From assembly GCA_910584255.1 (NCBI GenBank), contig CAJTXV010000001.1, forward strand, positions 81,318-145,317: a DNA stretch of 64,000 nt. Reading direction: 5' to 3'. This document shows, piece by piece, positions 1 through 64,000 of this stretch. Both the position numbers and the translations under genes were made by a program. The DNA is from an uncultured Bacilli bacterium (lineage in GTDB: Bacteria > Bacillota_I > Bacilli_A > RF39 > UBA660). The first letter of the stretch is position 1; each line of letters begins with the position of its first letter. A model generated the notes under the pieces. The model worked only from the letters and a program-made list of their open reading frames with translations, did no database searches and was not told the origin of the DNA.

Positions 1-1103
1 GATGCTCTGCTAATCCATTCTTTTTCATTTTCTTTGTTGAACATACCCAAGTAACCAAATCATGCTTATCTTTTCCAAGAACTCTTTTCCATCTATAAAA
101 CTTTTGACCACAATATCCACATTCGATTTTGCTGCTAAAAGCATATTGAGTGCTGTACTTATTAGGAGCATAAGCACCATTATACTGTTGTCTTCTTTTA
201 TTCATAATTTCTTTTGCTTTATTAAAAGTTTTCCTATCTATAATCGCAGGATGATGATCTTTAGCGTAATACATTTCTCTCTCCCCACGATTTTGCTTTC
301 TAATATGAGCAATCGGATCTACAGTATAATTTTGACCACTCAATAAATCTCCAGCATACTTAACATTATTTATCATATCACATACAGTAGTATCTCTCCA
401 TTTCTTCCCTGTTGGTGTAACATATCCTTGTTCATTCATCATTTTTGCAATTGTAGGAGATCCTAAACCACTTACATATAAATCAAAAACTTTTCTAACA
501 ATTACTGCTTCTTCTTCGACAATTTCGAGATTTTCTATCTCCTCATTATATCGATAACCAAAGCATTCATATCTCCCAACAAGTTCTCCTCTTTTCATTT
601 TCATTTTATTTCCTAAGATTACACTTGATGAAATTGTAGAACTTCCTTGTTGAGCAAGTGCTGCAAGAACTGAAATTAAAATCTCACCTTGCATTTTTAA
701 TGTATTAATATTCTCTTCTTCAAAATATACTGCTATATTTAATGCTTTTAATTTCCGAATATAATTTAAAATATCTACTGTATTACGTCCGAATCTGGAG
801 ATAGACTTAACTAATATTAAATCTATCTTTCCAGCTTCTGCATCTTTAATCATTCGCAAAAATTCTGTTCTTTTATCTACCTTAGTTCCTGTGATTCCTT
901 CATCAGCATATATTCCTGCGAATTCCCACTCAGGATTTTCTTGAATTTTAGCTGTATAATAACTTATTTGCGATTCATAACTATTTAATTGTTCTTCCTC
1001 TTCTGTACTTACACGGCAGTAAGCAGCTACTTTTAGCTTAATAATATTTAATTGTTGATTGTTTTGTAGGATTTTCGGTGAAATGACTTCAACTTTACCC
1101 ATT
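1..1103 (-). CDS. Large serine recombinase (integrase/transposase), N-terminal about 367 aa; C-terminus runs off the window start
   Basis: Not in the ORF track because it is edge-truncated. Manual minus-strand translation from ATG at 1103-1101 (RBS GGAGG) reads MGKVEVISP...KLKVAAYCRVSTEEEEQLNSYESQISYY...GITGTKVDKRTEF...RFGRNTVDIL, the catalytic-domain signature of TndX/CcrB-like large serine recombinases, followed by a Cys-rich zinc-beta-ribbon region. Confidence 0.8.
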
Positions 1104-1151
1104 GTCCTCCTTCCAATTTGAAATTCATTCACCAACGTTTCTACAACAACA

Positions 1152-1337
1152 TTATACCATAACATTGGTATTTTTTTTAGTAGAATTCAAATAATTATCC
1201 TCTATTATTGATTTTAATTTTCGATACTCTTCTTCACTTATTTCTTTTTTCTTATATAATAAATTTACTAATAAAATTTCAAAACTATAATTTATTAATT
1301 CTTGATCTTCACTACGTATTTCAGTTTTCTGTTGCAT
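1152..1337 (-). CDS. Small hypothetical protein upstream of the recombinase
   Basis: 61-aa ORF co-oriented with and immediately upstream of the recombinase; no recognisable domain. Confidence 0.35.
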   Translation of the reverse strand: MQQKTEIRSEDQELINYSFEILLVNLLYKKKEISEEEYRKLKSIIEDNYLNSTKKNTNVMV

Positions 1338-1389
1338 ATTTCTCCTTTACAAATATGAATTTTTACTCACCGAAATCCTGGAATCAAAA

Positions 1390-2124
1390 TTAAATTTTAG
1401 TTAATTTGCCATGTATAAAGTATCTATCTCTTTTACTATGATTTGCTTCTTTAGAACAGGAATATAATGTAATTATTCTATCACTACTATAATCGACACT
1501 TATATTTGTTTGATATTTACTTTTAGAAATTATTGTATCTAAATAGTCCTTATATTTTTCCCAAGATGAAAAAATCTGATTATATGAATCAGATTCAGTA
1601 TCATCTACATAAGCACTAAATATTTCTACTAAATAATTTGCAGAAGGAGTATATAGATAAAATTTAGGATGATCATTAAAAAAATTAACATCCATAAACT
1701 TATATAATTCTCCAAACATTGTTCCATTTTTGGTGCTATGACCATATACAAAAGTATTAAAATCAGAAAAATCTAAGGAAGAGTTACAATCCATAAATAT
1801 ACTCCCATATCCACTCCACTTTTTGTCATAAGAATGATTTAAATAATAAGAATTATTATTTCCACGAACAACTGGATAATTAACCTGTGTTCCTTCTATC
1901 ACAATCCATCCAACAACATCAGGATTTATTTTTCTTAATTCATCAAAATCAATTTTAAATTCTGGTTCTTCAGATAGAATATCAGGTATATTTACAATAT
2001 CAACCAATTCTTTTTTTAAATCTTCTTCATTTTTATCTTCTTTATAAAAATTCAAAACTTTATAAGTACAAAAAATGAAAGATAAAACAAATAGTATTAA
2101 TAAAAAAATATTTAATTTTTTCAT
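1390..2124 (-). CDS. Class B-type sortase
   Basis: N-terminal signal/TM segment; DVVGWIVIEGTQVNYPVVRGNNNSYYLNH; YGHSTKNGTMF (His); ITLYSCS (TLxxC Cys); downstream conserved Arg (RYFIHGKL). Confidence 0.75.
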   Translation of the reverse strand: MKKLNIFLLILFVLSFIFCTYKVLNFYKEDKNEEDLKKELVDIVNIPDILSEEPEFKIDFDELRKINPDVVGWIVIEGTQVNYPVVRGNNNSYYLNHSYDKKWSGYGSIFMDCNSSLDFSDFNTFVYGHSTKNGTMFGELYKFMDVNFFNDHPKFYLYTPSANYLVEIFSAYVDDTESDSYNQIFSSWEKYKDYLDTIISKSKYQTNISVDYSSDRIITLYSCSKEANHSKRDRYFIHGKLTKI

Positions 2125-2126
2125 AT

Positions 2127-2672
2127 TTATTTTTCTATTTCCTCCATCTCTTCATTCTTGAGACTATCCTTATTGATTTCATACTTTTTTCTAAATTCAT
2201 CTAATTTTTTTAAATCTTCATCAACTACTAAATCCAATGTACCATTGTCATTAAAATTAAAAACCTCATTATATAAAAAATCATAAAATTCTTTTCCTAC
2301 CCAGACATTACTATCATCTTTTGCAACAACATTATTGTCTTTATCATATTCTAACTCAATATCATATATTTTATGCCTATACAAAATTCGATCAATTAAA
2401 TCTAATTCATTATTTTTCCATGGCATCTTTTCCATTTCAATTTCTTTTTCGATATCCATTATTTTTTTTCTAAATTCTTCATTAAAGATTTTATTTGATT
2501 CAATTGCTTTTTCTATACAAGTTGAAACTTTTTCAAGTTTTTCATTATCAATCCAATCTATTGGAACATTCATAACTTCACTTATCATTATTGCAACATA
2601 AACTTCATGAAATGTACGATCATTATATTTTATATAATCAATATTTCTTTTTACCAAATCTTTATCAATCAT
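2127..2672 (-). CDS. Hypothetical acidic protein; C-terminal tail ...EEMEEIEK
   Basis: ORF tightly packed in a co-oriented array; no identifiable domain. Confidence 0.45.
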   Translation of the reverse strand: MIDKDLVKRNIDYIKYNDRTFHEVYVAIMISEVMNVPIDWIDNEKLEKVSTCIEKAIESNKIFNEEFRKKIMDIEKEIEMEKMPWKNNELDLIDRILYRHKIYDIELEYDKDNNVVAKDDSNVWVGKEFYDFLYNEVFNFNDNGTLDLVVDEDLKKLDEFRKKYEINKDSLKNEEMEEIEK

Positions 2673-2687
2673 AGTACGTATTCCTTT

Positions 2688-3239
2688 CTATCTTTCTATT
2701 TCTAATTCTTCTTCTCTATCATCCAAATTTATCCATTTATTGTAAACTACATCATAGTCTTGTTCAGTAATATCTGCTAGTCTCTCAAAGCACCTTTCTC
2801 TTACGATACTATCTGTATAACCAATAATGGTATATACATCACCAACTCCAGAATTTAATAAATTATTAAGATCCTTAAAAGAAAAATTAGAGAGATGCTC
2901 TCCAACTTCATCTTGTGGATAGTTTTCTTTATACCAATCTTTTATAGAAACATTCAAAAGCTTATTTTTAGTTCTTAAATATTCAGAGAATTCACTACTA
3001 ATGTTTTTTGACTGTTGTTTTAACTCATTATAATCAATTTTAAAAAAATAATCAGATAATCTAGCATTGTTAATCAAATCATTTATTTTCTTATTGACAA
3101 AATCTTCAATATTATTAATAGTATTTTCATCCCAATTCAAACGATGAAAAGTGGTGCTAGCTGGACATTTTCCTTTTTTACTTTCTAAATATAATGTTAT
3201 TGAACAATGATCATATTTATAACCTAATATATATTTCAT
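2688..3239 (-). CDS. Hypothetical protein; C-terminal tail ...EEELEIER
   Basis: ORF in the packed array; GAGGAGG RBS directly upstream of ATG. Confidence 0.45.
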   Translation of the reverse strand: MKYILGYKYDHCSITLYLESKKGKCPASTTFHRLNWDENTINNIEDFVNKKINDLINNARLSDYFFKIDYNELKQQSKNISSEFSEYLRTKNKLLNVSIKDWYKENYPQDEVGEHLSNFSFKDLNNLLNSGVGDVYTIIGYTDSIVRERCFERLADITEQDYDVVYNKWINLDDREEELEIER

Positions 3240-3516
3240 ATAGTTAATTCCTCCTCTTTTTCTATTTCTTGTTCCTCTTCTTTTTCGTAATCAAAATCAT
3301 TTAAAAGTCTATCTCTCATATCCTCATTATAAATCGAATCATAGGCATCACTTATTTCAAATGCTTTATTTATAATATCGCTATTTAAATCTCCAACAGT
3401 TAATCCTTTAACATCATGAAGTAATATGCTACATAAAACTCTCGATCATACTTATCTTCTTGTAAATATTTCATGTGTCTTTCTATTGCTTCTCTATTCA
3501 TAATATTTCCCCCTTC

Positions 3517-4389
3517 TTAATACATTCCATCTGTAATATCAATATCTTCTACTGATTTATCTAAACTATATTCTTTATCAATTTTATTTTTTAATTCTAC
3601 TAAATAATCAGAAAATGTTGGGCTATTATATTTTCCATAGTAACGATAACTATTTGAACCAAAATCATAAGAATATAATTTATTATTAATATATCCTTGA
3701 GTTTTCAAAGGAACATCAATTTTATATTCTTTTAATAGATATAAAAATACATTTTGTGATGTTTGTTTATAATAATCATCATTTTTATAAAAACTTAATA
3801 TTTCAGATAAAACATTTTTTCCTTCAAAGATTGCAATTTTAGCATTTGTTATTTTGTCTTTAAATATTTGATTCTTTTCCTTCACCTCTTTATTTCTTCT
3901 TTCTTTCATATCTTCTTCTGCTTTTCTTCGCATTTCATCTTTTATTGCAATATATTGCTCTCTAGATTTTTTTGCATTTTCATAAAGATCAGGATGATTC
4001 TTTTCTATATAAGCAAGTTCAATATAATTAAAAAAGCCACTATAATTAAGTCTAGTATTAATTGATTCTAAATAATTGTCAAATATGGGTTTCACTTTTT
4101 CTTTAATATAATTACAATATCTCAGGCAATCATCTTTCTCATATTCATTTTTACAAATATCATTAATCAATGAGTTGAATCTGTTAAAAGATATATATTG
4201 ATTGTAGAACATCCAATATTCTCCATCTTCACCTTTAAAAAGAAGATTAGCACCATTTGAACTTTTATCCTCATCTAAAATATAAAAATCATAATTATCA
4301 TAATTAATAACAGTAATTTTTTTATTTCTTACTATTGGATTATCATTTGAACTTAAATAATGAACTTTTGCTTCTTTAGTTTCTATCAT
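3517..4389 (-). CDS. Hypothetical protein
   Basis: 290-aa ORF with a lysine-rich coiled-coil C-half. Confidence 0.45.
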   Translation of the reverse strand: MIETKEAKVHYLSSNDNPIVRNKKITVINYDNYDFYILDEDKSSNGANLLFKGEDGEYWMFYNQYISFNRFNSLINDICKNEYEKDDCLRYCNYIKEKVKPIFDNYLESINTRLNYSGFFNYIELAYIEKNHPDLYENAKKSREQYIAIKDEMRRKAEEDMKERRNKEVKEKNQIFKDKITNAKIAIFEGKNVLSEILSFYKNDDYYKQTSQNVFLYLLKEYKIDVPLKTQGYINNKLYSYDFGSNSYRYYGKYNSPTFSDYLVELKNKIDKEYSLDKSVEDIDITDGMY

Positions 4390-4392
4390 TAT

Positions 4393-4689
4393 CTATCTCT
4401 CCACTTCCTCTTGCTCATGCAAGATTTCGTTTGCTCTATCAAAAGTTTCCTTATCTATAATTGGTTTATGCGTTTTTCCTATATCTTTATAATCTTTTTC
4501 CATTTGTTTCAGTTCATCAATCAAATCTGGAGCTTTCCATCCCAGGTGTTCTTTTACTTCATATAAATAACCACTTAAAGTATGCGTTTTTAAATATTCA
4601 AAAGAATACATTCGATCTTTTACATCATTTATAACAAGCCACTCTTCAACTTTAAGCATAAAATCTATATCTTTATCATTGTTATTCAT
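4393..4689 (-). CDS. Hypothetical protein; tail ...EQEEVER
   Basis: 98-aa ORF, 3-nt spacing to the neighbouring ORF. Confidence 0.4.
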   Translation of the reverse strand: MNNNDKDIDFMLKVEEWLVINDVKDRMYSFEYLKTHTLSGYLYEVKEHLGWKAPDLIDELKQMEKDYKDIGKTHKPIIDKETFDRANEILHEQEEVER

Positions 4690-4690
4690 C

Positions 4691-5425
4691 TTAATATTCC
4701 ATCTCCTCTTCTATTTCGTTTTTGTCTATCTGTTTTTCTTCTTCACAACAATTCTTTCTATCCTCATTTATAACTAGATCCAGTTGGTTATCCATAAATA
4801 AATTCATAAGAGCAGGTAATCCATTTTCTTTTTGAAATAAATATTCTTCTTTATATAAAGGAACTAATTGATAAAAATTAATTTTTTCTTTTGTACCTAA
4901 TTTTAAATCTAATTCCTTTCTATCTATATTCATAGCAGGTACTAAAAGATTAGATACAAATTTCACTTTAGGATCAAGTGGAATATTTCCATCTTCACTA
5001 TGAGAAATTGTATGTCCTATTCCTATCCAAGAATTATCCTCTATTGCTAGTCTACCTATCATCTTTAATTGGCTTATTACCCAACCATGTTTTTTTGGTA
5101 TATCTTTCATATCACAATCGGCTGGAATATAAGCAACCAGCTCAGTTCTCTCATATTCTCCTTTTGGTAAAACATCTGGAACATTCATTTTATAAGCACC
5201 AACACCTTCAGTAATTAATTTATAATAGTAACAATCTTCAGTTGGAGGTATTACTAAAATATCTACATGTATATCTGGAGAATATAGTTCATGATAAACC
5301 ATAAATTTTCCAAAATTATCTTCAATATAATTTTCAAATTGTTTCATCTCTTCCTGTGTATAAATGTACTTTGGCTTTTCCTTAAATCCCTTATAAGCAA
5401 ATTTAGCTTTCTTAATAATACTCAA
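4691..5425 (-). CDS. Hypothetical protein (possibly SUFU-like/immunity-type fold, unverified); tail ...EIEEEMEY
   Basis: 244-aa ORF; no confident motif identified by eye. Confidence 0.4.
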   Translation of the reverse strand: MSIIKKAKFAYKGFKEKPKYIYTQEEMKQFENYIEDNFGKFMVYHELYSPDIHVDILVIPPTEDCYYYKLITEGVGAYKMNVPDVLPKGEYERTELVAYIPADCDMKDIPKKHGWVISQLKMIGRLAIEDNSWIGIGHTISHSEDGNIPLDPKVKFVSNLLVPAMNIDRKELDLKLGTKEKINFYQLVPLYKEEYLFQKENGLPALMNLFMDNQLDLVINEDRKNCCEEEKQIDKNEIEEEMEY

Positions 5426-5461
5426 ACTATCATCTCCTATTCATTATTGTTTTTAAAATTA

Positions 5462-5773
5462 TTACTTATTCAATAAAAATAACAATTTCTCATAACCAGC
5501 AGCATTTAGTAATTTGATTATAGAAATATCTAATTCTTCAGAAATATTCATCAGCATTTCTATACTTGGTTTCTGAATTCTACCTCTTTCAAGATCATTT
5601 ATTGATGTATTACTTACTCCAATTCTTCTTGATAATTCTCTTTGAGATATTTTTTTAATTCTTCTTCCATTTTCAATTAAGTCCTTTAAAGCAAATGTGT
5701 TGCATTTTGGTTTATGATATGAATTTAATTTTTCCTCTTTTAAGTTACTCATATTCTGACTCACTTTCATCAT
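5462..5773 (-). CDS. XRE-family helix-turn-helix transcriptional regulator
   Basis: ISQRELSRRIGVSNTSINDLERGRIQKPSIEMLMNISEELDISIIKLL, a classic HTH_3 pattern. Confidence 0.65.
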   Translation of the reverse strand: MMKVSQNMSNLKEEKLNSYHKPKCNTFALKDLIENGRRIKKISQRELSRRIGVSNTSINDLERGRIQKPSIEMLMNISEELDISIIKLLNAAGYEKLLFLLNK

Positions 5774-5960
5774 CTTCTAAATCAAAGCATATATACTTTT
5801 CACAATAATCATTAAATATATTTAAAAAATGTTGTTTATTTTTATATCCACCAGACATAAATCCACCATTACTCTCATAATTAAAGTCAATCACTTTAAA
5901 AAATTTTTCTTCTAGATCAATTTCTATCTTAATTTCAAGTTTTTTCTTTTTCTTTCTCAT
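5745..5960 (-). CDS. Small hypothetical protein
   Basis: 71-aa ORF overlapping the HTH gene start. Confidence 0.3.
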   Translation of the reverse strand: MRKKKKKLEIKIEIDLEEKFFKVIDFNYESNGGFMSGGYKNKQHFLNIFNDYCEKYICFDLEDDESESEYE

Positions 5961-5969
5961 ATTATCTCC

Positions 5970-7655
5970 TTATTTTGTTTTATAATAATTACTCACTTTT
6001 TGTTTTTCATTTTTTGAAATAGCTTCAATATCTTCACCATTAGCTTTTCCTATTTCTTGATTATTTCTATCATATAGGACATACTCTTTGTCATCGACTA
6101 AATATACAATTCCTCTGTTATCAAAACTAATCCAAGCAACGCTATTTTTCGGAACATAAAAAAAGTATTCGCTATAAGGTATACGAATACAATACTTATC
6201 CTCTGTAGTTCTTTTTTCATCAATCATATTTTTACTAATTGAAACACTTTTGATATATCCTTTTTCAGTTTCTAAAGAAATGCCTCTTATTTTTTCTAAC
6301 TCACTAGCTTTATTTTTTAGATAAGTTAAATAAGCATATTTTTGATTCATATCTATTTTCATCTTATTAGCTGTTGATATAATTTCTTCAACCTCTTCAG
6401 TTGTTTCTACATTTAATTCTTTTTTTAAATCTAAAAATGCTTGAACTTCATTAGGCAGTTCAGTATCAGCATGATAAATATCTTGCTGTTCTAAATATAA
6501 ATCATAATTATCCAAATATTTTAAATAAAGATTACACAAGGGAACTCTTAACTGAAGTGTCTCATGTTCTGAAAGCAATGATTGATACTCTGTTTCTCTT
6601 GATTCTATATCATTTTTGATCTCTTGAAGTTGGATTTCTAAAGCATCATAATTATATATCTCATGATTATTTAAAAAATTAATTGTATCCACTAACTTAT
6701 GATACCTTCTTACTTCCATATATCTAGAATTATAATATTTAAAATATTCAGAGTTAGCATCTAAGTCCTCCATTGTATATAAAACAGAATGTTTTGATAA
6801 TTTTGCAAGTTGATCATAAATATTTAAAATAACACTATCTCTTACATTTAATTCATATTTTTCAAAAAAGATATTTTTCTGATTTTTTCTTTTATCTTTA
6901 AAAAATTTTTTTAAGGAATCTTCACTATATTCATCTCCTAAAGTTTTCATAGTAACAAATCTATCTTTACCGTAAGGACGAATTTTAATATTTTTCCCTA
7001 ATTTTATTTGATAACCTTCAAATGAAAGTTGCTCTAATAGTTCATCAAAAGAAAAGCATCTTTCTTTCAATGATTCTAACATTTCTATTATTTGAGTTTT
7101 CCAATTTTTATTAGCCATAGCATATAAATATTTATTTTTGTGATAATGTCCAATTTTAGGAGCATCTTGGATAATCTTCAGTCCATGTTGCAATGATATT
7201 TCATCACTAGCATCTCTTAAACCATAAAGTCCTTCAATTGGATTAGATAGTCTGTCTTCTAGTTTTCTTCCTTTCAAATTTAATGATGATAAGCAGAAAT
7301 GATTATGAATATGCAATCTATCGACATGCGTACACACTACTACCTGAAAGTCTGGATATAACTTTTTAACAAGTTCAACCCCAATTTGGTGGGCTTCTTC
7401 TGGTGTTAGATTCTTTTCCTTAGGATCAAATGACTGATAACCATGATAACATGTTCGACTATCATTATTTTCCTCAACATGAAATTTTTGACTATTTACT
7501 TGCATTTCATAAGCAGCAAACTCTGAAGAACAATTTATTCCTGTTACTAATGTTCCTCCTTTTGTTTTTTTGGGATTTTTAATATAGTCAATACAGTCTA
7601 CTCGTCCTTGAATTCCGTGTACACTCCATCTAGCTGTTGTTGGCAGAAATATCAC
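5970..7655 (-). CDS. Conjugative relaxase, MobA/VirD2 (MOB-P type, PF03432-like)
   Basis: Histidine triad VVCTHVDRLHIHNHFCLSS (HxDxxHxHxH-like relaxase motif III); 561 aa; directly downstream of a MobC-like gene. Confidence 0.7.
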   Translation of the reverse strand: MIFLPTTARWSVHGIQGRVDCIDYIKNPKKTKGGTLVTGINCSSEFAAYEMQVNSQKFHVEENNDSRTCYHGYQSFDPKEKNLTPEEAHQIGVELVKKLYPDFQVVVCTHVDRLHIHNHFCLSSLNLKGRKLEDRLSNPIEGLYGLRDASDEISLQHGLKIIQDAPKIGHYHKNKYLYAMANKNWKTQIIEMLESLKERCFSFDELLEQLSFEGYQIKLGKNIKIRPYGKDRFVTMKTLGDEYSEDSLKKFFKDKRKNQKNIFFEKYELNVRDSVILNIYDQLAKLSKHSVLYTMEDLDANSEYFKYYNSRYMEVRRYHKLVDTINFLNNHEIYNYDALEIQLQEIKNDIESRETEYQSLLSEHETLQLRVPLCNLYLKYLDNYDLYLEQQDIYHADTELPNEVQAFLDLKKELNVETTEEVEEIISTANKMKIDMNQKYAYLTYLKNKASELEKIRGISLETEKGYIKSVSISKNMIDEKRTTEDKYCIRIPYSEYFFYVPKNSVAWISFDNRGIVYLVDDKEYVLYDRNNQEIGKANGEDIEAISKNEKQKVSNYYKTK

Positions 7656-8427
7656 CGACCAATCCTATATCCTTTATAGTTATACTATAAACTTTTTGTT
7701 TTTCTTTTATAGCATACTTTTGAGCATCTTCATAACGTTCAAATGGCATTACAATACCAAACTTTAAATTTTTATCCCAACTATAAAAACAAAGAAGCAA
7801 ATTCTTTTTCATAGCGACATCTCGAAGTAAATTTACAAGTCCTATAAAATCTTCTGCTTTCATATTATTTATTTCAAAATCATATTCATACATTTTCAAG
7901 TAAACTACATATCCATATTTTTGTACTGGAGACTTTAAATTAGAAGGTCTTAATATAGTTATCTTTTTATCATATTCTGTTACTCTTTTTAAAAGTTTAA
8001 CATCTGTTCTATGGTTATCTATCATTTTTGCACGATGTTGAATCTTCTTTTCAGTATTAACAGATAAGTTAGTAATTACTGTTTTTTGAAGAGAATCTAC
8101 TTCTTCAATTATTTTTTTATTCTGATCTATAATCTTTTTTATATTTTGAGATGATATACCAGGATTCATCAGCAACTTTTTTTGTTCATTTAATAGTTCT
8201 CTTAAAACTTCAATACATTTACTAACTGCCTCACACACTTCATTTTTTCCTACTACATCCTCAACCCAAATATTTTCATATATAGCAGCAGCTCGAATAT
8301 ACTCAGCAAGACAATCACCATAGCCATAACTTATTGCTTTCTCAGTTATTAATTTTCGTTCATCTTCATTAAGCATCAAATTTATTTTCTGTCTTCTTAA
8401 CTTTTTATCACTATTTCTTTTCTGCAT
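7630..8427 (-). CDS. MobC-like relaxosome accessory protein
   Basis: N-terminal RRQKINLMLNEDERKLITEKAISYGYGDCLAEYIRAAAIYE resembles the MobC/RHH mobilisation-protein motif; overlaps the relaxase start. Confidence 0.55.
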   Translation of the reverse strand: MQKRNSDKKLRRQKINLMLNEDERKLITEKAISYGYGDCLAEYIRAAAIYENIWVEDVVGKNEVCEAVSKCIEVLRELLNEQKKLLMNPGISSQNIKKIIDQNKKIIEEVDSLQKTVITNLSVNTEKKIQHRAKMIDNHRTDVKLLKRVTEYDKKITILRPSNLKSPVQKYGYVVYLKMYEYDFEINNMKAEDFIGLVNLLRDVAMKKNLLLCFYSWDKNLKFGIVMPFERYEDAQKYAIKEKQKVYSITIKDIGLVGDISANNS

Positions 8428-8962
8428 AAGCTTTCCTCTTCTGCTTCTGCAATTCTAATTTGTAAAGTTCTATTTTTTCTAAATAAGACGAACGAAAATA
8501 ATTTTTACTTAACCATTGAACTCCTTCTGCTGGTATTAATATTCTGCCATCTTCTAATGTAATGGTATCAATATTATTTTTTCTCATACGAGTTAGTCCA
8601 CTATATAACGTATTAATACATTTTTCAAAATGATTACATGCTTCTCTGACTGTCATAGCTTGATGATCAAATTCTTTATGAGGTAAATTCAATTCATTTT
8701 CTAATCTAACTATTTGTTTTTCAAAGAAATTAATTTCTGCATCTAAATAAAATACTTTTCTATTATAATAAACATCTTTTAACCACTCAATAAATTCTAA
8801 TTTCAAATATACAACTTCTTCTCCGTTATTAGCTAATTTCTCATTAACCCATTTTTCCAGAGGATGTCTCTTTTGCATTTTTTTAATTGCTACATCTAAT
8901 TGCTTTTCTGTGATAGAAAAATTTTGTTGTACTCTCCATTTTTCTTGAGCTTTAAATTCCAT
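8411..8962 (-). CDS. Hypothetical protein, first gene of the mob operon
   Basis: 183-aa ORF overlapping the mobC-like start; position suggests an oriT-binding accessory role. Confidence 0.4.
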   Translation of the reverse strand: MEFKAQEKWRVQQNFSITEKQLDVAIKKMQKRHPLEKWVNEKLANNGEEVVYLKLEFIEWLKDVYYNRKVFYLDAEINFFEKQIVRLENELNLPHKEFDHQAMTVREACNHFEKCINTLYSGLTRMRKNNIDTITLEDGRILIPAEGVQWLSKNYFRSSYLEKIELYKLELQKQKRKAYAEKK

Positions 8963-9030
8963 TTTTTCTCCTTTCTCACTCTAATAGAAAATACCCCTTT
9001 CAGAGTATAGAAATTTAATCTATCAAGCAT

Positions 9031-9075
9031 GGTGTTTACACACCCTAAAGCTTGTTAGGGAAAACCCTAAAACCC
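9031..9075 (-). promoter_or_regulatory. Candidate oriT/nic region upstream of the mob operon
   Basis: Intergenic 8963-9076 contains IR GGTGTTTACACACC (9031-9044) overlapping IR CCCTAAAGCTTGTTAGGG (9043-9060), then AAAACCCTAAAACCC. Confidence 0.35.
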
Positions 9076-9076
9076 T

Positions 9077-9475
9077 TTATGTAGTCTCCGACAGTTTAGA
9101 ATTTTTTTTAAAAATTTTATTGAATTTTTTTTGCTTCTTTTGATATAAATTTTCTTGAATTCTTATATCTAAAAATTTAATAATTTCTTTAGATGTACCA
9201 TTTTGGTACTCTAAATCTTCAATATATTCATTAATGATTTTTTTATGAATATCACAAAAATAATTATTAGAAATTTCTCTTTTTAATTGATTTATTAATT
9301 TATTATTGTATTTTATTTTATCAATTACTGCTTCTCTATTACTACTAATTTGATCTTCTTTTAGCGATAAATAATAATGTTTTATAAAAGGATTAAGTGG
9401 TGAATTATCCAATTCTCTTATTAACTTTTTAATTATTCTTTTAGTGTTTTTTCTTTCTATTTTATTAGTAGTCAT
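9077..9475 (-). CDS. Hypothetical protein
   Basis: 132-aa K/E-rich ORF. Confidence 0.4.
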   Translation of the reverse strand: MTTNKIERKNTKRIIKKLIRELDNSPLNPFIKHYYLSLKEDQISSNREAVIDKIKYNNKLINQLKREISNNYFCDIHKKIINEYIEDLEYQNGTSKEIIKFLDIRIQENLYQKKQKKFNKIFKKNSKLSETT

Positions 9476-10365
9476 TTTGTTATATCCTCCTCTATTTCTT
9501 CTTCTAAATTTGATAATAAGTTAGATTTTATATTATCAATAAAATCATCAAAATCTTTTTCTATATAGTTTTTAGAATCTTGATTTTTGCATTCAACATC
9601 AAATATTCGTTCATTAATTATATCGTATTTAAACCTAAAATCATCAATGCTACTTTCGGAAGAGGTATTATATTCTTCTTCTGTATTGTAATAATAAACA
9701 TAACCTTCTCCTATAACAATGCTTCCATCTTTTATACATGATGGATAGTCAAAGCCAATTTTAATTTTATATGGTTTGTTAGATATTTCTAATGGTAAAC
9801 TAAGACATCTTTCATTATTATACCAAGAAAAAAAGTCATCCATTGAAATAGATTTTACTTGCTCTAATGTAATATTATTGTTCTCATATATTTCTCTAGC
9901 AAGAGATTGTCCAACCTCAATTGGATTTAAAAATTCACTGTAAAATTCTGAACATTTATCTATTAGTGTTATTAAATCTTCATCTGATATAAGTGGTTTT
10001 TCATTTGTAATCCCAATAAAATATAAATATTCATATATATTGCTATGCAAATCAAAAGATTCAAAATGTTCTTTAATAGATCTAAAATTACTTATCCTTG
10101 TGTCCAATATTTTATAGTTTAAAATACGTAATAATTCTTTTTTTGTATCTTCTGTAGTAAAAAGATATGGGAATCCATATTCATAATTATTATCTACTTG
10201 TACATTTTTTCCAAAATATATTTGATAGTAGTCTTTAGTATCCTCTTTAGAAATAGTCTTTAATAATTCCCATTTGTTTTCTGAAAAGAATTTATCTATT
10301 TTTTCTATATAATTTATATCTTTAAACTCCTCTAAAATATTTACTTTTCTATATTCCTGTGTCAT
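9472..10365 (-). CDS. Hypothetical protein; tail ...EEEIEEDITK
   Basis: 297-aa ORF. Confidence 0.45.
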   Translation of the reverse strand: MTQEYRKVNILEEFKDINYIEKIDKFFSENKWELLKTISKEDTKDYYQIYFGKNVQVDNNYEYGFPYLFTTEDTKKELLRILNYKILDTRISNFRSIKEHFESFDLHSNIYEYLYFIGITNEKPLISDEDLITLIDKCSEFYSEFLNPIEVGQSLAREIYENNNITLEQVKSISMDDFFSWYNNERCLSLPLEISNKPYKIKIGFDYPSCIKDGSIVIGEGYVYYYNTEEEYNTSSESSIDDFRFKYDIINERIFDVECKNQDSKNYIEKDFDDFIDNIKSNLLSNLEEEIEEDITK

Positions 10366-10395
10366 TATGAAATCTCCATTCTGGTTTTAAAATTT

Positions 10396-11805
10396 TTACT
10401 CATATTCTATTTCATCTATTTCTTCTTCCAACTCTTCATGAGGAAGAACGTCTTGCAAACCCTTTAAGATAAGCAGTTCATGAGATAAATCTTTAACAAG
10501 ATATTTATTTTCATCAATTAAATATATATCCGAATTATTTGCTTTTAATGTTTGCATCATATCAAGTAATACATCCATATCCCTAGTTATTCTAGTTAAT
10601 GATAATGTAAATATATCTTTAATTTTTTTATTTTTTACATCATCCAAAAGAACTCCTAAAGCTGCATTAGAGCTTATTTTACTTGGTGAATGATCAATAT
10701 AAATTTTTATTAATTCAGAATCTCTAGATACTTTACTATTGAGAGCTTTCAAACAATAATCCTCATTATTTTTAAAATATAATTCTGGATTATCCTTAAA
10801 ACCACTTAATCTACAATAGATTGCATACTTTTTTAAGTCCTTATTTTGATCCCAAATTAATTCTTTTGTTTCTTCAATAGCATCAGTTAATGTCGATGAA
10901 TCTAAAATATTGTCATCATATTCTAATTCACCTTCTTTGTTATAAAATTCCAATTCAAACCAATTATTATTTTCAATATTTAATTCATATTTTTCATGTT
11001 CATATTCTAGTATTGAATTTAATTCATAATCATTTTTAATGAATGGAATCATTACATTTTTAAACAATCCATCTTGATTTTTATCAATTACTGTTGCGAT
11101 TATATCTCCTTTTTTTACTTTATTTCCATCTTTATCAATATAATCCTCTTTGGCAATTAGATTACACCTAACTTGCCCCCTAGCAACAATTTTATATTCA
11201 CCAGAGGATGTTTTAATACTTGCAGCTTCCCCACCATACCAAAATACATTATCATGTTCAAAATCGCTATTCCCATAATCATTAACTTCAATATTTAATA
11301 TCTCTTTTATACTTCCAACTTTTTTCTTAAATCGTCTGCCATCTTTTACACTTGAACTTACTATAGAAGTAGTATTATTTATCATTTTTTTAACATATTT
11401 ACCATGTCTTATACTTTTTAACAGACTATTTTGTATATGATTGGTAAAAGATAATTTTAAATTAACATATTCTTTAGTTAATGGTTCTTTAGAATATCCA
11501 AAAATAACTTCACAATTATTATTAATTAATTCGTTACAAACTTCTGCAATAGTATTCATATCACGTGCAAAAATATTAATATCATCTACATATATTTTTG
11601 TTATATTTTTGGACTTAACTTCATTTAATAACAAATTTAATTCCTTTTTAGATTTAAATGATGGAGAAGATATATCTTTAAAGATCAATGCTTTTTCAGC
11701 TGTATCTTTATCATAATCTAAATGGATTCTATTTCTACAAAAATCAATTTGATCCTTTATATTTCTTTCTGTTCCACCATGTGCATATATTGCTATTTTA
11801 CTCAT
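10396..11805 (-). CDS. Resolvase-like protein with tandem, apparently degenerate serine-recombinase catalytic-like domains
   Basis: N-terminal IAIYAHGGTE (cf. YARVST; catalytic Ser replaced) ...KIYVDDINIFARDMNTIAEV; second domain IYIDHSPSK...LSLTRITRDMDVLLDMMQTL; tail ...EEEIDEIEYE. Confidence 0.45.
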   Translation of the reverse strand: MSKIAIYAHGGTERNIKDQIDFCRNRIHLDYDKDTAEKALIFKDISSPSFKSKKELNLLLNEVKSKNITKIYVDDINIFARDMNTIAEVCNELINNNCEVIFGYSKEPLTKEYVNLKLSFTNHIQNSLLKSIRHGKYVKKMINNTTSIVSSSVKDGRRFKKKVGSIKEILNIEVNDYGNSDFEHDNVFWYGGEAASIKTSSGEYKIVARGQVRCNLIAKEDYIDKDGNKVKKGDIIATVIDKNQDGLFKNVMIPFIKNDYELNSILEYEHEKYELNIENNNWFELEFYNKEGELEYDDNILDSSTLTDAIEETKELIWDQNKDLKKYAIYCRLSGFKDNPELYFKNNEDYCLKALNSKVSRDSELIKIYIDHSPSKISSNAALGVLLDDVKNKKIKDIFTLSLTRITRDMDVLLDMMQTLKANNSDIYLIDENKYLVKDLSHELLILKGLQDVLPHEELEEEIDEIEYE

Positions 11806-12019
11806 TGTTGTTACCCTGGATTTTTACATCCAAATCTTGTTGAAGTTGATATATCTTTTCTTGCTGTTTCTTATAATCATACAACACTTTTAATTGTTTA
11901 TCGTATCCTGCTATTACACCATTTATTGCTTTAATTTTTTCTAATTCCTTATTCTTTAATACTTCCAAACGTTCAATTTTCTTCTCTAATTGTTTATTCA
12001 ATGTGTTTTCTCCTTTCAT
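11798..12019 (-). CDS. Small coiled-coil protein
   Basis: 73-aa ORF, heptad-like K/E/L pattern. Confidence 0.35.
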   Translation of the reverse strand: MKGENTLNKQLEKKIERLEVLKNKELEKIKAINGVIAGYDKQLKVLYDYKKQQEKIYQLQQDLDVKIQGNNNE

Positions 12020-12567
12020 TCAAACATTTCATCAACAATATCCAATTCATAGTTTTTTTCTGCTTTATCAAGTATTTTTTTATCTAAAATAATTCCAATG
12101 TTTTTAGATATATCTTTATCTTCTTTTAACAATAATCCTTGCCATATCCCATTTAAATGATTAATCCCATTTAGAAATTTAATACCTGTTCCTCCTGCTT
12201 CTTTCCAATCTAATAAATTTTTTGTATAATCATCAATTAAATAATCGTTTGAAGTTATTTTGTTGGGAATATATTTGTATTTTATTTCACCATAAGGAAC
12301 AAATATTCTTTTATTGATAGGCAGTGTAGGTAAATATTTATCTAGCCATTTTTTCTTTTCTTCTAAAGCATAATTACTATCAATCAAAAAAGAAGAAAGA
12401 ATATAAATATCTTTCCCCTCTTGGATTAATTTTTTAGTTTCTTCCAGCAAATGTGGATTTGGTTTTAGTGATTCATAATATCCTTTTTGATATAATTCAT
12501 CATTGGATTTAACATTTTTCCATTCAGCTAAAGTTCCATCCATATCAATAAAAATTCTCATTTGCAT
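12016..12567 (-). CDS. HAD-superfamily 5'(3')-deoxyribonucleotidase-like protein
   Basis: IFIDMDGTLAEW (DxDGT HAD motif I); size and layout resemble the NT5C/YorS family. Confidence 0.6.
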   Translation of the reverse strand: MQMRIFIDMDGTLAEWKNVKSNDELYQKGYYESLKPNPHLLEETKKLIQEGKDIYILSSFLIDSNYALEEKKKWLDKYLPTLPINKRIFVPYGEIKYKYIPNKITSNDYLIDDYTKNLLDWKEAGGTGIKFLNGINHLNGIWQGLLLKEDKDISKNIGIILDKKILDKAEKNYELDIVDEMFE

Positions 12568-12573
12568 ATTAAA

Positions 12574-12969
12574 TTATCTATCCATATCAAGATCAAAATC
12601 ATCATGAGAAATTTCTGCTTTTTCATTATTTTGAAGTTGCCTTTGGATTTCTTTTTTGCTATGAGAAAGAAAATTCACATCCTTAATAACCAAATCTGTC
12701 TCTCTAATTTTTTCACCATTTTTCTCATAACTATTCACTTGAACTTTAGCATTTACTAATACTAAATCTCCCACTAGAAAATGTTCTAGCTTTTCTGCCT
12801 TATTATTCCATGCTGTGCAATCAATAAAATCTGATTCATAAACTCCATCTTTGTTTTGATAATCTCTAGGAACTGCCACCATAAAATTTGAAACTCTTTT
12901 ACCAGATTGAGTCTCTTTTACTTCAGGAACTTCAACAACTCTTCCAACAAGTAAAACTTGATTTAACAT
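12574..12969 (-). CDS. ssb: Single-stranded DNA-binding protein (SSB, OB fold) with a non-canonical C-terminal tail
   Basis: MLNQVLLVGRVVEVPEVKETQSGKRVSNFMVAVPRDYQNKDGVYESDFIDCTAWNNKAEKL...LVLVNAKVQ matches the SSB consensus; tail ends DDFDLDMDR, not DDDIPF. Confidence 0.8.
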   Translation of the reverse strand: MLNQVLLVGRVVEVPEVKETQSGKRVSNFMVAVPRDYQNKDGVYESDFIDCTAWNNKAEKLEHFLVGDLVLVNAKVQVNSYEKNGEKIRETDLVIKDVNFLSHSKKEIQRQLQNNEKAEISHDDFDLDMDR

Positions 12970-12988
12970 GAATTCATCTCTCCTTTTT

Positions 12989-13360
12989 CTATTTTTCTAA
13001 TTCAAAATCTTCTTCTAATGGCTTTACATCTTTATCAAATAAATTACTATTCTTATAAAAAGAAGCTAGTACATCAACAGTTAAAGGTTCTTGACCATAC
13101 CAATTTACAGATTCTTCTTTTGTATAGCCAAAAGTCATTCCTTTCCCTACTTGATACTCAAAAATAATACATTCTGGATTATGATTATTGATTATGGATA
13201 AGCGTTGCCAATCTGAAAACTCTCTATATTTTTTTAGTAATTTACCTAACCCAAGATTATCTAAAAAATCTCTAAATTTTGTAAATTCTTGCTCATTTCT
13301 AATCATCATAGTATTTAACCCTGCAAAAAAATCTAACCATTTAGTTTCTTCGGTTTTCAA
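12989..13360 (-). CDS. Hypothetical protein; tail ...EEDFELEK
   Basis: 123-aa ORF. Confidence 0.4.
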   Translation of the reverse strand: MKTEETKWLDFFAGLNTMMIRNEQEFTKFRDFLDNLGLGKLLKKYREFSDWQRLSIINNHNPECIIFEYQVGKGMTFGYTKEESVNWYGQEPLTVDVLASFYKNSNLFDKDVKPLEEDFELEK

Positions 13361-13400
13361 ATATATCCTCCTTTAATATCTAAAATGAATTAATATAAGT

Positions 13401-14447
13401 TCACATCTCCATTTCAATATCATCTTGTTCCATTTCTTTTTCTTGTGAGACAAAATCTTTATGATATAATTCTTTTTTTCCATAAGTGATTGATGTGATA
13501 TGAGAAAATAAAAAATCAACAGTCCATCTACCATGGTCATTTTCTGCATCATTTTCCTTTATAAAATCACTTACTTTTTCATAACCAACTCCATAACTTC
13601 CACTTTTTATTTCATCATTTAGAAGATCACGCTTAAACCTATCATATTCATATTTAAAAGTTAAATCTTTATTGCCATAATGAATAGTGATATTTAATGT
13701 TTTTGCATCAATATCTTTTATTGCAGAATATAGTGATTTATTAATATAAACATTTTCAAAAGCATTATCTTCATTCTTTTTTATTTTATTTAGATAGTCT
13801 ATTTTATCGTAATATAGCAATAATTCTAATCCAATTCCTTCTTTATTTTCTTGTTTTTCTAAAATAATATTTGAACATTTTTCTATAGTCTCTTTTGGAT
13901 TATTTAAGTATTCAACATAAACATCACTCCACGCATATTCACTTGAATTAGAATAACTATTAGTAAGTGAATAACCTCTTTGAAATTCTATTATAGTGTC
14001 ATCCTTCTCAATAAAAAGTTCTCTAACCTCCTTTTTATAATGTTCTATACTCCAATGCTCTTTATGATTATATTTTTCAATCGCACAATCTTTTAAGGCA
14101 TCTTCATTATTAAAAGCATACTCTTTCAAGTATGCTTCAATATCTTTAGTAATTTTTTCTGATAAATTATTAAATGAATCTGTTCTTATCAAATCATTAT
14201 CCTCTAAAATTCTATTGATTGTATATGAAGGATTATATATACAATGTTCTTTTACATCCAAGTACCCTGAAACTTCATATTTTTCTTGCATTAAATGTCC
14301 ATTAAAACTTTTTATATATATAATTTGAAATCTGTCATCATATTTTTCTTTATGAATTCTAATTGTTTTAGGATAACTGTCTGAATTATCAAAAACATAA
14401 TCATTTATTTGATCATTTAATAAGTATTTTATTAGTTCTTCTTTCAA
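13401..14447 (-). CDS. Hypothetical protein, paralog of 14672..15694
   Basis: Shared blocks HKEKYDDRF.IIY...QEKYEVSGY.D.K.HC.Y.P; ...GLELLL..DK..YL; NITI.YG.K..FKY.YD..KRDLLN; HITSITYGKKELY.KD. Confidence 0.5.
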   Translation of the reverse strand: MKEELIKYLLNDQINDYVFDNSDSYPKTIRIHKEKYDDRFQIIYIKSFNGHLMQEKYEVSGYLDVKEHCIYNPSYTINRILEDNDLIRTDSFNNLSEKITKDIEAYLKEYAFNNEDALKDCAIEKYNHKEHWSIEHYKKEVRELFIEKDDTIIEFQRGYSLTNSYSNSSEYAWSDVYVEYLNNPKETIEKCSNIILEKQENKEGIGLELLLYYDKIDYLNKIKKNEDNAFENVYINKSLYSAIKDIDAKTLNITIHYGNKDLTFKYEYDRFKRDLLNDEIKSGSYGVGYEKVSDFIKENDAENDHGRWTVDFLFSHITSITYGKKELYHKDFVSQEKEMEQDDIEMEM

Positions 14448-14478
14448 ATTATTAGTTCCTTTCTACTTAATTATTTTC

Positions 14479-14661
14479 CTAATTTATTTCATTAATTTGC
14501 TTTTCTCTTAAACTTTTTAACTCATTAGATAATTTAATGATTTCATCTATATATTTATCTAATTCATAACCATTGCCAACATTTTTCTTCCAAAAAAAAT
14601 AGTCTTTACATCTTTTATTAATCTTACATAATATCTTATAAAATCTTTCACTATACTCCAT
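14479..14661 (-). CDS. Small hypothetical protein
   Basis: 60-aa ORF between the two paralogs. Confidence 0.3.
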   Translation of the reverse strand: MEYSERFYKILCKINKRCKDYFFWKKNVGNGYELDKYIDEIIKLSNELKSLREKQINEIN

Positions 14662-14671
14662 AAATATTTAT

Positions 14672-15694
14672 CTACCTTTCTATTTCTAAATCTTCTTCAA
14701 CTTCCTTTTCAGTTTCTATATCTTTTGAATACAACTCATTTTTACCATGCGTAATTTTAGTTATATGAGAGAAATCAAAAGCAAGATGACCATATCTATC
14801 ATGGTTATCTTCTGGAGCATTTTCTCTTATAAAATCTGATACTACATCATAGCCACTACTATAAAGATGACTATTTTTTGTATTACCATTTAATAAATCT
14901 CTTTTTAAAGAATCATAATCATATTTAAAAGAGAAACTTTTTCCATTATATTCAATGGTAATGTTTAAATTATTAGCAGCAACGGATTTGATTGAATTTA
15001 ATATATTTTTATTTATATATAAATCACGAAAAGAATCGTCCTTATTTAATAAGATTTCTTGCAAATAATTTTTTTTATCATCAAGCAGTAATAATTCTAA
15101 TCCAAAATCTTCTTCTTTTTGATCAAGCAAATCTTTTGAAAGTTCTTCAACTATTTTATTAGAATCATTCAAATATGAAATTAATACACTATAATAATCT
15201 TTTGCATGAGTAAATTCACTTGAGGAAAAAGCAATTGAAAAATCTATATGTGGATTATCTTCACAGAGAAAAATTCCTCTTACCTCTTTTTTATAACTAT
15301 TAAATCTGTAATCATCTTTATCATTATATTTTTTTTGTGCAATTTTTTTTAATTTTTCTGCATTGTCTAAACAATATTTATTTAAATATTCATTTAAATC
15401 TAAAGTCATTTTTTTATCTATTTCACTAAAATGACTTGTTCGTATCACACTCTCTTCAGGTAATTTTTCTTCCATCCACCTATCTGGTTCATATAAGCAA
15501 TGGTCTTTGGTATCATAGTATCCACTTACTTCATATTTTTCTTGTTTAAGTGAATCAGTATATTTTTTTGAATAAATTATATCGAATCTATCATCATATT
15601 TTTCTTTGTGAATTTTTAATTGATATGCTGAACTTTCAAATACTTCATCATTATAATTACCGTTTAATAAAAATTTTTCTATTTTACTATTCAT
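14672..15694 (-). CDS. Hypothetical protein, paralog of 13401..14447; tail ...EVEEDLEIER
   Basis: See the paralog alignment blocks at 13401..14447. Confidence 0.5.
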   Translation of the reverse strand: MNSKIEKFLLNGNYNDEVFESSAYQLKIHKEKYDDRFDIIYSKKYTDSLKQEKYEVSGYYDTKDHCLYEPDRWMEEKLPEESVIRTSHFSEIDKKMTLDLNEYLNKYCLDNAEKLKKIAQKKYNDKDDYRFNSYKKEVRGIFLCEDNPHIDFSIAFSSSEFTHAKDYYSVLISYLNDSNKIVEELSKDLLDQKEEDFGLELLLLDDKKNYLQEILLNKDDSFRDLYINKNILNSIKSVAANNLNITIEYNGKSFSFKYDYDSLKRDLLNGNTKNSHLYSSGYDVVSDFIRENAPEDNHDRYGHLAFDFSHITKITHGKNELYSKDIETEKEVEEDLEIER

Positions 15695-15706
15695 ATATTC
15701 TCCTTT

Positions 15707-15940
15707 TCATTTTTCTATTTCTTCCATTTCATAATTTGATAATACTAATTCCATTCCTTTTTCCTGAAAGTAATCTAACATAAGTTCATATTGTTCTTCT
15801 ACAGAATCACCTTTATCTGCTTCAAAACTTCCTATTTTAATATCCTTATGAAATGTTTTTCTTCCAATATCACGCAAATTTTCTATTATTTCAAAAAACT
15901 TTTTTGCATCAGAAAATTCTTTTTTATAATTTTTATTCAC
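15707..15940 (-). CDS. Small hypothetical protein; tail ...EMEEIEK
   Basis: 77-aa ORF; AAAGGAGA RBS for the downstream gene overlaps its stop. Confidence 0.4.
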   Translation of the reverse strand: MNKNYKKEFSDAKKFFEIIENLRDIGRKTFHKDIKIGSFEADKGDSVEEQYELMLDYFQEKGMELVLSNYEMEEIEK

Positions 15941-15952
15941 TTAAAACACCTT

Positions 15953-16534
15953 CTAAAAATCTAAATCAGGTTCTTCTTCGTATTCATCATAGTTATTATC
16001 CTGTTGTTGATTATAGGTATTATCTCCTTGATTCTTAATGGCATTTAAATCTCTTGTTTCATTATTTTCAATAAAATTAGAGACTTCCATAGCTGTTGCT
16101 TGAATATTAGGATCTGTTATTGCTTTTTTATATTCATTTGAAATATCTTCACTAAAAAAGCGAAAATTCTTTCTCTCGTTTGCTTGTTTTTCTTCCATAT
16201 AAGCATAAGTATGGTTTAAAGCAATTTGATCAGAAATTCTTAAATCTTTAGGATTCAAATTATTATCAATACACAATAAAGCTTTATAGAAAAGCTCTTT
16301 GTTATCCTTCATTAATGAATTTAATTCTGTATACATAATTGTAAGAAATTTTTGATTTACTGCTTGATTAATCACTCTTTCAACTTCTAAACCAAGTTCT
16401 TTTTCAAAATGACTAGCTGGTACTTTTGTAGGTTGTTGCGTTTGAGGATTAATATATTTATAAGTCATATCCTCTAATGTTTTTGACATTTCTTTCTGCT
16501 TTTGTTGAATAAGATCATCATATACTGTTCTCAT
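15953..16534 (-). CDS. Hypothetical Q/N-rich protein with an SSB-tail-like C-terminus (...EEEPDLDF)
   Basis: 193-aa ORF; acidic tip ending in Phe. Confidence 0.4.
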   Translation of the reverse strand: MRTVYDDLIQQKQKEMSKTLEDMTYKYINPQTQQPTKVPASHFEKELGLEVERVINQAVNQKFLTIMYTELNSLMKDNKELFYKALLCIDNNLNPKDLRISDQIALNHTYAYMEEKQANERKNFRFFSEDISNEYKKAITDPNIQATAMEVSNFIENNETRDLNAIKNQGDNTYNQQQDNNYDEYEEEPDLDF

Positions 16535-16535
16535 A

Positions 16536-16892
16536 TTATTTCTCCCTTTCTATTTCATCATTTGATTTGTTACTATCTTCTTTTAAAGAAGACACATACA
16601 TTGGTACTTTTGATTGGATATTTCTTGATTCTTCAAACTCAATTAGTTCAAGTAAGTTTTCTGCTTTATCCCCTTTCAGAATGTGATATGGTGTTGAAAA
16701 AAGAAGACTTTTTTTATGTCTATTAAGAATCTCTTTTAATATCACATCATCAGTAGCATTCTCTGTTTCAATCACTAATACTCCACCATCTATTAAATGT
16801 CCTTTACAATCATAAAAACTATAATCTGCTTCATTTCCATCATTAAAAATATGAAGGATGTTATTTTCGTTACTAATAATTAATGTATCCAT
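16536..16892 (-). CDS. Hypothetical protein; tail ...DEIEREK
   Basis: 118-aa ORF. Confidence 0.4.
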   Translation of the reverse strand: MDTLIISNENNILHIFNDGNEADYSFYDCKGHLIDGGVLVIETENATDDVILKEILNRHKKSLLFSTPYHILKGDKAENLLELIEFEESRNIQSKVPMYVSSLKEDSNKSNDEIEREK

Positions 16893-16910
16893 ATTCTCCT
16901 TTCATTGCAT

Positions 16911-16934
16911 AAAAAAAATGCTTCAAAAAGCATT
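16911..16934 (-). terminator. Rho-independent terminator after 16956..17402
   Basis: Minus sense: stem AATGCTT, loop, AAGCATT, then TTTTTTTT. Confidence 0.5.
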
Positions 16935-16955
16935 AATTCATTTAAATTATACATA

Positions 16956-17402
16956 TTAGTCCTTATCTATTTCATCATACTCATCTTCGATTGAAATATC
17001 TATTTCCTCTTCCAATTCTTCCGAAAGTTTAGAAGACATTTCTTCAAAAGCATACCATGCCATTAGATTCTGATTATTATCCTCTAAAACTAAAGGATCT
17101 TCTTTATCAAATTTATCCCCAAATAATTCCTCCAAAGATAATCCTGTACCATCTTTCAATTCTGATAACATTTGGTTAATTTCTTCTTTGTAATCGTTAT
17201 AAAATTTTGTTGTGTCAGAATAATATATTAATGAACTTATCATTCCAGAAATACATCCATGTTGTGCTAAATCTGAAAATTCCTGCTGCAATTCTTCGTA
17301 AGAATCCAATTCTCTATCTATATAGTAATCAATGACTGCATTTTTTAACTTATTATGACCTTTTAATGATTCTAATGTTTCTTTTAGCTTTTCCTTATTC
17401 AT
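16956..17402 (-). CDS. Hypothetical acidic protein
   Basis: 148-aa ORF; tail ...DEYDEIDKD. Confidence 0.4.
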   Translation of the reverse strand: MNKEKLKETLESLKGHNKLKNAVIDYYIDRELDSYEELQQEFSDLAQHGCISGMISSLIYYSDTTKFYNDYKEEINQMLSELKDGTGLSLEELFGDKFDKEDPLVLEDNNQNLMAWYAFEEMSSKLSEELEEEIDISIEDEYDEIDKD

Positions 17403-17486
17403 AAATAGTTAGTCTCCTTTCGTATAACGCTTAAATATATTTTAACATAAAACACAATGAAATATATACTCTAAACTATAATTCAC

Positions 17487-18062
17487 TTACTTTTCTATCT
17501 CCTCAACTTCTTGTTCTATTTCTTGTGTTTTATAATACTCATATAAATCCTTACAAACATCATTAAAACATCTAGTAATAGAGTGTATTTCTATTACATC
17601 ATTAGAAAAAATATTTGAATCAATTTCTTCTTTTAAATCTAAGGTTATTGATTCATCCACTATTTTATTATACACTTCTTCACTATCAGTATCTAAACCC
17701 TGTTTAGAATAAAATTTAGTAAGTTCATCTTCAGCACGTTCTTCTAAAATTTCTTGTAAACCATCACTAACTTTAATGTATTTCATAATTTCATCTTCCT
17801 TAGAAGAAAAAATTTTAATAAGATTTTCAACAATATCACCCTTTAATAATCGCCAAGGAGCATAATCTTTTTCATACATTTCATTTATTGCTTTGAAAAT
17901 ACTTAATGCTATTTCTTGTTCAACTTTTGATTGGAATTCAGGTTTTTCCTTTATAAATCCTATAAATTGTTCTTCTGTATTTTTAAAGTGCTTTTCGTAT
18001 TTTAATATTGCTTTATAATAATCTTTAGCTAACATTTCTACCGATTTCATTTCTATTATCAC
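17487..18062 (-). CDS. Hypothetical protein; tail ...EVEEIEK
   Basis: 191-aa ORF. Confidence 0.4.
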   Translation of the reverse strand: MIIEMKSVEMLAKDYYKAILKYEKHFKNTEEQFIGFIKEKPEFQSKVEQEIALSIFKAINEMYEKDYAPWRLLKGDIVENLIKIFSSKEDEIMKYIKVSDGLQEILEERAEDELTKFYSKQGLDTDSEEVYNKIVDESITLDLKEEIDSNIFSNDVIEIHSITRCFNDVCKDLYEYYKTQEIEQEVEEIEK

Positions 18063-18421
18063 CTTTTCAAAAAATCATCCATAAAAAAAGCAATCACACA
18101 ATAGTTATCATTCTCACTTACTGGTTTTGCCTTTTTATCTTTTTGAAATTCATTAATAAAATTTAAAGTATCTCTATCAATATCTCCTTTTTTGCATGGT
18201 AGATAGCCACAAATCTTTAATAGTTTAATAAAATCAATATGCAACACGTTACACATATTAATAAGTGTTACAATATTATAGTTTTCTCTTTCACAATTTT
18301 CAATTCTAGATAACTCACTATGACTAATACCTACTGCTCTTGCTAATTCTCTTTTACTATATCCATAAAAAGATCTATACCATTTAAAAATTTCTGCCAT
18401 AAGACAATAATTATTTCTCAT
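18059..18421 (-). CDS. XRE-family HTH regulator
   Basis: YSKRELARAVGISHSELSRIENCERENYNIVTLINMCNVLHIDFIKLL. Confidence 0.6.
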   Translation of the reverse strand: MRNNYCLMAEIFKWYRSFYGYSKRELARAVGISHSELSRIENCERENYNIVTLINMCNVLHIDFIKLLKICGYLPCKKGDIDRDTLNFINEFQKDKKAKPVSENDNYCVIAFFMDDFLKR

Positions 18422-18467
18422 ACCAATTTTATCCTTTCTTCTAGTTCATAATTGTGAACATTAAAAT

Positions 18468-18683
18468 TTATTTTTCTATTTCTGGTTCTTCTAATTCAAT
18501 GCTTTTATCATTAGCAAAAAGTTTATTAACATCAATTTCTAAATCAAAATCATATTGCATATTAGATGTAATATAAGACTTTATTTGATCTTCTAAATCT
18601 GCTGGAGAATTTAGTTCTTCTTCCCTATTTTGAAATTTATCTTTATTTTTATTATATAATTCCTTTAAATATTCTTTATTCAT
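18468..18683 (-). CDS. Small hypothetical protein; tail ...ELEEPEIEK
   Basis: 71-aa ORF; final 9 aa identical to 18983..19384. Confidence 0.4.
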   Translation of the reverse strand: MNKEYLKELYNKNKDKFQNREEELNSPADLEDQIKSYITSNMQYDFDLEIDVNKLFANDKSIELEEPEIEK

Positions 18684-18970
18684 GCTAATCTTCCTGTTTT
18701 AAAGTAATTTAAATACAATGCCTTAATTTCATTATAGAAATTAGAACAATCAGCAAAAGTCATATTTTCTAAATAATCAAACGTAAATAATAAATCTTGG
18801 CATCTCCATAACAATTTGAAATCATCATCAGAAAGATGAAAATTTCTTAGATCTGCATATCCATCATAAGTAGAATAATTTTTAATATCACTATAAAAAT
18901 TAATTTTCATTTGTTCATTAAATTTTTTTACTGCTTCATCGTATTCTTCTTCTGTAAAAATTTCTTTCAT
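18680..18970 (-). CDS. Hypothetical protein, partial paralog of 18983..19384
   Basis: NYSTYDGYADLRNFHLSDDDFKLLWRCQDLLF versus NYNSYSGFHDLRDYKLSEQEFKDLWITQDFLYY. Confidence 0.4.
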   Translation of the reverse strand: MKEIFTEEEYDEAVKKFNEQMKINFYSDIKNYSTYDGYADLRNFHLSDDDFKLLWRCQDLLFTFDYLENMTFADCSNFYNEIKALYLNYFKTGRLA

Positions 18971-18982
18971 TTCTTCTCCTTT

Positions 18983-19384
18983 TCATTTTTCTATTTCTGG
19001 TTCTTCTAATTCAATTTTTTTATCAATTTTTTCATGTTTAAATAATTCTTGCTGATAATCTGCTGACAATTCTTTTAAACTTTCAAATAATTCAGGCATA
19101 CTGTTTTTAATTATTTCTTTATTTGACTCACAGTAATATAAAAAATCCTGGGTAATCCATAGATCTTTAAATTCTTGTTCGCTTAACTTATAGTCTCTTA
19201 AATCATGAAAACCACTATATGAATTATAATTATCAATATTTTTAAATTTCTTTTGTAATTCATTTGTCATCTGATTCAATTTGTTTTTATTTTTGTTGTC
19301 TATTTCACAACTAACTCGGCAATACATTTTAACTTTTCCTTTTGAAAAATCAGATAATAATTTTCCCATTTTCTCTCCTTTCAA
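18983..19384 (-). CDS. Hypothetical protein; tail ...ELEEPEIEK
   Basis: 133-aa ORF. Confidence 0.4.
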   Translation of the reverse strand: MKGEKMGKLLSDFSKGKVKMYCRVSCEIDNKNKNKLNQMTNELQKKFKNIDNYNSYSGFHDLRDYKLSEQEFKDLWITQDFLYYCESNKEIIKNSMPELFESLKELSADYQQELFKHEKIDKKIELEEPEIEK

Positions 19385-20139
19385 TTTGTTTCAAGTTTCA
19401 TTCCAAGATAGATTCCATTTTCATCCTGGATAGGACTACATATTCCTGTTTTATTTGTTTTTCTCAATTCAGTTGCACACACTTCAGCAACATTTTTCAT
19501 TGTATATCCATCAGAAAATAAAAAATATTTTATAATCTTACCTGAAGTATTATCAATTTTAGGTGATGTTTCTTGAATTGATGGAGATGGTATTTCTTCG
19601 TTTTTTGGAGGTGTTGGAGCTGGTTCGTTTTTTTGAATAGGTTTTGCATTTTCACTTTGTTGGGGAAGTGAAGAACTATTTTCTTCTTGCTTTGTTTCTT
19701 CTTTTATTAGAACGGAAAGAATTGTTTGACTACTATTACCAGATTTATCTGAAACAGTATAAACTATTGAACTTTCCCCTATAACTGAAGTATCTATTTT
19801 TTCATATTGAACTTGCTCAATTAAATCACCATCTACCTCATCAATAGCACTTTCTACGTAATCTAAATAATGAATATCATCCCCTTTCGTTATTTCTAAA
19901 TAATTTATTTTTAATTTAATGATCGGAGCATCTTCATCTTTTATAACTAATTCTTCCTGTTTCTTTTCTATTATTTCAGGAGATGAAGTGTTATTAAAAT
20001 GAAAATATAAGTATGATATCATTACTAATAAAAAAATAAGAATAAGACCAAATATGATAATCATTCTTTTCTTTTTATATTTACGATATTTTATTAATAA
20101 TTCTTCATCACTCATAATTATTTCTCCTCTCTCAAACAT
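19381..20139 (-). CDS. Membrane-anchored protein with an Ig-like (DUF5011-type) domain; T4SS accessory candidate
   Basis: N-terminal TM (IIIFGLILIFLLVMISYLYF); domain ...ITKGDDIHYLDYVESAIDEVDGDLIEQVQYEKIDTSVIGESSIVYTVSDKSGNSSQTILSVLIKEE. Confidence 0.45.
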   Translation of the reverse strand: MFERGEIIMSDEELLIKYRKYKKKRMIIIFGLILIFLLVMISYLYFHFNNTSSPEIIEKKQEELVIKDEDAPIIKLKINYLEITKGDDIHYLDYVESAIDEVDGDLIEQVQYEKIDTSVIGESSIVYTVSDKSGNSSQTILSVLIKEETKQEENSSSLPQQSENAKPIQKNEPAPTPPKNEEIPSPSIQETSPKIDNTSGKIIKYFLFSDGYTMKNVAEVCATELRKTNKTGICSPIQDENGIYLGMKLETN

Positions 20140-20555
20140 TAATACTTGAAGTTTGGCTGTTCTTTAACAATAATTTGAATTCTTGCTTTTGTAATATTAG
20201 AAGCAGTATCGCTTACTTCATACTCAAGAAAATATTCCCCCACTTTTGATGTATCTATTTTCTCATAAGTAACCTTTTCTGTTAAATCACCTTCTAAATT
20301 GTCAGATGCTTCTTTGATAAATGAAGTATAATTAATTTCATCCCCTTGATATACTGTTATTTTATCTTGTTTAAGGATTAATATAGGAGCTACTTCATCA
20401 TTTTTTAATATTTCAATTTGTTTTTCTTGCTCTGCTTTTGCTTCTTTTTCAGCTTTTAATTCTCGATTCCATACATTTTGTTTTAAAATGAATGGTACTA
20501 AACTACATAAAATAATGACTGCAATAAAAATTGCAATTGTTTTCTTATTTTTCAT
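20139..20555 (-). CDS. Membrane-anchored protein with the same Ig-like domain (paralog of the upstream gene)
   Basis: TM IAIFIAVIILCSLVPFIL; VYQGDEINYTSFIKEASDNLEGDLTEKVTYEKIDTSKVGEYFLEYEVSDTASNITKARIQIIVKE. Confidence 0.45.
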   Translation of the reverse strand: MKNKKTIAIFIAVIILCSLVPFILKQNVWNRELKAEKEAKAEQEKQIEILKNDEVAPILILKQDKITVYQGDEINYTSFIKEASDNLEGDLTEKVTYEKIDTSKVGEYFLEYEVSDTASNITKARIQIIVKEQPNFKY

Positions 20556-20569
20556 ATAATTTTCCTTTC

Positions 20570-21712
20570 CTAATCTAAATAAATAAAACCTATAATATTT
20601 AACCCACTACTTTTACTTTCTATTCTATACTCATCGAAAGATGAATAAGTTTTAGTTCTCACCATTTCTTCTGCATGTTCATTTGCATATTCTACCTGAC
20701 TGCATGAACCATCACTACACTTATTTCCAACATTTCCTTCGCTTATTGTAATGCTCTTTCCATCATAAGACTCTACAAATGCAACATGACCAAATTTTCT
20801 TCCTGCTAATACAACAACAGACTTTGCAGAAGGTTGTGTACCAGTTTGATATCCCATGGCAATAGCTTTAGATAACCACGTTTGTGCATTACCTGTAGGC
20901 ATCTTTTTATTTGTTAGTTCTAATGCTCTTCCAAATGAATACCAAGTGCATTGACCTTTATATCCAGATGTTGTTAAAGTATTTTTGGAATTATAGAAAT
21001 CACTTTTTAAATTTGCTTGAGTTTTTGTTGTATCAAATACAGGAACATGAGTTTTAAATCCATTGCCCAATCCTTCAGCATAATCTGGAGAACTATATAC
21101 CATGTCCAATATTTCTAACTGATCATTAGAGAACCACGTATCTTTACCATCTGTTACTTTCTTTTTTTTGTTGTATTCTGCTATATAGGAATAATTATAT
21201 CTACACCACTCCATATAGTCTTGATACATCCCATTTGTAATAATTAGTACAGGAATTTCTTCTTCGATTATTTCACCAGATTCATTTGTTTTTTCTATTT
21301 TTTGTTTTGTTTCCTCGTGTTTTTCATATAATCCTGCTGCCTTAAATTTCTCAAGTAAATCTTTTTCTGCTTGATCATAATTTAACTCTGACAATGTAGA
21401 ATGAATAATAGCAAGTGGAATTCTCCAATCAACTCTTCCATAATCTCCATCAACACCTATAACAATTCCCTTTGGATTATTATTAACCCACTCATCCACT
21501 TGCCTGTTATATTCATTTTGAACAGAAATCATATATTCATTATATTTTGATAGTACACTATCATTAGAACTGCCACTACCAAAAATAGACCCTAAAGCAA
21601 CTATAATTAGAATAACAAGTGCAGCTGGAATCATAATTTCAGCAAGCGATATAAATAAACTCATTAACATTTTTAACATTTTTAGCAACATTTGTTTTGC
21701 AACCTGAGCCAA
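20570..21712 (-). CDS. T4SS-associated CHAP-domain peptidoglycan hydrolase (VirB1 functional analog) with N-terminal TM; in-frame open extension up to about 22426
   Basis: GQCTWYSFGRA (Cys) ... GHVAFVESYDG (His) is a CHAP domain; TTG start at 21712; the same frame stays open for about 238 more codons upstream with no ATG/GTG/TTG. Confidence 0.7.
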   Translation of the reverse strand: MAQVAKQMLLKMLKMLMSLFISLAEIMIPAALVILIIVALGSIFGSGSSNDSVLSKYNEYMISVQNEYNRQVDEWVNNNPKGIVIGVDGDYGRVDWRIPLAIIHSTLSELNYDQAEKDLLEKFKAAGLYEKHEETKQKIEKTNESGEIIEEEIPVLIITNGMYQDYMEWCRYNYSYIAEYNKKKKVTDGKDTWFSNDQLEILDMVYSSPDYAEGLGNGFKTHVPVFDTTKTQANLKSDFYNSKNTLTTSGYKGQCTWYSFGRALELTNKKMPTGNAQTWLSKAIAMGYQTGTQPSAKSVVVLAGRKFGHVAFVESYDGKSITISEGNVGNKCSDGSCSQVEYANEHAEEMVRTKTYSSFDEYRIESKSSGLNIIGFIYLD

Positions 21713-22462
21713 TTTTTTTCCTATAGTCTGTTTAAATTTATTCTTAATTGGCGTTGTAATTTTTTTTGTAACTTTTTTTGCTGTTTTTCCAGTTTTTGTT
21801 TTAAGTTTTCTTCCTATCTTATCACTTATATATTCAGAACCTGTACCATCATTACTAATTGCTTTATTTAATTCTCTAGACGTTTTAGTTATTGTCTTGC
21901 CAAATTTAGAAATTTTTTCTCCACTTTTACTAACAACTGTAACCGTTTTAGATAATTTTCCTTGATTATCATTAAACTTAAAGGTCTTTTTTGCAACCTT
22001 ATTAATTCCAGTCTTTAATCTGCTTTTTTTAGGAACATCTTTATCATTATCTTCAGAAGATATATTTTCAATATTTTCTTCACTATTACTAGCATTAGTT
22101 TTTAACCTGCTAGATGAACCTTCAGTTGAATATTGATCTGCATTTTCCTTTTCTTGATTATTTGCCGAAGTTTTTAATCTTGTACAGGAATTCTCTTTAT
22201 TGGAATTACTTTCAACTTCATTGGAATCATTTGTTTTTTCCTCTTCTTCTTTCTTTTTTTGTTCTTCTTCTAAAATTTTTATTTCCCTATTTTCTTTAAT
22301 ATCTGATAATTTTTTTGCCCCTTTATCTACTAAATCAAAAGAATGAGATGATAATGAAGAAGAAAAGGTTGATAATCTATCTATGGATTTCTTGGTATCT
22401 TTTTCTGAATTATTATTCAGTATGAATCACCTATCCTTTCAATAATTTAAAATCATTAAAAA

Positions 22463-24886
22463 TCATCTTGCTTGTACTTGATTGTCTGTATTATTAATCT
22501 TATATAATAAGTAATCTTTAGGAATTTTATTTGAAAAAGGAATAACATCAGAACCAAATACTAATAACCCCTGACCAGTTGGGGCATCTCCTTCTACATA
22601 TCTACTTTCTTCTTCACTTATCCCAAAGATATTACATATTGCTGGAAGATCTAATGTTTTTTGTTTTAATATAACAGCAAATTCTGAATTAGAAAGCATT
22701 TTTCTACCCTGTTCATTGTTTAGCATGTCTGCTATATTTTGTGTTATTATTGTATTCATTCCTAATAGTTTTCTTCCTACCTTATAAGTAGTTGCTAAAT
22801 ATTGTGCAGAATAAGGGTTTGCAAGTAAAATGTGAGCTTCATCAGTAAAATTCCAAGTATATTTTCCTAAAGTCTTGTTATATGCTAATCTATTTTGAAT
22901 ATAATCAAGAACTACTAAATACCCTGTTGTCTGTAATGATGCTGAAAGCTCACTAATATCAAAGCAAACAAGCCTTTTCTTGATATTAACATTAGTTTGT
23001 TTAGCAAATAAGTCCATCGACCCTTTTACAAATCTCTCAATTATTAGAGCCAAATCTTTTGACTCTTGCTCTGGTTGTTTAAGAAGCATATTGTAAAAAT
23101 CTGGCAGTGTTGGAAGCAATGTTTTATCTTGATAATTACTTTTTTCATATTCCTCGAATACAAGTTTAGTACATCTATCAATAATCGTTTTTTGACCACC
23201 ACTAAGTCCATTTGCACCAACTATACTTTCAAGGAATGCTATAATGTACTCCGTTTTTGATTTTATGGGATTATTTCTACCACTCTCATTAAATCCATAA
23301 TTTAAATCTAAATCAAAAGGATTTATATAGGTGTTAGATGTTGCAGAAATAGTTATCTTTTGACTTTCTTCCTTAAAAGCATCTAATAATGAGCCATACT
23401 CATTTTGTGGATCAATAATGAAGATATCATCATTAGGATAACGAATCATTATCTGCTCTATAATTGTTTTTACATTAAATGATTTTCCAGCACCACTTGT
23501 AGCTAATACACACCCATTTCCATTAATTAATTTTTTTCTATCACAGAATATAGAATTCTTACTTACTAAATTCACTCCATAATATAGCGACTTTTCATGC
23601 AAGAAGTCTTTTGAGTTGAAAGGTACATTAACAGCTGTTGCCTCACTTGTAAGTGTTCTTTGAAATTGAATAGAATTATGACCTAAAGGAAGAAGATTTT
23701 GTAATCCTTCTAATTGTTGCCATAAAAGTGAACGAACCTCAACCAACATTTCAGCTGCAACCTCCTGAACTTTTATAGTTTGATCTTCCAAATCTTCAAA
23801 ACTATTGGCAGAAATACAAATCAATGTATTATTTTGAAATATTTTTTGATTATTTTTTTGAAGATCATATTGAAGCTGTTCTGCATTTAAAATCTTTGTC
23901 TCTAATTTTTTATCCTTTACCCATTCATAATCTAGATGACTTTTACCAGCACGCTTAATTTTTTCAAGACGTTCGGTTTCCATTGCCGACAAGGATTTAT
24001 CTACTTGTTTCATCATCTTAGCAGCATTTGTCGGAGTTATATTTAGTGTTGTTATTAAATTTACTTCTTCTAAAGTAGTAATGCGATTATAAAATCTTGG
24101 AGTTAGACTTTTTGGTAATTTAGAAACATATAATACTCTTAAAAATTTTTTATCATCTATTTCTATAAAATCAGATTCTCTCATAGAAATTTTTTTAGGT
24201 GCAATAGCATCAAAAATTGTCATATTATTTTCTTGAGCATAAGTAATTATATTATCTATATTTCTAGTTTCTAAAGTTTCTACATTGAAGAAGTTATATA
24301 AAAACTTTAATCTTTCTTTCATACTAACTAACGTAATCTTTGACTTTAATTCTTTAAATTTCTGTTCGGTTTTTAAAAAGATATTTAAAAACAAAGCATT
24401 TGCTTCAATAAAGTCCTTTGCTTTCAAAGACACTACAATAAATCTTTTTGTCTGTAATATTTCTTCATTAGACCCTAGTGAATTTACAATGATTGTATTT
24501 AATTCATCTGCTATCTTTTTTTGCTTATCATCTATTAACTGTTCAGTATCAAATATAAACTTTTCTTTATACTTTTCAGTTTTAATAGGAGTTCCTGCAT
24601 TAATAACTGCAATATGATTATCCTCTCTAAATGAATGAAGATATTCAAGCCATTTAAAGAAAATATTTTCTGCTTCTTCATCGTTTGCTTTAGCAAATGA
24701 TACATCAGTATATTCAATACAAATAGAGTATTCATCATCTCCTATTTTTAAAATATTAGTTTTTTCATCAAAGTCCTGAAACATATAAGAAATTACCTCT
24801 TGACTTGTTTTTGGGGTAAAGACTTTTGGAATAACTCTAATTTTTGGTTTATTCTTTTGACGATTCTTCTTCAACTTTTGCTTCAT
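22463..24886 (-). CDS. VirB4/TrbE-family conjugative ATPase
   Basis: 807 aa; Walker A CVLATSGAGKSFNVK; Walker B-like DEAH; typical Gram-positive VirB4 size. Confidence 0.85.
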   Translation of the reverse strand: MKQKLKKNRQKNKPKIRVIPKVFTPKTSQEVISYMFQDFDEKTNILKIGDDEYSICIEYTDVSFAKANDEEAENIFFKWLEYLHSFREDNHIAVINAGTPIKTEKYKEKFIFDTEQLIDDKQKKIADELNTIIVNSLGSNEEILQTKRFIVVSLKAKDFIEANALFLNIFLKTEQKFKELKSKITLVSMKERLKFLYNFFNVETLETRNIDNIITYAQENNMTIFDAIAPKKISMRESDFIEIDDKKFLRVLYVSKLPKSLTPRFYNRITTLEEVNLITTLNITPTNAAKMMKQVDKSLSAMETERLEKIKRAGKSHLDYEWVKDKKLETKILNAEQLQYDLQKNNQKIFQNNTLICISANSFEDLEDQTIKVQEVAAEMLVEVRSLLWQQLEGLQNLLPLGHNSIQFQRTLTSEATAVNVPFNSKDFLHEKSLYYGVNLVSKNSIFCDRKKLINGNGCVLATSGAGKSFNVKTIIEQIMIRYPNDDIFIIDPQNEYGSLLDAFKEESQKITISATSNTYINPFDLDLNYGFNESGRNNPIKSKTEYIIAFLESIVGANGLSGGQKTIIDRCTKLVFEEYEKSNYQDKTLLPTLPDFYNMLLKQPEQESKDLALIIERFVKGSMDLFAKQTNVNIKKRLVCFDISELSASLQTTGYLVVLDYIQNRLAYNKTLGKYTWNFTDEAHILLANPYSAQYLATTYKVGRKLLGMNTIITQNIADMLNNEQGRKMLSNSEFAVILKQKTLDLPAICNIFGISEEESRYVEGDAPTGQGLLVFGSDVIPFSNKIPKDYLLYKINNTDNQVQAR

Positions 24887-25457
24887 TTATTATATTTTCC
24901 TCCCCTCCGATAACTTGTTTAGCAACTTTTAGAAGAACTTGGGCTTCTTCTGGACTTAAAGAAAAATTACTTGTAGATTTTTCTAAAGCATTTATATTAA
25001 ATTTTTTCTTAGCTCTAGCAATTTCTCTTTGCTTTTTTCGTTCCTTTTGAAGCTCTTTTTGCTTTTGTTTTTCTATCTTTTTAGCATTTTTCAAATCTTT
25101 TTTATTTAATACTGATTTCTCTATTGTTTTTTTTCCCTTTTCTTGTTGTAATTCTTCTTCAGTTTTATATAAAAGGGGCTTAGCAAAGTTAATATAATTT
25201 CTTTTCCAAAAGAAAATTATTTTTTCGGCATTTAATCCTTGTATTGGAATGAATCCAAAAAAACCTATTGGAATTGCTACTATAACTACCACCCATCCAG
25301 CCATATCACTTCCAATTTTAGGTGATAAAATTAAATACAAAGGAATTGTAGTAATTAAAATTAGAATTCCAAAAATCCACTGCCTTAATGTGAAATTATA
25401 AAATTTTTCTTTGTAATCACGAATCTCATCGTGTATTCTTGGTTCAATTCTATCCAT
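24849..25457 (-). CDS. VirB3-like small membrane protein (two TM segments plus a K/E-rich coiled-coil tail)
   Basis: Two hydrophobic helices near the N-terminus; located immediately upstream of VirB4. Confidence 0.4.
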   Translation of the reverse strand: MDRIEPRIHDEIRDYKEKFYNFTLRQWIFGILILITTIPLYLILSPKIGSDMAGWVVVIVAIPIGFFGFIPIQGLNAEKIIFFWKRNYINFAKPLLYKTEEELQQEKGKKTIEKSVLNKKDLKNAKKIEKQKQKELQKERKKQREIARAKKKFNINALEKSTSNFSLSPEEAQVLLKVAKQVIGGEENIINEAKVEEESSKE

Positions 25458-25458
25458 T

Positions 25459-26277
25459 TTAACCTCCAGTCCATTTCTCTGCCATCGAACTTGTCATTGA
25501 AATCATTGCCATTAAGAATCCGTTTAAGAACATGATCCCAATCATAGAACTTATTGAACTAGCATCTGTTAGAGTAGATAATGATAAAGAATATATAGCA
25601 GTTGCTACTACAATCATTGATGATTCAATTCCAAGTGAAATAGTTGACATAATAAATCGCTTACAGACATTTTGCCCATCTTCCCATGTTCCAATCGAAA
25701 TTGGGATTGGAGAAAATGCAAAACATAGGATTAATTTTCCTATTCTTAGGAAAACTTGTACTAATACTCCTATCATCGTTCCCATGAAAGGGATATATAA
25801 AATTAAAATAATAACACTCATCAAACCTCTGTCGATAATTCCACCTGCATTCCTAACAAGATCACCCATTTGTTGTGCTAGGTTAGGTACAGAAGCAGTT
25901 GAAGACATAGATGACATTACTTTGGATAATATATCATTTGTAATTGTCATAATTGAAGACAATAACTCAAAAGAATTCTCTATTAACATTTTAAATATAA
26001 AGAAGCGAATACATGTAAACACGATTCGCTCCCAAGACATACGCTCATAATCCATGACTTTTTTAGTCAAATCTATTAAGAAAAACAATGTTAAAAGAGA
26101 AAGACCAACAGGAACAATGATTGAATGAATACTGGATGCTAAACTCCATACTTTTGTACCAGTAATTGTATTCCAATTACATAGTTTACGGATAGTACCA
26201 ACAAAATCACCTATATCTATTTTAAAACCCAATATTTTAAAGGATATTTTAAATAGATTTTCAATCAATTTTGCCAT
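25459..26277 (-). CDS. VirB6/TrbL-like polytopic membrane protein
   Basis: 272 aa with five or more predicted TM helices between the pilin-like and VirB3-like genes. Confidence 0.45.
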   Translation of the reverse strand: MAKLIENLFKISFKILGFKIDIGDFVGTIRKLCNWNTITGTKVWSLASSIHSIIVPVGLSLLTLFFLIDLTKKVMDYERMSWERIVFTCIRFFIFKMLIENSFELLSSIMTITNDILSKVMSSMSSTASVPNLAQQMGDLVRNAGGIIDRGLMSVIILILYIPFMGTMIGVLVQVFLRIGKLILCFAFSPIPISIGTWEDGQNVCKRFIMSTISLGIESSMIVVATAIYSLSLSTLTDASSISSMIGIMFLNGFLMAMISMTSSMAEKWTGG

Positions 26278-26303
26278 TTAATCCTCCTTCTTAAATTTAT
26301 TGA

Positions 26304-26672
26304 TTATAATCCAAATAAACCTTTAGATTGACTAATAGCCACTACCATAAAACCAGCCATCATTGTCATAAGTCCACGAGATTTTCCTTCTGCATCATCT
26401 CTTTGCCAACCTAATGCAAACATGACTGCTCCAATCAAAGCAACTACTCCTCCTATCTTGAGTAACCAATCGCAAATGAAAGTGATAAATCCATCAATGC
26501 TAGATGTATTGCTTCCTGCTGCATGAACATTAGTAACACCTAAAATTACACTACATAAGACAATATTTAAACTACTAACTACTTTTTTAAATAAATTTTT
26601 AGTTTTTACTACCAGATTATTTTTTTTCATAATTTCTCCTTTTCTATCATTTTCGTTTCCAATAGGAAACAT
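26304..26672 (-). CDS. Small membrane protein, VirB2/TrbC pilin-like candidate
   Basis: Signal-like segment ...NVHAAG, then two hydrophobic helices (IGGVVALIGAVMFALGW; MMAGFMVVAISQ). Confidence 0.3.
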   Translation of the reverse strand: MFPIGNENDRKGEIMKKNNLVVKTKNLFKKVVSSLNIVLCSVILGVTNVHAAGSNTSSIDGFITFICDWLLKIGGVVALIGAVMFALGWQRDDAEGKSRGLMTMMAGFMVVAISQSKGLFGL

Positions 26673-26708
26673 CTAATTAAAAAAAATAAACTGCAAACTT
26701 CAACTACT

Positions 26709-28652
26709 TCAAATTGTATCTAATAGTTCATCTGTAAGATTCTTAGTTGTTAATAAAATTTCACCATTATCAAGTTTTTTTTCTTCTTCAAGAGTTATTT
26801 TTCTTGCCCTGAATTCTGGTTCTATCTTTACAAAACCTAATCCTAATTCTTTAAATAGTTGCTGCTTTCTTCTGGTCTCTTTAGTTTTCCTCCTTTCTAT
26901 CTCATGCACATATTTATTTTGAATTGTTCCTTTTTCATCCCATGCTTCAAACAATTCTCCATATCTAGGATGTTTTGACAAGTCAAACATTTTTGAATAA
27001 AAAGGTCGAAGACCTGATACTAATAAAATACAATATCCTTTTTCCATTCTGGCAATTTCATCAATAAAAGCTAATTCTCTACCAACTACATCCCAATTAG
27101 TAGAAGAAGAACCTTGTTTTGAATAAGTTCTACCAGATGACTTTTTATACCATGTTTTTTTTCCAAGCATTGATGACATGTATTCTAATGTTTCCTTAGA
27201 TCTTGATCCCATAAACAAAACGTAATCACAACAATCTAATGCTGTTTCCCAGTTATCTTTATATACTTTCTTTAACTGACTTAAACTTTGTAAACATGTT
27301 GTTATACCACAATTAAGTCCACGAACGTATGCTAAGTTTTCCAGGTATCTTGGTATAACTCCTAGCTGACTCCATTCTTCGCAGTAGACCTGACAAGGAG
27401 TTGCTAAAGAACCATTGTTATGGTTAGCATTATAATCTATAATAGAAAATATCTGAGTATACATAATACTAGCAATAAAATTAAATGTACTGTCATTAGG
27501 ACTATTAATTATAAAATAGGCAATTTTTCCTTTATCTCCTTTAGCTCCAATACGATTTAATTCCATAGTATCATCAACAGTAATTGATTCTAATTCAGCT
27601 ATATTAAATGGAGATAATCTTGCTGATGCAGTAATAATAATGGTACTCATCATTTTAGTTGATGAAGCTGAGACTTTAAAATGTTTCCATTGTTTAATCC
27701 CTATATTATTAGGGTCTTTTGTTTCCCAAACCTTAAACATATTACCTAAAACTGAATCGCCATTTTTATCAGGTTCAGCTAACCTTATTAATTCAAGTAC
27801 AGTTTTAAAATTTCTATCCTTTTCTTCATAATTAAAAATTACATAATAAATAATGCTTTGAAGAAACATAGATTCACAACGTTCCCAAAAAGGATCTCCT
27901 GTGTTTGACTCAATCGTTTCACTTTTTGTATTTAACATTAAAGTGTTAATCAATGTCATAACATCATCTTCTGCTATCCACTCTTCCCCTTCAGAATTTT
28001 CATCTACATATCTATTTACTTTTTTTATATAAAGTAAAGGATTAAAATGATCAGACTTATATTTTTCTACTAAATTTAAAACTCGAATATCATAACCTTT
28101 ATTTACTAAAGACATACCACAATCACGAAGTAATTCTCCCTTTGGATCAGTCATTACAATTGTTTCGCCATTAGCACTCAGTAAATTTGGCTTAAAATAA
28201 TATCTAGATTTTCCAGTACCAGGTCTACCAATCAAAATAACATTACGATTTCTTTGAGATACTTTCATATTTTTTGAAAAAAGTTCAGTAGAAGTAAAGA
28301 TTTGATTGTTTTCAAAATCGCTATCACGATATTTTAGCGTGGCTTTAGGTTCTTCCCACTCTGAGCTGCCATGAGTATCTTCTTGTATATTTTTCTTATT
28401 TTGTATTATATAACTATAAATAATCATTACTACAAACATTCCAACAAATAAAGAAGTTGAAATAGTTTTAGCATTTAAAATAACTGGAGTTGTAATCACA
28501 TGAAGTTTATCTAATGCTTCAGTAAGATATTCAAATTTAAACTCGCCATTTATTTCAGAGAGACTACTAACTCTAAGAGCATAATATGAGGCAATTAAAA
28601 AAATTATAAAAATAATCCATTTACTACCTTTATGAACTCTTTTAATGAGCAA
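26709..28652 (-). CDS. Type IV coupling protein (VirD4/TraG family)
   Basis: N-terminal TM helices; Walker A ILIGRPGTGKSRYYF; TDPKGELLRD motif typical of TraG/VirD4. Confidence 0.8.
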   Translation of the reverse strand: MLIKRVHKGSKWIIFIIFLIASYYALRVSSLSEINGEFKFEYLTEALDKLHVITTPVILNAKTISTSLFVGMFVVMIIYSYIIQNKKNIQEDTHGSSEWEEPKATLKYRDSDFENNQIFTSTELFSKNMKVSQRNRNVILIGRPGTGKSRYYFKPNLLSANGETIVMTDPKGELLRDCGMSLVNKGYDIRVLNLVEKYKSDHFNPLLYIKKVNRYVDENSEGEEWIAEDDVMTLINTLMLNTKSETIESNTGDPFWERCESMFLQSIIYYVIFNYEEKDRNFKTVLELIRLAEPDKNGDSVLGNMFKVWETKDPNNIGIKQWKHFKVSASSTKMMSTIIITASARLSPFNIAELESITVDDTMELNRIGAKGDKGKIAYFIINSPNDSTFNFIASIMYTQIFSIIDYNANHNNGSLATPCQVYCEEWSQLGVIPRYLENLAYVRGLNCGITTCLQSLSQLKKVYKDNWETALDCCDYVLFMGSRSKETLEYMSSMLGKKTWYKKSSGRTYSKQGSSSTNWDVVGRELAFIDEIARMEKGYCILLVSGLRPFYSKMFDLSKHPRYGELFEAWDEKGTIQNKYVHEIERRKTKETRRKQQLFKELGLGFVKIEPEFRARKITLEEEKKLDNGEILLTTKNLTDELLDTI

Positions 28653-29850
28653 TTTCTAATTCCTCTTCCTTATCTATAACTTTTTCTATTGGATTATTTT
28701 TTTCAGCAAATTCATCTGCCTCTTTGACTAAATCTGCTGTTTTGGATTTTTTTTTACTATTTTCATCAACTAATTTCTTTGTATCAGTTTCTTTAACAAT
28801 TGCAATAATTTTTCCATCTGGTTGATGAACTGCTGCATAATCCTTACTTTTATATTTTTCTTTAAATAATTTGTAATCATTAAAATCATCTAATTCTAGT
28901 TGAATAATATCATTAATATTGCTTTCTGATTCAATATCTCTAGCACCATTTATACCACATTCTTTAATTGGACTATCAAGTGGAGCAAATGACTTATATT
29001 CTTCTAAATCATCTGAAGAAATTGCAATAATCATTTCTTTATCATTATAAACCACTGCTCCATGACTTCGTAAATCAAAGAGTTGTTCTCTTATCTCACA
29101 ATATTGTTCTTTTGTGATAACTTGACTACAATAATTTTTTTGATAATCTTTAACTGCACATGATCCAAAATCCTCACCTATTTTATTTAAAGCATCAACA
29201 CTTAAATTCATTCCACGAGGAACTAAAGGTTCATAATCTTTTTCATCAATAACTCCATCTTTATTTATATCTACAAGTTCACTTTTTGAATATTGTTTTA
29301 CTCTATTTGGTGGTATTTTCTCTAGTTGCTCATTTAAAAAAGATAGCTTACTTTTATTAAAAATTAATACATATCTATCATCTAAATTCTTTTGTTCATC
29401 TTCTATAGATAACTTTTTATATTTTTCAGCTTGTGCTTTACATATATTATGAAGAAAAGAAATTTTTTGAAATGTTTTTTTTCTTTCATTCCATTTTTGA
29501 TATTTAATTTCGTTTTTAGCTAACTTTTCTTGTTTATGAAGTGATTGATTTTTCCCTTCTTCTCCACTTGGGTCCATTTTTCTGATTCCCATTAATACAT
29601 TATTTTCTCGACATGCTGTAATAATTTGTTTCGCCTCAGCTTTCGTAAGTGGTGGTGTTACATAAAGTTCTTTTGTAGGACCATCGTTACGAAGGGCTTT
29701 CATAGAAGAAGAAAAATGCTTCTGATAATATCTTTTTATTCGCTTTATGAATTTACCAAAAAATTTTGCAAATATTTTAGTAGATTTTCCAGATACTGTA
29801 ACAGTTTTCTCGGCTGTGTGTTCTAGGTCATGTTTCGCATTACCATCCAT
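28642..29850 (-). CDS. Hypothetical protein upstream of the T4CP (PcfB/DUF3801-type position); tail ...EEELEIAH
   Basis: 402-aa ORF; positional analogy only. Confidence 0.4.
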   Translation of the reverse strand: MDGNAKHDLEHTAEKTVTVSGKSTKIFAKFFGKFIKRIKRYYQKHFSSSMKALRNDGPTKELYVTPPLTKAEAKQIITACRENNVLMGIRKMDPSGEEGKNQSLHKQEKLAKNEIKYQKWNERKKTFQKISFLHNICKAQAEKYKKLSIEDEQKNLDDRYVLIFNKSKLSFLNEQLEKIPPNRVKQYSKSELVDINKDGVIDEKDYEPLVPRGMNLSVDALNKIGEDFGSCAVKDYQKNYCSQVITKEQYCEIREQLFDLRSHGAVVYNDKEMIIAISSDDLEEYKSFAPLDSPIKECGINGARDIESESNINDIIQLELDDFNDYKLFKEKYKSKDYAAVHQPDGKIIAIVKETDTKKLVDENSKKKSKTADLVKEADEFAEKNNPIEKVIDKEEELEIAH

Positions 29851-29852
29851 TA

Positions 29853-32800
29853 TTATGCTGCCTCCTTTTCTATCATTGGAATTTCTTGTATAACACTTTC
29901 TTCTACAGAAGAATTAGCAATAGTATTTTCAAGTAACATATTATTATATGATTCATAAATTTTACTTCCATCATAATGATCGATATATTCGCCACTTGTA
30001 TTTCTGAATCCTATTTGCTCTTGTTTTGAAAGTTCTACAATTACAGATTCCTGATCAATTTTAGTTTTTACTATATTTACATTTAAATATCCTGAAATAT
30101 TGTCTATCGTTAAAGGTATTTCAACAAAATTAGAATCAATTTTACACTTATATTTTGGAATAGTTATAGAAAGTGATTCTTTCTTTTTTTGCCCCTTTGG
30201 ATAAAATAGTTTTAAATATTTAGTGATTTCATTAAAAGATAACTTCTTTTCAAATGTTTTCTTAAATCCTTCCAACTTATATTGAGATATGCCATAATTT
30301 CCAAAGAAATTTTTCCTTGGATAAACAATCAAATAGCTTTTATCATCGGTCCAAACACAATTCTTTTTGATAACAAACAATAAAGTTGAAGGATTATCTG
30401 TTTTAATATAGAACCCTTTTTCAGTTTCTAAATATATTTTTGAACTATATACCCTACTAATTATTTCATTATATTTTGAAGTATAATTATTATCATAAAC
30501 AATACTATCTGTTGGATTTTCTTTTACTTCCTGGATTATTTCATTACTGGGAATTTCTTCTTTTTTTGTCTTATCTTCCCATTTGCTTTTCAAATTATAA
30601 AATGATTTATCATAGATATATTTACCATTTATATCATATATCTTATAAGTTTCACCATATTTTAATTTGGTATAAAATATTTCATCGCTATCTTTCCAAT
30701 CACATTCATTTTTAGGAATATACATGTATTCTTTTGCACCTGTATTTGGAATTCTAACAAAATAATGAGTATCAGTATCAAGATCAGGACGTAATAGCAC
30801 CTGATTTACTGAAAATTCAAAATCTTTTTTTAACTCTTTGATTTGCTCTATATCTTTGTTAATTGTAGATGCTTCTTTTTGTTCTTCTTCATTCGTAATA
30901 ACATTACTTTTATCCAAATTAAGTTTATTATCTAGGTTATTAAAAAAAAGAACTGTCTTATAATTTCCAGTCTTTCCTTTAAATTTATCATCTATGAAAT
31001 CTTTATCGATATTTAAAAATAAATTACCATACTTAAAAAATTGCATTTTATTTTTATTTAAAAATAATCTTTGTTTAATATTACCTTTAATTATATCTAA
31101 AGTTTTATTGTTGTAAGAAAGAATTCCATCAATATCACTTTCATTATTAATAATATAAAGTTCCTCAACCTCTTCTAAAGCAAGTTTTTCTTCATCGCTC
31201 AAGCTATCTTCAAATTGTTTAATAACCATTTGAATTTGATTTTCTTTTAGATTAATTTTAGCACTACCATTGGAATTCTTAATATAAGTTTGTTGAAAAA
31301 TATCAACATATTTAAAACGATTTAATGTCTCATAATCATTATATTCCTTATTATCTTTTAAAAATTCAGCTAGTAATACTTCAGTATTTAAAGAAGCAGA
31401 ACTTGGATCTAAATAATAATCAGGATTACTATTGAATAATGACACTAATCTTTTTTCAATAGTTTCCTTATGGTTATTAAAATAAACAGATAATACCTTA
31501 TCATCCATTCTTGAAATCTTAGATAATAACTCTGTATATAAAAAATTAGTCATAGCTTTTGCAGTTAAATTATCAATTACATTTGCTTTGTTTTCAATTT
31601 TCTTAGGATACATAATTTCATCAAGCTCTTGCTTATTAAATTCAGTATAATCCATGATATATTCTTTAAACAAAGCATCATCATAAGTATTAGTAATTAA
31701 TTTATCTTTTTTTAATGTTTTATATATTTCATAGATATTCTCTACTTTAAACTCAATATCTTTAAAATATTTATGATCTAATAAGAATCTAAACCCAGAA
31801 ACTTTTGACTTTTGTATATCCATAAAAGCGATATTTTTTTCAGATAAGTTTCCAAAATCCTTATAATCACCTATTTTAGAAAAATCTAATACATCTACTT
31901 TAATTCCTTTTTGCAATAACTCAGGGATTACTTTTATCATAGCATCATGACCTGCTTTGTCATTATCTAAAGCTAAAGTAATAGTGGAATGATTCTTTTG
32001 GATTAAGTTTAAATGTTCATCAGAAAGAGCAACACCCATAGTAGCTACTACATTCTCAAATCCAATTCTTTTTGCTCCTGCAACATCTAAAAAACCTTCA
32101 ACAATAATTATTTCATTATTATAAGCTAATGGTTTTGCATTAACAAAATTATATAATAATTCTCTCTTCTTAAAAATATCAGTTTCCTCAGTATGCAAAT
32201 ACTTAATTTCCTCATTTTTGATACCTCTTCCAGCAAAAGAAACAATATTACCTTTTTCATCTTGAATTGGAAACATAATTCGATTAGTAAAAGATTCTTG
32301 GATATTTCCATAGGAATCATATCTTAAATAACCTAGTTTCAATAAATCTTCTCTTTTAATTTTATCATTTTTCTCAGCAATTTTTAGTAATTGTCCTTTT
32401 TCGGAATAACCTAAGTTAAGTTCTTCTATTTGCTTATCCTCAACATTTCTGCCATGAAGATAATCTAAGGGTTCTTTATCAATAACAGTTAAATTATAAT
32501 TAAACAAACGTGCTAAATATTTATTAATTTCTAGCAATCTTTTTTCTTCTTCCGAATATTTTCTTGCTGAAATTTTATACTGATTATCATAATTTTTCTT
32601 GTTTAATCGTGATACATCAATATTTAAATTACAAATTTCTACTACTTTAGCAAGAGTTTGATTATAAGATAAATCCACATTATTCACTTGTTTTTCATAC
32701 TTTTGAACAAATGATATAACATTTCCTGTTACTCCACACGAAAAACAAGTTGCAATATTTTTTTTGGGTTTTACACTTAAACTAGCATGAGTATCATTAT

Positions 32801-32867
32801 GAAAAGGACACAAAGCTTTATTATTATGATTTAATTGAAGACCATAATAATTAAATACGTCTACCAT
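29853..32867 (-). CDS. Conjugative DNA primase (zf-CHC2 + TOPRIM) with a large C-terminal extension
   Basis: CPFHNDTHASLSV...CFSCGVTGNVISFV (CHC2 zinc finger); EIIIVEGFLDVAGAKRIG...ITLALDNDKAGHDAM (TOPRIM E...DxD). Confidence 0.75.
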   Translation of the reverse strand: MVDVFNYYGLQLNHNNKALCPFHNDTHASLSVKPKKNIATCFSCGVTGNVISFVQKYEKQVNNVDLSYNQTLAKVVEICNLNIDVSRLNKKNYDNQYKISARKYSEEEKRLLEINKYLARLFNYNLTVIDKEPLDYLHGRNVEDKQIEELNLGYSEKGQLLKIAEKNDKIKREDLLKLGYLRYDSYGNIQESFTNRIMFPIQDEKGNIVSFAGRGIKNEEIKYLHTEETDIFKKRELLYNFVNAKPLAYNNEIIIVEGFLDVAGAKRIGFENVVATMGVALSDEHLNLIQKNHSTITLALDNDKAGHDAMIKVIPELLQKGIKVDVLDFSKIGDYKDFGNLSEKNIAFMDIQKSKVSGFRFLLDHKYFKDIEFKVENIYEIYKTLKKDKLITNTYDDALFKEYIMDYTEFNKQELDEIMYPKKIENKANVIDNLTAKAMTNFLYTELLSKISRMDDKVLSVYFNNHKETIEKRLVSLFNSNPDYYLDPSSASLNTEVLLAEFLKDNKEYNDYETLNRFKYVDIFQQTYIKNSNGSAKINLKENQIQMVIKQFEDSLSDEEKLALEEVEELYIINNESDIDGILSYNNKTLDIIKGNIKQRLFLNKNKMQFFKYGNLFLNIDKDFIDDKFKGKTGNYKTVLFFNNLDNKLNLDKSNVITNEEEQKEASTINKDIEQIKELKKDFEFSVNQVLLRPDLDTDTHYFVRIPNTGAKEYMYIPKNECDWKDSDEIFYTKLKYGETYKIYDINGKYIYDKSFYNLKSKWEDKTKKEEIPSNEIIQEVKENPTDSIVYDNNYTSKYNEIISRVYSSKIYLETEKGFYIKTDNPSTLLFVIKKNCVWTDDKSYLIVYPRKNFFGNYGISQYKLEGFKKTFEKKLSFNEITKYLKLFYPKGQKKKESLSITIPKYKCKIDSNFVEIPLTIDNISGYLNVNIVKTKIDQESVIVELSKQEQIGFRNTSGEYIDHYDGSKIYESYNNMLLENTIANSSVEESVIQEIPMIEKEAA

Positions 32868-32924
32868 CTTTGCTTGATCTAAAATATCTCGATATAGACT
32901 TATTTTTATCCCCTACCTTTCTTT

Positions 32925-33803
32925 CTACATCCCTAGTTCTAATTCCAAATCATACTCTTCATTTTCTTTGCAAGGAATAGATTCTAATAATAATTCAGCT
33001 TCATTTCGACATTTGTATAATAATTCATTATTTAAATCAGATAATAAATGAACAAAAAAATCAGCATTATATACAATTTTACTTATTGGTAATGAAGTGT
33101 TAGAATCCTTAGTTGATTCATATAGATTTTCTATATATTTGTCTTTATCAAATTCTCGATAATATTTTTGTATTGCTCTAATTATAGTAGAAGGTTTATT
33201 TTCATCAACATGAATTGTAAATGAAAATTCTCTAAGGAATGAATCGAAGTTCCATATATTATTATCCACTTTAGTATCAAATCCATAGTCTTTTATAATT
33301 TTTTGAAATGTTTTTAAAGGCACTACATCAATATCTATATTTTCTCGTTCTTTATAATATCTACCAATTTTAAGTTTTTTAAAGATATTATCTCTATCTG
33401 AAAATCTATCACTCGTTGAGTATCTTAATAAATTTTCTTCTAGTTTTTTTAAATCATAATTGTAATAATCTTTATATCCCTCAATATTATAATGGGCAAT
33501 ATCCCCACATGCCAAAGTAAAAAAGTTATACAATGTTTTACTTAGATTTTCCAAAGTTCCAGTTTTTTGTAATTTTCTATACTCTTTAACTATTTTATTC
33601 AATGAATATACATTATTTCCATTGTATAATATATCAGATTTAAACTTTTTGGTATCCATACATTGCTGAATTATAATTCTATCCTTGGATTCAATTCCAG
33701 TCAAATCTAATCCTTCCAAAATATTTTTTTCTGATTCGATTACAGAACTATTACCAGACAAAGTAATTATACTTCCATTTTTATTTATTTTAATATTATT
33801 CAA
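32925..33803 (-). CDS. Hypothetical protein
   Basis: 292-aa ORF. Confidence 0.4.
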   Translation of the reverse strand: MNNIKINKNGSIITLSGNSSVIESEKNILEGLDLTGIESKDRIIIQQCMDTKKFKSDILYNGNNVYSLNKIVKEYRKLQKTGTLENLSKTLYNFFTLACGDIAHYNIEGYKDYYNYDLKKLEENLLRYSTSDRFSDRDNIFKKLKIGRYYKERENIDIDVVPLKTFQKIIKDYGFDTKVDNNIWNFDSFLREFSFTIHVDENKPSTIIRAIQKYYREFDKDKYIENLYESTKDSNTSLPISKIVYNADFFVHLLSDLNNELLYKCRNEAELLLESIPCKENEEYDLELELGM

Positions 33804-33812
33804 TTAGCCCTC

Positions 33813-34223
33813 CTATTTTTCAATTTCTATTTCTTCAACTTCATTCTTGATATTTTTTTCTATTTCTTTTTGTTTGTTTCTTTCAATCATATTTCTGGCA
33901 TCTCTTGCAATATTATTCCAATTTGTATAATGTGTTATTGATCTTCCAATTATTTTAGGATTTTTCATAATATTAAGTGCAACATTATTATAATTTCTAT
34001 ATTTAAAAGCTGCTAAATCATTTATCATAAGACTAATATATCTGTCTTCTTCTTTATCCTTTAATATTGCTGAAAATACATAATGATCTTTGTGATAAGA
34101 ATAAACTTCTAAATTATATTTAGACACTTGCTGCTTTAAATCTCTTATCATTTGATTTGGATAATCTTCATATATTTCTTTTGTTTTAAGGATTCTCGTT
34201 TCTAGCCATTCTTGATAATTCAT
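33813..34223 (-). CDS. Hypothetical protein; tail ...EVEEIEIEK
   Basis: 136-aa ORF. Confidence 0.4.
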   Translation of the reverse strand: MNYQEWLETRILKTKEIYEDYPNQMIRDLKQQVSKYNLEVYSYHKDHYVFSAILKDKEEDRYISLMINDLAAFKYRNYNNVALNIMKNPKIIGRSITHYTNWNNIARDARNMIERNKQKEIEKNIKNEVEEIEIEK

Positions 34224-34341
34224 AATTTTCCTCCTCTATAGCACATTTTCCTGATACAACACAACATGAATATAATACTAAGATAATAAAAGCAACTACT
34301 AATACTACCAAAGATATAATTATAAAATTAATCATTTAAAT

Positions 34342-35373
34342 TCACCTTTCTATTTCATAATCTTCTGTATTTACTTGGGATTCGATATTATGACACATCT
34401 TATCAAATATTTCTTTATCCTTTTCAATGGCAATACTATTTCTTTTTGTATTAAAACAGGCAATAACAAAGTTTCCACTACCAGCAAACTGATCAAGTAA
34501 TGTTTCATAAGGTTTAGAAATGTACTCAATAATATTTTCTAAAAGACTTACTGGTTTTTCAGCTTCCATTACTTTCTCTTTTTTGCCTCTAGGTTGATAG
34601 TCAAAAGAAGTGGGAAGCATACCAGAAGTTCCTTTCATATAACAAACTTCTAATTCATTTTCTACCAATAGATCTCTAACTTCATAAGAATTTTTACCTT
34701 TAATATCAATATTATTTTTTAAGGCAGTTTCAATATTTTTTTTGGCATCCAATTTTAATGCTCTTGGTTCACCTTTAGAAAAAATCATAACATCTTCTGA
34801 GTTTTTTGATTTTCTACCAGTATTTGCAATAAAAGTTCCTTTTATCCAAGGAACTTTTGCAAAATACTTAAAGCCACTTTTAATTGCCATCTCTTTTATT
34901 TTATAAAGATACTCAAAATTTATTTCAGATTCTTCAGGAAGAAACTCTACCATAAATGAACCATTTTTTAAAACTCGTTGTTTTTCATCAAAATCTTTTT
35001 GATTATATTTAAACAATTCATAAGTTGCGAATTTTCTATTTCCTCCTGTAAGAGCTTTGTTTAAATCATAAGGATGATCAGTTATAATGCCATCTATCGA
35101 ATTAGATTCAATCATAGATAAGTCTCTTCCATCACCGTTAATTAATAAACAATTGTTTTGATTTCCATCAATTTGAGATGAAACTTTATAAACACCTCTT
35201 GATATTTTTTGAAACAATCCTTTATCTACACCCTCGTATATTCTTGCCCTAATTGATTCATTATTTACATTCAATTTATTCACCTTTTTAACCAATGTTG
35301 TAGCTTCTTGAATTGTAAATTGTTCTTCATCTAAAAAGTATTGAAACAAATTCATTTGGATACTATTATTCAT
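34342..35373 (-). CDS. Orphan beta-class DNA N6-adenine/N4-cytosine methyltransferase; tail ...EDYEIER
   Basis: Motif IV variant ITDHPYDL (DPPY-like) precedes motif I LLDQFAGSGNFVIA; AEKPVSLLENII matches the HPTQKP-type block. Confidence 0.75.
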   Translation of the reverse strand: MNNSIQMNLFQYFLDEEQFTIQEATTLVKKVNKLNVNNESIRARIYEGVDKGLFQKISRGVYKVSSQIDGNQNNCLLINGDGRDLSMIESNSIDGIITDHPYDLNKALTGGNRKFATYELFKYNQKDFDEKQRVLKNGSFMVEFLPEESEINFEYLYKIKEMAIKSGFKYFAKVPWIKGTFIANTGRKSKNSEDVMIFSKGEPRALKLDAKKNIETALKNNIDIKGKNSYEVRDLLVENELEVCYMKGTSGMLPTSFDYQPRGKKEKVMEAEKPVSLLENIIEYISKPYETLLDQFAGSGNFVIACFNTKRNSIAIEKDKEIFDKMCHNIESQVNTEDYEIER

Positions 35374-36244
35374 TTGACATATCCCATTTCTTTGTATCTA
35401 TTCCCAACACAATATAGCTTTCCTTAAAATAATTGCATACAAATTTTCTTTGATTTTCATTTATTAAAGACAATTCTTTTTCTGTATCTCCTTTATAACT
35501 ACCATAAGGGCAGCCCATACATCCAGTACGTTCAATATATTTATATACTTTAGGAATTTCTATTTTGTATTTTTCATATATCTCATCTAGCAATTCATTA
35601 GTCAAATCATGAATTGGAGTAAACTTTTTATCTTTCGTAAAACAAGTAGTATACTGAGTTTTTCGTAACGCTCCTTCTGATTGTCTAACTCCCAAAATAG
35701 CTTTTTTGCCTGTTTCTTTTTCATATCTATGAAAAGGATCTTTTTTTAAATATTGACAGCATTTTGGACTAACTTTGTGCAATTTATCATTTAGTAATAA
35801 AGTTCTTGCTTTTTTATTCAAAGAAAAAGAGCTAGAATGTATTTTTCCATCTCTTCCAATAAATTTTCTTGAATTAACTCTTTCCATTAATGATCTAGTT
35901 CTACATCCTCTCTGATACCTATCTATAAAATCATCCTGAATTTTACTAAAACATGGTATTCCATACTTTGCCTTTATTTCTAATGGCTTTATTCTTGGAA
36001 ATAAAACTTTATCACTATTTTTAATTATTCTTTGTAAGATTTCATGATGCTCCATGTAGGTATTACACCCTACAATTTCTATACTGCTAAACTCTGGTGC
36101 ATATTCTTTGATAAACCAATATAAAAAATGACTATCTTTCCCTCCACTATAGGATAAATAATATTTTTCTAATCCTATTTTCTTAATTTTGTTAAATTTG
36201 GATTTTAAATCTTCTAAATAAAAATCAACATTATCTATATAAAT
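35366..36244 (-). CDS. PAPS-reductase-like PP-loop protein (DndC/DUF3440-like); 5' end extended beyond the tracked ORF, probable ATT/ATA start
   Basis: Frame continuous upstream of the tracked ATG (36055) encodes ...LEKYYLSYSGGKDSHFLYWF, a PP-loop SGGKDS; no ATG/GTG/TTG upstream; ATT at 36244-36242 lies 4 nt after GGAGG; 8-nt overlap with the MTase. Confidence 0.55.
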   Translation of the reverse strand: MYIDNVDFYLEDLKSKFNKIKKIGLEKYYLSYSGGKDSHFLYWFIKEYAPEFSSIEIVGCNTYMEHHEILQRIIKNSDKVLFPRIKPLEIKAKYGIPCFSKIQDDFIDRYQRGCRTRSLMERVNSRKFIGRDGKIHSSSFSLNKKARTLLLNDKLHKVSPKCCQYLKKDPFHRYEKETGKKAILGVRQSEGALRKTQYTTCFTKDKKFTPIHDLTNELLDEIYEKYKIEIPKVYKYIERTGCMGCPYGSYKGDTEKELSLINENQRKFVCNYFKESYIVLGIDTKKWDMSNE

Positions 36245-36301
36245 TTCCCCTCCTTTTTTTACTTCATATAGTTCATGTATGAGTAATCCAAATCTTTATT
36301 T

Positions 36302-36916
36302 TTATTCTTCTAACTTTCTAAAAAAACGTTGTAGAGTATACTGTTTCATCTTCGGGTGTTGGAGAGTATCTGTATGCAAAGCTTGATTCAATGAAAATAC
36401 AAAGGAACTATTATATAAATTATTTTCTTGTGTGCTACAATTCCATAGTTCACAAGTGGCTTCTTGAAATGACTTTACTAGATTGTAATTTCGATTAGAT
36501 GTCATTGCATCAAAAGAATCAGCAACTGCCAAAATCTGTGCAAAGCAAGGAATAGTAGATCCTAATAATTGATAAGGATATCCACTACCATCTAACCTTT
36601 CATGATGAGTAACAATAACTTCTAACAACTTAGAATCATAATCTTGTAATATTTTTTTTGCATACAAAGGGTGATTTTTGATTTTTTCATATTCTTGCTC
36701 TGTTAGTTTACTAGGTTTTTTTAAAATAGAGTCTGGAATATATAACTTTCCGATATCATGCAACAATGCAGAAACTACTAAAAATGATAACTGTTCATTC
36801 GTATATTCTAATGTTTTTCCAATAAGATAGGAATATTGAGCAACACGAATTGAATGATAATAAGTATTCAAATCTTTCTTTTTTAATAGTTCTAAATAGT
36901 GTTCTACATCCTTCAT
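36302..36916 (-). CDS. Stand-alone HD-GYP domain phosphohydrolase
   Basis: LHDIGK (HD) and HHERLDGSGYP (HD-GYP signature); no sensor domain. Confidence 0.75.
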   Translation of the reverse strand: MKDVEHYLELLKKKDLNTYYHSIRVAQYSYLIGKTLEYTNEQLSFLVVSALLHDIGKLYIPDSILKKPSKLTEQEYEKIKNHPLYAKKILQDYDSKLLEVIVTHHERLDGSGYPYQLLGSTIPCFAQILAVADSFDAMTSNRNYNLVKSFQEATCELWNCSTQENNLYNSSFVFSLNQALHTDTLQHPKMKQYTLQRFFRKLEE

Positions 36917-36975
36917 AAAATTTTTTCATCTACATTCATTTTGCTTATTTGAATTTTCAGTTTTATCATTCCCTT

Positions 36976-39900
36976 CTAATTAAAATTAATTTGTCCTAAA
37001 GACCTTGTCCATGATTCACCATACCCATTTGTACAACTAACACCAACCCAATACAAATATGGAAAACTATAATTAGTATAATTTGTATGAGCTGCTATAT
37101 AGTTTTTCTGAACTTCTGCTTGATATCTAGTTAAATTATAATCAGTAATAACCAGATAATTTCCTGGAAAATTTGGTGCTTCTATAATATTTCCTGTCCA
37201 ACCTGCACTTTGAAATACGCTTAATAATCCAGAAGCATTTCCATAAGGACCATGTCCAGTGATTAAATTACAATATGCCTCTGTAACATTAGCATTTAAA
37301 GTCACAGCATGTGAAGGCATACGATCTACCCAACCATTCCAACCATGGAAAGTATGGTATCCATCAAGTGCTGATTGTCCATCTAAATTTTCTAAAGCAT
37401 CATTATAACCAACAGACCTTGTAGTCCATAAATTACCATTTATATAATAATTTACATTATAGTAGTTTTTAGACCAAGTAGCAGTATAGTTTCTATTTCC
37501 AATACTCTTATTAATAGTTACTGTTTTACTTGCTGAGGATAGATCAGTTCCTGTCCATCCTTGAAAACTATATCCCTCTTTTGTAGGTATTGGAAGTGTA
37601 AAAGCTGGTGTCTCAATATTATAGCTTGTAAGTGATGAAGACATATTTCCTCCATCAAGGTTATAATTAATTGTATAGTTAATCACTTGCCAATTTGCTT
37701 CATAATTTTTGTTTCCTATGCTTCCTTTTGAAATTACAACATTTTTCTGAGGAATTGTACCATTTGATCCTGTCCAACCTAAAAATTCATATCCTTTTTT
37801 AGTAGGTGTTGGTATTATAATTTGCTCGGATTCAATATTATATTTTGATATCGGAGAATTCAAAGTTCCACCATTTAGATTATATACAATGTCATAATCA
37901 ATTACTTGCCAATCAGCAGTCAATTCATGATTATAGTTCTTTTTCATAACAGTAGAATCAGAAATCTTGTCATTTCCACTATACCAACCTTCAAAAGAAT
38001 ATCCTAATCTTGATGGTTCTGGAATAATTCCATATACACTATCATAAGAAACATTAATATCTGTAGGATTTACAGTTCCCTTATTTGGATTTAATTTTAC
38101 ATTATAAATATTTGCAGTCCAATTTGCTTTATAGGATTTATTTCCAGTTGTTCCTCTAGTGTGAGTTATTGTTTTCTGTGGATTTAATCCATTTGATCCT
38201 GTCCAACCTAAAAATTCATAACCCTCTCTTTTAGGATTTGGTAATGTGATTGATTCTGTTTCAACATTATATCGAATTGTTTTTACATCATCTTTTTCGC
38301 CTTTATTTAAATCATAATTTATTACATAATTTTCAATTTCATATTCGGCTTTGCAAGTTGTATCATCTTTAATAATATTGGATGTACAATTCCACCTTGT
38401 AAATGTATAACCATCAATGAATGGATCTTCAGGATAATTTGGATTACTTCCATAATCAATCTTTTCTTCTTTTAAAATTACACCAAATAAATCAACATAC
38501 TTTATTTTTAATTGAATTATCTCCCATTTTGCATACAAATCAATAACAGCAGTATCTTTAGAAGCTAGATTATATATTTCACTTTCATCAGTATATATAA
38601 CATCACCATCTATTTCAGTTGACCAACCTTTAAAAACATATCCCTCTTTTTCAAAAGAATTTTTTCTTAATTTTGCTTTAGTATTGTATTTTACTTTGGT
38701 ATCTTCCATTATTCCTTTAGCATCTTGAGAATGATAAGAAATATAGTAGGAAATTGGTTTGTAATTTGCTGTTAATTCAACATTACCTGTACTTCCTTTT
38801 GGTATTTCATAATCTTTTACAAAATTATCAGATTCATCAGTTGACCAACCTAAGAAAATATATCCCTCTTTTATTGGATTAGGAACTGTAATAGAATCAC
38901 TTTCAATATTATAAGATAAGGGATTATTTTCTATACTTCCTCCTACTAAATTATAAATAATATCATAGGATACAAACTGCCAGTTTGCAGATAATGTTAT
39001 ATCATTTGCTTCTTTAAAAATTGTATCACTACTTACTTCTTTATTTTCGTTATCTGCCCAATTAACAAATGTATAACCATTTTTCGTTACTTTTGGTAAT
39101 TCTCCAAAATTAGAATTGTATTTTACCATTTTTGGAGAAATGTTTTCTTTTGCACCATTTGTATTGAATATCAAATTATAAATATTAGGTTCATAATTTG
39201 CTATTAATTCAATATTGCCTGTACTTCCTTTTGGTATTTCATAATCTTTAATAGGTTCTTCATCTTTATCAACGGTCCATCCTACAAAATTGTATCCCAA
39301 TTTTTGTGGATTAGCGATTGTTAAAGAATCATGTTCAACAGTATAGTTCTGTGGTGCATCTTCTAATATTCCTCCATTTAATTCGTAAAAAATGTTATAA
39401 GTATTAATAATATAAGTTGCTTTAATAACAATATCTTCTTTTACTATTTTAGATTCTTTATCCCAACCATTAAATTGATAACCATTTCTTTTAGGAATTT
39501 GTGGTTCAACAATTTCTTGACCATAATCATATTTATTTTTAGATATAATAGAATCATCATAATCTAAAAAGGTTATTTCAAAGGTATTAATTTCCCAAAT
39601 TGCATATAAAATAATATTTTCTTTTGCTTTATCTGAAAGATTACTTACATCAACACCATCTTTATAAATTGGTGTATCATTAGAATTTGTTGACCATCCT
39701 ACAAAACTATATCCTTCTCTTTCAAATATTCCATTGGGTAATTTACAACTTTTATTTTCTTCACAAATAATAGAGTCCATCTTACCATTTCCACCATTAG
39801 CATCAAACTCAATAGTATAAGTAAATACTTCGTCATTACTTACTATTGGTTTTGTATTATTAGAAATCGGCATATCCTTATCCTTTTCTACCAATTTAGA

Positions 39901-40329
39901 ATCGTCTTTTGAATTATTATTAGGAATATTATCTGGAGTTTTCACTTCTTCTTGAATTGGTGTTGGAATCGTTGGATTATCTAAAATATCTTTTTTAGGT
40001 CTTAACATACATAGTAAAAACAAAAGTAAAAGTAAAAAAAGGAATAGAAGAAAAAGAAAAGGAATACGTTTCTTCAAAAGAATAAACATGTTATTCCCTA
40101 CATCCACATATCCCTTTTTAAATCCCCACAATTTTTCCTTTACCTCATAATCTTTATCACCAAAATTTAATAAAGCTACATCTTTATTAGAATTTGATTT
40201 CCATTTTTTTAGTCTAGTTTTTCCAACAACAACATTGTCATTTTTGTCTTTAAACTCTTTTTTAGAAATATAAGGAATGTCTTTATAATACTTTGAATTC
40301 TTATGATCAATTGCAATATATTTTTTCAT
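36976..40329 (-). CDS. Giant type-II membrane-anchored surface protein with about 10 Listeria-Bacteroides (Flg_new) repeats and a distinct C-terminal domain
   Basis: About 90-aa N-terminal cytoplasmic segment then TM (FLFLLFLFLLLLLFLLCML); repeats GYSFVGWSTN...ILYAIWE, EGYVFKGWSTEIDGDVIYTDESEIYNLASKDTAVIDLYAKWE, and others. Confidence 0.7.
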   Translation of the reverse strand: MKKYIAIDHKNSKYYKDIPYISKKEFKDKNDNVVVGKTRLKKWKSNSNKDVALLNFGDKDYEVKEKLWGFKKGYVDVGNNMFILLKKRIPFLFLLFLFLLLLLFLLCMLRPKKDILDNPTIPTPIQEEVKTPDNIPNNNSKDDSKLVEKDKDMPISNNTKPIVSNDEVFTYTIEFDANGGNGKMDSIICEENKSCKLPNGIFEREGYSFVGWSTNSNDTPIYKDGVDVSNLSDKAKENIILYAIWEINTFEITFLDYDDSIISKNKYDYGQEIVEPQIPKRNGYQFNGWDKESKIVKEDIVIKATYIINTYNIFYELNGGILEDAPQNYTVEHDSLTIANPQKLGYNFVGWTVDKDEEPIKDYEIPKGSTGNIELIANYEPNIYNLIFNTNGAKENISPKMVKYNSNFGELPKVTKNGYTFVNWADNENKEVSSDTIFKEANDITLSANWQFVSYDIIYNLVGGSIENNPLSYNIESDSITVPNPIKEGYIFLGWSTDESDNFVKDYEIPKGSTGNVELTANYKPISYYISYHSQDAKGIMEDTKVKYNTKAKLRKNSFEKEGYVFKGWSTEIDGDVIYTDESEIYNLASKDTAVIDLYAKWEIIQLKIKYVDLFGVILKEEKIDYGSNPNYPEDPFIDGYTFTRWNCTSNIIKDDTTCKAEYEIENYVINYDLNKGEKDDVKTIRYNVETESITLPNPKREGYEFLGWTGSNGLNPQKTITHTRGTTGNKSYKANWTANIYNVKLNPNKGTVNPTDINVSYDSVYGIIPEPSRLGYSFEGWYSGNDKISDSTVMKKNYNHELTADWQVIDYDIVYNLNGGTLNSPISKYNIESEQIIIPTPTKKGYEFLGWTGSNGTIPQKNVVISKGSIGNKNYEANWQVINYTINYNLDGGNMSSSLTSYNIETPAFTLPIPTKEGYSFQGWTGTDLSSASKTVTINKSIGNRNYTATWSKNYYNVNYYINGNLWTTRSVGYNDALENLDGQSALDGYHTFHGWNGWVDRMPSHAVTLNANVTEAYCNLITGHGPYGNASGLLSVFQSAGWTGNIIEAPNFPGNYLVITDYNLTRYQAEVQKNYIAAHTNYTNYSFPYLYWVGVSCTNGYGESWTRSLGQINFN

Positions 40330-40358
40330 TAATTTGCCCCTTTCAAGTATTTAAAGAC

Positions 40359-43300
40359 TTACTTTCTCTTCTTTTTTTTACATAAGATAATAATAACTGT
40401 CGCTAAACCTGCTAGAGATAACCCACCAAGTGCTAAATATAAAGTCATGCCATTATCATATCCTGTTTGAACACCAGGATTTTCTTGAATAACTGGAAGC
40501 AATGTATTTTGATATTTAATACTATAAAGTAAATCTTCATCAGTCTCTACTTTTTCATCATTAACAAATAACCCATCACTATTCAATTCTATTTTTACAA
40601 TTTCAGATGAAATTCCGTATCCTTCTGGTGCTTCATATTCACTAGCATATAGAACTGAGCCATAATAAACTGGAATTAAGGCAGTTCCATCCTCTATATT
40701 TGCTTTATAAATTCCCACAATTTCGTTACAATCCTTATCTTTACATACTCTAAAAGAAAAATCCTTACTTTTAATATTTTCTAATGTTTTATCATCCACT
40801 TTATTAATTAAAATAAAATTTTTAATTGGTTCATTATAGACATTATAAGTATTTGATATTTTCTCAATATTTTGTCCTTTATATTTTGTATCCACTAATA
40901 ATACTTCCTTATTTTCATAATATCCTTCTAATGGCTCTTCTATAATTTCAAAATATGGTTCATCATCAAATGAAATAGGTAAATCTGCATTAAACACATA
41001 TCCACCATTAGAATCAGTTTTTGCTACTTCAATAATGTTTCCTGCCTCTACTAGCAATTCACCATTATAAGATAAAATATCTTTAGTTGCTTTCAAATTA
41101 AAAATAACACCTTTAAGTGCTATATCACGATCTAAATCTTTTTTTGTTAAATCTACTTCTACTTTTTGTCTTTCATTTGTAATAGAAAGGGTGTCAAATA
41201 CAAGTTCAGTTTCATTATCTTTAAACTCAAGAGAAATATCATATTTTTTCGTATCAACTAACATTCCATTTGGTGCTGAATATTCATACCCAACATAATG
41301 CCCTAGTGGAAGCTTTTTAGACAATGTCTCTTCTTTGTCTGTAGTAGTGACTATATCTGCTATTTCACCTTCTTTATAAATAATACTTCCATCTGCTGGA
41401 TCAATAATATCCTCAGCTGCTTGAATATAAACTGTCATACCTGGCAAATATTTTTCTTCATAAATAAACTGTATATTTCCGTTTTCATCTTTCTCTACAC
41501 CAGTTAATACTTCTCCTTTTTTTGATACTTTAACTTGTCCTTTTACTGCTTGATCATACATAGTTACAGTTAAAATTGGATCTCCATCTTTATCAACTTC
41601 AACAATATTAGAATTTGTGACTTTAAATTCTAATCCCTCTTTATTAATAACATAAAGATCTGGACTTTCAATTTCTTCTAAAAGCCAATTTCCTGCTTTT
41701 ACTTCCAATGGTAATTGAAAATAACCTTTATCAGATGTTTTCCAGGTATCATAAGTTTTATCTGCTACTTTTTGAGTTAAATATTCTTTAGTATCTGCAT
41801 TTTTAATTTTAAAAGATGTATTAGTCATAGTAATTAATTTACCTGTTTCACTATCTTTTTTTTGTAATTTCACATAAGAAGTAAAATTACGATTATTAAT
41901 AATATATTTTATAGTATCTTGATTTTCTTTTGACACTACAAACTCCCAAGAATCCTTTACTTTATCTGTATCTATTTTACCCTTAACCTGTTTTACCATA
42001 AAAGTACCGTATGCCAGCTTTCTGCTTTTCGCCCAGCCTTTGTTCGATGTCACCAATTTATCATATTCTTTTTCAGTAAATTCATCACGATGCTCCCATG
42101 CTTCTTCTATGCTTCCATACTTATCAACATATTTTTTAGCAATTACTAAAAATTCTGCACCTTCTTCTTTTTCTACAATTTCAGAATTTTCACCTGAAGT
42201 TATTACTTTTTCTAATTCAAAATCACCCACAATTACTTCTTCAACTGAAGTTGTTTTTGCAATTACTGTTTTTACATTTTGATCCGAATAAGATAATGTG
42301 AAATTTCTATGCGTTTTATCTATACTATAACCAATTCCAGGAGTAAGTTCAACCCACTCATAAGACCCAAGATAGAGATTATCTACTTGTGCCATTGAGT
42401 TTTCAATACGAACTCTAGTCACCTCATCTCCAGCATTATATATAATACTTCCATCTGCTGGGTCTAAGATGTTTTCTTTTGCCTTCAAGGCATATAATGC
42501 TCCATCAATTTCAGCTTCATTCTGACTATGCTTAACATCTGCATCTTCTTTATAAAGAATGGCTGTACCTTTTACTCTTTCATTCGATAATGTCAAATGA
42601 ATACTTCCACTACCAGTTGCTGAATCACTATCGGTAGTATTATCTGGATTTAACCAATATTTCGTTTTTGTCTTTGTTTCAATTACTGTAAATTGATGAG
42701 TTTTTGATGCCATCTCAGTAGCTTTAATTTGTGCTTCCGAATCAGCAGCTGCTCTTGCCTCTAGTTCGCTATGATAAGCTCCTCTCTCATCAACTTTCGC
42801 TCTACCTTCACTACCTAAATCATCCCAATTTGTTACATAAGTTTTTGGAGATGAAGTTGCTGTAAAAGTAACAACAGATGTAGAAGTAGCATTTCCTTGT
42901 TCATTAGTTACTCCAGATGAAAACTTTACTCCATCACGATAAAAATCCACTTCTACTCCAGAAAGTGGTTTCTTTGATTCAATATCATCTTTATAAAATG
43001 AAATATCTACTACTTCATTGGCTGTTTTAGTAGAATCTAATGTTGCATATATTGGTTGTGCATCAGTTAACCTAAATACTGTAATATAGTCCATAGAATT
43101 AACGTTTGTAGACATACCAAAAAGTGAAATATTAGAAGCTAATATGGCATCTCCTACTCCATAAGTATATCCATTAGCTCCGTACATTGAAATAGTGCTT
43201 CCATAAACACGAATAAATCCAACATGACCTGAACCTGTGTAATTTGCTTTATCTTCAGGTCTTTGAATTACTAGATCTCCATTTTTAAATAATTTGGCAT

Positions 43301-43691
43301 TTGCTTTAACATCTTTTATATAACCAGCCCAAATTAATTTTGCATCCTCTGGGTGATTCATAGCATTACGATACATACCATCTGGTGCATATCTTGCCCC
43401 AGTACCATCTGCTTGTGGTGTATCAATATTATAGGGATGTGTTCCCACAATAGAAGTCCCAATTCCTAATTTGTTTAAAGTACGAGTTACTAATCCAGTA
43501 CAAGTACCTACTTCTCCATAACCCCAATCACTGTATGTCATTGCTGTCTCAATAATTTTATCTCCAGAGACATTTGCTAATGCACTTACTTTTGGTATAA
43601 ATGGCGTGATTGGAAATGACGTCATTAAAATTCCTACTGCTAAAACTACATTTAAAACTTTTTTAAACTTCATACCAATTTTTTTCTTCAC
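40359..43691 (-). CDS. Sortase-anchored giant adhesin: signal peptide, N-terminal CHAP/NlpC-like domain, CnaB/prealbumin-like repeats, C-terminal cell-wall sorting signal
   Basis: Signal peptide VLAVGILMTSF...ALA; GTCTGLVTRTL ... GSGHVGFIRV (Cys/His CHAP-like); C-terminus ...ENPGVQTGYDNG + hydrophobic LYLALGGLSLAGLATVIIIL + CKKKKRK. Confidence 0.7.
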   Translation of the reverse strand: MKKKIGMKFKKVLNVVLAVGILMTSFPITPFIPKVSALANVSGDKIIETAMTYSDWGYGEVGTCTGLVTRTLNKLGIGTSIVGTHPYNIDTPQADGTGARYAPDGMYRNAMNHPEDAKLIWAGYIKDVKANAKLFKNGDLVIQRPEDKANYTGSGHVGFIRVYGSTISMYGANGYTYGVGDAILASNISLFGMSTNVNSMDYITVFRLTDAQPIYATLDSTKTANEVVDISFYKDDIESKKPLSGVEVDFYRDGVKFSSGVTNEQGNATSTSVVTFTATSSPKTYVTNWDDLGSEGRAKVDERGAYHSELEARAAADSEAQIKATEMASKTHQFTVIETKTKTKYWLNPDNTTDSDSATGSGSIHLTLSNERVKGTAILYKEDADVKHSQNEAEIDGALYALKAKENILDPADGSIIYNAGDEVTRVRIENSMAQVDNLYLGSYEWVELTPGIGYSIDKTHRNFTLSYSDQNVKTVIAKTTSVEEVIVGDFELEKVITSGENSEIVEKEEGAEFLVIAKKYVDKYGSIEEAWEHRDEFTEKEYDKLVTSNKGWAKSRKLAYGTFMVKQVKGKIDTDKVKDSWEFVVSKENQDTIKYIINNRNFTSYVKLQKKDSETGKLITMTNTSFKIKNADTKEYLTQKVADKTYDTWKTSDKGYFQLPLEVKAGNWLLEEIESPDLYVINKEGLEFKVTNSNIVEVDKDGDPILTVTMYDQAVKGQVKVSKKGEVLTGVEKDENGNIQFIYEEKYLPGMTVYIQAAEDIIDPADGSIIYKEGEIADIVTTTDKEETLSKKLPLGHYVGYEYSAPNGMLVDTKKYDISLEFKDNETELVFDTLSITNERQKVEVDLTKKDLDRDIALKGVIFNLKATKDILSYNGELLVEAGNIIEVAKTDSNGGYVFNADLPISFDDEPYFEIIEEPLEGYYENKEVLLVDTKYKGQNIEKISNTYNVYNEPIKNFILINKVDDKTLENIKSKDFSFRVCKDKDCNEIVGIYKANIEDGTALIPVYYGSVLYASEYEAPEGYGISSEIVKIELNSDGLFVNDEKVETDEDLLYSIKYQNTLLPVIQENPGVQTGYDNGMTLYLALGGLSLAGLATVIIILCKKKKRK

Positions 43692-43787
43692 AATAATCTC
43701 CTCTCTTTAAAATATGGTACTGCTCATAAAAAGTTTTTAAATCCCTATCATCCCCTTTCTTTTCAATAAAAAATAGAGAAAAAAGGC

Positions 43788-43819
43788 ATAAAAAAATAGA
43801 CATAAAATCATGTCTATTT
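43788..43819 (-). terminator. Rho-independent terminator downstream of 43930..44820
   Basis: Minus sense: AAATAGACAT-gatttt-ATGTCTATTT followed by a T-run (A-run 43788-43796 on the plus strand). Confidence 0.45.
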
Positions 43820-43929
43820 GTATCTCTTTATATTTTCTCTATATTACCATAATAGCACATTTTTTTAGGACAGTCAACGGACATTTGAAAATTTTTTAAT
43901 TTTTTTTTATATAACTATAATTATAAATG

Positions 43930-44820
43930 CTACTTTATTCTAAAGCTCCATCCACCATAAAAATACATAACAGTATAGAATGATTCTTTGATTTCTTTCT
44001 TCAAGCTGTTACCCCAAATTACTTTTGCAGGTATTCCATACAAAGTAAGTTGAATCAAAGTCGCATATATTCTATCTAAATCTGTATCCCAAACTTCAAC
44101 ATACAATTCTTTTTGATAATTTACTCCTTTGTTTTTTAAAAAATGTGCTGCTGCTAAAGCTGTACTTCCTACTCCACAACTAGGATCATACACAGAAATA
44201 TATCCTTGTTCTTTAATGGCTTTTTCATAATCCACAAAAGTTGTTTCTGCAATAATTAAAGACTTTGCCCAATCTTGATAAAATTTTAATGTTTTATCAC
44301 TTGAAATATCTAACTTGCCAATCAATTCTCCTATTACATCAACTACTTCACTTTTTGCTTCTGCTATTAATGTTAAATCAGATAATAACTTAGCTAATTC
44401 ATTAAATTCTTCTTTTGTATATTTATCCTCTATAATTTTAAATTCTTTTTCTCTATTTTCTTTTTTATCACCATTTAATTCCATTGCCTGAATATAAGCT
44501 AATCCACCCATTCTTATAAAATCAATAAACAAATCATATTTATCATGCTTATTACCAGCAAGGGCATTGAAATCTGTTATAAATTCATTATAAATATCAT
44601 AATCTGAACCACTTAACAAAGAATCAACAGTTGTTTTAAGAACTTTTGCTAAATCACATAAATTATAAACTGATGGTATTGCACTTCCATTTTCCCAATT
44701 ACTTAATTGCTTTTTACTAAAACTAAGTGAATCCGATTTATTTTCTTTTACCTTATCTATAATATCATCCTGTGTATAATTCAATTCATTTCTTCTTTTC
44801 TTTATATTATCTCCTAACAT
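43930..44820 (-). CDS. XRE-type HTH domain fused to a truncated N6-adenine methyltransferase-like domain
   Basis: N-terminal QDDIIDKV...LSNWENGSAIPSVYNLCDLAKVL (HTH); C-terminal ISVYDPSCGVGSTALAAAHFL (MTase motif I) and VIWGNSL, but no NPPY/F before the stop. Confidence 0.55.
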   Translation of the reverse strand: MLGDNIKKRRNELNYTQDDIIDKVKENKSDSLSFSKKQLSNWENGSAIPSVYNLCDLAKVLKTTVDSLLSGSDYDIYNEFITDFNALAGNKHDKYDLFIDFIRMGGLAYIQAMELNGDKKENREKEFKIIEDKYTKEEFNELAKLLSDLTLIAEAKSEVVDVIGELIGKLDISSDKTLKFYQDWAKSLIIAETTFVDYEKAIKEQGYISVYDPSCGVGSTALAAAHFLKNKGVNYQKELYVEVWDTDLDRIYATLIQLTLYGIPAKVIWGNSLKKEIKESFYTVMYFYGGWSFRIK

Positions 44821-44904
44821 ATCTATTCCTCCTTGTTGATATATCTGTAATTATTATATATTAAGTTTACAGATATGTCAATATATATGATTTTAGAGAT
44901 TTTT

Positions 44905-44932
44905 AAAAGCAAGCTTTTTATAACTTGCTTTT
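44905..44932 (-). terminator. Palindromic hairpin downstream of the IleRS gene
   Basis: AAAGCAAG-cttttta/taa-CTTGCTTT; weak U-tract. Confidence 0.35.
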
Positions 44933-44949
44933 CTTTAATTAATTTAAAA

Positions 44950-47900
44950 CTATTTTTTTAATTGTAATAAAACTTTAGATTCTAACAACTCTACTTCTTT
45001 TTCATAATCAAAATCATCAGTTTTATCAAATGATAAAGTAGATAAAGTCTCTGATGCTATTTGTTCTTTATAACTATCTAACATAGCTTTGACTTTTTCA
45101 TCATCAGTAACGATATTTAATTTAATTCTATCAACAACATCATAGTCAGCTTCTTTTCTTGCAACTTGACATTGTCTCAATAATTTTCTATACATGAATT
45201 CCTCATATAATTGATCATCAATAGTAATATCAAGTGCTACAAATTTACCTTGTTCTTCAGCAACTTTAACACCATCATTATACTTATATTCGACTTTTAA
45301 TGTTTCAGGAACTATATTGATTCCATCAAGTACCATTTCTTCATTTTTAGAATATTTATTATATAAATCTTTCATATCTTCTTCATTCAAATTTAATAAT
45401 AATTCTTTAACATGATTTACTTTTTCCTTATAAGTCATACCTGCTACTTTAAAATCCAATGTAAGATAAGGGGTACATAATGAATCAGTATTATCAAGAT
45501 ATTCAATTTCCTTAACATTTAATTCATCCAATAAGATTTGTTCATATTCATCTAACGAAATATGTTTGAATCCACATAACGATAATTTTCTTAATGGTTG
45601 AGTTAATTTCAAATTATTTTCATTTTTAATTCTTAAAGCCATTGTTACAATATTTCTAACTTCATCTGTTTCCTCAAGTAACTTTTCATCATATTCTTTA
45701 ACTTCTGGAAAGTTAGATAAATGTACTGAGATGGCTTCTTTTGGTTCAACATGAAGAATTAAATCTTTCCAAATATGATCAGTCATAAATGGTATTATTG
45801 GAGCCATTACTTGAGTCATCTGTTTTAGTGCTTTATATAATGATTGATATGCTGAATATTTTTCATCATTCATTTCAGATTTCCAGAATTTTTTTCTGTT
45901 TATCTTAATATACCAATTTGATACTTCATCAACACATTCTTCAAAAATCTTAACAACATTATTTGGTTCAAAATTATCATAATATTTTTTTGCTTCAGCA
46001 ACAAATTTATTTATTCTTGTATCTAACCATTTATCACTTACACTATGTACTTTATATTCTTTTGTTAAATCTGGTTTATCAATTTCATAATATAAATCAA
46101 AGAATGCTGCAATATTATAAAAATTCATAAGTTTTCTTTTAGCTTCTTCTAACATTTTAAATCCAAATCTAATATCATTAACACGATTTGTTCCTAAATA
46201 ATTATATCTGATAGCATCTGCACCATGTATTTTAACAACATCATCAAACGTTAAATCATTCTTATTAGATTTACTAAATTTAGATCCATCTTCCTTTACA
46301 ACCATACCATAAGTACCACATTTTTCGTAAGGAATTTTATTTTCAAGTACAGTTGACATAAATAACATTGAATAGAACCATAATCTAATTTGTTCAGTAG
46401 CTTCAACTACAAGTTCTGCTGGGAAGTATTCCTTCCAATATTCTTTATCTTCAAAATACTTTAAAGTTGAATAAGGAACAATACCTGCATCTAACCAAAC
46501 ATCTCCAACTTGTTCTACTCTTTCCACTTCTTTTCCACATTCAGGGCATTTAATTTTAACTTCATCGATAAATGGACGATGTAATTCTTGTAGATTATCT
46601 ACTATCTTAGGATCAACAGCTAAATCTCTTAATTCTTCTTTAGAACCAATTACTGTTAAATGACCACACTCACATTTATAGAATGGCAATGGTAATCCAT
46701 AGAATCTTCTTCTAGAAATATTCCATGCTCCCATATTTGTAAGCCAATCTAACATTCTTTTTTCTTGATATTCTGGAGTATATTTAACTTTTTTCGCATT
46801 TTCGATTAATTGTTCTCTTATTGGGTCAACATCTATTGCCCACTCTTTAACAAGTCTAAACATAATATCTTGTTTACATCTCCAGCAATATGGATATGCG
46901 TGTTTATAATCATGCGTAAAGAATAATTTTCCTCTTTTATCTAGTTCTTCAAATACTAAATCTTGAACTTCCCTAGCATTTTTACCAGATAAGAATCCAA
47001 AGTTATCATATACATAACCAGATTCATCAATTGGAATTATTTTATCTAATCCTAAAGATTCTCCTAATTCAAAATCTTCTGCTCCACAACCTGGTGCTAT
47101 ATGAACTATACCTGATCCTTCCGAATTATCTACCATATCCCATAAAACTATGTTATGTTTTACACCATCTTGTGCTGGTATTTCTGGAAAGCAAGTTTCA
47201 AATTCTAATCCTTCTAATTCCTTACCTTTAACGATTTCTATAACTTTTGCTTTTTCTTTAAATTTTCTTTCAAATACATCTTTGCATAACAATAATTTTT
47301 CTCCATCAAAGTCAGCAATTACATAATCAAATTCTGGATTAACAGCTAAAGCAACATTGGCACATAATGTCCAAGGAGTTGTTGTCCATACAAGGGCTTT
47401 ATAATCTTTTCCTACAATTGGTAGTTTAAAGAATACTGCCTTACAAGTAACATCATGATAACTACCTGTCATTTCATGTTCAGATAAAGATGTTCCACAT
47501 CTTATACACCAAGGCATAGGTTTATAAGTCTCTTTTATTAATCCTTTTTCATTACATTTTTTTAAGAAATACCAAATACTTGTAATGTTATTATCTGCCA
47601 AAGTATAGTATGAATTATCCCAATCCATCCATTGACCAAGTCTTTTTGATTGTTCAGTAATAATTCCTGAGAATTTTTTTACACGATCAACACAGGCATT
47701 AGTAAAGTTTTCAAGACCAAAGTTTTCAACATCCTTTTTATTTTTAAATCCTAAATCTTTTTCTACTTCTACTTCTACCCAAAGTCCTTGACCATCAAAG
47801 CCATTTCTATAATGAGTAATATATCCATTCATTGCTTTATATCTAATAAAACAGTCTTTTAAACTTCTACCAAAAGCATGATGGACACCCATTTTATTAT

Positions 47901-48045
47901 TTGCTGTAATAGGACCATCTATGAAACGATACTTCTTACCATTTTTGTTTTTCTCTCTTAGCTTTTCAAAACAATTTTCTTCTTGCCAATATTGAATTAC
48001 TTCTTCTTCATTTTTGACAAAATCATAATTTTTCATATTTGCCAT
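44950..48045 (-). CDS. ileS: Isoleucyl-tRNA synthetase paralog (type-2/eukaryote-like class I aaRS) with a non-canonical HIGH region
   Basis: 1031 aa; GPITANNKMGVHHAFG where P-P-T-A-N-G-x-P-H-x-G-H-A is expected; editing-domain TTTPWTLCANVALAV; Zn motifs WCIRCGTSLSEHE and CPECGKEV; KMSKS as KFSKS; no T-box recognised in the 310-nt leader. Confidence 0.75.
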   Translation of the reverse strand: MANMKNYDFVKNEEEVIQYWQEENCFEKLREKNKNGKKYRFIDGPITANNKMGVHHAFGRSLKDCFIRYKAMNGYITHYRNGFDGQGLWVEVEVEKDLGFKNKKDVENFGLENFTNACVDRVKKFSGIITEQSKRLGQWMDWDNSYYTLADNNITSIWYFLKKCNEKGLIKETYKPMPWCIRCGTSLSEHEMTGSYHDVTCKAVFFKLPIVGKDYKALVWTTTPWTLCANVALAVNPEFDYVIADFDGEKLLLCKDVFERKFKEKAKVIEIVKGKELEGLEFETCFPEIPAQDGVKHNIVLWDMVDNSEGSGIVHIAPGCGAEDFELGESLGLDKIIPIDESGYVYDNFGFLSGKNAREVQDLVFEELDKRGKLFFTHDYKHAYPYCWRCKQDIMFRLVKEWAIDVDPIREQLIENAKKVKYTPEYQEKRMLDWLTNMGAWNISRRRFYGLPLPFYKCECGHLTVIGSKEELRDLAVDPKIVDNLQELHRPFIDEVKIKCPECGKEVERVEQVGDVWLDAGIVPYSTLKYFEDKEYWKEYFPAELVVEATEQIRLWFYSMLFMSTVLENKIPYEKCGTYGMVVKEDGSKFSKSNKNDLTFDDVVKIHGADAIRYNYLGTNRVNDIRFGFKMLEEAKRKLMNFYNIAAFFDLYYEIDKPDLTKEYKVHSVSDKWLDTRINKFVAEAKKYYDNFEPNNVVKIFEECVDEVSNWYIKINRKKFWKSEMNDEKYSAYQSLYKALKQMTQVMAPIIPFMTDHIWKDLILHVEPKEAISVHLSNFPEVKEYDEKLLEETDEVRNIVTMALRIKNENNLKLTQPLRKLSLCGFKHISLDEYEQILLDELNVKEIEYLDNTDSLCTPYLTLDFKVAGMTYKEKVNHVKELLLNLNEEDMKDLYNKYSKNEEMVLDGINIVPETLKVEYKYNDGVKVAEEQGKFVALDITIDDQLYEEFMYRKLLRQCQVARKEADYDVVDRIKLNIVTDDEKVKAMLDSYKEQIASETLSTLSFDKTDDFDYEKEVELLESKVLLQLKK

Positions 48046-48357
48046 GAATAATCATCCTTTCCTTTTTAAGCAATCCTATAATAAATAAAAGACTTCTTCT
48101 ATCATAAATAGAAAAAGTCTTGACTTTCTTTATACCACTATTTACAACAATCTAACAATTGCGTCTTTTTTAACGGAAAGAAACCGTTGATTCTTACTCT
48201 TTTGCAATTTCTGAATCACAACAATAGAGTGATATTCATAATATAACTACTCATATAGGGTTCTCACTATCTCCTACTCACTTTGACTTTTGTCATAATA
48301 CTACTGTCTCTATTATAGTCTTTGCTTGTTTCATGCAGAAATAATATACCACAATTA

Positions 48358-49041
48358 TTAATTAATGTCAATTTCGGAACTATTTTTTTCTAATAATTCT
48401 CTTAATTTTTTTGTATGAAACTGTATTGCATCTTCTTTGTTTGTAAATCGTTCTTGCAATAATATATCATTATCTGCATCTTCGCTATTATCAAATAACA
48501 TTGTTTCATAAGAAAATGTAAATGGAGCTGTTTTTCCTAAATATACTGTAGATAAAAAATATTTCTTTGATGAACTAAAAATATAATTTTGACATATAAA
48601 AGGATTCCTTTTTTGCTCGTAATCATTAGGATATGTTTCCTTTAATGTTTGCTCTTGTGTTATTGAATATAAACATACTGATGAAATTGGAAAAGTTATA
48701 ATATAATTTTTTGATCTTTTAATAAATTGAAACTCATTTATCATTCTAAAGGTATAATCAAAATCATGATACAAAACTATTTTCTTTTTTAAATTAATTT
48801 TATCATTGTCTATTGTTCCTTCTAATCCTAAAGATAAAGTTGAAAGAAAATTTTCTATTTCTCGTTCCATTTCTTCAAAAGTAGAATTAGTTTTTAAGAA
48901 ACCTTCTATTTTTGTATAAAATTCATCTTCATTTAATAAAATATTATTCTCAAAAAAATATGAATATGACATATTAAAATTCCTAATAAAATAAGAATCA
49001 TCTAATTTATTGCTCTGTTCTAGATATTCCAGTACATTCAT
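48358..49041 (-). CDS. Hypothetical protein
   Basis: 227-aa ORF. Confidence 0.4.
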   Translation of the reverse strand: MNVLEYLEQSNKLDDSYFIRNFNMSYSYFFENNILLNEDEFYTKIEGFLKTNSTFEEMEREIENFLSTLSLGLEGTIDNDKINLKKKIVLYHDFDYTFRMINEFQFIKRSKNYIITFPISSVCLYSITQEQTLKETYPNDYEQKRNPFICQNYIFSSSKKYFLSTVYLGKTAPFTFSYETMLFDNSEDADNDILLQERFTNKEDAIQFHTKKLRELLEKNSSEIDIN

Positions 49042-49295
49042 AAGAGTTCCTCCTGCATTGTTCTTTTTATAACATCTTTATTATAGCATAAATTCATTAA
49101 TTCTTTTATTTTTCCTTTTAATAAAGCACAAAAAAAGCAATCCTTTACAAGCGATTGCCTACTGCTAGGTACTACTTTACTTCCTACAGCATAAACACAC
49201 TGCATTACTTCATCAGTTGTACTTCATTACCTCTTCAACTGACAAATTTATTATATCACAATAAGTCGAATTTTGTCAATATATATTTTTACATT

Positions 49296-49400
49296 TACTA
49301 CTTATAAATTTACTATTTTTACCTATCTTAATTAATTGAATTTTTAAATATATAATTTATATATACACATTTTATAAGTTTACTATCTTTAAATGTATAT
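49296..49400 (+). promoter_or_regulatory. AT-rich promoter region with 3-4 direct repeats TTTACTAYYTTTA upstream of the HTH gene at 49453
   Basis: catTTACTACTTATAAATTTACTATTTTTACC ... AGTTTACTATCTTTAAA; candidate operator/iteron sites. Confidence 0.3.
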
Positions 49401-49452
49401 TTATTGAATCTATGGAGATTATATAATTACAACAAAATTGGAGGTGATATAA

Positions 49453-49713
49453 TTGGACTTACTTGAAATTGTTGGTCTAAACGTTAAATATTACAGATAT
49501 TTAAAACATTGGACACAAGAAGATTTATCCGATAATTGTGATTTTAAGATTTCATACATTAGCTTAATTGAAAGATGCGAAGCTAATATGACTCTCAAAA
49601 ACATCGAATATCTTGCTAAAATTTTAGGAGTTTCTCCTGATAAATTATTAGTGGAAGAAACTGCTGCCAAGGCAAAAAAGTTGCCAAATCGTGTTGATTT
49701 ATTTACTAATTAA
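49453..49713 (+). CDS. XRE-family HTH regulator (TTG start)
   Basis: LKHWTQEDLSDNCDFKISYISLIERCEANMTLKNIEYLAKILGVSPDKLL; GGAGGTGA RBS. Confidence 0.6.
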   Translation: MDLLEIVGLNVKYYRYLKHWTQEDLSDNCDFKISYISLIERCEANMTLKNIEYLAKILGVSPDKLLVEETAAKAKKLPNRVDLFTN

Positions 49714-49714
49714 A

Positions 49715-50851
49715 TTATTTAATTAGTTTTTTTATGGTTTGTAATGCCTTTTTCTTATCTAATGGTTTTTCAATATAACCATCAAATCCACAAGAGTTTA
49801 TAAAATAGTCAGCTTGTCCTCTATCACCTGTTACTATAACTACTGGAAGATCAAAGCCATCAATTCTTTTTAAATCTCTTATCAAGTCTGTTCCATTTTT
49901 TCCTGGCATTTGATTATCCGTTATTATTATATCATACTCATCAAAGGTGGTAAGTATTTCTTTCATACATTCATCAGCACTATATACTGCTTCTGAATCT
50001 ATACCAATTTCTTTTAAAACTTCTTGATTCATTTTTGCTGTCGGTTTATTGTCATCTACAACTAGAGCCATTATATTATTCCTTTTTCTTTTTAGATTTT
50101 CTGGCTCTAAAACTATTTTCACGATACTAATACTTATCTTAGATAAATTCACTTCAACTTGTACTTTCTTAGCAGAATGAAGAAAATATTGACGTATAAT
50201 CATAAAATCAGAATCAACTTGACAATCAACATAATCAAATGGATTTCCACTAATATTCAATAATGCACCTACAGGTTCAATATTATTTATATCATTTACT
50301 AAATTAACATTTTCTAAATCAATTTCAATTCTATTTTTTGAAATATTTCTTACAGCTATTGTTATTTCATTTTTTTTATCTATCTGAACTGATTTAGAAA
50401 GTAACATTTTTATTGCTTGTAATAATCTTTGATCATACGCTACTTCAATATCTATGTTTTTGGGAAATTCTAATTCAATTTTTCCATCAATGTTTTTAAT
50501 TATTTGATTTAATTCATCTTTTAAAGTTCCTTTTATAATTTGTTTTTTTGAATCATTATTTAATAGAGCATCAATATTATTAACTTGTTCCTCCAAATCG
50601 CAAATAATTTCTGAATTAAACAATTTTTCTTTTTTCATTTTTATTTTATCTAATTCTTCTATAGATTTTACCATGTTGCTATTAATTTTTGATAAAGCAT
50701 TTATTATAATCGTATGTTCTCTTTTTTCTTGTGTTAAAATTCTGTTTTTCTCTATCTCTTCCTCTGAGATTTTTTTTAACTTTAAGATATTAAGAATTCC
50801 TATTATACTAATTGTTAAAATGATTATTGTAAATATTATAAAACACCACAT
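49715..50851 (-). CDS. Membrane protein with a C-terminal response-regulator receiver (REC) domain
   Basis: N-terminal TM; C-terminal ALVVDDNKPTAKMNQEVLKEIG...IIITDNQMPGKNGTDLIRDLKR...PVVIVTGD. Confidence 0.55.
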   Translation of the reverse strand: MWCFIIFTIIILTISIIGILNILKLKKISEEEIEKNRILTQEKREHTIIINALSKINSNMVKSIEELDKIKMKKEKLFNSEIICDLEEQVNNIDALLNNDSKKQIIKGTLKDELNQIIKNIDGKIELEFPKNIDIEVAYDQRLLQAIKMLLSKSVQIDKKNEITIAVRNISKNRIEIDLENVNLVNDINNIEPVGALLNISGNPFDYVDCQVDSDFMIIRQYFLHSAKKVQVEVNLSKISISIVKIVLEPENLKRKRNNIMALVVDDNKPTAKMNQEVLKEIGIDSEAVYSADECMKEILTTFDEYDIIITDNQMPGKNGTDLIRDLKRIDGFDLPVVIVTGDRGQADYFINSCGFDGYIEKPLDKKKALQTIKKLIK

Positions 50852-50941
50852 TTTTATTCCTCCTTTTTATTTGCTCATATTTTACATTTACTATTTATAT
50901 TATTACTAGAATGGTTAAAAAAAATTGATTACTTTTTCTAT

Positions 50942-52429
50942 TCATGTTAACTGATATTTTTTTACTAATTCTTTTTCTTTTATATACCTATTAATTAGCT
51001 GAAGGACTCTTTCGACATCCTCTGCACAAACACACAACTCTCTAATTATTTTTTTACCATTATCAGTCGCATACCATATCAAATCCTTATTATGCTTTGA
51101 TATTTTTATTTCAAAATTGTTATTTTCAACACATAATTTAAAAGATAAAATATTAATATCTCGTCCTGTTTGATTTAGATTGTGCAAAGCTATATCTTTA
51201 AATATATTCTGATTCTTATCTAATCTTTCCATAATAGCTAAGATTAATTCTTTCTGTTCTTCCGTAATTTCTTGCTTTGTAACTGATATATCTTTTCTTT
51301 TTTGAATAATATCATTTATTAACGATTTCATTTGATTTTGATATTGTCCAACTTCGCTATCTTTAATATGGCTAATATTATATACTGTATATATACTTTG
51401 ATTTTCAAGTTCTGCAAAAAATTTTTTTACACAATCATGTTGATATGATCTTGTTGTTCCTCTAAAATTACCAAATACCGAATTATTATAATTAGAAAAT
51501 TCAACTAAATAATAGTTTTTCATGCGTAGCAATCCATCTTCAAACCCTCTTAAAATAATTCCAAAATTCTTTTCCGATATATGATTTATTTTTTTTTCAA
51601 AATCATCATCATCCAGCATTAAACATTGAATAAAATAATCCTTTAATTGAGTTTTGGGAAATAAATATATCTCTAACATTCTTATTAAAAATAAGTTATC
51701 ACGTTCAAATACTTCATCCAATTTATAAATCAATACGTTTAAATAATTCAAAATTGTTATTAGCCCATTTTCATTTCTTTTTATTCTTTTGATCTTATAA
51801 TCATTTCTAAATTTAAAAAAATATTCTAAATCTAATTCAATGAAAAATTTGGTTAATAAATCCGAATATGAAAGATTATTACTATTTATTAAATTAAGAA
51901 TTATTTTTTCTAATTCTTCAGTATTTTTAAAATCTATTTCTTCACTAGAAGCTGATTTTGAAATTATTAATGAATCTTCATATATTCTTGAATTTAATAG
52001 TTTAAAGTCTATTTTTTTCAGTTCTATATCTAATACTTTGTCCAATCCATTTTTTTCAATATCTATTTCATTTTTTTCTACACAATAAATAATCTTTTTT
52101 AATATTTCATCATTTTCTATTAATACTACATCAATCACACTTGATAAATTTAATAATTTAACGTGTGGCTTTCCTTTTAGCCAATGACATACATTTTCTA
52201 TAACATAAATTATTTTTTCAATCTTTATATTTATATCATTTTTTAAATATTCTTGGCATAGTTTACTACATAACACTTTTCTTATTGTATATGGATACCA
52301 TATATTCATTTGATATATTGTTTCCTCTACTATTTTTACTACATTGTTTACTTCTAAATCTTTTGCTTTAGTCATAGCATTTATTTTCCTCCATTTCTTT
52401 ACTACAACAACTACAAATAAATAATTCAC
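50942..52429 (-). CDS. Hypothetical protein
   Basis: 495-aa ORF. Confidence 0.4.
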   Translation of the reverse strand: MNYLFVVVVVKKWRKINAMTKAKDLEVNNVVKIVEETIYQMNIWYPYTIRKVLCSKLCQEYLKNDINIKIEKIIYVIENVCHWLKGKPHVKLLNLSSVIDVVLIENDEILKKIIYCVEKNEIDIEKNGLDKVLDIELKKIDFKLLNSRIYEDSLIISKSASSEEIDFKNTEELEKIILNLINSNNLSYSDLLTKFFIELDLEYFFKFRNDYKIKRIKRNENGLITILNYLNVLIYKLDEVFERDNLFLIRMLEIYLFPKTQLKDYFIQCLMLDDDDFEKKINHISEKNFGIILRGFEDGLLRMKNYYLVEFSNYNNSVFGNFRGTTRSYQHDCVKKFFAELENQSIYTVYNISHIKDSEVGQYQNQMKSLINDIIQKRKDISVTKQEITEEQKELILAIMERLDKNQNIFKDIALHNLNQTGRDINILSFKLCVENNNFEIKISKHNKDLIWYATDNGKKIIRELCVCAEDVERVLQLINRYIKEKELVKKYQLT

Positions 52430-52555
52430 TCTCCTTTCTTTTGGCAGTAAAAATCACTCTATTATTATAAATTTTATGCAGCAAACCTTTCCACCTGTTA
52501 TATGGACATAAATTGTCAAAAATCTTAACATTATAATAAGTGTGGAGGTGGGATT

Positions 52556-52807
52556 ATTAAGTATAAAACCAGAAAATTATTAGCAAACAACCTTATCTAT
52601 TTTAGACATAAATATAAATGGTCTCAAGAAACATTTGCTGAAAAATTGAAATCAAGCCCAGCTTACATTTCCCAATTAGAAAATGGTAAAAGAAATGTTA
52701 CAGCTGACTTTTTAGATAAAATTGCAGAAACTCTCAAAGTAGAACATTATGAATTGCTTGTTAAACGTGATGTTATAAATAATAAAAGAGTAGATCAAAA
52801 GAAATAA
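52556..52807 (+). CDS. XRE-family HTH regulator with an apparent non-canonical ATT start (absent from the ORF track)
   Basis: Frame open 52538-52807, encoding (I)IKYKTRKLLANNLIYFRHKYKWSQETFAEKLKSSPAYISQLENGKRNVTADFLDKIAETLKVEHYELL; SD GGAGGTGGG at 52544-52552; no in-frame ATG/GTG before the HTH. Confidence 0.45.
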   Translation: MKYKTRKLLANNLIYFRHKYKWSQETFAEKLKSSPAYISQLENGKRNVTADFLDKIAETLKVEHYELLVKRDVINNKRVDQKK

Positions 52808-52971
52808 TATAAATATTTCTTTTTTTTATATTCTTACTACTCTATCTATTTTAACATAATTTTTCATAATTTCATATATACTTTTGAATATTAATTCGAT
52901 TATTTAAGTATCTCTTAATTATTCGTGATAAATGTTAGAATTAATATGTAAGAAAGAAATAGGAGCGTGTT

Positions 52972-53226
52972 ATGAAAAATCAAAATTACATAATTTCTTA
53001 CGCAGACTATGGATCGATTCATTACGATATTAGTTCTATCATGAAGAAACGTAATCTTACACAAACCCAAATTGTTAAGAGAACTGGTCTTCATAATCAA
53101 ATCGTTGAAAGATACATAAATGGCTCTATAACTAGATATGATAAAGAAGTATTAGCCAAATTGTGTTATGTACTTAATTGTGAGTTGAATGAAATCATGT
53201 ACTACGTAAGACCAAAAGACAAATAA
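52972..53226 (+). CDS. XRE-family HTH regulator
   Basis: MKKRNLTQTQIVKRTGLHNQIVERYINGSITRYDKEVLAKLCYVLNCELNEI. Confidence 0.55.
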   Translation: MKNQNYIISYADYGSIHYDISSIMKKRNLTQTQIVKRTGLHNQIVERYINGSITRYDKEVLAKLCYVLNCELNEIMYYVRPKDK

Positions 53227-53293
53227 CTGCAATTATTGTCTTTTTTTTATTTTATAATTAATATTCAAAAAGGTCAATCTTTGAATATACACC

Positions 53294-54328
53294 CTAGTAA
53301 TTCATTCTAAAAGATACTACTGCATACCAGTAGTTATTATATTCATAAACACTCGCTGCAATGGCAACACTTCCCTCTCTCAGCATCGTTGCATTATGAG
53401 GTGGACTGTTTTTCCATGCTGTAATAAAATCGCTTCCTATACTTCCGTTTCCTATAATCTCTCCAAATCCATATCCAACACCATCATGTGAATAGTAACT
53501 GATTAATTCTTTTGATCTCCTATCTGCTTCGGATTGTGCTTCTGATGTAACTGGAAGTTCTGATAGTCCATTTGCCTTTCTGTAATCGTTAATTTGTCTT
53601 ACATAAGAATCAGCTAACTCTTTTTTATAACCAGAAAAAGATTGATTCGGTACACTAGGTGTAGGATTTTTAGGAATAACATTTGGTGATTGTTTATTGT
53701 TGTTATTACCGTTATTATTGTTTGATAAATTCTCTTCTACTTTTGGAACGATTTTTTGATTTACTTTCAAAATAAATTCTTTTTCAGCTTTATTATTACT
53801 TTCATCTTCAGCAATGATTTTTAAATTATACTCACCAACCTTAGATAAATCATAATCGCCATCTATTGAAAGTTTTATTTTAGAATAATCTTTTGCTTCA
53901 AAGAAAGTAGTTAGATCTATATTCTCAACATTTTCTTCTATTTCTATTACTTCTTGTGTAACTATAAATTCAGGTGCAATTGTATCCAATACTTTTACTA
54001 AAAAATGTTTTTTTTCTTTCCTATAAGTGATATTTAATTTGTATTCTCCAACTGGTAAAAAAGTCAGATCTCCTTTCATAAATTTCTTTTCTTTAACCAT
54101 TAAAGAATCCGAAAGCAAAGAATAATCTTTTATATTTTTAGTAGTATCAGCATCTTTAAGATAATCAGATACATCAGCACTAACCTCTTCCCCTAATTCA
54201 TAAACAAACTCAGTTTGCTTCAATTCTATTTTATCCTTATTTTTATTTGAACTTAATAATACTACTAAAAATACAATTATTGTTAATATTAGTATTATTG
54301 GTATTATTATCTTTACTATTTTTTTCAT
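53294..54328 (-). CDS. Membrane-anchored CAP/SCP (YkwD-like) domain protein with Ig-like (DUF5011-type) domains
   Basis: N-terminal TM; Ig-like block similar to 20139..20555; C-terminal YRKANGLSELPV...SHDGVGYGFGEIIG...AWKNSPPHNATML...YWYAVVSF. Confidence 0.6.
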   Translation of the reverse strand: MKKIVKIIIPIILILTIIVFLVVLLSSNKNKDKIELKQTEFVYELGEEVSADVSDYLKDADTTKNIKDYSLLSDSLMVKEKKFMKGDLTFLPVGEYKLNITYRKEKKHFLVKVLDTIAPEFIVTQEVIEIEENVENIDLTTFFEAKDYSKIKLSIDGDYDLSKVGEYNLKIIAEDESNNKAEKEFILKVNQKIVPKVEENLSNNNNGNNNNKQSPNVIPKNPTPSVPNQSFSGYKKELADSYVRQINDYRKANGLSELPVTSEAQSEADRRSKELISYYSHDGVGYGFGEIIGNGSIGSDFITAWKNSPPHNATMLREGSVAIAASVYEYNNYWYAVVSFRMNY

Positions 54329-54385
54329 TTTACTCCTCCAACTTCTATGTTAATGTGGCATCTAACGCCACATTCGATAATTCTA

Positions 54386-54847
54386 TTAATCTAAGTAGAA
54401 ATGATAACTTTTTTCATATATGAATTCTACTTGGTTTGAATAAACAGCTAAATAGAAATAAGCTTTCGCTTTGTGTCTTCTCACTTGTCTTTCTGAAAGT
54501 TCAAGTTTTTCTGCAATTTCTCGATCTTTATATCCATAAAAACATTTTAGTCTTAAAAACTCTGCTATTGTTTTATCAAAATCCTGTAATTTTAAAATTG
54601 TTTTAATATAAATTGCTATTTGATCATCATTCCAGGATAAATGTTTTAGCAGCTTATCTGATGCTGGAGAACCTGTTGATTTTCCAGAAAACACAACAAT
54701 ACTTGCTGAATTAAATGCACCTGTGCCTAATTGTCTTAAACGTTTTTCCACTAACGGTTGATACAATTCACATATTTCCTTTCCATTATTTGCTGTTTTT
54801 TCCATGTCAATTTTTGATATTACTTCTTTATCAAAAATATTAATCAT
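54386..54847 (-). CDS. Sigma-70 region-4-like / ArpU-family transcriptional regulator
   Basis: C-terminal YKDREIAEKLELSERQVRRHKAKAYFYL, a region-4 HTH pattern. Confidence 0.45.
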   Translation of the reverse strand: MINIFDKEVISKIDMEKTANNGKEICELYQPLVEKRLRQLGTGAFNSASIVVFSGKSTGSPASDKLLKHLSWNDDQIAIYIKTILKLQDFDKTIAEFLRLKCFYGYKDREIAEKLELSERQVRRHKAKAYFYLAVYSNQVEFIYEKSYHFYLD

Positions 54848-55101
54848 TATTCAGAATCCGAATCATTTTCTACATTAGATTCTTCATCTGTTATTTTACG
54901 AACATTAACTGCTTTTTTCTTTTCGGCATCATAATCAAAAATAACTTTATCGTCTTGATCTAAACTTTTAAACCCTTTCATTTGAATATCAGAAAAGTGA
55001 ATATAAATATCATTTTCTATTTCCTCACTTGTTATAAATCCAAATCCCTTTTCACTACTAAACCATTTTACACTACCTTTTAAATTCATTTTTTCTTGCA
55101 T
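54847..55101 (-). CDS. Cold-shock domain protein (CspA family)
   Basis: GSVKWFSSEKGFGFITSEE... Confidence 0.8.
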   Translation of the reverse strand: MQEKMNLKGSVKWFSSEKGFGFITSEEIENDIYIHFSDIQMKGFKSLDQDDKVIFDYDAEKKKAVNVRKITDEESNVENDSDSE

Positions 55102-55601
55102 TTTTTATTTTCTCCTTTTCTATTCTTATATACATCATTTACTTCTTCATTACTACCTACTGCAACATTATATAACTTATCAATTCTATTTTTTATAAAA
55201 TCAATAATTAACACTACTACCAAGATAACTACAAATAAGTAAAAACTGCACATTAGACTTCCTAGAATCATAAAATTATAATTCAGCAAAGAGCTAATTG
55301 GTAAAAATAATAAACTTAAATTGATAATTGAAAACAATCTTTTTATTGATAATTTATTTTTTCTACCATAATAGAAAACTACAAATAGCATCATAACAAA
55401 GGTAATTATATAATTATTTATAATCATTTTTTTAAAGTTTAACAAATTTAATATTGCTATCTCATTCTTGCAACAATTGAGTCTATCAAATAAGCAAAAT
55501 ATTGTATCTGTAGATAGATATAAGCAATAACCTATAACAATTAATAATAATAAACTCTTAATAATTTTTAAAACAAATGATAATTTATGATAATTACGCA
55601 T
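55086..55601 (-). CDS. Polytopic membrane protein
   Basis: 171 aa with four hydrophobic helices. Confidence 0.4.
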   Translation of the reverse strand: MRNYHKLSFVLKIIKSLLLLIVIGYCLYLSTDTIFCLFDRLNCCKNEIAILNLLNFKKMIINNYIITFVMMLFVVFYYGRKNKLSIKRLFSIINLSLLFLPISSLLNYNFMILGSLMCSFYLFVVILVVVLIIDFIKNRIDKLYNVAVGSNEEVNDVYKNRKGENKKCKKK

Positions 55602-55672
55602 TCTTTTGTTATTACCTTCATCACACCAATACTGCTCAGCATTACTACCAAATAAATCCTCATAAAACTGCT

Positions 55673-56023
55673 TTACCTTTTTAATAAACTTTCCTCCTTT
55701 TTGATCTCCAATGATATGGATAAAGCATCATCAATTTTATTCATAGCTTCTGAATCCAATGTTTTAATGTAATAAACTATTTGTTCTTTTGAAATAGTCA
55801 AAATACTTTCACATAATGCCATTACATTTGGTTCTAAAACCACGTGAGTTGGCATATATATTTTTTTGAGTTTAGTTGTAAGAGGTACAACGATTATGTT
55901 TGGCGAAAAAGTATTTCCTACATTGTTTTGAACAACTATACAAGGTCTTACACCATTTTGCACATGATCATATTTACTCTCTAAATTTACAACATAAATG
56001 TCTCCTTTTCTAATATTTCTCAT
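55673..56023 (-). CDS. MazF/PemK-family endoribonuclease toxin
   Basis: RKGDIYVVNLESKYDHVQNGVRPCIVVQNN...IIVVPLTTK matches the PemK/MazF core. Confidence 0.7.
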   Translation of the reverse strand: MRNIRKGDIYVVNLESKYDHVQNGVRPCIVVQNNVGNTFSPNIIVVPLTTKLKKIYMPTHVVLEPNVMALCESILTISKEQIVYYIKTLDSEAMNKIDDALSISLEIKKEESLLKR

Positions 56024-56280
56024 ACAAAGTAACTTTTAACCACACTAACTTCTAAAATATAATAAGCATCTACTGGATATTTTATTTTTCTTTTGTAATG
56101 ACGTATATCATCTGGAACAACTTTTAATACGCATGGGTATCCTTTCTTCTTTAATACTTCTACTATTTTTTCTCTACCTATTTTTTTAACTATTTCTCGT
56201 CCACAGCAACAATTTCCGAATCTCTTCAGGTGATACAGTATCCAATCAGGGATCTCGTTTTTTTCTTTTGAAAACTCCAT
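56020..56280 (-). CDS. Putative cognate antitoxin (atypical, Cys-rich), 4-nt overlap with the toxin
   Basis: Upstream overlapping 86-aa ORF; not MazE-like by eye. Confidence 0.3.
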   Translation of the reverse strand: MEFSKEKNEIPDWILYHLKRFGNCCCGREIVKKIGREKIVEVLKKKGYPCVLKVVPDDIRHYKRKIKYPVDAYYILEVSVVKSYFV

Positions 56281-56744
56281 TTTAATCCCCTCTCAAATCC
56301 TTAAAATATTTTTATTAAATCAAATTCAAAATTACTACCCACTTCAAAATATTTAATTTCATCATCTCCATCAAATAAATAATAAACAATATTATCAATT
56401 ACTTTAATGATTGTGAGAAAATATCCATTATTATCAGATAAGGCATTATAAATCTTATATCTACCTTTTTCTTGAAATTCTAATTTCATCACCTCTTTCT
56501 GTTTCTAATAAGAAACACTTTGTTTCAAAAAATAAAACATCTATTCTTGCTTTATACTACTAAGCAACTATTTTTTTCTATAGTTTCTTCTTATCACCTC
56601 CAAAATATTCTTTAAGTGTTTCCTATTGTGAACACTTTCACTAAAATAATAAACTTTTCTAGTCAGAAAGTCAATACCTTTTTTTAAATTTAAATTTTCT
56701 AAATAAAACTGTATAGAAATAATTCTATACAGTTGATACATATT

Positions 56745-57074
56745 TCAGTCTTTCATGGAATCAATACCTTCTTTTAAAATGGTGTTTAATTTATCTAAGT
56801 TATCTTCTTCCTCTACTGAAATAGTACCAATAGTACCAATCATTTCAAATAATTGTTCAAATTTTAACAATAAAGAATTACTTAATAAAAGCTCGTTAAT
56901 AGTTTTATTATAATCTTCTTCTATTACTATCAATTTTTGATCTATATCAATTAATTTATTTTTTATTTCTTCCAATGCTTCATAAGGCATACTTTTCTTT
57001 GAATCAACATACTCTTTTAATACTTCTAAAACTACTTCTACTTCTTTTACTACCAAATTCTTTTTCTTTGTCAT
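56745..57074 (-). CDS. Hypothetical protein
   Basis: 109-aa ORF. Confidence 0.35.
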   Translation of the reverse strand: MTKKKNLVVKEVEVVLEVLKEYVDSKKSMPYEALEEIKNKLIDIDQKLIVIEEDYNKTINELLLSNSLLLKFEQLFEMIGTIGTISVEEEDNLDKLNTILKEGIDSMKD

Positions 57075-57405
57075 ACTATTTTTCCTTTCTTATTGGTACT
57101 ACGTTTTGTGATGCTTCATTCCTTAACTGTTTTAAACAGCATTCTAAGATATGAATCATCTCATCTTTCTCAACTGAAGGAATAGTATTGCAAACGATTT
57201 CATTATTACAAATCACTATCTTTATACATCTTGTTTGAGTTGAAGACTGCTTTTTATTCAAAATTTCACCTGCCTTTCAAATAAGTCAGGATGAAAGCAT
57301 CACCCATATTCTTATTTTTTTCATAGACTACCTCCTACTTCATAAACTTCTTAATAAATATATAGCATGTGCTATATACCTAATATTTTAACAAAAAGAT
57401 TTCAA

Positions 57406-57471
57406 TTTGTCTACTATTGGAAACACTTAAATCGTTTTATAAAATAAAATTTGTTTCCAATAGTAGACAAA
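57406..57471. repeat. Perfect 20-bp inverted repeat with 26-nt spacer between divergent genes
   Basis: TTTGTCTACTATTGGAAACA (57406-57425) ... TGTTTCCAATAGTAGACAAA (57452-57471). Confidence 0.7.
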
Positions 57472-57526
57472 ATAGTAAAAAAATAGTAAAATGGTAATAC
57501 AGTTTTAGGAATGAGAGGCGATTATT

Positions 57527-57925
57527 ATGAATAGTGATGAAGCTTTAGGACAGATAATTCTTAATTATTGTAGAATTAACGGAATGAGTATTGGTGATTT
57601 CTCTAAGAAATCTGGAGTTAGTAAAGGATATATTAGTAAAATTACTAAGAATAAAATAGGAAAATATGGTCCTTCATCAACAATTAAGGAATTAATAGCA
57701 GATGGAATGGGAATTACTACAGTAGAATTAGAAAAACAAATAGAGAATTATCAAAATAACGATTTTAATCCACTTGATATTCCAGATAATGTTTTCATGG
57801 CGAAAATCAATAGTAAATTGAAAACATTGAATAATACAGATGCTGAAAAAATTTATAATATTATATCTAATGCAAATTCTGATCAATTGGAATTATTATG
57901 TAATTTATTAAAAAATATGAAGTAG
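57527..57925 (+). CDS. HTH regulator (XRE-like)
   Basis: INGMSIGDFSKKSGVSKGYISKITKNKIG. Confidence 0.5.
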   Translation: MNSDEALGQIILNYCRINGMSIGDFSKKSGVSKGYISKITKNKIGKYGPSSTIKELIADGMGITTVELEKQIENYQNNDFNPLDIPDNVFMAKINSKLKTLNNTDAEKIYNIISNANSDQLELLCNLLKNMK

Positions 57926-58013
57926 CCATATTTTTTATTTTATCATTTATAAAAGTGATTTATTTTTTTATATACACTATAAAAAAGAACCTACTAATGT
58001 AAGGCTCTATAAA

Positions 58014-58790
58014 TTATGATCCTGAATATTTATCAATTAAAGGTTTATGGTATTTTTCAACCATTTCTTTTCTCCAATTTATACATCTATCTTTACCCTC
58101 TTCGCCTGCTCCACCATAAAAAAATATTCTTTCTCTACAAACAGTTATAATAGCATGCCAGTAGCCTTTTTTATCTTGCCATACACCTTTAATACCACTT
58201 TTGCTATTTGGATATGCCTCTTCTCTTTTAATCATATCGATTTTTGTATTTTCTACATATCCCTTATTACACCCACATGAAGTTGATTCTCCATATATTA
58301 AATTTGAACCAAGTATTACTTTTTCTTTGCCACAATCGCATTTGCATAAAAATTGTCTTTGAGATTGAACAGTTTTTTCAACCTCTTTTATAACCTTTAA
58401 TTTATTAAATTTTTTCCCTATCAAATTATCATATTTGTCTTGATGAAGCAAACACCCACATGATCTAGTTCCAGCATGTAAAGATGCAGATGAGATTTCT
58501 TTCTCATTACCACATTCACATCTGCATAAATATATTACTCTTCCATGACTATTTCTCTTTTTTGTATCTTTAATAACTGTTAACATACCAAAATGACTTC
58601 CAGTTAAATCATTATAGCATCCACATGATTTTGTTATGCCTTTTTTTATTTCATATTTTCTTATAATTTTTTTATTACCACAATCACATAGGCATTCACA
58701 ATAAAGTTCATTGTTTTTCTTTATTTCACTCAAAATTAAAAGCTTATTAAATTTTTTTCCAATTAAATTTTCATATTTTCCCTTTGGCAT
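58014..58790 (-). CDS. Cys-rich protein with three CxCxCG...SCGC zinc-ribbon-like repeats and a C-terminal AP2-like domain
   Basis: CECLCDCGNKK...SCGCY; CRCECGNEK...SCGCL; CKCDCGKEK...SCGCN; C-terminal SGIKGVWQDKKGYWHAIITV... Confidence 0.45.
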   Translation of the reverse strand: MPKGKYENLIGKKFNKLLILSEIKKNNELYCECLCDCGNKKIIRKYEIKKGITKSCGCYNDLTGSHFGMLTVIKDTKKRNSHGRVIYLCRCECGNEKEISSASLHAGTRSCGCLLHQDKYDNLIGKKFNKLKVIKEVEKTVQSQRQFLCKCDCGKEKVILGSNLIYGESTSCGCNKGYVENTKIDMIKREEAYPNSKSGIKGVWQDKKGYWHAIITVCRERIFFYGGAGEEGKDRCINWRKEMVEKYHKPLIDKYSGS

Positions 58791-58988
58791 AATATCTCCC
58801 CTAGATAAATTAAACTCATCGATATAAATATTTGTTTTCTGGTGATGTATTATAGCACAAAAAATGCAAATATTCTATATGATTAGATTCACTTTAAATA
58901 TAAGTTGTCTTTAAACTTCATCTTTGCATCTTTTTTAAATTGTATAATTTTCTCTTTCATAATTCACATTCCAAATTGTAATTTGTGA

Positions 58989-59192
58989 TTATATCTTATT
59001 AAAGATTACAGTCTTTTCTTTCATTGATATTTTTCCAACTTCATATCCATATTCTTTGGATTCCTTCTTGTAGGTTAAAAATGAATGATCTATATCAAAT
59101 CCTAAAATATTTTTAATTTCCTCATAAGATAATTTATAACTTTCTTTATTATTCTCTTTTAAATACTTCCATAGTGGCTTATACTTACTCAT
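58989..59192 (-). CDS. Small hypothetical protein
   Basis: 67-aa ORF. Confidence 0.3.
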   Translation of the reverse strand: MSKYKPLWKYLKENNKESYKLSYEEIKNILGFDIDHSFLTYKKESKEYGYEVGKISMKEKTVIFNKI

Positions 59193-59224
59193 TCTAACAC
59201 CTCTTTAAATTGTAACTTGTCATT

Positions 59225-60112
59225 TTAAAACAACGCTATCTGTTCGTTATTTTTTATTTCTTTTTTATACGCCTTAACGATGTCTTTCATATCATATAAG
59301 ATTCCATATCTAACACATTCATCAGTAAATACTTTATATAATTTTTTATAATTTGGTACTATGCAATTATATTTATCTCCATAATATTTAATATATTTTT
59401 CTTTAATTCCAACAAAATGCTGATCCAGTTTATCCAAGTAGTAATCTCTCTGATTTTCTCTTAATGTCATACCCATATAAGTATGAATGAATTTAGCACC
59501 ATTTTCGTATGCAAGTCTAACTAACTCTTTTATATCTTCTTCTTTGTCAGTAATAAAAGGTAACATTGGATTCATCATAATACCAGCAAAAATACCATTA
59601 TCACTTAATGTTTTAATTGTTTGGAATCTTTTTGAAGATATACACACATTTGGCTCTATTATTTTTGATAATTCATCATTTGGAGTTGTTATAGTAAACT
59701 TAATAATAACATTATTCTTTGAATTTATTTCTTTTAGTAAATCTATATCTCTCAAAATCAAATCACTTTTAGTATCAATAGAAACACCAAAGCCATACTT
59801 TGATATAAGTTTTAATGCACCTCTTGTCTGTTCATACTCTTTTTCTAATGGATTATAGGTATCAGACATAGCACCAATACCAACAATACCTTTTTCTCGC
59901 TTTTTAGATAATTCATGCTCTAAAATATACAGGGCATTTTCTTTTCCTCTAACTAGATCAAAATTATCTATGTGATAACAGTTACTTCTACTATCACAAT
60001 AAATACATCTATGAGAACATCCTCTATATAAATTTATATTATAATCAATACCATACCATTCATTACCATATTTTACTTTTGAAAGTATAGTTTTTGCTTT
60101 TATAAATTCCAT
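59225..60112 (-). CDS. Radical-SAM protein of the SplB/DNA-repair-photolyase family
   Basis: LYRGCSHRCIYCDSRS (CxxxCxxC). Confidence 0.65.
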   Translation of the reverse strand: MEFIKAKTILSKVKYGNEWYGIDYNINLYRGCSHRCIYCDSRSNCYHIDNFDLVRGKENALYILEHELSKKREKGIVGIGAMSDTYNPLEKEYEQTRGALKLISKYGFGVSIDTKSDLILRDIDLLKEINSKNNVIIKFTITTPNDELSKIIEPNVCISSKRFQTIKTLSDNGIFAGIMMNPMLPFITDKEEDIKELVRLAYENGAKFIHTYMGMTLRENQRDYYLDKLDQHFVGIKEKYIKYYGDKYNCIVPNYKKLYKVFTDECVRYGILYDMKDIVKAYKKEIKNNEQIALF

Positions 60113-60113
60113 T

Positions 60114-60860
60114 TTAATCCTTTATCAATTTCTCAAATGAGTTTGCATTTAATATAGTATTTGAAACGAATTCTCCATTATAAAAATTTGCCCAATTATT
60201 AAATATACAAGGTGCGTTTTTTGCTTTCTCTAAAGAATCAATTTTGATAAAATTTATTTTAATATTATGTTCTTTTGCGTAATCTGATAGTTCTTTTACT
60301 TCATATTCTACATAAGGACATTCATTACTATAAAAGATAGTAAAATCTTTATTATCTATTTTCATATTTCTTGCACTATCATTAAATCTAGGTGTTTCAT
60401 TATCATCAAACTGTAATGCTAATAATTCATAATCTCCAATAGTATCCACAACTTTAAAACCATAATGCTCAAAGAATTTCTTTTCCCCAATAAATGGTTT
60501 CTTCTTTTTTGAAGTTAAAGTACATATACCACTCATCCCTTTTTCTTTAGAATCAGTTATTGCATATTCCAACAATTCTTTTGCAATACCTTTCCCCTTA
60601 AAACTACCTGCTACCCATAAACAATAAATATACTCATAATTCTTTCCAATAATTGGAATCCAAGCTGTTTCTATTGGTTCATACTCAATAAAAATTTTAC
60701 CTCTGGCATTTAATTTTCTAAATACATGTCCATCTTTAAGTTTACTTTTAATCCATTCTTTTTTACTATCAACACCAATTTGATGTTTAGGATCACCAAT
60801 AGCACAACATATATGTTCCTTATCTATATTTTCTAATGTTAAATTTACATATTCATTCAT
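60114..60860 (-). CDS. GNAT-family N-acetyltransferase (YoaP-like two-domain)
   Basis: WVAGSFKGKGIAKELLEYAI, the acetyl-CoA binding motif. Confidence 0.6.
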   Translation of the reverse strand: MNEYVNLTLENIDKEHICCAIGDPKHQIGVDSKKEWIKSKLKDGHVFRKLNARGKIFIEYEPIETAWIPIIGKNYEYIYCLWVAGSFKGKGIAKELLEYAITDSKEKGMSGICTLTSKKKKPFIGEKKFFEHYGFKVVDTIGDYELLALQFDDNETPRFNDSARNMKIDNKDFTIFYSNECPYVEYEVKELSDYAKEHNIKINFIKIDSLEKAKNAPCIFNNWANFYNGEFVSNTILNANSFEKLIKD

Positions 60861-60861
60861 T

Positions 60862-61434
60862 TTATTTTACTCCTTCTAATGATTTTATGCCATTCATAAT
60901 TATTTCTAATGATAAATCAAAACTTTCCTTAATTGATATAGGATTTCCAAAAGCATTATTATTTACAAGTAAAGAAAATCCCTCTAAAAAACCTCTTAAT
61001 GTTCTTATAATATGATTTATATTATATTCACTAATATCTAAAGACTGCATTACTTTAAATAACATATTAAATAATCTTGTAGTAGCATTTTCTTTTTGGA
61101 CGTTTTCATATTTGTTATACCAAAGCATAGCAGTAAAAACGCCTTTGTTATTTGTAGAATAATCATAAAAAGCATAACACATATTCTTCAAAGCCTCGTA
61201 TCCAGACACACCAACGGCAGAATCAAGCATTTTTTCTTCCATTTGCTTCCAACCATAAATCATAAGCCTTTGTTTTATTTCATCAAGACTTGTTATATGA
61301 TTATACAAAGATGGTGATTTAATATTTAATTCTTCAGCAATGATTTTAAGTGACAAATTATCTAGCCCAACTTTGTTTGCAATACAAGCAGAAGTTTCAA
61401 TAATAAGTTCATCACTAATATTATTTTTTGCCAT
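60862..61434 (-). CDS. TetR-family transcriptional regulator
   Basis: LSLKIIAEELNIKSPSLYNHITSLDEIK. Confidence 0.75.
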   Translation of the reverse strand: MAKNNISDELIIETSACIANKVGLDNLSLKIIAEELNIKSPSLYNHITSLDEIKQRLMIYGWKQMEEKMLDSAVGVSGYEALKNMCYAFYDYSTNNKGVFTAMLWYNKYENVQKENATTRLFNMLFKVMQSLDISEYNINHIIRTLRGFLEGFSLLVNNNAFGNPISIKESFDLSLEIIMNGIKSLEGVK

Positions 61435-61552
61435 ACTTTCCTCCTAAACTAATTATATTATTATATTAACTAATTAGATTAGTTTTGTCAATAGTAAAAA
61501 AGAAATTATAAAAATAATCTCTTTTTACCTATTGAATTTACATTATTTATGA

Positions 61553-62416
61553 TTATTTTTTCTTAATTGGAATCCATATTTCACAATAATATTTTTCATC
61601 ATCTACTCCATTTTTATAATCTTTAGGATCAGAATACATTTCAATATTATAACCTGCTGCAATTTCAAAGTCATTTGAGTTTGGTAACCATTCTTTAAAT
61701 ATTTTTTCATTTGTTTCTTTAATTGTTATACTTGATTTTCCCACACAAGGAAAAATTATCCAAGTAAATTTTGGTATTTCTATAACTTCAAAATCTTTAG
61801 GAACTTCTAATTCAAAATTATAATCATCTCCAACAATATAATCAAATGAATCACATCCCATGTTTGTATCAATATTAACTGCGTATTTAGCATTAATTTT
61901 ATTAAATGCACTTTTCATAAAAAACTTCTTCCAAATTTTTGGCACATCTTGATATGCAGTTTCATATTTGAAACTATCTCTTAACCCAACAACTTTAAAT
62001 GCTTCTTTTTCCACAATTTTATACTCCATAGTATAACCACCTTTCAATGTTACATTTATTTTTAAAGGTGCAAATTCTTTTATGTTTCCACCTTTACGAA
62101 CTGATGTTGGAGTTGAACCATGAAATCTAGTGAAAGCCTTTGTAAAACTATCTGGAGAATCATATCCATACTTAATTGCTATATCAATAATTCTTTCATT
62201 AGTTGATAATAAATCACTTGCTGCAAGTGATAATCTTCTATTTCTAATATATTCACTTATAGAATAACCACAAATAATCGCAAATCCCTTTTGAAAATAA
62301 AATGGTGATATATAAGCATAGTTTGATATATCTTCAATAGTAATATCATTTGTTAAATTATTTTCTATAAACTCAATAGCCCTACTAATAGATTCACTCC
62401 AATTCACTATTTTCAC
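61553..62416 (-). CDS. AraC-family regulator with a GyrI-like effector-binding domain
   Basis: Two AraC HTH repeats (ISNYAYISPFYFQKGF...; IAIKYGYDSPDSFTKAFTRFHGSTP) plus an about 150-aa C-terminal domain. Confidence 0.65.
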   Translation of the reverse strand: MKIVNWSESISRAIEFIENNLTNDITIEDISNYAYISPFYFQKGFAIICGYSISEYIRNRRLSLAASDLLSTNERIIDIAIKYGYDSPDSFTKAFTRFHGSTPTSVRKGGNIKEFAPLKINVTLKGGYTMEYKIVEKEAFKVVGLRDSFKYETAYQDVPKIWKKFFMKSAFNKINAKYAVNIDTNMGCDSFDYIVGDDYNFELEVPKDFEVIEIPKFTWIIFPCVGKSSITIKETNEKIFKEWLPNSNDFEIAAGYNIEMYSDPKDYKNGVDDEKYYCEIWIPIKKK

Positions 62417-62540
62417 TCCTTTCAGTTCATAAATAAATTGTAACTTAAAAAGTTTTATTATACCCGATTTTTCTTGCTAAGATCTGTCCATATAATTAAA
62501 AAGCAAATTCAATAATCTGCTCTTTAAATTATAATTTGTG

Positions 62541-63170
62541 CTACTGATTATCTTTCCAGAATCCATAAATTATATTAGAAAGTTCTTTTGGATTATCAAT
62601 GTTAACTTCGTGTGATGAACTACTTATTATTTTAAATTCACTATTTTTTATACTATTATTTAATAATTTAGCACTTTCCATATTCACATTATCCTTAGAT
62701 CCACATACAATTAAACACTTACAGTTTATTTTTTCCAAATCTTTTGCAATATTAAGATTGCTCATTGAATTAACTAAAGTAATAAATTCTCTTTTAGAAC
62801 ATCCCATCTTTTTAAATGTTGCCTTGGGCATTACATGAAATATTATACTTTGCATTTTAAATAGTGCTTTTGGTATTTTATATGGAGTACCAATCAAGAT
62901 AATGGAATTTACTTTTTCAGGATAATCTTTTACAAAGTTTAACGCTAATATTCCACCTAATGATAATCCACATAGATTTACTTTTTCTTTTTGACTATTA
63001 CAAAAATCAGAAAAAGCATTATACATATTTTTATAATTTACTGAAGTATTATCTGTTATTTCAAATAAACTAGGACATATTGTATCAATTCCATTTTTCT
63101 TTAAATAAATAACCGTATTATCCCAACTTTGATTATTCTGTCCTAATCCATGAATTAAAATATTTTTCAT
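62541..63170 (-). CDS. Alpha/beta hydrolase
   Basis: Nucleophile elbow CGLSLGG; HGLGQN near the N-terminus. Confidence 0.6.
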   Translation of the reverse strand: MKNILIHGLGQNNQSWDNTVIYLKKNGIDTICPSLFEITDNTSVNYKNMYNAFSDFCNSQKEKVNLCGLSLGGILALNFVKDYPEKVNSIILIGTPYKIPKALFKMQSIIFHVMPKATFKKMGCSKREFITLVNSMSNLNIAKDLEKINCKCLIVCGSKDNVNMESAKLLNNSIKNSEFKIISSSSHEVNIDNPKELSNIIYGFWKDNQ

Positions 63171-63174
63171 ACTA

Positions 63175-63966
63175 TCAATCCTTTTTATTAAAAAATTGTT
63201 TTAATGCCATATAAGATGCAATTACTATCATAATTACAGAACAAATTACATTAGGTACATTACTATCATTATTAGGAATATCTAATACTTTTGCACAAAA
63301 ATGATTCGTAAATATTGTAACAAACGATAACATAAATAAACTAATAGAAATCTTATAATAAAGGGCAATTTTAGTAAAAGTACATATTAAAATGGAAATC
63401 CACAAAAAGATAAAAACAAATGAGGCAATTAGATAACTCTCTAATAACCAGTTTCCATTATTAACATAATTTATAATAAACAATAATATATAAACTAAAA
63501 TTGTAACAATAGCAGATATTTTACAAAATTTATATTTATTATTTTTAAGATAAACAGGAAGACTTGTTATAGAAAAAGAAATTAAAATTCCTAGCAAAAC
63601 TATTAAAAACCAAGATATTTTATGATCTATTACTAAATTACAAATCAAGCAAGTAATAATTCCTATCAAATAACCAAAGTTTGTTATGTTAAATAACCAT
63701 TTTTTAATAGTTCTATATTTTTGAACTTCTCTTTTTTCTTTAGTCATAGCCTCATCATCACAGGCAGTAAAAAATTCGTGTTCTGATATATTTAATTCCT
63801 TACATAAATTAGTTATAACTGTTATATCTGGATAAGATACTCCTCGTTCCCATTTTGATATTGTTGTGGGAATTACATATAACTTGTTCGCAAGTTCTTC
63901 TTGAGTTAAACCTTTTTCTTTTCTTTTTTCGGCAATATATTTACCAAAATTTCTTTTATCTTGCAT
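63175..63966 (-). CDS. Membrane-anchored XRE-family HTH regulator
   Basis: KGLTQEELANKLYVIPTTISKWERGVSYPDITVITNLCKELNISEHEF followed by five or more TM helices. Confidence 0.6.
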   Translation of the reverse strand: MQDKRNFGKYIAEKRKEKGLTQEELANKLYVIPTTISKWERGVSYPDITVITNLCKELNISEHEFFTACDDEAMTKEKREVQKYRTIKKWLFNITNFGYLIGIITCLICNLVIDHKISWFLIVLLGILISFSITSLPVYLKNNKYKFCKISAIVTILVYILLFIINYVNNGNWLLESYLIASFVFIFLWISILICTFTKIALYYKISISLFMLSFVTIFTNHFCAKVLDIPNNDSNVPNVICSVIMIVIASYMALKQFFNKKD

Positions 63967-64000
63967 AAAATACTTCTCCTTTCAAGAACTATTTTATTAT

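Follow-up and report, generated by a model that had tools for sequence, protein, structure and literature searches.

Disordered acidic docking peptides with hydrophobic residues are known from the C-terminal tip of SSB (D-D-D-[IL]-P-F) and from the acidic tails of T7 gp2.5 and gp4. In the F plasmid, the acidic C-terminal tail of TraD, which also contains hydrophobic residues, binds TraM and links the coupling protein to the relaxosome. The tail described here is a similar peptide, but it is carried by putative cargo, whereas the F tail resides on the coupling protein (T4CP) and binds a relaxosome protein.

In the Dot/Icm systems (T4BSS) of Legionella and Coxiella, the E-block is an acidic C-terminal signal found on many unrelated substrates; the signal region is disordered, and such Glu-rich signals are read by DotM, which associates with the coupling protein (PMC5802825). 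The present tail resembles the E-block in its acidity, its predicted disorder and its occurrence on many unrelated proteins. However, the E-block is defined loosely, by composition within the last ~30 residues of Gram-negative T4BSS effectors that target eukaryotes, whereas the tail is a crisp peptide of alternating acidic and hydrophobic residues at the extreme C-terminus, associated with a Gram-positive-type CD1115/Tn1549 T4SS. No DotM, DotL or IcmSW domain was found among the Pfam matches of the scanned genes of the window, i.e., the whole stretch of 64,000 nucleotides analyzed here.

Among conjugative systems, the protein cargo of the F-plasmid T4SSs includes SSB and PsiB among other plasmid products (PMC8406263), and T4SS substrates with C-terminal signals have been described (PMC11288057). 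Co-transfer of a plasmid SSB and establishment proteins with the DNA, for which C-terminal segments can suffice, is thus a precedent for the present case, but the known conjugative signals are heterogeneous and lack a consensus, and no element-wide motif has been described. Those listed in PMC11288057 lie either at the C-terminus, where they carry positive charge or are hydrophobic, or at the N-terminus or internally; none is acidic, which counts against the export reading discussed below. The reviews covered, including PMC11288057, describe no such shared motif for Gram-positive systems.

The polyvalent proteins of conjugative elements and phages offer a further comparison. As far as the covered portions of Iyer et al. 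2017 (PMC5512222) go, these proteins hold MPTase, ArdC-N, DNA methylase, LPD, RadC, YodL, DnaG primase, and MuF-C domains, and they are inferred to be delivered with DNA via the conjugation apparatus. Judged against those portions, the present family of elements has the same domain repertoire and is of the same kind (T4SS, Tn1549-like), but its domains occur as separate small proteins, each with the shared tail, rather than in one giant polypeptide. Those portions make no mention of a shared tail, and no description of one was found in the literature searched.

The tail and the proteins that bear it

A preliminary description had reported at least 12 near-identical hexapeptides at ORF ends. 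All of the tails that it listed are present at the ends of minus-strand ORFs; the strict form, E-[ILVMFYP]-E-[KR] at the C-terminus, numbers 11, and the true motif is broader. These 11 occur among the 42 element genes (positions 2127-35373), and none among the 29 other genes of the window, against about 0.03 expected (0.02 from composition; mean 0.026 and maximum 2 in 20,000 residue shuffles), so that the recurrence is real and stronger than first described. At least four acidic residues among the last eight were found in 23 of the 42 element genes vs 1 of the remaining 29. Inside the element proteins the strict 4-mer is not unusually common (10 internal matches per 10,479 residues); therefore, the enrichment is specific to the C-terminus. 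The tail-bearing genes are as follows.

2127..2672, minus strand: 181-aa ORF, no Pfam match, ...EEMEEIEK (tail codons 2130-2153)
2688..3239, minus strand: 183-aa ORF, ...EELEIER; SD of the next gene lies beyond the stop codon
3517..4389, minus strand: 290-aa ORF, variant tail ...EDIDITDGMY; an ending ...DITDDMY also occurs in loci L022 and L023
4393..4689, minus strand: 98-aa ORF, ...QEEVER
4691..5425, minus strand: 244-aa SUFU-domain protein, ...EIEEEMEY
5745..5960, minus strand: 71-aa ORF, loose acidic tail ...ESESEYE
9472..10365, minus strand: 297-aa ORF, loose tail ...EEEIEEDITK
10396..11805, minus strand: 469-aa resolvase-domain protein, ...EIDEIEYE
12016..12567, minus strand: 183-aa NT5C (deoxynucleotidase) protein, ...DIVDEMFE
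12574..12969, minus strand: 131-aa SSB (PF00436), ...DDFDLDMDR replacing the canonical DDD[IL]PF tip
12989..13360, minus strand: 123-aa ORF, ...EDFELEK
13401..14447, minus strand: 348-aa ORF, paralogue of the 340-aa protein, ...DDIEMEM
14672..15694, minus strand: 340-aa conserved protein, unknown fold, ...EDLEIER
15707..15940, minus strand: 77-aa ORF, ...EMEEIEK
15953..16534, minus strand: 193-aa ORF, ...EEEPDLDF
16536..16892, minus strand: 118-aa ORF, ...DEIEREK
16956..17402, minus strand: 148-aa DUF7222 protein, ...EYDEIDKD
17487..18062, minus strand: 191-aa ORF, ...VEEIEK, then an 84-nt gap
18468..18683, minus strand: 71-aa ORF, ...EEPEIEK
18983..19384, minus strand: 133-aa ORF, ...EEPEIEK
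28642..29850, minus strand: 402-aa lineage-specific protein p402, loose tail ...EELEIAH; candidate T4CP adaptor
32925..33803, minus strand: 292-aa ORF, loose tail ...DLELELGM
33813..34223, minus strand: 136-aa ORF, ...EEIEIEK
34342..35373, minus strand: 343-aa N6/N4 DNA methyltransferase, ...EDYEIER, then a 118-nt gap

The only related bearers are the paralogues 13401-14447 and 14672-15694 (44% identity); the others are unrelated, as had been claimed. Some of them do lie between the relaxase and T4SS genes, where all had been placed, whereas others are downstream of the relaxase (2127-5425) or upstream of the coupling protein (28642-35373). The Pfam SSB is the product of 12574-12969, and not the 193-aa ORF that ends in EEEPDLDF.

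The broader motif consists of two or three [DE]-hydrophobic pairs, a further [DE], and 0-2 more residues (K/R, M/I, Y, YE, and others), with the consensus [DE][DE]-hyd-[DE]-hyd-[DE]-(K/R or M/I or Y[DE]); in the related loci, [DE]-hyd-[DE] followed by 0-2 residues matches 95 of 109 unique tails. Across ~90 related loci, the tail is found on 269 of 1121 unique proteins (24%) vs 0.42% of internal windows, a 57-fold enrichment, and in three control loci (L015, L020, and L025) on none of 75. It is confined to one family: a single lineage of Tn1549/CD1115-type conjugative elements from gut Bacilli, hosted by RF39-like MAGs and one 51%-GC relative. The last 0-2 residues are variable, which is unusual for motifs read via the terminal carboxylate and counts against an export tag.

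Here and in the ~90 related elements, the tail is appended to nearly every soluble accessory protein. No transmembrane segments are predicted among the motif bearers. The T4SS membrane proteins and VirB4 all lack the motif, as do the HTH regulators, the relaxase, and the proteins accessory to the relaxase. When 108 non-redundant bearers were surveyed with Pfam, the families found were MPTase-PolyVal, ArdC-N, SSB, N6/N4 methylases, LPD1, LPD11, and RadC, as well as YodL, DnaG, MuF_C, DpnD/PcfM, NT5C, and ToxN; the motif is present on more than 20 different non-SSB families. By their domain assignments, the bearers are solo versions of polyvalent-protein domains.

The prominence of MPTase-PolyVal and ArdC-N proteins, among the commonest bearers, might suggest that the tail is a turnover or processing mark, either a C-terminal degron on establishment proteins or the remnant or recognition site of an MPTase-type peptidase. 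We consider this very improbable, although transient action would suit anti-defense proteins. The known C-terminal degrons of bacteria (ssrA-like LAA, MuA type) have a non-polar or basic rather than an acidic character. One would not expect a vestigial linker to stay conserved across such divergence, and the window has a complete set of tails although neither an MPTase-PolyVal nor an ArdC-N domain showed up in those of its proteins that were scanned. A role of MPTase in processing polyvalent proteins, which would favor such a mark, is proposed in the covered portions of Iyer et al. 2017 (PMC5512222).

Conservation, coding, and disorder of the tail

The tail is a short linear motif under protein-level selection. 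In the family of the 340-aa protein, it is kept in 29 of 31 orthologues at identities down to ~36%: [DE][DE]-hyd-[DE]-hyd-E-x is retained despite substitutions between D and E and among I/L/M/F/Y, whereas the linker before it is unconserved; this bears out the earlier proposal of a protein-level motif. The 51%-GC relative, which was found via a T4CP identical to one annotated in Faecalibaculum rodentium, also carries tails, encoded there by GAG/GAC/ATC/CTT codons.

It had been suggested as an alternative that purine-rich 3' ends, acting as Shine-Dalgarno (SD) sequences in translational coupling, generate the tails as a by-product. In an AT-rich genome, such ends would be GAA/ATA/AAA-rich; short recombination 'boundary' repeats would be another nucleotide-level source. 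The string GAA ATA GAA AAA TRA is indeed recurrent, median gaps downstream are short, and there is a modest nucleotide-level signal: ATA encodes the isoleucine of E-I-E in 85% of tails vs 60% of internal E-I-E, and AAG, AGG, and GAG are enriched. This signal counts against the export reading. The statement that codon usage differs between copies holds in part; apart from the ATA bias, the two EEPEIEK tails (18468-18683 and 18983-19384) are near-identical over ~41 nt of DNA. However, the motif is kept with GC-rich codons at 51% GC, the exchanges preserve residue class rather than sequence, and SD overlap with the last codons is no commoner in tailed (36%) than in untailed genes (38%), by which the nucleotide-level reading is largely refuted and barely credible. 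Moreover, more than 20 nt separate 26% of tailed genes from the next ORF, several tails in the window are followed by gaps of 46-118 nt, and the tightly coupled T4SS genes of the same operons have no tail.

In an AF2 model of the 340-aa family (mean pLDDT 86.6), the one family modelled for tail disorder, residues 326-340 fall below 50, and the tail is thus predicted to terminate a disordered linker. Acidity, disorder, variable terminal residues, and the many DNA-binding bearers would suit a generic physico-chemical role without a specific partner, such as a solubility tail or 'entropic bristle', a DNA-mimic or autoinhibitory tail, or a holdase-like feature. We find this improbable, as a generic acidic tail needs no strict hydrophobic alternation at fixed distances from the C-terminus, and position-by-position conservation over ~36% identity would be unexpected. 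The bearers, whose pI spans 4.2 to 9.2, also include acidic proteins needing no added charge, and related CD1115-type elements do without the tail.

The transfer machinery and a possible address label

The window holds the following genes and sites for transfer and integration; the relaxase, the VirB4-like ATPase, the coupling protein and the primase have no tail.

1..1102, minus strand: 5' part of a 591-aa large serine recombinase, probable integrase; the gene extends past the window start
5970..7655, minus strand: MobA/VirD2-type relaxase; its ...YYKTK ending is kept in relatives
8963..9076, unstranded: candidate oriT, hairpins TTAGGGttttCCCTAA and GGTGTgtaaACACC, then ATGCTTGATAG
22463..24886, minus strand: VirB4-like ATPase
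26709..28652, minus strand: VirD4-type coupling protein, CD1115 family, 2 predicted TM segments; candidate tail reader
29853..32867, minus strand: 1004-aa DnaG-type primase, in a conserved primase-p402-T4CP module

Our leading explanation, which we hold tentatively, is a docking tag common to the bearers, which the T4CP module most likely reads in order to export them to recipients. We infer a single receptor for the tail, the T4CP module as that receptor, and export as the outcome. The extended tail would dock on one receptor encoded by the element, its hydrophobic side chains lying in a groove and its carboxylates facing a basic surface. As that receptor we favor the VirD4-type coupling protein acting with p402, the lineage-specific protein translationally coupled to it. 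Docking would bring the bearers to the type IV secretion channel, and the recipient would receive, alongside the DNA, proteins for anti-restriction, DNA modification, ssDNA binding, and other establishment functions. The giant polyvalent proteins known from related elements may thus have been 'unbundled' in this lineage, giving numerous small proteins, each with its own copy of the signal. If so, the tail may represent the first clear signal, at the sequence level, that directs proteins through a Gram-positive conjugation machine.

The primase-p402-T4CP module was found in 55 of 56 related loci, and the end of p402 overlaps the T4CP start by 11 nt. There are no p402 homologues in 72,556 PLSDB plasmids, and CD1115-type plasmids with T4CPs of only 33-36% identity have no tails. 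The correlation between T4CP clade and tail is, however, confounded by common ancestry, which counts against the receptor assignment. Against export itself stand the untailed primase of this element, a classical transferred protein, and the loose tail of p402, the proposed adaptor. Protein export would also be partly redundant if the bearer genes belong to the leading region and are switched on early in the recipient.

A different partner is conceivable. The tail could be a hub-binding motif that works within a single cell, as the SSB tip and the acidic tails of T7 gp2.5/gp4 do, gathering unexported bearers on the relaxosome, the SSB-coated T-strand, the primase/replisome, or a host protein. 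This is somewhat unlikely, although the tail is acidic and disordered as is SSB-Ct, the SSB of the element has the family motif in place of the canonical tip, numerous bearers have functions on DNA (ArdC-N, methylases, resolvase-domain, NT5C, RadC), and the bearers adjoin the conserved oriT-like region. The likeness to the SSB tip is an analogy only: the Pro-Phe terminus is absent, most tails ending in K/R, M/I, or Y-E, and canonical SSB uses one tail for many partners, whereas here one tail is found on many proteins. Some bearers (SUFU, ToxN, and many tiny ORFs) have no obvious link to DNA, and no candidate hub of matching distribution was found besides the T4CP/p402 module. Hub binding is nevertheless compatible with export, because the hub could be the transferred nucleoprotein itself.

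The T4CP family has a conserved ending of its own, TD[ED]LL[DE]x[ILM], which is distinct from the tail. The candidate oriT (8963-9076) is conserved in related elements, with compensatory changes.

An acidic C-terminal tail on the soluble proteins of a conjugative element

Positions ~1-36,000 of the window, whose GC content is ~26% and whose minus strand holds nearly all genes, are a conjugative element. Its recognizable parts are the following.

Start at 1102, minus strand, running off the window edge: large serine recombinase
1390-2124: sortase
5970-7655: MobA/VirD2 relaxase (Pfam match)
22463-24886: VirB4-like ATPase (Pfam match)
26709-28652, minus strand: VirD4-type coupling protein, T4CP (Pfam match)
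Further Pfam matches: CHAP hydrolase, PrgI and TrbL/VirB6-like protein
Other element parts: DnaG-type primase and N6/N4 DNA methylase

The proteins expected of a Gram-positive T4SS of the CD1115/Tn1549 type, namely VirD4-like, VirB4-like and VirB6/TrbL-like proteins, PrgI, a cell-wall hydrolase and a MobA/VirD2 relaxase, are thus all represented by Pfam matches. The T4CP belongs to the 'CD1115 family' known from Tn1549-like elements, and its nearest plasmid homologues share only 33-36% identity with it (tblastn; annotated 'VirD4-like conjugal transfer protein, CD1115 family'). A search for near-identical DNA in annotated plasmids and phages gave no match.

Eleven of the 42 genes at 2127-35373 end in E-[ILVMFYP]-E-[KR], compared with 0 of 29 in the rest of the window. 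The number of such ends expected from composition is 0.02, and shuffling gave a mean of 0.026 and a maximum of 2 in 20,000. At least four acidic residues among the last eight were found in 23/42 element genes vs 1/29 other window genes. As the strict 4-mer is not over-represented inside the element proteins, the enrichment is specific to the C-terminus. All of the tails quoted in the preliminary description are present, and the tails it proposed as an export or adaptor signal are real. However, its formulation as E-x-E-x-E-[KR] proved too narrow, because in the motif acidic residues alternate with hydrophobic ones, and 0-2 further residues come after them. The pattern [DE]-hydrophobic-[DE]-X0-2 at the C-terminus fits 95 of the 109 unique tails of related loci, whose endings include K (23), R (14), I (13), YE (13), Y (9), and M (6).

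The proteins that carry the tail (the bearers) had been described as unrelated, which is true in general, the exception being two paralogues, of 348 and 340 aa, that are 44% identical. Because this is the sole paralogous pair, paralogy of the bearers was rejected as the cause of the shared tail. The two tandem genes (13401-14447 and 14672-15694) are members of a widespread protein family (~340 aa) that is specific to these elements.

None of the bearers in the window has a predicted TM segment. Of about 30 soluble proteins that do not belong to the transfer machinery, roughly 23 have the tail; it is lacking on all T4SS membrane components, VirB4, the relaxase and the 183/265-aa proteins upstream of it, and the HTH regulators. 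In the AlphaFold2 model of the 340-aa family, the body has a pLDDT of 86.6 and residues 326-340, comprising the linker and the tail, fall below 50, which is what a free linear motif would be expected to show. Although the model is confident, a Foldseek comparison of the fold with the PDB gave no match.

Selection on the tail peptide across related elements

Related loci, from MAGs with the labels Bacilli, Tenericutes or Mollicutes, were collected through the 340-aa family (22 loci) and through the T4CP (80 loci). In this sample the tail occurs on 269 of 1121 unique proteins (24%), vs 0.42% of internal windows in the same proteins, a 57-fold enrichment. It was found from 26% to 51% GC and with T4CP identities down to ~48%. 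It was absent from three control loci (0/75 in L015, L020 and L025), from CD1115-type plasmids of Anaerococcus (pAPRE01), Brevibacillus and Enterococcus (E. faecalis pMG2200), from seven chromosomal genes past the integrase, and from the window at 35-64 kb. Among the methyltransferase homologues of a 50%-identity library, those with the same ~345-aa architecture keep acidic tails and the longer fusion architectures are without them, a result that is informative though it does not decide the matter.

Orthologues of the 340-aa protein retain the tail in 29 of 31 cases, down to ~36% identity, while the linker before it is not conserved. The tails of these orthologues (EDLEIER, EEYDIER, EDYELEK, DDMEMER, ESFDLEK, DDFDLER and DDFEFER) exchange D with E, and I, L, M, F and Y with one another, freely. 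The tail also recurs in an element of 51% GC whose T4CP is 50% identical to that of the window and has the same sequence as an annotated Faecalibaculum rodentium protein. There the tails are WAEEEIEK, DEREMEL, EEIEEMYER, EEMEKEL, FDFEYEM and TEMEMEL, encoded with GAG, GAC, ATC and CTT codons. Since the tail persists at 51% GC, an explanation by AT-richness or purine bias was rejected.

A further possibility was that the tails are an artefact of translational coupling, the 3' ends of the genes serving as Shine-Dalgarno (SD) sequences for the next gene. The preliminary description had doubted this explanation, and rightly so, as many tails in the window precede either gaps of 46-118 nt or an SD situated beyond the stop codon. 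Over 710 gene junctions, an SD lies in the last codons of 36% of tailed genes vs 38% of tail-less genes, and more than 20 nt separate 26% of tailed genes from the next ORF. On the basis of the gap, SD-overlap and 51%-GC data, this artefact was also rejected. The conservation in orthologues, the recurrence at 51% GC and the failure of the SD idea together indicate selection on the peptide, and an explanation of the tail at the nucleotide level is essentially excluded. A minor nucleotide-level component does exist: ATA codes for 85% of Ile in E-I-E of the tails vs 60% in internal E-I-E, and AAG, AGG and GAG are enriched in tails. In addition, two EEPEIEK tails (18468-18510 and 18983-19025) share ~41 nt of near-identical DNA in ORFs that are otherwise unrelated, which suggests that a tail segment was recently copied between genes and that tails can move by recombination.

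A generic solubility or DNA-mimic role of the tail is less likely in view of its position-specific alternation and deep conservation, and the same two properties speak against a role as a degron or processing signal, which is likewise less likely.

In two of the control loci, L020 (JAFUBW010000014.1) and L015 (CANRQD010000001.1), the gene of the 340-aa homologue is flanked by VirB6-like and VirB4-like genes, and its product lacks an acidic tail. Neighbouring proteins there often end in Arg/Lys-rich sequences (KRWKTRKSK, KRFKRKGSR, RNTRKNYSR, KKTYKGRSR, REKSRKKER and SIFARKRRF). These may be another flavour of tail common to those elements, or plain Lys-rich ends of AT-rich genomes. No weight is placed on a possible switch to basic tails, as the gene order differs and ends rich in Lys are frequent in genomes of such AT content.

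Proposed recognition of the tail and its possible role in protein transfer

A Pfam census of 108 non-redundant bearers gave MPTase-PolyVal (6), ArdC-N (6), Resolvase (4), SSB (3) and DUF3846 (3); N6/N4 methylase, LPD1, DpnD/PcfM, NT5C, DUF4314 and DUF1281_C (2 each); and SUFU, ToxN, LPD11, RadC, YodL, DnaG, MuF-C, N6_Mtase and AAA_28 (1 each). Of the domains in this census, many (MPTase, ArdC-N, DNA methylases, LPDs, RadC, YodL, DnaG primase and MuF-C) were described by Iyer et al. 2017 (PMC5512222) as fused in giant 'polyvalent proteins' of conjugative elements. Those authors infer that polyvalent proteins are delivered with DNA via the conjugation apparatus, and note solo versions beside T4SS genes. 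The bearers resemble the polyvalent proteins described there in that the same domain repertoire is encoded in a T4SS element. However, whereas those proteins have two to fifteen fused domains, the bearers are mostly 60-470 aa with one domain or an ArdC-N+MPTase pair; in the present lineage the domains are separate small proteins, each with the common tail.

The tail would belong with the C-terminal recognition or secretion signals, among which it is unusually crisp and unusually pervasive within its elements. Like the E-block of Dot/Icm substrates, a Glu-rich EExxE-like stretch in the C-terminal ~30 residues, the tails contain EE-x-E-x-E, but they are located at the extreme C-terminus and alternate strictly. 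The secretion systems differ as well, as the T4SS here is of the VirD4/VirB4 CD1115 type and the Pfam matches of the element proteins scanned include no Dot/Icm domain (DotL/DotM/IcmSW). In contrast to the VirB/D4 signals (Agrobacterium VirE2/VirF and the Bartonella BID tail), whose last ~20 residues are positive or Arg-rich, the tails are strongly acidic. A full-text literature search on acidic or common C-terminal signals in Gram-positive or ICE T4SSs, RF39 conjugation and ArdC translocation signals found no description of the tail motif, and the T4SS reviews consulted, including one of 2025, describe no protein-substrate signals for Gram-positive systems.

The simplest reading is that the tail would be a common docking peptide for one receptor. 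We favour as receptor the coupling-protein module, formed by the T4CP and a lineage-specific 402-aa protein (p402, 28642-29850, minus strand), with export to the recipient as the putative outcome. This is because the tag marks exactly the soluble non-machinery proteins of families expected to act in a new host; because SSB and further plasmid proteins are known to travel with the DNA through conjugative T4SSs (PMC8406263) and C-terminal signals are documented for T4SS (PMC11288057); and because Legionella DotM, a coupling-protein partner, reads acidic C-terminal signals (PMC5802825). We propose tentatively, with somewhat less than even confidence, that the tail may be a portable, sequence-defined translocation signal of a Gram-positive conjugative T4SS, read by the T4CP and p402, by which an 'unbundled polyvalent' arsenal is injected with the DNA. 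Such an arsenal would comprise at least 20 anti-defence or establishment proteins, including ArdC, methylases, SSB, a nucleotidase, ToxN and unknown small proteins.

The gene for p402 overlaps the T4CP start by 11 nt, is translationally coupled to it, and adjoins the primase and T4CP genes in 55 of 56 related loci; no homologue was found in PLSDB plasmids. This coupling, conservation with the T4CP and absence from PLSDB plasmids make p402 a candidate adaptor. Its D56-G57 is invariant, basic residues are conserved at K6, K60, R183 and KKK366-368, and neither p402 nor other conserved unknowns matched Pfam or NCBIfam. The C-terminal region of the T4CP is of low confidence when modelled alone with AlphaFold2. 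The T4CPs of this lineage (26709-26740 in the window; homologues P0202-P0321) have a conserved ending of their own, TD[ED]LL[DE]x[ILM], which follows a basic stretch (ERRKTKETRRKQQ). This ending is acidic/hydrophobic and distinct from the cargo motif.

The main rival to the export reading is that the tail serves as an SSB-tip-like hub motif acting without export. Consistent with this, the tail resembles SSB-Ct as a disordered acidic end beyond a variable linker, and the SSB of the element has the family motif (DDFDLDMDR) at its own end in place of DDD[IL]PF. Nevertheless, SSB-Ct (D-D-D-[IL]-P-F) is carried by OB-fold SSBs, whereas PF00436 is found in just 1 of 23 window bearers (12574-12969) and 3 of 108 census bearers, and none of the 109 unique tails has a P-F terminus.

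How conjugation machines choose their protein substrates is poorly understood. If the tag marks transferred or co-recruited proteins, a crisp sequence of 6-8 residues would predict which proteins are sent into, or deployed in, new hosts, and dozens of uncharacterised small proteins would become candidate anti-defence effectors. It would also offer a portable tag to deliver engineered proteins between gut Firmicutes, and supply studies of mechanism and structure with a defined peptide-receptor pair. Should the translocation-signal reading be true, one could list all proteins that such elements transfer straight from their sequence. The presence of the tail in the element with the Faecalibaculum rodentium-annotated T4CP makes it experimentally testable, provided that the species is amenable to culture and mating. 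In the same 51%-GC element (L030/L088, 5041-5658), a ToxN-family toxin, a type III toxin-antitoxin endoribonuclease, ends in WAEEEIEK; with the tail as an export signal, it would be a toxin sent to recipients.

Candidate origin of transfer, apparent integration site and surface proteins

Just upstream of the relaxase operon, an oriT-like region (8963-9076) contains the hairpins TTAGGGttttCCCTAA and GGTGTgtaaACACC, followed by ATGCTTGATAG. It is kept in six related loci (L004, L006, L008, L010, L011 and L013) with compensatory stem changes (e.g., TTAGGAgtcaGTCCTAA), and its conserved DNA reaches into the 3' end of the ORF at 9077-9475. Transcription of the genes with tails at 9.4-19.4 kb runs towards this region. 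In RP4 and F, the relaxase operon enters last. If the same order applies here by analogy, these tail-bearing genes would lie in the leading region and have the T-strand as their template. Conserved sequence flanks the hairpins on both sides and thus does not point to one nicked strand or one polarity of transfer.

The 3' end of the gene for the 591-aa large serine recombinase (1-1102, minus strand) overlaps an IleRS gene (source contig, locus L113, 11023-15688) from which the first ~57 codons, and with them the HIGH motif, are missing. The truncated IleRS is only 33% identical to a complete IleRS encoded at 44950-48045. The element thus appears to be integrated into one ileS, with a divergent second ileS nearby. 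The 5' fragment of the split ileS was not found in the window; the 35-64 kb part may therefore be cargo of the element rather than chromosome, and the far boundary of the element was not found.

The CHAP hydrolase gene (20570-22420, minus strand) is intact over ~625 codons and 57% identical, in one frame, to a 604-aa homologue in the related locus L012. It has no ATG, GTG or TTG at the homologous start, where ATA or CTG follows a good SD; hence, ORF lists give just a 380-aa ORF and an apparent gap of 750 nt.

The transfer genes are flanked by the sortase gene (1390-2124) and by genes for two ~1,100-aa surface proteins (36976-43691), characterised by Listeria-Bacteroides repeats and by SpaA-type domains with a C-terminal TM segment and a KKKKRK anchor. 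These two proteins are probably the mating adhesins of the element, and in a related locus, L032, the same adhesin pair is located ahead of the primase.

Follow-up and report, generated by a model that had tools for sequence, protein, structure and literature searches.

A conserved 19-ORF block beside the candidate oriT of an ICE from an uncultured Bacilli bacterium, and the acidic C-terminal tail common to many of its products

RESULTS

Gene layout of the element

The window is the whole stretch of DNA that was analyzed, 64,000 nucleotides from an uncultured Bacilli bacterium (GCA_910584255.1 CAJTXV010000001.1:81318-145317). The element that it carries, an ICE from uncultured gut bacteria of the low-GC Bacilli, is laid out much like pCF10. 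An earlier note on this DNA had taken it for a conjugative element, and Pfam searches of the window confirmed this reading with a T4CP, VirB4, PrgI, a CHAP hydrolase, LPXTG adhesins, a sortase, and a PcfG-like relaxase. The components expected of the pCF10/PcfG type (MOBP, Gram-positive T4SS) are present, namely, PrgI, VirB4, the CHAP hydrolase, a VirD4 coupling protein, and the LPXTG adhesins. The genes are arranged in the order adhesins, T4SS, a block of 19 ORFs, candidate oriT, accessory genes, PcfG-like relaxase, further accessory genes, sortase, and large serine recombinase; the serine recombinase and chromosomal genes were found on the source contig beyond the window start. The main features outside the block are the following.

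2127..5960, minus strand: genes downstream of the relaxase, five with the C-terminal tail described below (2127-2672, 2688-3239, 4393-4689, 4691-5425 [SUFU-domain protein], and 5745-5960)
5970..8962, minus strand: mob operon with three tail-less products, of 183 aa, 265 aa, and 561 aa (the PcfG-like relaxase)
about 9016..9100, no strand assigned: candidate oriT, a conserved noncoding block, proposed from its conservation and its resemblance to the pCF10 oriT region
28642..34223, minus strand: further tail-bearing accessory ORFs (28642-29850, 32925-33803, and 33813-34223)
29853-32867, minus strand: DnaG-type primase (Pfam), tail-less
34342..35373, minus strand: orphan N6/N4 DNA methyltransferase, tail NTEDYEIER, with a homologue inside the island of relative L012
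36302-36916: HD_5 (HD-GYP-type) protein (Pfam)

The relaxase of the mob operon matched PF03432 (E = 1.8e-28) and, at the same length of 561 aa as PcfG, shared 35% identity with it across the HUH core, and the 265-aa mob protein gave a weak RHH/NikA-like match (E = 0.004). The arrangement is that of the PcfG type, with a PF03432 relaxase preceded by accessory genes and a candidate oriT with inverted repeats. The orphan MTase and the HD-GYP gene that had been noted further along are the N6_N4 methyltransferase and the HD_5 protein listed above; for the PAPS-reductase-like gene noted with them, no such domain was detected in 32925-33803 or 35366-36055.

Composition of the 19-ORF block

The block (9077-19384) sits between the type IV secretion genes and the conserved noncoding element. 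It consists of 19 co-oriented minus-strand ORFs, all pointing toward the candidate oriT, and is 96.4% coding with a largest gap of 84 nt. The earlier description of a single-strand array of about 10 kb was thus accurate, and its count of about 25 ORFs has to be lowered to 19, a number also reached by independent gene calling on the source contig. In the sense of transcription, the block lies directly upstream of a 114-nt noncoding stretch and then of an operon made up of two accessory genes plus the relaxase gene (PF03432), which is the adjacency to a candidate oriT and mob operon that had been claimed. The ORFs range from 60 to 469 aa (median, 132 aa), so that "small" describes many of them and not all, and the statement that nearly every ORF lacks a domain is too strong, as 5 of the 19 have a Pfam domain, DUF7222 included. 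Many of the products are very acidic (median pI, 4.9). All of the ORFs listed here are on the minus strand.

9077..9475, minus: 132-aa basic protein, pI 9.7, tail-less, variable among relatives, no family match
9472..10365, minus: 297-aa acidic protein in the slot of ArdC-like genes in relatives, no Pfam or PDB match
10396..11805, minus: resolvase-domain protein, 469 aa, two resolvase catalytic-type domains, tail EEEIDEIEYE
11798..12019, minus: 73-aa basic coiled-coil-like protein, tail-less, the best-conserved island ORF (72 to 80% identity in relatives)
12016..12567, minus: NT5C/HAD 5'-deoxynucleotidase-like protein, tail ELDIVDEMFE
12574..12969, minus: SSB (PF00436, E = 9e-22), tail DDFDLDMDR
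12989..13360, minus: 123-aa ORF, no family assigned, tail EEDFELEK
13401..14447, minus: 348-aa protein of a lineage-restricted family, paralog of 14672-15694, tail EQDDIEMEM
14479..14661, minus: 60-aa ORF, not conserved in relatives
14672..15694, minus: 340-aa paralog (AF2 model), tail VEEDLEIER
15707..15940, minus: 77-aa ORF, variable, tail YEMEEIEK
15953..16534, minus: 193-aa conserved ORF, no family assigned, tail EEEPDLDF
16536..16892, minus: 118-aa conserved ORF, no family assigned, tail NDEIEREK
16956..17402, minus: DUF7222 protein, 148 aa, pI 4.1, net charge -26
17487..18062, minus: 191-aa acidic ORF, no family assigned, tail EQEVEEIEK
18059..18421, minus: XRE-type HTH regulator (profile match), tail-less
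18468..18683, minus: 71-aa acidic ORF, tail IELEEPEIEK
18680..18970, minus: 96-aa ORF, tail-less, paralog of 18983-19384 (31% identity)
18983..19384, minus: 133-aa ORF, paralog of 18680-18970, tail IELEEPEIEK

Several genes named in the earlier note were recovered here, namely, ssb, the HAD dNMP nucleotidase (as the NT5C/HAD protein), the XRE regulator, and tandem paralog pairs, of which there are two (348 and 340 aa at 44% identity, and 96 and 133 aa at 31%). The label "pseudo-resolvase" suits the N-terminal copy of the catalytic-type domain in 10396-11805, which lacks the catalytic Ser (YAHGG), but not the C-terminal copy, which keeps both the Ser (YCRLS) and the SxxRxxR motif. No HTH, recombinase, or zinc-ribbon DNA-binding domain was found in this protein, and with Ser only in the second catalytic-type domain and a DNA-binding domain absent, we rejected it as a standard serine recombinase or resolvase. 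The C-terminal third of the 297-aa protein is homologous to a 110- to 113-aa ORF of relatives. Canonical SSB proteins end in ..D(I/L)PF, whereas the ICE SSB ends in DDFDLDMDR. An Rfam search found nothing, and there was no terminator-like site on the gene strand of the block, which is codirectional with the T4SS and mob genes.

Candidate oriT and related loci

The noncoding element at 9016-9100 separates the island from the mob operon, with the island on the side opposite the relaxase, and its conservation and resemblance to pCF10 make it a candidate oriT. It contains two inverted repeats, IR1 (TTAGGG-tttt-CCCTAA, 9055-9070) and IR2 (CAAGC..GGTG-tgtaaa-CACC..GCTTG, 9024-9054), flanked by an invariant ATGCTTGATAGA on the mob side and a conserved AACTGTCGGAGACTA on the island side (about 9082-9096). 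Across 8 loci the noncoding stretch was 95 to 100% conserved, against only about 50 to 60% identity for the flanking proteins; IR1 of L012 carries a compensatory change, and the single-stranded DNA fold gave a z of -2.8. The most invariant segment beside an inverted repeat is CACC-ATGCTTG-A, on the sense strand and the relaxase side. It resembles pCF10 ..CCGCTTGCAA and likewise the MOBP nick core ATCCTG.

The block is syntenic in eight relatives, and comparison with L003-L008 and L012 showed it to be mostly conserved backbone rather than hypervariable cargo. ArdC-like genes (ArdcN plus MPTase) occupy the same slot in sister ICEs, and the slot of L012 additionally holds an orphan MTase and DpnD/PcfM, so that enrichment for anti-restriction genes (ArdC-like, MTase, DpnD-PcfM) is seen in relatives and not in this window. 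The NT5C domain is fused to ArdC-like domains in P0327 and to DpnD/PcfM in P0219 and P0329, and it is embedded in proteins of 250 to 2800 aa.

Anti-defense families and predicted structures

The earlier note had proposed that the block carries anti-restriction, anti-CRISPR, and SOS inhibition cargo. None of the 19 ORFs matched a known anti-restriction, Acr, SOS inhibitor, or defense family in Pfam, PHROGs, NCBIfam, or PADLOC, and an ArdC homologue is absent from the window by Pfam and by tblastn with the L003 or L012 ArdC-like proteins. No ORF of the window is callable as an anti-defense gene yet. The fold comparison suggested in the same note also went against the proposal, with two confident models unlike ArdA, Ocr, KlcA, Acr, or any solved fold. 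The AF2 model of the 340-aa paralog (pLDDT 87.5) had no match among solved folds; it is beta rich at its ends and contains a long helical hairpin, and residues 327 to 340 form a disordered tail. The DUF7222 model is all-alpha (pLDDT 87), with no PDB match at E < 1 and no Pfam or PHROG match to ArdA or Ocr. We therefore did not assign DUF7222 to the ArdA/Ocr DNA mimics, a pI of 4.1 alone not being diagnostic. Homologues of DUF7222 occur in Herelleviridae and other Firmicutes phages, where the genes sit within a genome-end array of small ORFs.

A shared acidic-hydrophobic C-terminal tail

A conserved tail, with a consensus of roughly EE[DE]xE[IML][DE][KRIM], stands at the extreme C terminus of 12 of the 19 island proteins and 9 of 30 other ICE proteins (21 of 49 in the ICE), compared with 0 of 18 proteins beyond the ICE; the motif occurs in about 2% of internal 8-mers of the window. 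The relatives gave a similar picture, with tails in 62/97 island proteins, 13/27 post-relaxase proteins, 0/19 mob proteins, and 0/21 chromosomal proteins. The carriers are soluble accessory proteins only, none with a TM segment, and include ArdC-like proteins, DpnD/PcfM, RadC, and LPD1-type proteins, as well as accessory proteins of the more distant ICE L017. It is absent from the relaxosome and T4SS proteins, from the sortase, and from proteins encoded outside the ICE. Of the 120 closest homologues of the MTase, 106 have the tail, and in the 340-aa family it is kept at the end although the preceding linker varies. The 71-aa ORF at 18468-18683 and the ORF at 18983-19384 are identical in their last 10 residues (IELEEPEIEK) and in the 30 nt encoding them.

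DISCUSSION

Proposed role of the block

The explanation that we favor as a whole, by a slight balance of probability, is an establishment module whose tails share a common receptor. The block would be a conserved accessory or "establishment" module of the ICE, corresponding to an expanded pcfD (ArdC-like)-pcfE slot of pCF10, and its products would serve protection and establishment of the incoming DNA rather than assembly of the mating channel. Because no anti-defense family was matched and the two models were uninformative, "establishment" is a term taken from context; the ArdC-like, MTase, and PcfM genes in the relatives' slot and the nucleotidase fusions fit a locus of this type. The transfer region of pCF10 from Enterococcus faecalis runs from the prgA-C adhesins and the prgD-L T4SS through the pcfC coupling protein, pcfD (ArdC-like), and pcfE to oriT, pcfF, and pcfG. 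The ICE shares with it the gene order, the single orientation, a homologous relaxase, and an oriT upstream of an accessory gene with comparable G/C-rich inverted repeats, and the position of PcfD just upstream of oriT is that of the ArdC-like genes in the relatives. In contrast, pCF10 is a pheromone plasmid, not an ICE with a serine recombinase, and its two-gene slot, with the ArdC-like gene that this copy lacks, stands against 19 mostly lineage-specific ORFs here.

Does the block enter the recipient first? We consider this somewhat likelier than its opposite. With a nick at CACC-ATGCTTG-A, on the sense strand and the relaxase side, the block would enter the recipient last, and the 19 ORFs, directed as they are toward oriT, would have their template on the transferred strand only if the plus strand were transferred. 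The earlier note read the block as being like a leading region. A classical leading region, in which the relaxase would nick the template (plus) strand at the island edge of oriT, is in our judgment doubtful. The orientation of all 19 ORFs toward the candidate oriT, the SSB in the block, the ArdC and MTase genes in the same slot of relatives, and the acidity of many products speak for it. The lagging region is the usual place of relaxase genes, and in leading regions the orientation of the SSB, MTase, and anti-defense genes allows them to be transcribed from the T-strand (PMC11541004). Furthermore, pLS20 has a unidirectional operon with oriT, two accessory genes, and relaxase, as here, and is nicked on the template strand, so that the genes upstream of oriT enter first (PMC5313138); pLS20 differs, though, in its relaxase family (MOBL) and in having no oriT sequence similarity and no reported tail motif. 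The leading regions that Samuel et al. (2024, PMC11541004) described for plasmids such as F and IncI are likewise oriT adjacent and away from the relaxase, with genes running toward oriT and an SSB among them, and their anti-restriction and MTase genes have counterparts in this ICE's relatives. However, the block differs from them in having no known anti-defense gene (0/19, with no ArdC in the window) and, with noncoding stretches of at most 84 nt, no room for a Frpo-type single-stranded DNA promoter, and in being conserved rather than mosaic and continuous with the T4SS operon. Also against a classical leading region are the DUF7222 and 340-aa models, unlike ArdA, Ocr, and Acr folds; the sequence conserved like a nick site, which is on the other strand; the occurrence of tail-bearing accessory genes past the relaxase as well; the AcrIIA9-family and PcfM genes of pCF10, which are encoded on the opposite strand and farther along than the relaxase; and the finding that MOBP2, MOBC, and MOBT elements show no leading-region enrichment (PMC11541004).

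Maintenance in the donor appears less probable still. The block would then help the excised ICE to be replicated and processed, through its SSB and nucleotidase, resolvase-like multimer resolution, and XRE control, the acidic tails being SSB-tail-like handles to a replisome or SSB hub and the adjacency to oriT incidental. This would suit a conserved backbone cotranscribed in one direction with the T4SS and mob genes and lacking a terminator-like site on the gene strand, an ICE with its own DnaG-type primase, and an SSB bearing the same kind of tail. On the other hand, the tail is also found on the MTase and on ArdC-like, DpnD/PcfM, RadC, and LPD1-type proteins, typical of recipient-directed or conflict functions and not of replication, and there are fusions of the nucleotidase domain with ArdC-like domains.

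Interpretation of the tail

Under the establishment module reading, the tail may act as a common signal for recruitment or translocation. The likeliest form of this would be a short linear motif recognized by one receptor that the element itself encodes, either the coupling protein or the relaxosome, with the tail-bearing set recruited, and possibly delivered, as a group. If so, the whole protein set would be handled by one common receptor. The tail could also serve another purpose, such as SSB/replisome hub binding or as a degron. That the tails are by-products of in-frame downstream Shine-Dalgarno sequences or of AT-rich low-complexity composition, in a plain run of ORFans, is largely refuted and very improbable: at gene overlaps and at spacings of up to about 5 nt, the SD (GAGGAG, AGGGAG) does fall in tail codons, and SD sequences explain the basic C termini of the unrelated ICE L010, but at least 12 tails are followed, after the stop codon, by gaps of 9 to 118 nt with a separate SD, tail codons are mostly GAA, residues vary (D/E, I/L/M/F) with the pattern kept across families, the internal frequency is only about 2%, and none of the 18 plus 21 chromosomal proteins or the 19 mob proteins from these genomes has one.

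A short, disordered, extreme C-terminal peptide on unrelated proteins of one system is a feature of translocation signals that the tail, disordered in the AF2 model of the 340-aa protein, fits. Known C-terminal T4SS signals are of this kind, the VirB/D4 tails being positively charged and Dot/Icm effectors having a Glu-rich E-block (cited in PMC8406263 and PMC8740702). The ICE tail is acidic like the E-block and unlike the basic VirB/D4 (type A) signal, and it differs from known T4SS signals in alternating strictly between acidic and hydrophobic residues up to the last residue. Unlike Dot/Icm, the system here is Gram positive (MPF_FATA-like), without DotM or IcmSW. None of 31 pCF10 proteins has such a tail, and knowledge of PcfC substrates thus does not carry over. 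There is precedent for protein delivery in that plasmid SSB and PsiB are moved into recipients by a T4SS (PMC8406263).

The domains of the block and its relatives also recur in a different architecture. The polyvalent proteins of conjugative elements and phages, reportedly described by Iyer et al. in 2017, have the same repertoire, with the N-terminal domain of ArdC together with zincin, MTase, and LPD domains and with a nucleotidase that is fused into proteins of up to 2800 aa. Such a protein is one giant polypeptide, whereas in the ICE the domains reside on individual small proteins that each end in a tail of their own.

Organization of the element

The window has a GC content of 25%, with nearly all of its genes on the minus strand, and Pfam scans showed that it holds a complete Gram-positive conjugation system.

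Genes of the element in transcription order along the minus strand
First: HTH protein, then two large surface proteins (Listeria-Bacteroides repeat; SpaA-type)
Next: HD_5 protein and N6/N4 methyltransferase (methyltransferase at 34342-35373)
Next: DnaG-type primase, VirD4 coupling protein (26709-28652), VirB6-like protein, PrgI, VirB4 and CHAP hydrolase
Between CHAP hydrolase and block: two Ig-like surface proteins
19384 down to 9077: block of 19 ORFs, then a 114-nt noncoding stretch
After the 114-nt stretch: 183-aa protein, 265-aa protein (weak NikA-like match) and 561-aa PF03432 relaxase
Downstream of the relaxase: HTH, SUFU-domain and other small proteins, then sortase

An identical region is present in the MAG GCA_949026485.1, where the sortase is followed by a large serine recombinase and then by chromosomal genes. 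It follows that the element is an ICE, and its host an uncultured low-GC "Bacilli/Tenericutes" gut bacterium.

A conserved block of ORFs and its relatives

The earlier note had described 9077-19384 as a leading-region-like anti-defense island, and its observation of the block was essentially right. The block consists of 19 nonoverlapping ORFs of 60 to 469 aa (median, 132), is 96.4% coding with a largest gap of 84 nt, and agrees with the independently made gene calls of the source contig. A further 59-aa ORF at 13373-13552, in another frame over the 3' end of the gene for a 348-aa protein, is probably spurious and is uncalled by the external predictions. Five members were identified, namely, an SSB, an NT5C/HAD nucleotidase, a Resolvase-domain protein, an XRE HTH protein, and a DUF7222 protein, and there are two paralog pairs, with 44% and 31% identity. 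The Resolvase-domain protein, of 469 aa, had been called a pseudo-resolvase, which holds for the first of its two resolvase catalytic-type domains, where the nucleophile serine is lost; the second keeps it and aligns with the catalytic domain of a conjugative-transposon recombinase (3g13). No DNA-binding domain follows the two domains.

The claim of anti-defense cargo was not supported for this copy: no match to a known family of anti-restriction, anti-CRISPR, SOS-inhibitor, or defense proteins was obtained for any of the 19 ORFs. PADLOC gave no credible defense match, and a megablast search of the island against phage and plasmid collections gave no match. Searches of PDB sequences with the relaxase and with six of the island proteins or profiles returned only the resolvase-domain match, and the plasmid relatives of the relaxase are distant (<37% identity). 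A PAPS-reductase-like gene, also claimed, was not recovered in domain searches of 32925-33803 and 35366-36055.

Two block proteins were modeled with confidence, and the proposed comparison with solved folds gave no match for either. The DUF7222 protein (148 aa; pI 4.1) has a predicted all-alpha model (pLDDT 87), and its sequence has DUF7222 matches in Enterococcus, Staphylococcus, and Bacillus phages. Herelleviridae phages carry the gene within a genome-end array of small ORFs, a placement that would be compatible with an early or host-takeover role. The second model, of a 340-aa protein paralogous to the 348-aa one (pLDDT 87.5), combines beta-rich ends with a long helical hairpin and a tail that is disordered. 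Among 5.8 billion proteins, this family forms only 31 clusters; two have a source name, in both cases "Bacilli" MAGs. A homolog also occurs in a locus of an unrelated ICE family (L010, 10001-11032; relaxase 30% identical), where its gene lies in the T4SS cluster, flanked by a weakly RadC-like ORF that follows TrbL and by a 162-aa ORF that precedes PrgI.

The block is syntenic in the related ICE loci L003 to L008 (relaxase 76 to 80% identical) and L012 (67%), with protein identities of 45 to 80%, and the variable members are few (9077-9475, 14479-14661, 15707-15940, DUF7222, and 17487-18062). The block is thus backbone and not random cargo. Limited gene turnover within it is seen in L005, where a 241-aa DUF1281_C (Api92-like ferredoxin-like) protein at 3850-4575 has no counterpart in the window.

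The relatives also indicate what this type of locus may do. In L003 and L012, the third or fourth gene from oriT encodes an ArdC-type protein that joins ArdcN to a zincin peptidase domain; length, position, and C-terminal tail, all conserved, make the same probable for L004 to L006. ArdC is absent from the window's copy; in pCF10, the ArdC-like PcfD occupies the corresponding position. The L012 block additionally holds an orphan methyltransferase, 55% identical to that at 34342-35373 in the window, and a DpnD/PcfM protein. Representative relatives of the NT5C-like domain number 2195, many of them embedded in proteins of 250 to 2800 aa, and its fusions include an ArdC-like module (P0327) and DpnD/PcfM (P0219 and P0329), which ties the nucleotidase to the same functional guild. 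Together, slot content and fusions fit this type of locus being an establishment or anti-restriction module. The earlier interpretation is partly supported. Where the block lies, how its genes point, the SSB, and what the relatives carry are as expected of a leading-region-like establishment module; however, this copy has no recognizable anti-defense gene, the block is conserved backbone, and the evidence on transfer order points both ways. If the block is such a module, its approximately 14 lineage-specific proteins, two with confident models of no known fold, would be candidate new anti-defense or host-takeover activities from poorly known gut bacteria.

The orphan N6/N4 methyltransferase shifts position among ICEs, lying past the primase in the window versus within the oriT-proximal block in L012 (7873-8916). 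The family it belongs to is highly abundant in metagenomes of the gut (1649 matches, and one cluster of 1019 member sequences).

A C-terminal tail shared by accessory proteins

The most interesting result, and a directly testable one, is a C-terminal tail shared by 12 of the 19 island proteins and nine other proteins of the ICE, among them the methyltransferase, the SUFU-domain protein, and ORFs flanking the primase. The tail is an acidic run closing with [DE]-hydrophobic-[DE]-[K/R/I/M], as in EEIEK, LEIER, DIEMEM, DEIEYE, and DLDMDR. A consensus drawn from 96 tails reads approximately E-E-[DE]-x-E-[IML]-[ED]-[KRIM], with a ..D-Y-[DE]-Y variant in related elements. Within the window it is absent from the relaxase, the relaxase accessory proteins, the T4SS components, and the sortase, as well as from all 18 proteins past 44.9 kb, and internal 8-mers match the motif at about 2%. 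The distribution in relatives is similar: 62 of 97 island proteins and 13 of 27 post-relaxase proteins have the tail, as opposed to 0 of 19 mob proteins and 0 of 21 chromosomal ones. No tail protein has a TM segment.

Among the closest 120 of the 1649 methyltransferase matches (at least 71% identical), 106 end in the tail, as ..DYEIER or ..EIDYEY. In L017, a more distant ICE, the accessory proteins (RadC, MTase, LPD1, and unknown ones) have the C termini ..EEIEI, ..IDYDY, ..DITDEMF, ..ELDIEI, and ..DYDYSY, and the T4SS proteins are without it. The L010 homolog of the 340-aa protein lacks the acidic tail, and pCF10 differs from this ICE in having it on none of 31 proteins. Two otherwise unrelated small ORFs carry an identical 10-residue tail, IELEEPEIEK, encoded by 30 identical nt (18468-18500 and 18983-19015), which hints at exchange of tail modules and suggests recent copying of the tail-coding segment.

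The tail is selected at the protein level. Its codons are mainly GAA, and a Shine-Dalgarno (SD) artefact was rejected, at least 12 tails being followed by gaps of 9 to 118 nt with a separate SD. In the 340-aa family the end is conserved as [DE][DE]Φ[DE]Φ E [RMKI] after a variable linker, and in the model this segment is disordered. An apparent second, basic class of tails in L010 was discarded, since those ends overlap the SD of the next gene.

Possible function of the tail

A short disordered C-terminal motif common to unrelated soluble accessory proteins, and absent from the machinery, implies one receptor. The coupling protein or relaxosome would be the most attractive candidate, and tail proteins would then be T4SS clients. 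Type A systems are known to use a basic signal, and an acidic one, the E-block, is that of Dot/Icm, so the tail would be a signal of a new type. We consider it possible, if rather unlikely, that it is a new type IV secretion or recruitment signal of Gram-positive ICEs that tags the soluble accessory suite (SSB, methyltransferase, nucleotidase, many ORFans, and, in relatives, ArdC) for export into the recipient via the mating channel. In F-like plasmids, SSB, PsiB, and partition proteins are moved into recipients in a relaxosome- and TraD-dependent manner (PMC8406263). Were delivery of the tail proteins to occur, establishment and anti-defense functions would arrive as protein, whatever the position of their genes relative to oriT.

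Alternatively, the tail may be a handle for an SSB or replisome hub, a reading favored by the SSB of the ICE, which bears the same tail instead of the canonical ..D(I/L)PF end; a degradation tag is a further alternative. Whichever applies, the tail is a simple sequence rule by which the accessory proteins can be recognized in gut Firmicutes ICEs of a widespread group. It therefore offers a direct, testable handle on the proteins that Gram-positive conjugation recruits or sends to recipients, and on the signal used.

Candidate oriT and direction of transfer

Two G/C-rich inverted repeats amid AT-rich sequence mark approximately 9016-9100, which as single-stranded DNA folds better than shuffled sequences (z = -2.8). 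The stretch is nearly invariant across eight related loci whose flanking proteins are just 50 to 60% identical or so, and one inverted repeat shows a compensatory change (TTAGGG/CCCTAA versus TTAGGA/TCCTAA in L012). The relaxase and pCF10 PcfG are homologs of equal length (561 aa) that share 35% identity in the HUH core, and the experimentally defined oriT interval of pCF10, between pcfE and pcfF, is arranged similarly, with ..TGTAGCGA..TTGGGGgaaCCCCAA.., next an inverted repeat, and after it ..GCTTG... From these sequence features, the stretch is most likely oriT.

As to polarity, we lean slightly toward the island DNA entering the recipient ahead of the rest. Relaxases usually lie in the lagging region (PMC11541004), and in pLS20, which has the same cassette of oriT, two accessory genes, and relaxase in a unidirectional operon, the template strand is nicked (PMC5313138). 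The genes immediately beside oriT and pointing at it encode SSB in the window and ArdC and MTase in relatives. The opposite reading, that the island enters last, draws on CACC-ATGCTTG-ATAGA, the most invariant sequence adjoining an inverted repeat, which lies on the sense strand at the relaxase side and resembles both CCGCTTGCAA of pCF10 and the MOBP nick core, ATCCTG; the equivalent 8 to 14 nt of the other strand are variable. Also on the side of late entry, the AcrIIA9-family and DpnD/PcfM genes of pCF10 sit past the relaxase on the opposite strand, and MOBP2, MOBC, and MOBT showed no leading-side enrichment in the work of Samuel et al. (PMC11541004).

Element boundaries and other features

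The second ICE junction was not found within the window, and the source contig ends near the window end. At the serine-recombinase end, just past the window start (locus L001, 18172-21219), the ICE abuts a 5'-truncated IleRS gene in which ICE-derived sequence takes the place of about 45 to 57 N-terminal residues. On the other side of the ICE (44950-48045) is a second IleRS, which is complete and only 33% identical. The ICE may have inserted into ileS, with the divergent copy, possibly ICE cargo, supplying the function. The 5' fragment of the disrupted gene, sought as a marker of the other ICE end, was not found within the window. The distal third (48358-64000) encodes a response regulator, a CAP-domain protein, a sigma-like factor, a MazF toxin with a small upstream ORF, a radical-SAM enzyme, a GNAT/YoaP protein, TetR and AraC/GyrI-like regulators, and an alpha/beta hydrolase, none with the tail; with the contig ending nearby, it could be chromosome or ICE cargo.

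Rfam searches at gathering thresholds gave no match within the window, no terminator was found on the gene strand, and a promoter scan was uninformative in DNA of this composition (127 sites versus 126 expected). An apparent 750-nt gap between VirB4 and the CHAP hydrolase (21713-22462), weighed as another possible oriT or an RNA locus, was rejected because it encodes the N-terminal portion of the CHAP protein. That protein is approximately 604 to 627 aa (604 aa in L012) and, preceded by a GAAAGGA SD, must start at ATA or CTG and not at ATG, GTG, or TTG. Genetic code 4 (TGA = Trp) had been considered on account of three in-frame TGA codons between the VirB4 and CHAP reading frames; it was rejected because TGA, like TAA and TAG, ends ORFs right after the tail motif and TGG is used normally. 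The tail-bearing SUFU-domain protein (4691-5425; PF05076, E = 5e-28), encoded just past the relaxase gene, is kept in several relatives.

What the first reader, a model, noticed from the sequence alone, without database searches (positions are those of the whole stretch)
34342..36244. Translationally coupled PAPS-reductase-like + orphan DNA methyltransferase module; PP-loop lies upstream of the first ATG
The tracked ORF 35366..36055 starts after the catalytic PP-loop. Reading the same frame upstream gives ...GLEKYYLSYSGGKDSHFLYWF (SGGKDS). It is open back to a TAA abutting the HD-GYP gene, with no ATG/GTG/TTG but an ATT 4 nt after an AAGGAGG SD. The gene overlaps the beta-class MTase by 8 nt, implying co-translation. 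PAPS-reductase-like proteins partner with DNA-modification and defence systems (Dnd, BREX type 4, ParB-methylase phage modules). The pair may therefore be a DNA-modification or anti-restriction unit rather than a simple orphan methylase.
Basis: partly seen in the sequence, partly recalled or inferred. Interest (0 to 1): 0.6.

Follow-up and report, generated by a model that had tools for sequence, protein, structure and literature searches.

The report
Phage-type PAPS-reductase-like gene lacking ATG start
A conjugative plasmid-like element from a low-GC gut bacterium carries an intact, phage-derived DndC/PAPS-reductase-like enzyme gene that has no normal start codon; it sits next to the element's own DNA methylase because of a lineage-specific insertion, not as part of a conserved two-gene module.

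Summary
The frame of ORF 35366..36055(-) is open up to 36295. It encodes the PP-loop SGGKDS upstream of the first ATG. It has no in-frame ATG/GTG/TTG, but a strong AAAGGAGG site is followed by ATT (4 nt later) and ATA (10 nt later). It overlaps the beta-class methylase gene by 8 nt.

The start region is identical in three assemblies, so it is not a read error. All 65 relatives examined start at ATG/GTG/TTG at positions matching the window's ATA, TAT or ATT. The window protein keeps 101/101 positions invariant in 119 homologues.

The protein (AF2 pLDDT 95) is a PAPS/APS-reductase-fold PP-loop enzyme. It has the CC...CxxC cysteines of iron-sulfur APS reductases and no C-terminal catalytic cysteine. 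It belongs to phage family PHROG 424.

The "module" is not conserved. The closest homologues sit alone in phage replication modules. The closest methylase homologues sit in syntenic conjugative elements without this gene. Homology breaks exactly at 36972 and 35375, so HD-GYP plus the PAPS-like gene are inserted cargo and the overlap is a junction by-product.

Relatives carry ArdA or RadC beside the methylase, so an anti-defence role is plausible but untested. This is a new member of a known kind, of modest interest.

The parts
35366..36244 (-). PAPS-reductase-like (DndC/SspD-like) PP-loop gene read from ATT: 292 aa (290 aa if read from ATA 36238). The public annotation calls only 35366-36055 (229 aa).
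   Evidence: PHROG 424 E=3.5e-25. AF2 model pLDDT 95.1. Fold and profile hits to PAPS/APS reductases.
36249..36256 (-). Shine-Dalgarno sequence AAAGGAGG in the 57-nt gap after the HD-GYP gene.
   Evidence: The internal ATG at 36055 has no comparable SD.
36242..36244 (-). ATT, candidate near-cognate start, 4 nt after GGAGG. It aligns with the ATG/GTG of relatives that start M-K/S-V/I-D (L028, L050, L055).
36236..36238 (-). ATA, candidate near-cognate start, 10 nt after GGAGG. It aligns with the modal ATG of relatives (MDEVDFYL...; 29 of 65 loci).
   Evidence: SD spacings of 5-12 nt are seen at canonical starts in this window.
36131..36148 (-). PP-loop motif SGGKDS (ATP pyrophosphatase signature), upstream of the first ATG.
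   Evidence: S, G, G and S are invariant and D nearly invariant in a 65-sequence family alignment reaching down to 24% identity.
36053..36055 (-). First canonical ATG, the start used by the public gene call. It lies inside the conserved domain and lacks an SD.
35756..35761 (-). Cys-Cys pair (KCCQYLKK), invariant in the family. It aligns with the CC cluster ligands of P. aeruginosa APS reductase (2GOY).
35510..35521 (-). CxxC (GCMGCP), invariant in the family. It aligns with the GCxxCT cluster ligands of 2GOY.
35366..35373 (-). 8-nt overlap between the PAPS-like stop and the methylase start (ATGAATAA). The last codons and the stop of the PAPS-like gene are supplied by the methylase 5' end.
34342..35373 (-). 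Beta-class N6/N4 DNA methyltransferase, 343 aa, with an N-terminal wHTH-like region. It is a backbone gene of this family of conjugative elements.
   Evidence: PF01555 E=8.9e-22. DHPY at aa 99 precedes FAGSG at aa 296. Conserved synteny.
36302..36916 (-). Stand-alone HD-GYP (HD_5) protein, 204 aa. It is part of the same lineage-specific insert.
   Evidence: PF13487 E=4e-32. Absent from syntenic relatives. Homologues at 40-46% identity occur in human faecal phage contigs.
35376..36971 (-). Lineage-specific cargo segment (HD-GYP plus PAPS-like gene) between the Flg_new adhesin gene and the methylase gene.
   Evidence: blastn homology to L012 ends at window 36972 and resumes at 35375 (35367 for L013).

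Best explanation
The window is part of a Prg/Pcf-like conjugative element of an uncultured, roughly 26% GC gut Firmicute. Its transfer operon carries a conserved orphan beta-class DNA methyltransferase. The slots flanking that gene vary between relatives and hold ArdA or RadC in some of them.

In this lineage the upstream slot has captured a 1.6-kb segment. The segment holds a stand-alone HD-GYP phosphodiesterase and a gene from a very common gut-phage family (PHROG 424). That family comprises PAPS-reductase-fold PP-loop ATP pyrophosphatases with the CC...CxxC cysteine tetrad that binds a [4Fe-4S] cluster in APS reductase. This makes them DndC/SspD-like. They lack the C-terminal catalytic cysteine of true sulfonucleotide reductases.

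The recombination junction lies at the methylase ATG. It produced the 8-nt overlap, which would couple methylase translation to the upstream gene incidentally.

The gene's ancestral ATG/GTG has been replaced, leaving ATT and ATA behind a perfect SD. The coding sequence is fully intact and conservative. The most likely state is therefore a functional gene translated at low level from a near-cognate start.

By inference, the enzyme adenylates a nucleic-acid-linked substrate and works as an anti-defence or DNA-modification accessory, for example against phosphorothioate-dependent restriction. It would act independently of the methylase rather than as an obligate partner.

Shown: gene identity, fold, motifs, the absent canonical start, the cargo insertion, and the lack of a conserved partner. 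Inferred: translation from ATT/ATA, iron-sulfur cluster binding, and the anti-defence role.
For: Identity and fold:
- PHROG 424 E=3.5e-25 and a partial SspD hit.
- Family profile against PDB: best hit APS reductase 2GOY, E=2.1e-12, with the CC and CxxC motifs aligned.
- AF2 model with pLDDT 95.1. Top Foldseek hits are PAPS/APS reductases and phage PAPS reductases.
- Invariant SGG.DS, CC and CxxC across 65 diverse relatives, with no invariant Cys after the CxxC.

Intactness:
- 0 of 101 invariant positions and 2 of 153 positions that are >=95% conserved are changed. Intact homologues show a median of 1 such change.

Start codon:
- No canonical start upstream of the PP-loop, with the SD kept in place.
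- 65 of 65 relatives use ATG, GTG or TTG at the aligned positions.
- The region is identical in three assemblies, one of which carries SNPs elsewhere.
- Another gene of the same element (55685..55086) has GGAGG + 7 nt + ATT and no canonical alternative. That arrangement is kept in relatives at 56% identity.

Cargo insertion:
- Homology breakpoints at 36972 and 35375.
- Syntenic relatives have other genes in the slot. ArdA and RadC flank the methylase in L108-L110.

Element type:
- Relaxase, T4CP, VirB4-like, PrgI, sortase and primase genes.

Precedent:
- A phage PAPS-domain/Dam fusion confers anti-Dnd activity.
- PAPS-reductase genes cluster in phage anti-defence hotspots.
Against: - Near-cognate ATT/ATA starts are inefficient in model bacteria (established knowledge). 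None of 65 relatives uses one, so the gene may simply be a recently inactivated pseudogene.
- One sister assembly carries Ser->Tyr at a 97%-conserved position, which hints at relaxed constraint.
- The ATT spacer (4 nt) is shorter than any GGAGG-to-start spacing seen at canonical starts in the window (5-12 nt).
- No partner genes for phosphorothioation (DndA/D/E, SspB/C, BrxC) are present in the 64-kb window.
- No member of this subfamily has a demonstrated biochemical activity.
- Pfam PF01507 does not reach E<=0.01 on this sequence.
Confidence: 0.55

Rival explanations
1. Recent start-loss pseudogene. The ancestral ATG/GTG mutated (for example ATG->ATA). The full-length protein is no longer made, and the ORF is still intact only because too little time has passed.
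For: - 65 of 65 relatives have canonical starts at the aligned positions.
- All known copies of this element are nearly clonal (0-2 SNPs per 6.6 kb), so there has been little time for decay.
- One of the two SNPs seen in a sister assembly is a Ser->Tyr change at a 97%-conserved residue of this ORF.
- A second gene, the CHAP hydrolase, has also lost its ATG.
Against: - 0 of 101 invariant residues are changed, and there are no frameshifts or stops in 292 codons of 27% GC DNA.
- A perfect SD is retained.
- All large ORFs of the element are intact, so there is no general decay.
- An ATT start with conserved SD spacing seems to be used by another gene of the same element family.
Confidence: 0.3
2. 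One reading: the PAPS-like enzyme and the methylase are a co-translated functional unit that together installs a DNA modification or counters restriction.
For: - The 8-nt overlap is real.
- The methylase's own upstream SD is weak in this lineage.
- A natural PAPS-domain/Dam methylase fusion in a Vibrio phage confers anti-Dnd activity.
- Relatives place ArdA and RadC next to the methylase.
Against: - The pairing is unique to this lineage. It is absent from the syntenic conjugative relatives and from the closest phage homologues.
- The neighbours of the family show no conserved partner.
- The overlap coincides with a recombination breakpoint.
- The methylase is PF01555 beta-class, not the Dam family of the Vibrio fusion.
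Confidence: 0.12
3. Sequencing or assembly artefact at the start codon, or the annotated 229-aa product from ATG 36055 being the real protein.
For: The window comes from metagenome-assembled genomes. Public gene callers chose ATG 36055.
Against: - Three assemblies share the region, and one differs elsewhere by SNPs.
- The 229-aa product would lack the invariant PP-loop.
- ATG 36055 has no SD and lies inside a conserved, confidently folded domain.
Confidence: 0.03

Closest known systems
PHROG 424 'phosphoadenosine phosphosulfate reductase' proteins of Firmicutes and gut phages (e.g. Bacillus phage BC-6, Clostridium phage Maintenon, C. difficile phage Hain-Saunders-2022a)
   Same: Same family (E=3.5e-25; tblastn about 30% identity). 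About 290 aa, single domain, with SGGKDS, CC and CxxC motifs. Uncultured relatives at 49-80% identity number in the hundreds to thousands.
   Different: Those genes sit in phage replication modules next to SSB, helicase or polymerase genes and start with ATG/GTG/TTG. This copy is on a conjugative element, where the family is rare (3 of 72,556 plasmid records), and it has no canonical start.
Assimilatory APS reductase with a [4Fe-4S] cluster (P. aeruginosa CysH, PDB 2GOY) and PAPS reductases (1SUR, 2OQ2)
   Same: PP-loop alpha/beta fold. The CCxxxK...GCxxC cysteines align with the cluster ligands.
   Different: No C-terminal ECGLH-type catalytic cysteine. About 13-17% identity. Extra helical insertions, with TM-scores of 0.43-0.64. 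Not expected to reduce sulfonucleotides.
DndC / SspD / BrxP, the PAPS-reductase-domain enzymes of DNA phosphorothioation systems
   Same: PAPS-reductase-like PP-loop domain and an Fe-S type cysteine motif. Partial SspD model hit at E=1.7e-7 over aa 162-247.
   Different: No DndA/D/E, SspB/C or BrxC/Z/L partners beside the gene or anywhere in the 64-kb window, nor next to its phage relatives. No DUF4007 fusion. PT synthesis needs the P-loop ATPase partner (PMC12914056).
Vibrio crassostreae phage P5a_red p0018, a PAPS-domain/Dam methylase fusion in the two-gene anti-Dnd region (Piel et al., bioRxiv 10.1101/2021.05.05.442762)
   Same: A mobile-element PAPS-reductase-like domain physically linked to a DNA adenine methylase. 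That protein has an experimentally supported anti-defence role.
   Different: That case is a single 479-aa fusion with a Dam-family domain. Here there are two genes, a PF01555 beta-class methylase, a linkage created by a lineage-specific insertion, and no functional data.
Orphan methyltransferases and ArdA/RadC establishment genes of conjugative elements
   Same: The methylase is a conserved backbone gene between the adhesin and primase/T4SS genes. Relatives carry ArdA and RadC beside it.
   Different: The target sequence and the protective role are untested. Motif IV is DHPY rather than DPPY in all 120 close homologues.

Membership tests
PP-loop ATP pyrophosphatase / PAPS-reductase-like superfamily | SGGxDS PP-loop motif near the N-terminus | tested here: met
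   SGGKDS at 36148-36131. Invariant or nearly invariant in 65 diverse relatives.
PP-loop ATP pyrophosphatase / PAPS-reductase-like superfamily | PAPS/APS-reductase-type alpha/beta fold | tested here: met
   AF2 pLDDT 95.1. Top Foldseek PDB hits are 2OQ2, 4BWV, 2GOY and 6VPU at probability 1.00. Family profile against PDB: 2GOY at 2.1e-12 and 1SUR at 3.3e-10.
Pfam PF01507 PAPS_reduct | Score above the Pfam gathering threshold | tested here: not met
   No Pfam family at E<=0.01 for the 292-aa product. Some relatives carry only faint precomputed PF01507 hits.
Sulfonucleotide (APS/PAPS) reductase, CysH | C-terminal catalytic cysteine (ECGLH motif) | tested here: not met
   No invariant Cys after the CxxC in the family alignment. 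The C-terminal tail is variable.
Iron-sulfur APS reductase / DndC-type subgroup | CC...CxxC cysteine tetrad that ligates a [4Fe-4S] cluster | tested here: met
   C160, C161, C240 and C243 (numbered from ATA) are invariant and align with the 2GOY ligand motifs. Actual cluster binding cannot be tested with these tools.
Dnd / Ssp / BREX type 4 phosphorothioation systems | Adjacent P-loop ATPase partner (DndD/SspC/BrxC) and other system genes | tested here: not met
   The neighbours are HD-GYP and a methylase. No Dnd, Ssp or Brx model was hit by 50 other window ORFs. Relatives have no conserved neighbour.
PHROG 424 (phage PAPS-reductase-like) | Profile match over the catalytic domain | tested here: met
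   E=3.5e-25, covering aa 26-253 against profile positions 161-346. The N-terminal 160 positions of the profile are absent here.
Phage PAPS-methylase anti-Dnd unit | Conserved physical or functional linkage of a PAPS domain to a DNA methylase | tested here: not met
   Linkage is found only in this lineage. About 5 of 83 related loci have an adjacent methylase, and the syntenic elements lack the PAPS-like gene.
Phage PAPS-methylase anti-Dnd unit | Protection against Dnd/PT-dependent restriction | not testable with these tools
   Needs conjugation or phage assays in Dnd+ hosts.
Beta-class N6/N4 DNA methyltransferase (PF01555) | Motif IV (D/S-P-P-Y type) N-terminal to motif I (FxGxG), and a Pfam match | tested here: met
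   PF01555 E=8.9e-22. DHPY at aa 99 and FAGSG at aa 296.
Orphan methyltransferase | No cognate restriction endonuclease in the operon | tested here: inconclusive
   The neighbouring ORFs (49, 136 and 292 aa) have no Pfam or PHROG hits, so a novel nuclease cannot be excluded.
Near-cognate (AUU/AUA) translation initiation | No canonical start, plus an SD at working distance and a homology-supported N-terminus | tested here: met
Near-cognate (AUU/AUA) translation initiation | Demonstrated initiation at that codon | not testable with these tools
   Needs Ribo-seq, N-terminal mass spectrometry or reporter fusions.

The most novel reading that the evidence does not exclude
This reading has two linked parts.

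First, three intact genes of one conjugative element lack ATG/GTG/TTG at their homology-supported starts: the PAPS-like gene (ATT/ATA), the CHAP cell-wall hydrolase (CTG/ATA), and the gene after a MazF-like toxin (ATT, conserved in relatives). The host, a low-GC Bacilli-type gut bacterium, or the element itself may therefore use near-cognate initiation systematically, perhaps to hold potentially toxic proteins at very low levels.

Second, the slot beside the backbone methylase would be an anti-defence hotspot. In this lineage it has recruited a phage DndC-like enzyme and an HD-GYP phosphodiesterase. These could counter phosphorothioate-dependent and cyclic-nucleotide-based immunity in recipients.
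Probability: 0.2. Interest if true: 0.55.

Novelty: new member of a known kind. Interest (0 to 1): 0.3.

Why it matters
- Annotation. Gene callers that allow only ATG/GTG/TTG cut off the catalytic PP-loop. The public record therefore holds a 229-aa "hypothetical protein" in place of a 290-292-aa DndC-like enzyme. The same error affects at least two more genes of this element.
- Biology. The finding documents a very abundant but uncharacterised gut-phage enzyme family moving onto a conjugative element, into a variable region that holds ArdA and RadC in relatives. That location supports the emerging view that stand-alone phage "PAPS reductases" are anti-defence or DNA-modification genes rather than sulfur-metabolism genes.
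- Limits. It does not reveal a new system. The apparent two-gene module is an accident of insertion.

Tried and rejected
- Near-identical DNA in GenBank phages and PLSDB plasmids: none found.
- Pfam on the extended protein: no hit at E<=0.01. NCBIfam gave only a sub-threshold TilS PP-loop hit.
- A PDB profile search with the shallow 20-sequence alignment reached only a generic PP-loop protein. It worked after I built a diverse 65-sequence alignment.
- Genetic code 4 as an explanation for the missing starts: rejected. 15 of 60 ORFs end in TGA with nearby back-up stops, and there are 186 TGG Trp codons. The in-frame stop upstream of the PAPS-like gene is TAA.
- Frameshifting from the out-of-frame ATG at 36231 (mini-ORF ATG TTG ATT TTT ATT TAG): rejected. 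I found no slippery heptamer by inspection, and the conserved N-terminal residues begin upstream of it.
- A conserved partner gene for the PAPS-like family: none found by clustering the upstream and downstream neighbours of 83 loci.
- HD-GYP co-occurrence with the PAPS-like gene in phage loci: none.
- Host identification from cluster names: no names are held. Relatives are labelled only 'Bacilli bacterium' or 'Clostridia bacterium' MAGs.
- Promoter and terminator scans were uninformative in this AT-rich DNA: 26 sites found against 28 expected.
Full report
**1. Observation**

All genes in this part of the window lie on the minus strand, and GC content is about 26%. The frame of the listed ORF 35366..36055 stays open upstream to 36295. 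It is bounded by TAA 36298-36296, three bases after the stop of the HD-GYP gene.

The extension reads EIYIDNVDFYLEDLKSKFNKIKKIGLEKYYLSYSGGKDSHFLYWF... The PP-loop SGGKDS (36148-36131) therefore lies 5' of the first ATG.

There is no in-frame ATG, GTG or TTG in those 80 codons. Only one other of the 60 long ORFs on this strand has more than 45 open codons before its first canonical start.

A perfect AAAGGAGG ends at 36249. ATT follows after 4 nt (36244), TAT after 7 nt and ATA after 10 nt (36238). The internal ATG at 36055 has no comparable SD.

The PAPS-like stop (35368-35366) and the methylase ATG (35373) overlap by 8 nt. The methylase has DHPY at aa 99 ahead of FAGSG at aa 296, and it matches PF01555 at E=8.9e-22.

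**2. Not an artefact**

A search of 5.8 billion proteins found 2,080 homologues. The only 100% match is the public, truncated 229-aa call. The 119 other best hits listed (of 2,080) are 278-303 aa, 71-80% identical, and cover the extension.

The same locus is present in three MAG assemblies and one Logan contig. The three MAG assemblies span the start region, and it is identical in them. GCA_948705595.1 differs from the window by two SNPs elsewhere, so it is an independent sample.

The window protein deviates at 0 of 101 positions that are invariant in 119 close homologues. It deviates at 2 of 153 positions that are >=95% conserved. Intact homologues show a median of 1 such deviation.

**3. The start codon**

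In 65 related loci that include the N-terminus, every gene has a canonical start upstream of the PP-loop: 51 ATG, 9 GTG and 5 TTG. Aligned on the conserved D-x-V-D-F-Y-L, relatives begin at three neighbouring positions.
- The commonest position (M-D-E-V-D-F-Y-L) corresponds to the window's ATA.
- M-I-D-E-V... corresponds to TAT.
- M-K/S-V/I-D-E-V..., as in L028, L050 and L055, corresponds to ATT. L028 and L050 also share the GGAGGGG SD.

The ancestral ATG/GTG has therefore been replaced. The full protein can be made only from ATT or ATA.

GGAGG-to-start spacings at canonical starts in this window are 5-12 nt. That favours ATA (10 nt) slightly over ATT (4 nt), but I cannot decide between them.

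Two further genes of the same element show the same problem.
- The CHAP hydrolase gene (22426..20570) is open for 238 codons before its first canonical start. Its 600-620-aa homologues start MNNN..., and their ATG aligns with the window's CTG at 22420.
- The gene after a MazF-like toxin has GGAGG + 7 nt + ATT (55685), an in-frame stop just upstream, and 28 conserved codons before its first ATG. Relatives at 56% identity keep the same SD-7-ATT arrangement.

Genetic code 4 is excluded. This pattern raises the chance that near-cognate initiation really works in this host.

Against that, a sister assembly carries Ser->Tyr at a 97%-conserved residue of the PAPS-like ORF. That is a weak hint of relaxed constraint.

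**4. What the protein is**

Pfam does not reach threshold. PHROG 424, "phosphoadenosine phosphosulfate reductase", matches at E=3.5e-25, and a PADLOC SspD model matches the C-terminal half.

A scan of 1.84 billion cluster representatives found 867 related clusters. In a 65-sequence alignment reaching down to 24% identity, the invariant positions are S, G, G and S of the PP-loop, a CC pair with a following Lys, and CxxC.

A profile of that alignment hits the iron-sulfur APS reductase of P. aeruginosa best (2GOY, E=2.1e-12). CCxxxK and GCxxC align with the enzyme's CC and CxxC motifs, which bind its [4Fe-4S] cluster according to established knowledge of APS reductases. CysD, CysH and FAD synthase follow.

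The AlphaFold model is confident (pLDDT 95.1, pTM 0.90). Its best solved-structure matches are PAPS/APS reductases. Its best viral matches are phage "PAPS reductases".

There is no conserved cysteine after the CxxC, so the thiol that sulfonucleotide reductases need is missing.

The protein is therefore a DndC/SspD-like PP-loop enzyme with a probable Fe-S cluster. It is not a sulfate-assimilation enzyme.

**5. Where the family lives**

The close relatives (49-80% identity) are on 30-50-kb phage-like contigs, usually just after SSB in the replication module. GenBank relatives at about 30% identity are in Bacillus, Clostridium, Clostridioides, Ruminococcus and Vibrio phages. There they sit beside helicase, polymerase or SSB genes.

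Only 3 of 72,556 plasmid records contain a homologue.

Clustering the immediate neighbours in 83 loci gave no conserved partner. The largest family was 4 of 60. About 5 loci have a DNA methylase directly adjacent, and about 12-14 have one within 4 kb. No HD-GYP homologue accompanies the gene in phages.

**6. What the window is**

The window encodes a MobA/VirD2-type relaxase, a VirD4-type coupling protein, a VirB4-like ATPase, PrgI, a CHAP hydrolase, a sortase, SpaA and Flg_new adhesins, a 1,004-aa primase, SSB and a resolvase. It is a Gram-positive conjugative element. The longest contig that holds it is 145 kb.

The methylase has about 1,650 homologues. Those at 75-90% identity lie in syntenic elements with the order adhesin, adhesin, [slot], methylase, small ORFs, 289-292-aa protein, primase. 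The slot holds any of the following:
- an unrelated 115-aa or 244-aa protein;
- two small ORFs;
- RadC, with ArdA just downstream of the methylase.

blastn homology between the window and L012 ends at 36972 and resumes at 35375, two bases before the methylase ATG (for L013 it resumes at 35367). HD-GYP plus the PAPS-like gene (36971..35376) is therefore lineage-specific cargo.

The last two codons and the stop of the PAPS-like gene are supplied by the methylase's own 5' end (ATG AAT AA). That is why the C-terminus is shorter than in homologues, and why an 8-nt overlap exists.

**7. Mechanism and comparison with known systems**

DndC, SspD and BrxP are the PAPS-reductase-domain components of DNA phosphorothioation. 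They need a P-loop ATPase partner (PMC12914056; PMC10853773). No such partner is present next to this gene, in the 64-kb window, or next to its phage relatives.

The nearest functional precedent is a Vibrio phage protein that fuses a PAPS domain to a Dam methylase; together with one adjacent phage-specific gene it lets the phage escape Dnd (bioRxiv 10.1101/2021.05.05.442762). A 2026 survey also notes that PAPS-reductase genes fall in phage anti-defence hotspots (PMC13551039).

Given the ArdA- and RadC-containing neighbourhood in relatives, the most reasonable reading is an anti-defence or DNA-modification accessory. It was captured from a phage and acts on its own. This step is inference.

**8. 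Verdict**

The family assignment is right, and the non-canonical start is real in the DNA.
- The "module" interpretation is not supported. The two genes are juxtaposed by a lineage-specific insertion.
- This is a new member of a known kind, with a useful annotation correction.
- A possibly interesting side pattern is that three genes in one element lack canonical starts.
- Interest: 0.3.

Noticed in passing
window 20570-22465 (-): The CHAP/NlpC-P60-type T4SS hydrolase gene is open for 238 codons before its first canonical start (TTG 21712). The public call is 380 aa. Homologues are 600-620 aa and start MNNN..., and their ATG aligns with the window's CTG at 22420. ATA at 22423 lies 10 nt after an AAAGGA. 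Three in-frame TGAs (22465, 22441, 22429) separate it from the VirB4-like ORF in the same frame. Relatives instead have a TAATG stop/start overlap.
   Followed up: partly
window 55086-55730 (-); L102-L105: The gene downstream of a PemK/MazF-like toxin (55673-56023) has GGAGG + 7 nt + ATT (55685), an in-frame TGA just upstream, and 28 conserved codons before its first ATG (55601). Relatives at 56% identity keep the SD-7-ATT arrangement. This is a probable genuine ATT start and is mis-called by standard gene finders.
   Followed up: partly
window 35829 (PAPS-like codon 139 from ATT); L009: The sister assembly GCA_948705595.1 has C->A, giving Ser->Tyr at a residue that is Ser in 115 of 119 homologues. 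It is one of only two SNPs in 6.6 kb.
   Followed up: yes
window 36214-36231 (-): An out-of-frame mini-ORF, ATG TTG ATT TTT ATT TAG, starts 17 nt after the SD, inside the N-terminal coding region of the PAPS-like gene. It could compete for initiating ribosomes.
   Followed up: no
window 44950-48045 (-): A full-length class I aminoacyl-tRNA synthetase (tRNA-synt_1, Anticodon_1 and DUF5915 domains; 1,031 aa; PHROG 12710) is carried on the conjugative element. It may be an extra or resistance-type synthetase.
   Followed up: no
L108-L110 (relatives of the methylase, 75% identity): In these elements the methylase is flanked by RadC upstream and by a 125-aa ORF plus ArdA downstream. That marks the neighbourhood as an establishment/anti-restriction region.
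   Followed up: partly
window 36302-36916 (-): A stand-alone 204-aa HD-GYP protein (HHERLDGSGYP) was co-inserted with the PAPS-like gene. Homologues at 40-46% identity occur in human faecal phage contigs. It could degrade cyclic (di)nucleotide signals.
   Followed up: partly
window, one of the ORFs scanned (not located): One ORF matches the PADLOC model RT_UG29 (defence-associated reverse transcriptase) at E=1.3e-34. I did not determine which ORF it is.
   Followed up: no
L086, L093, L096; ON453900.1 (Clostridium phage Maintenon) 16390-17390: Several phage copies of the PAPS-like gene are split into two ORFs by a frameshift or stop. Inactivated copies therefore do occur in the family.
   Followed up: no
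window 34342-35373 (-) and 120 homologues: Motif IV of the methylase is DHPY, not the usual DPPY or SPPY, in all 120 close homologues.
   Followed up: partly
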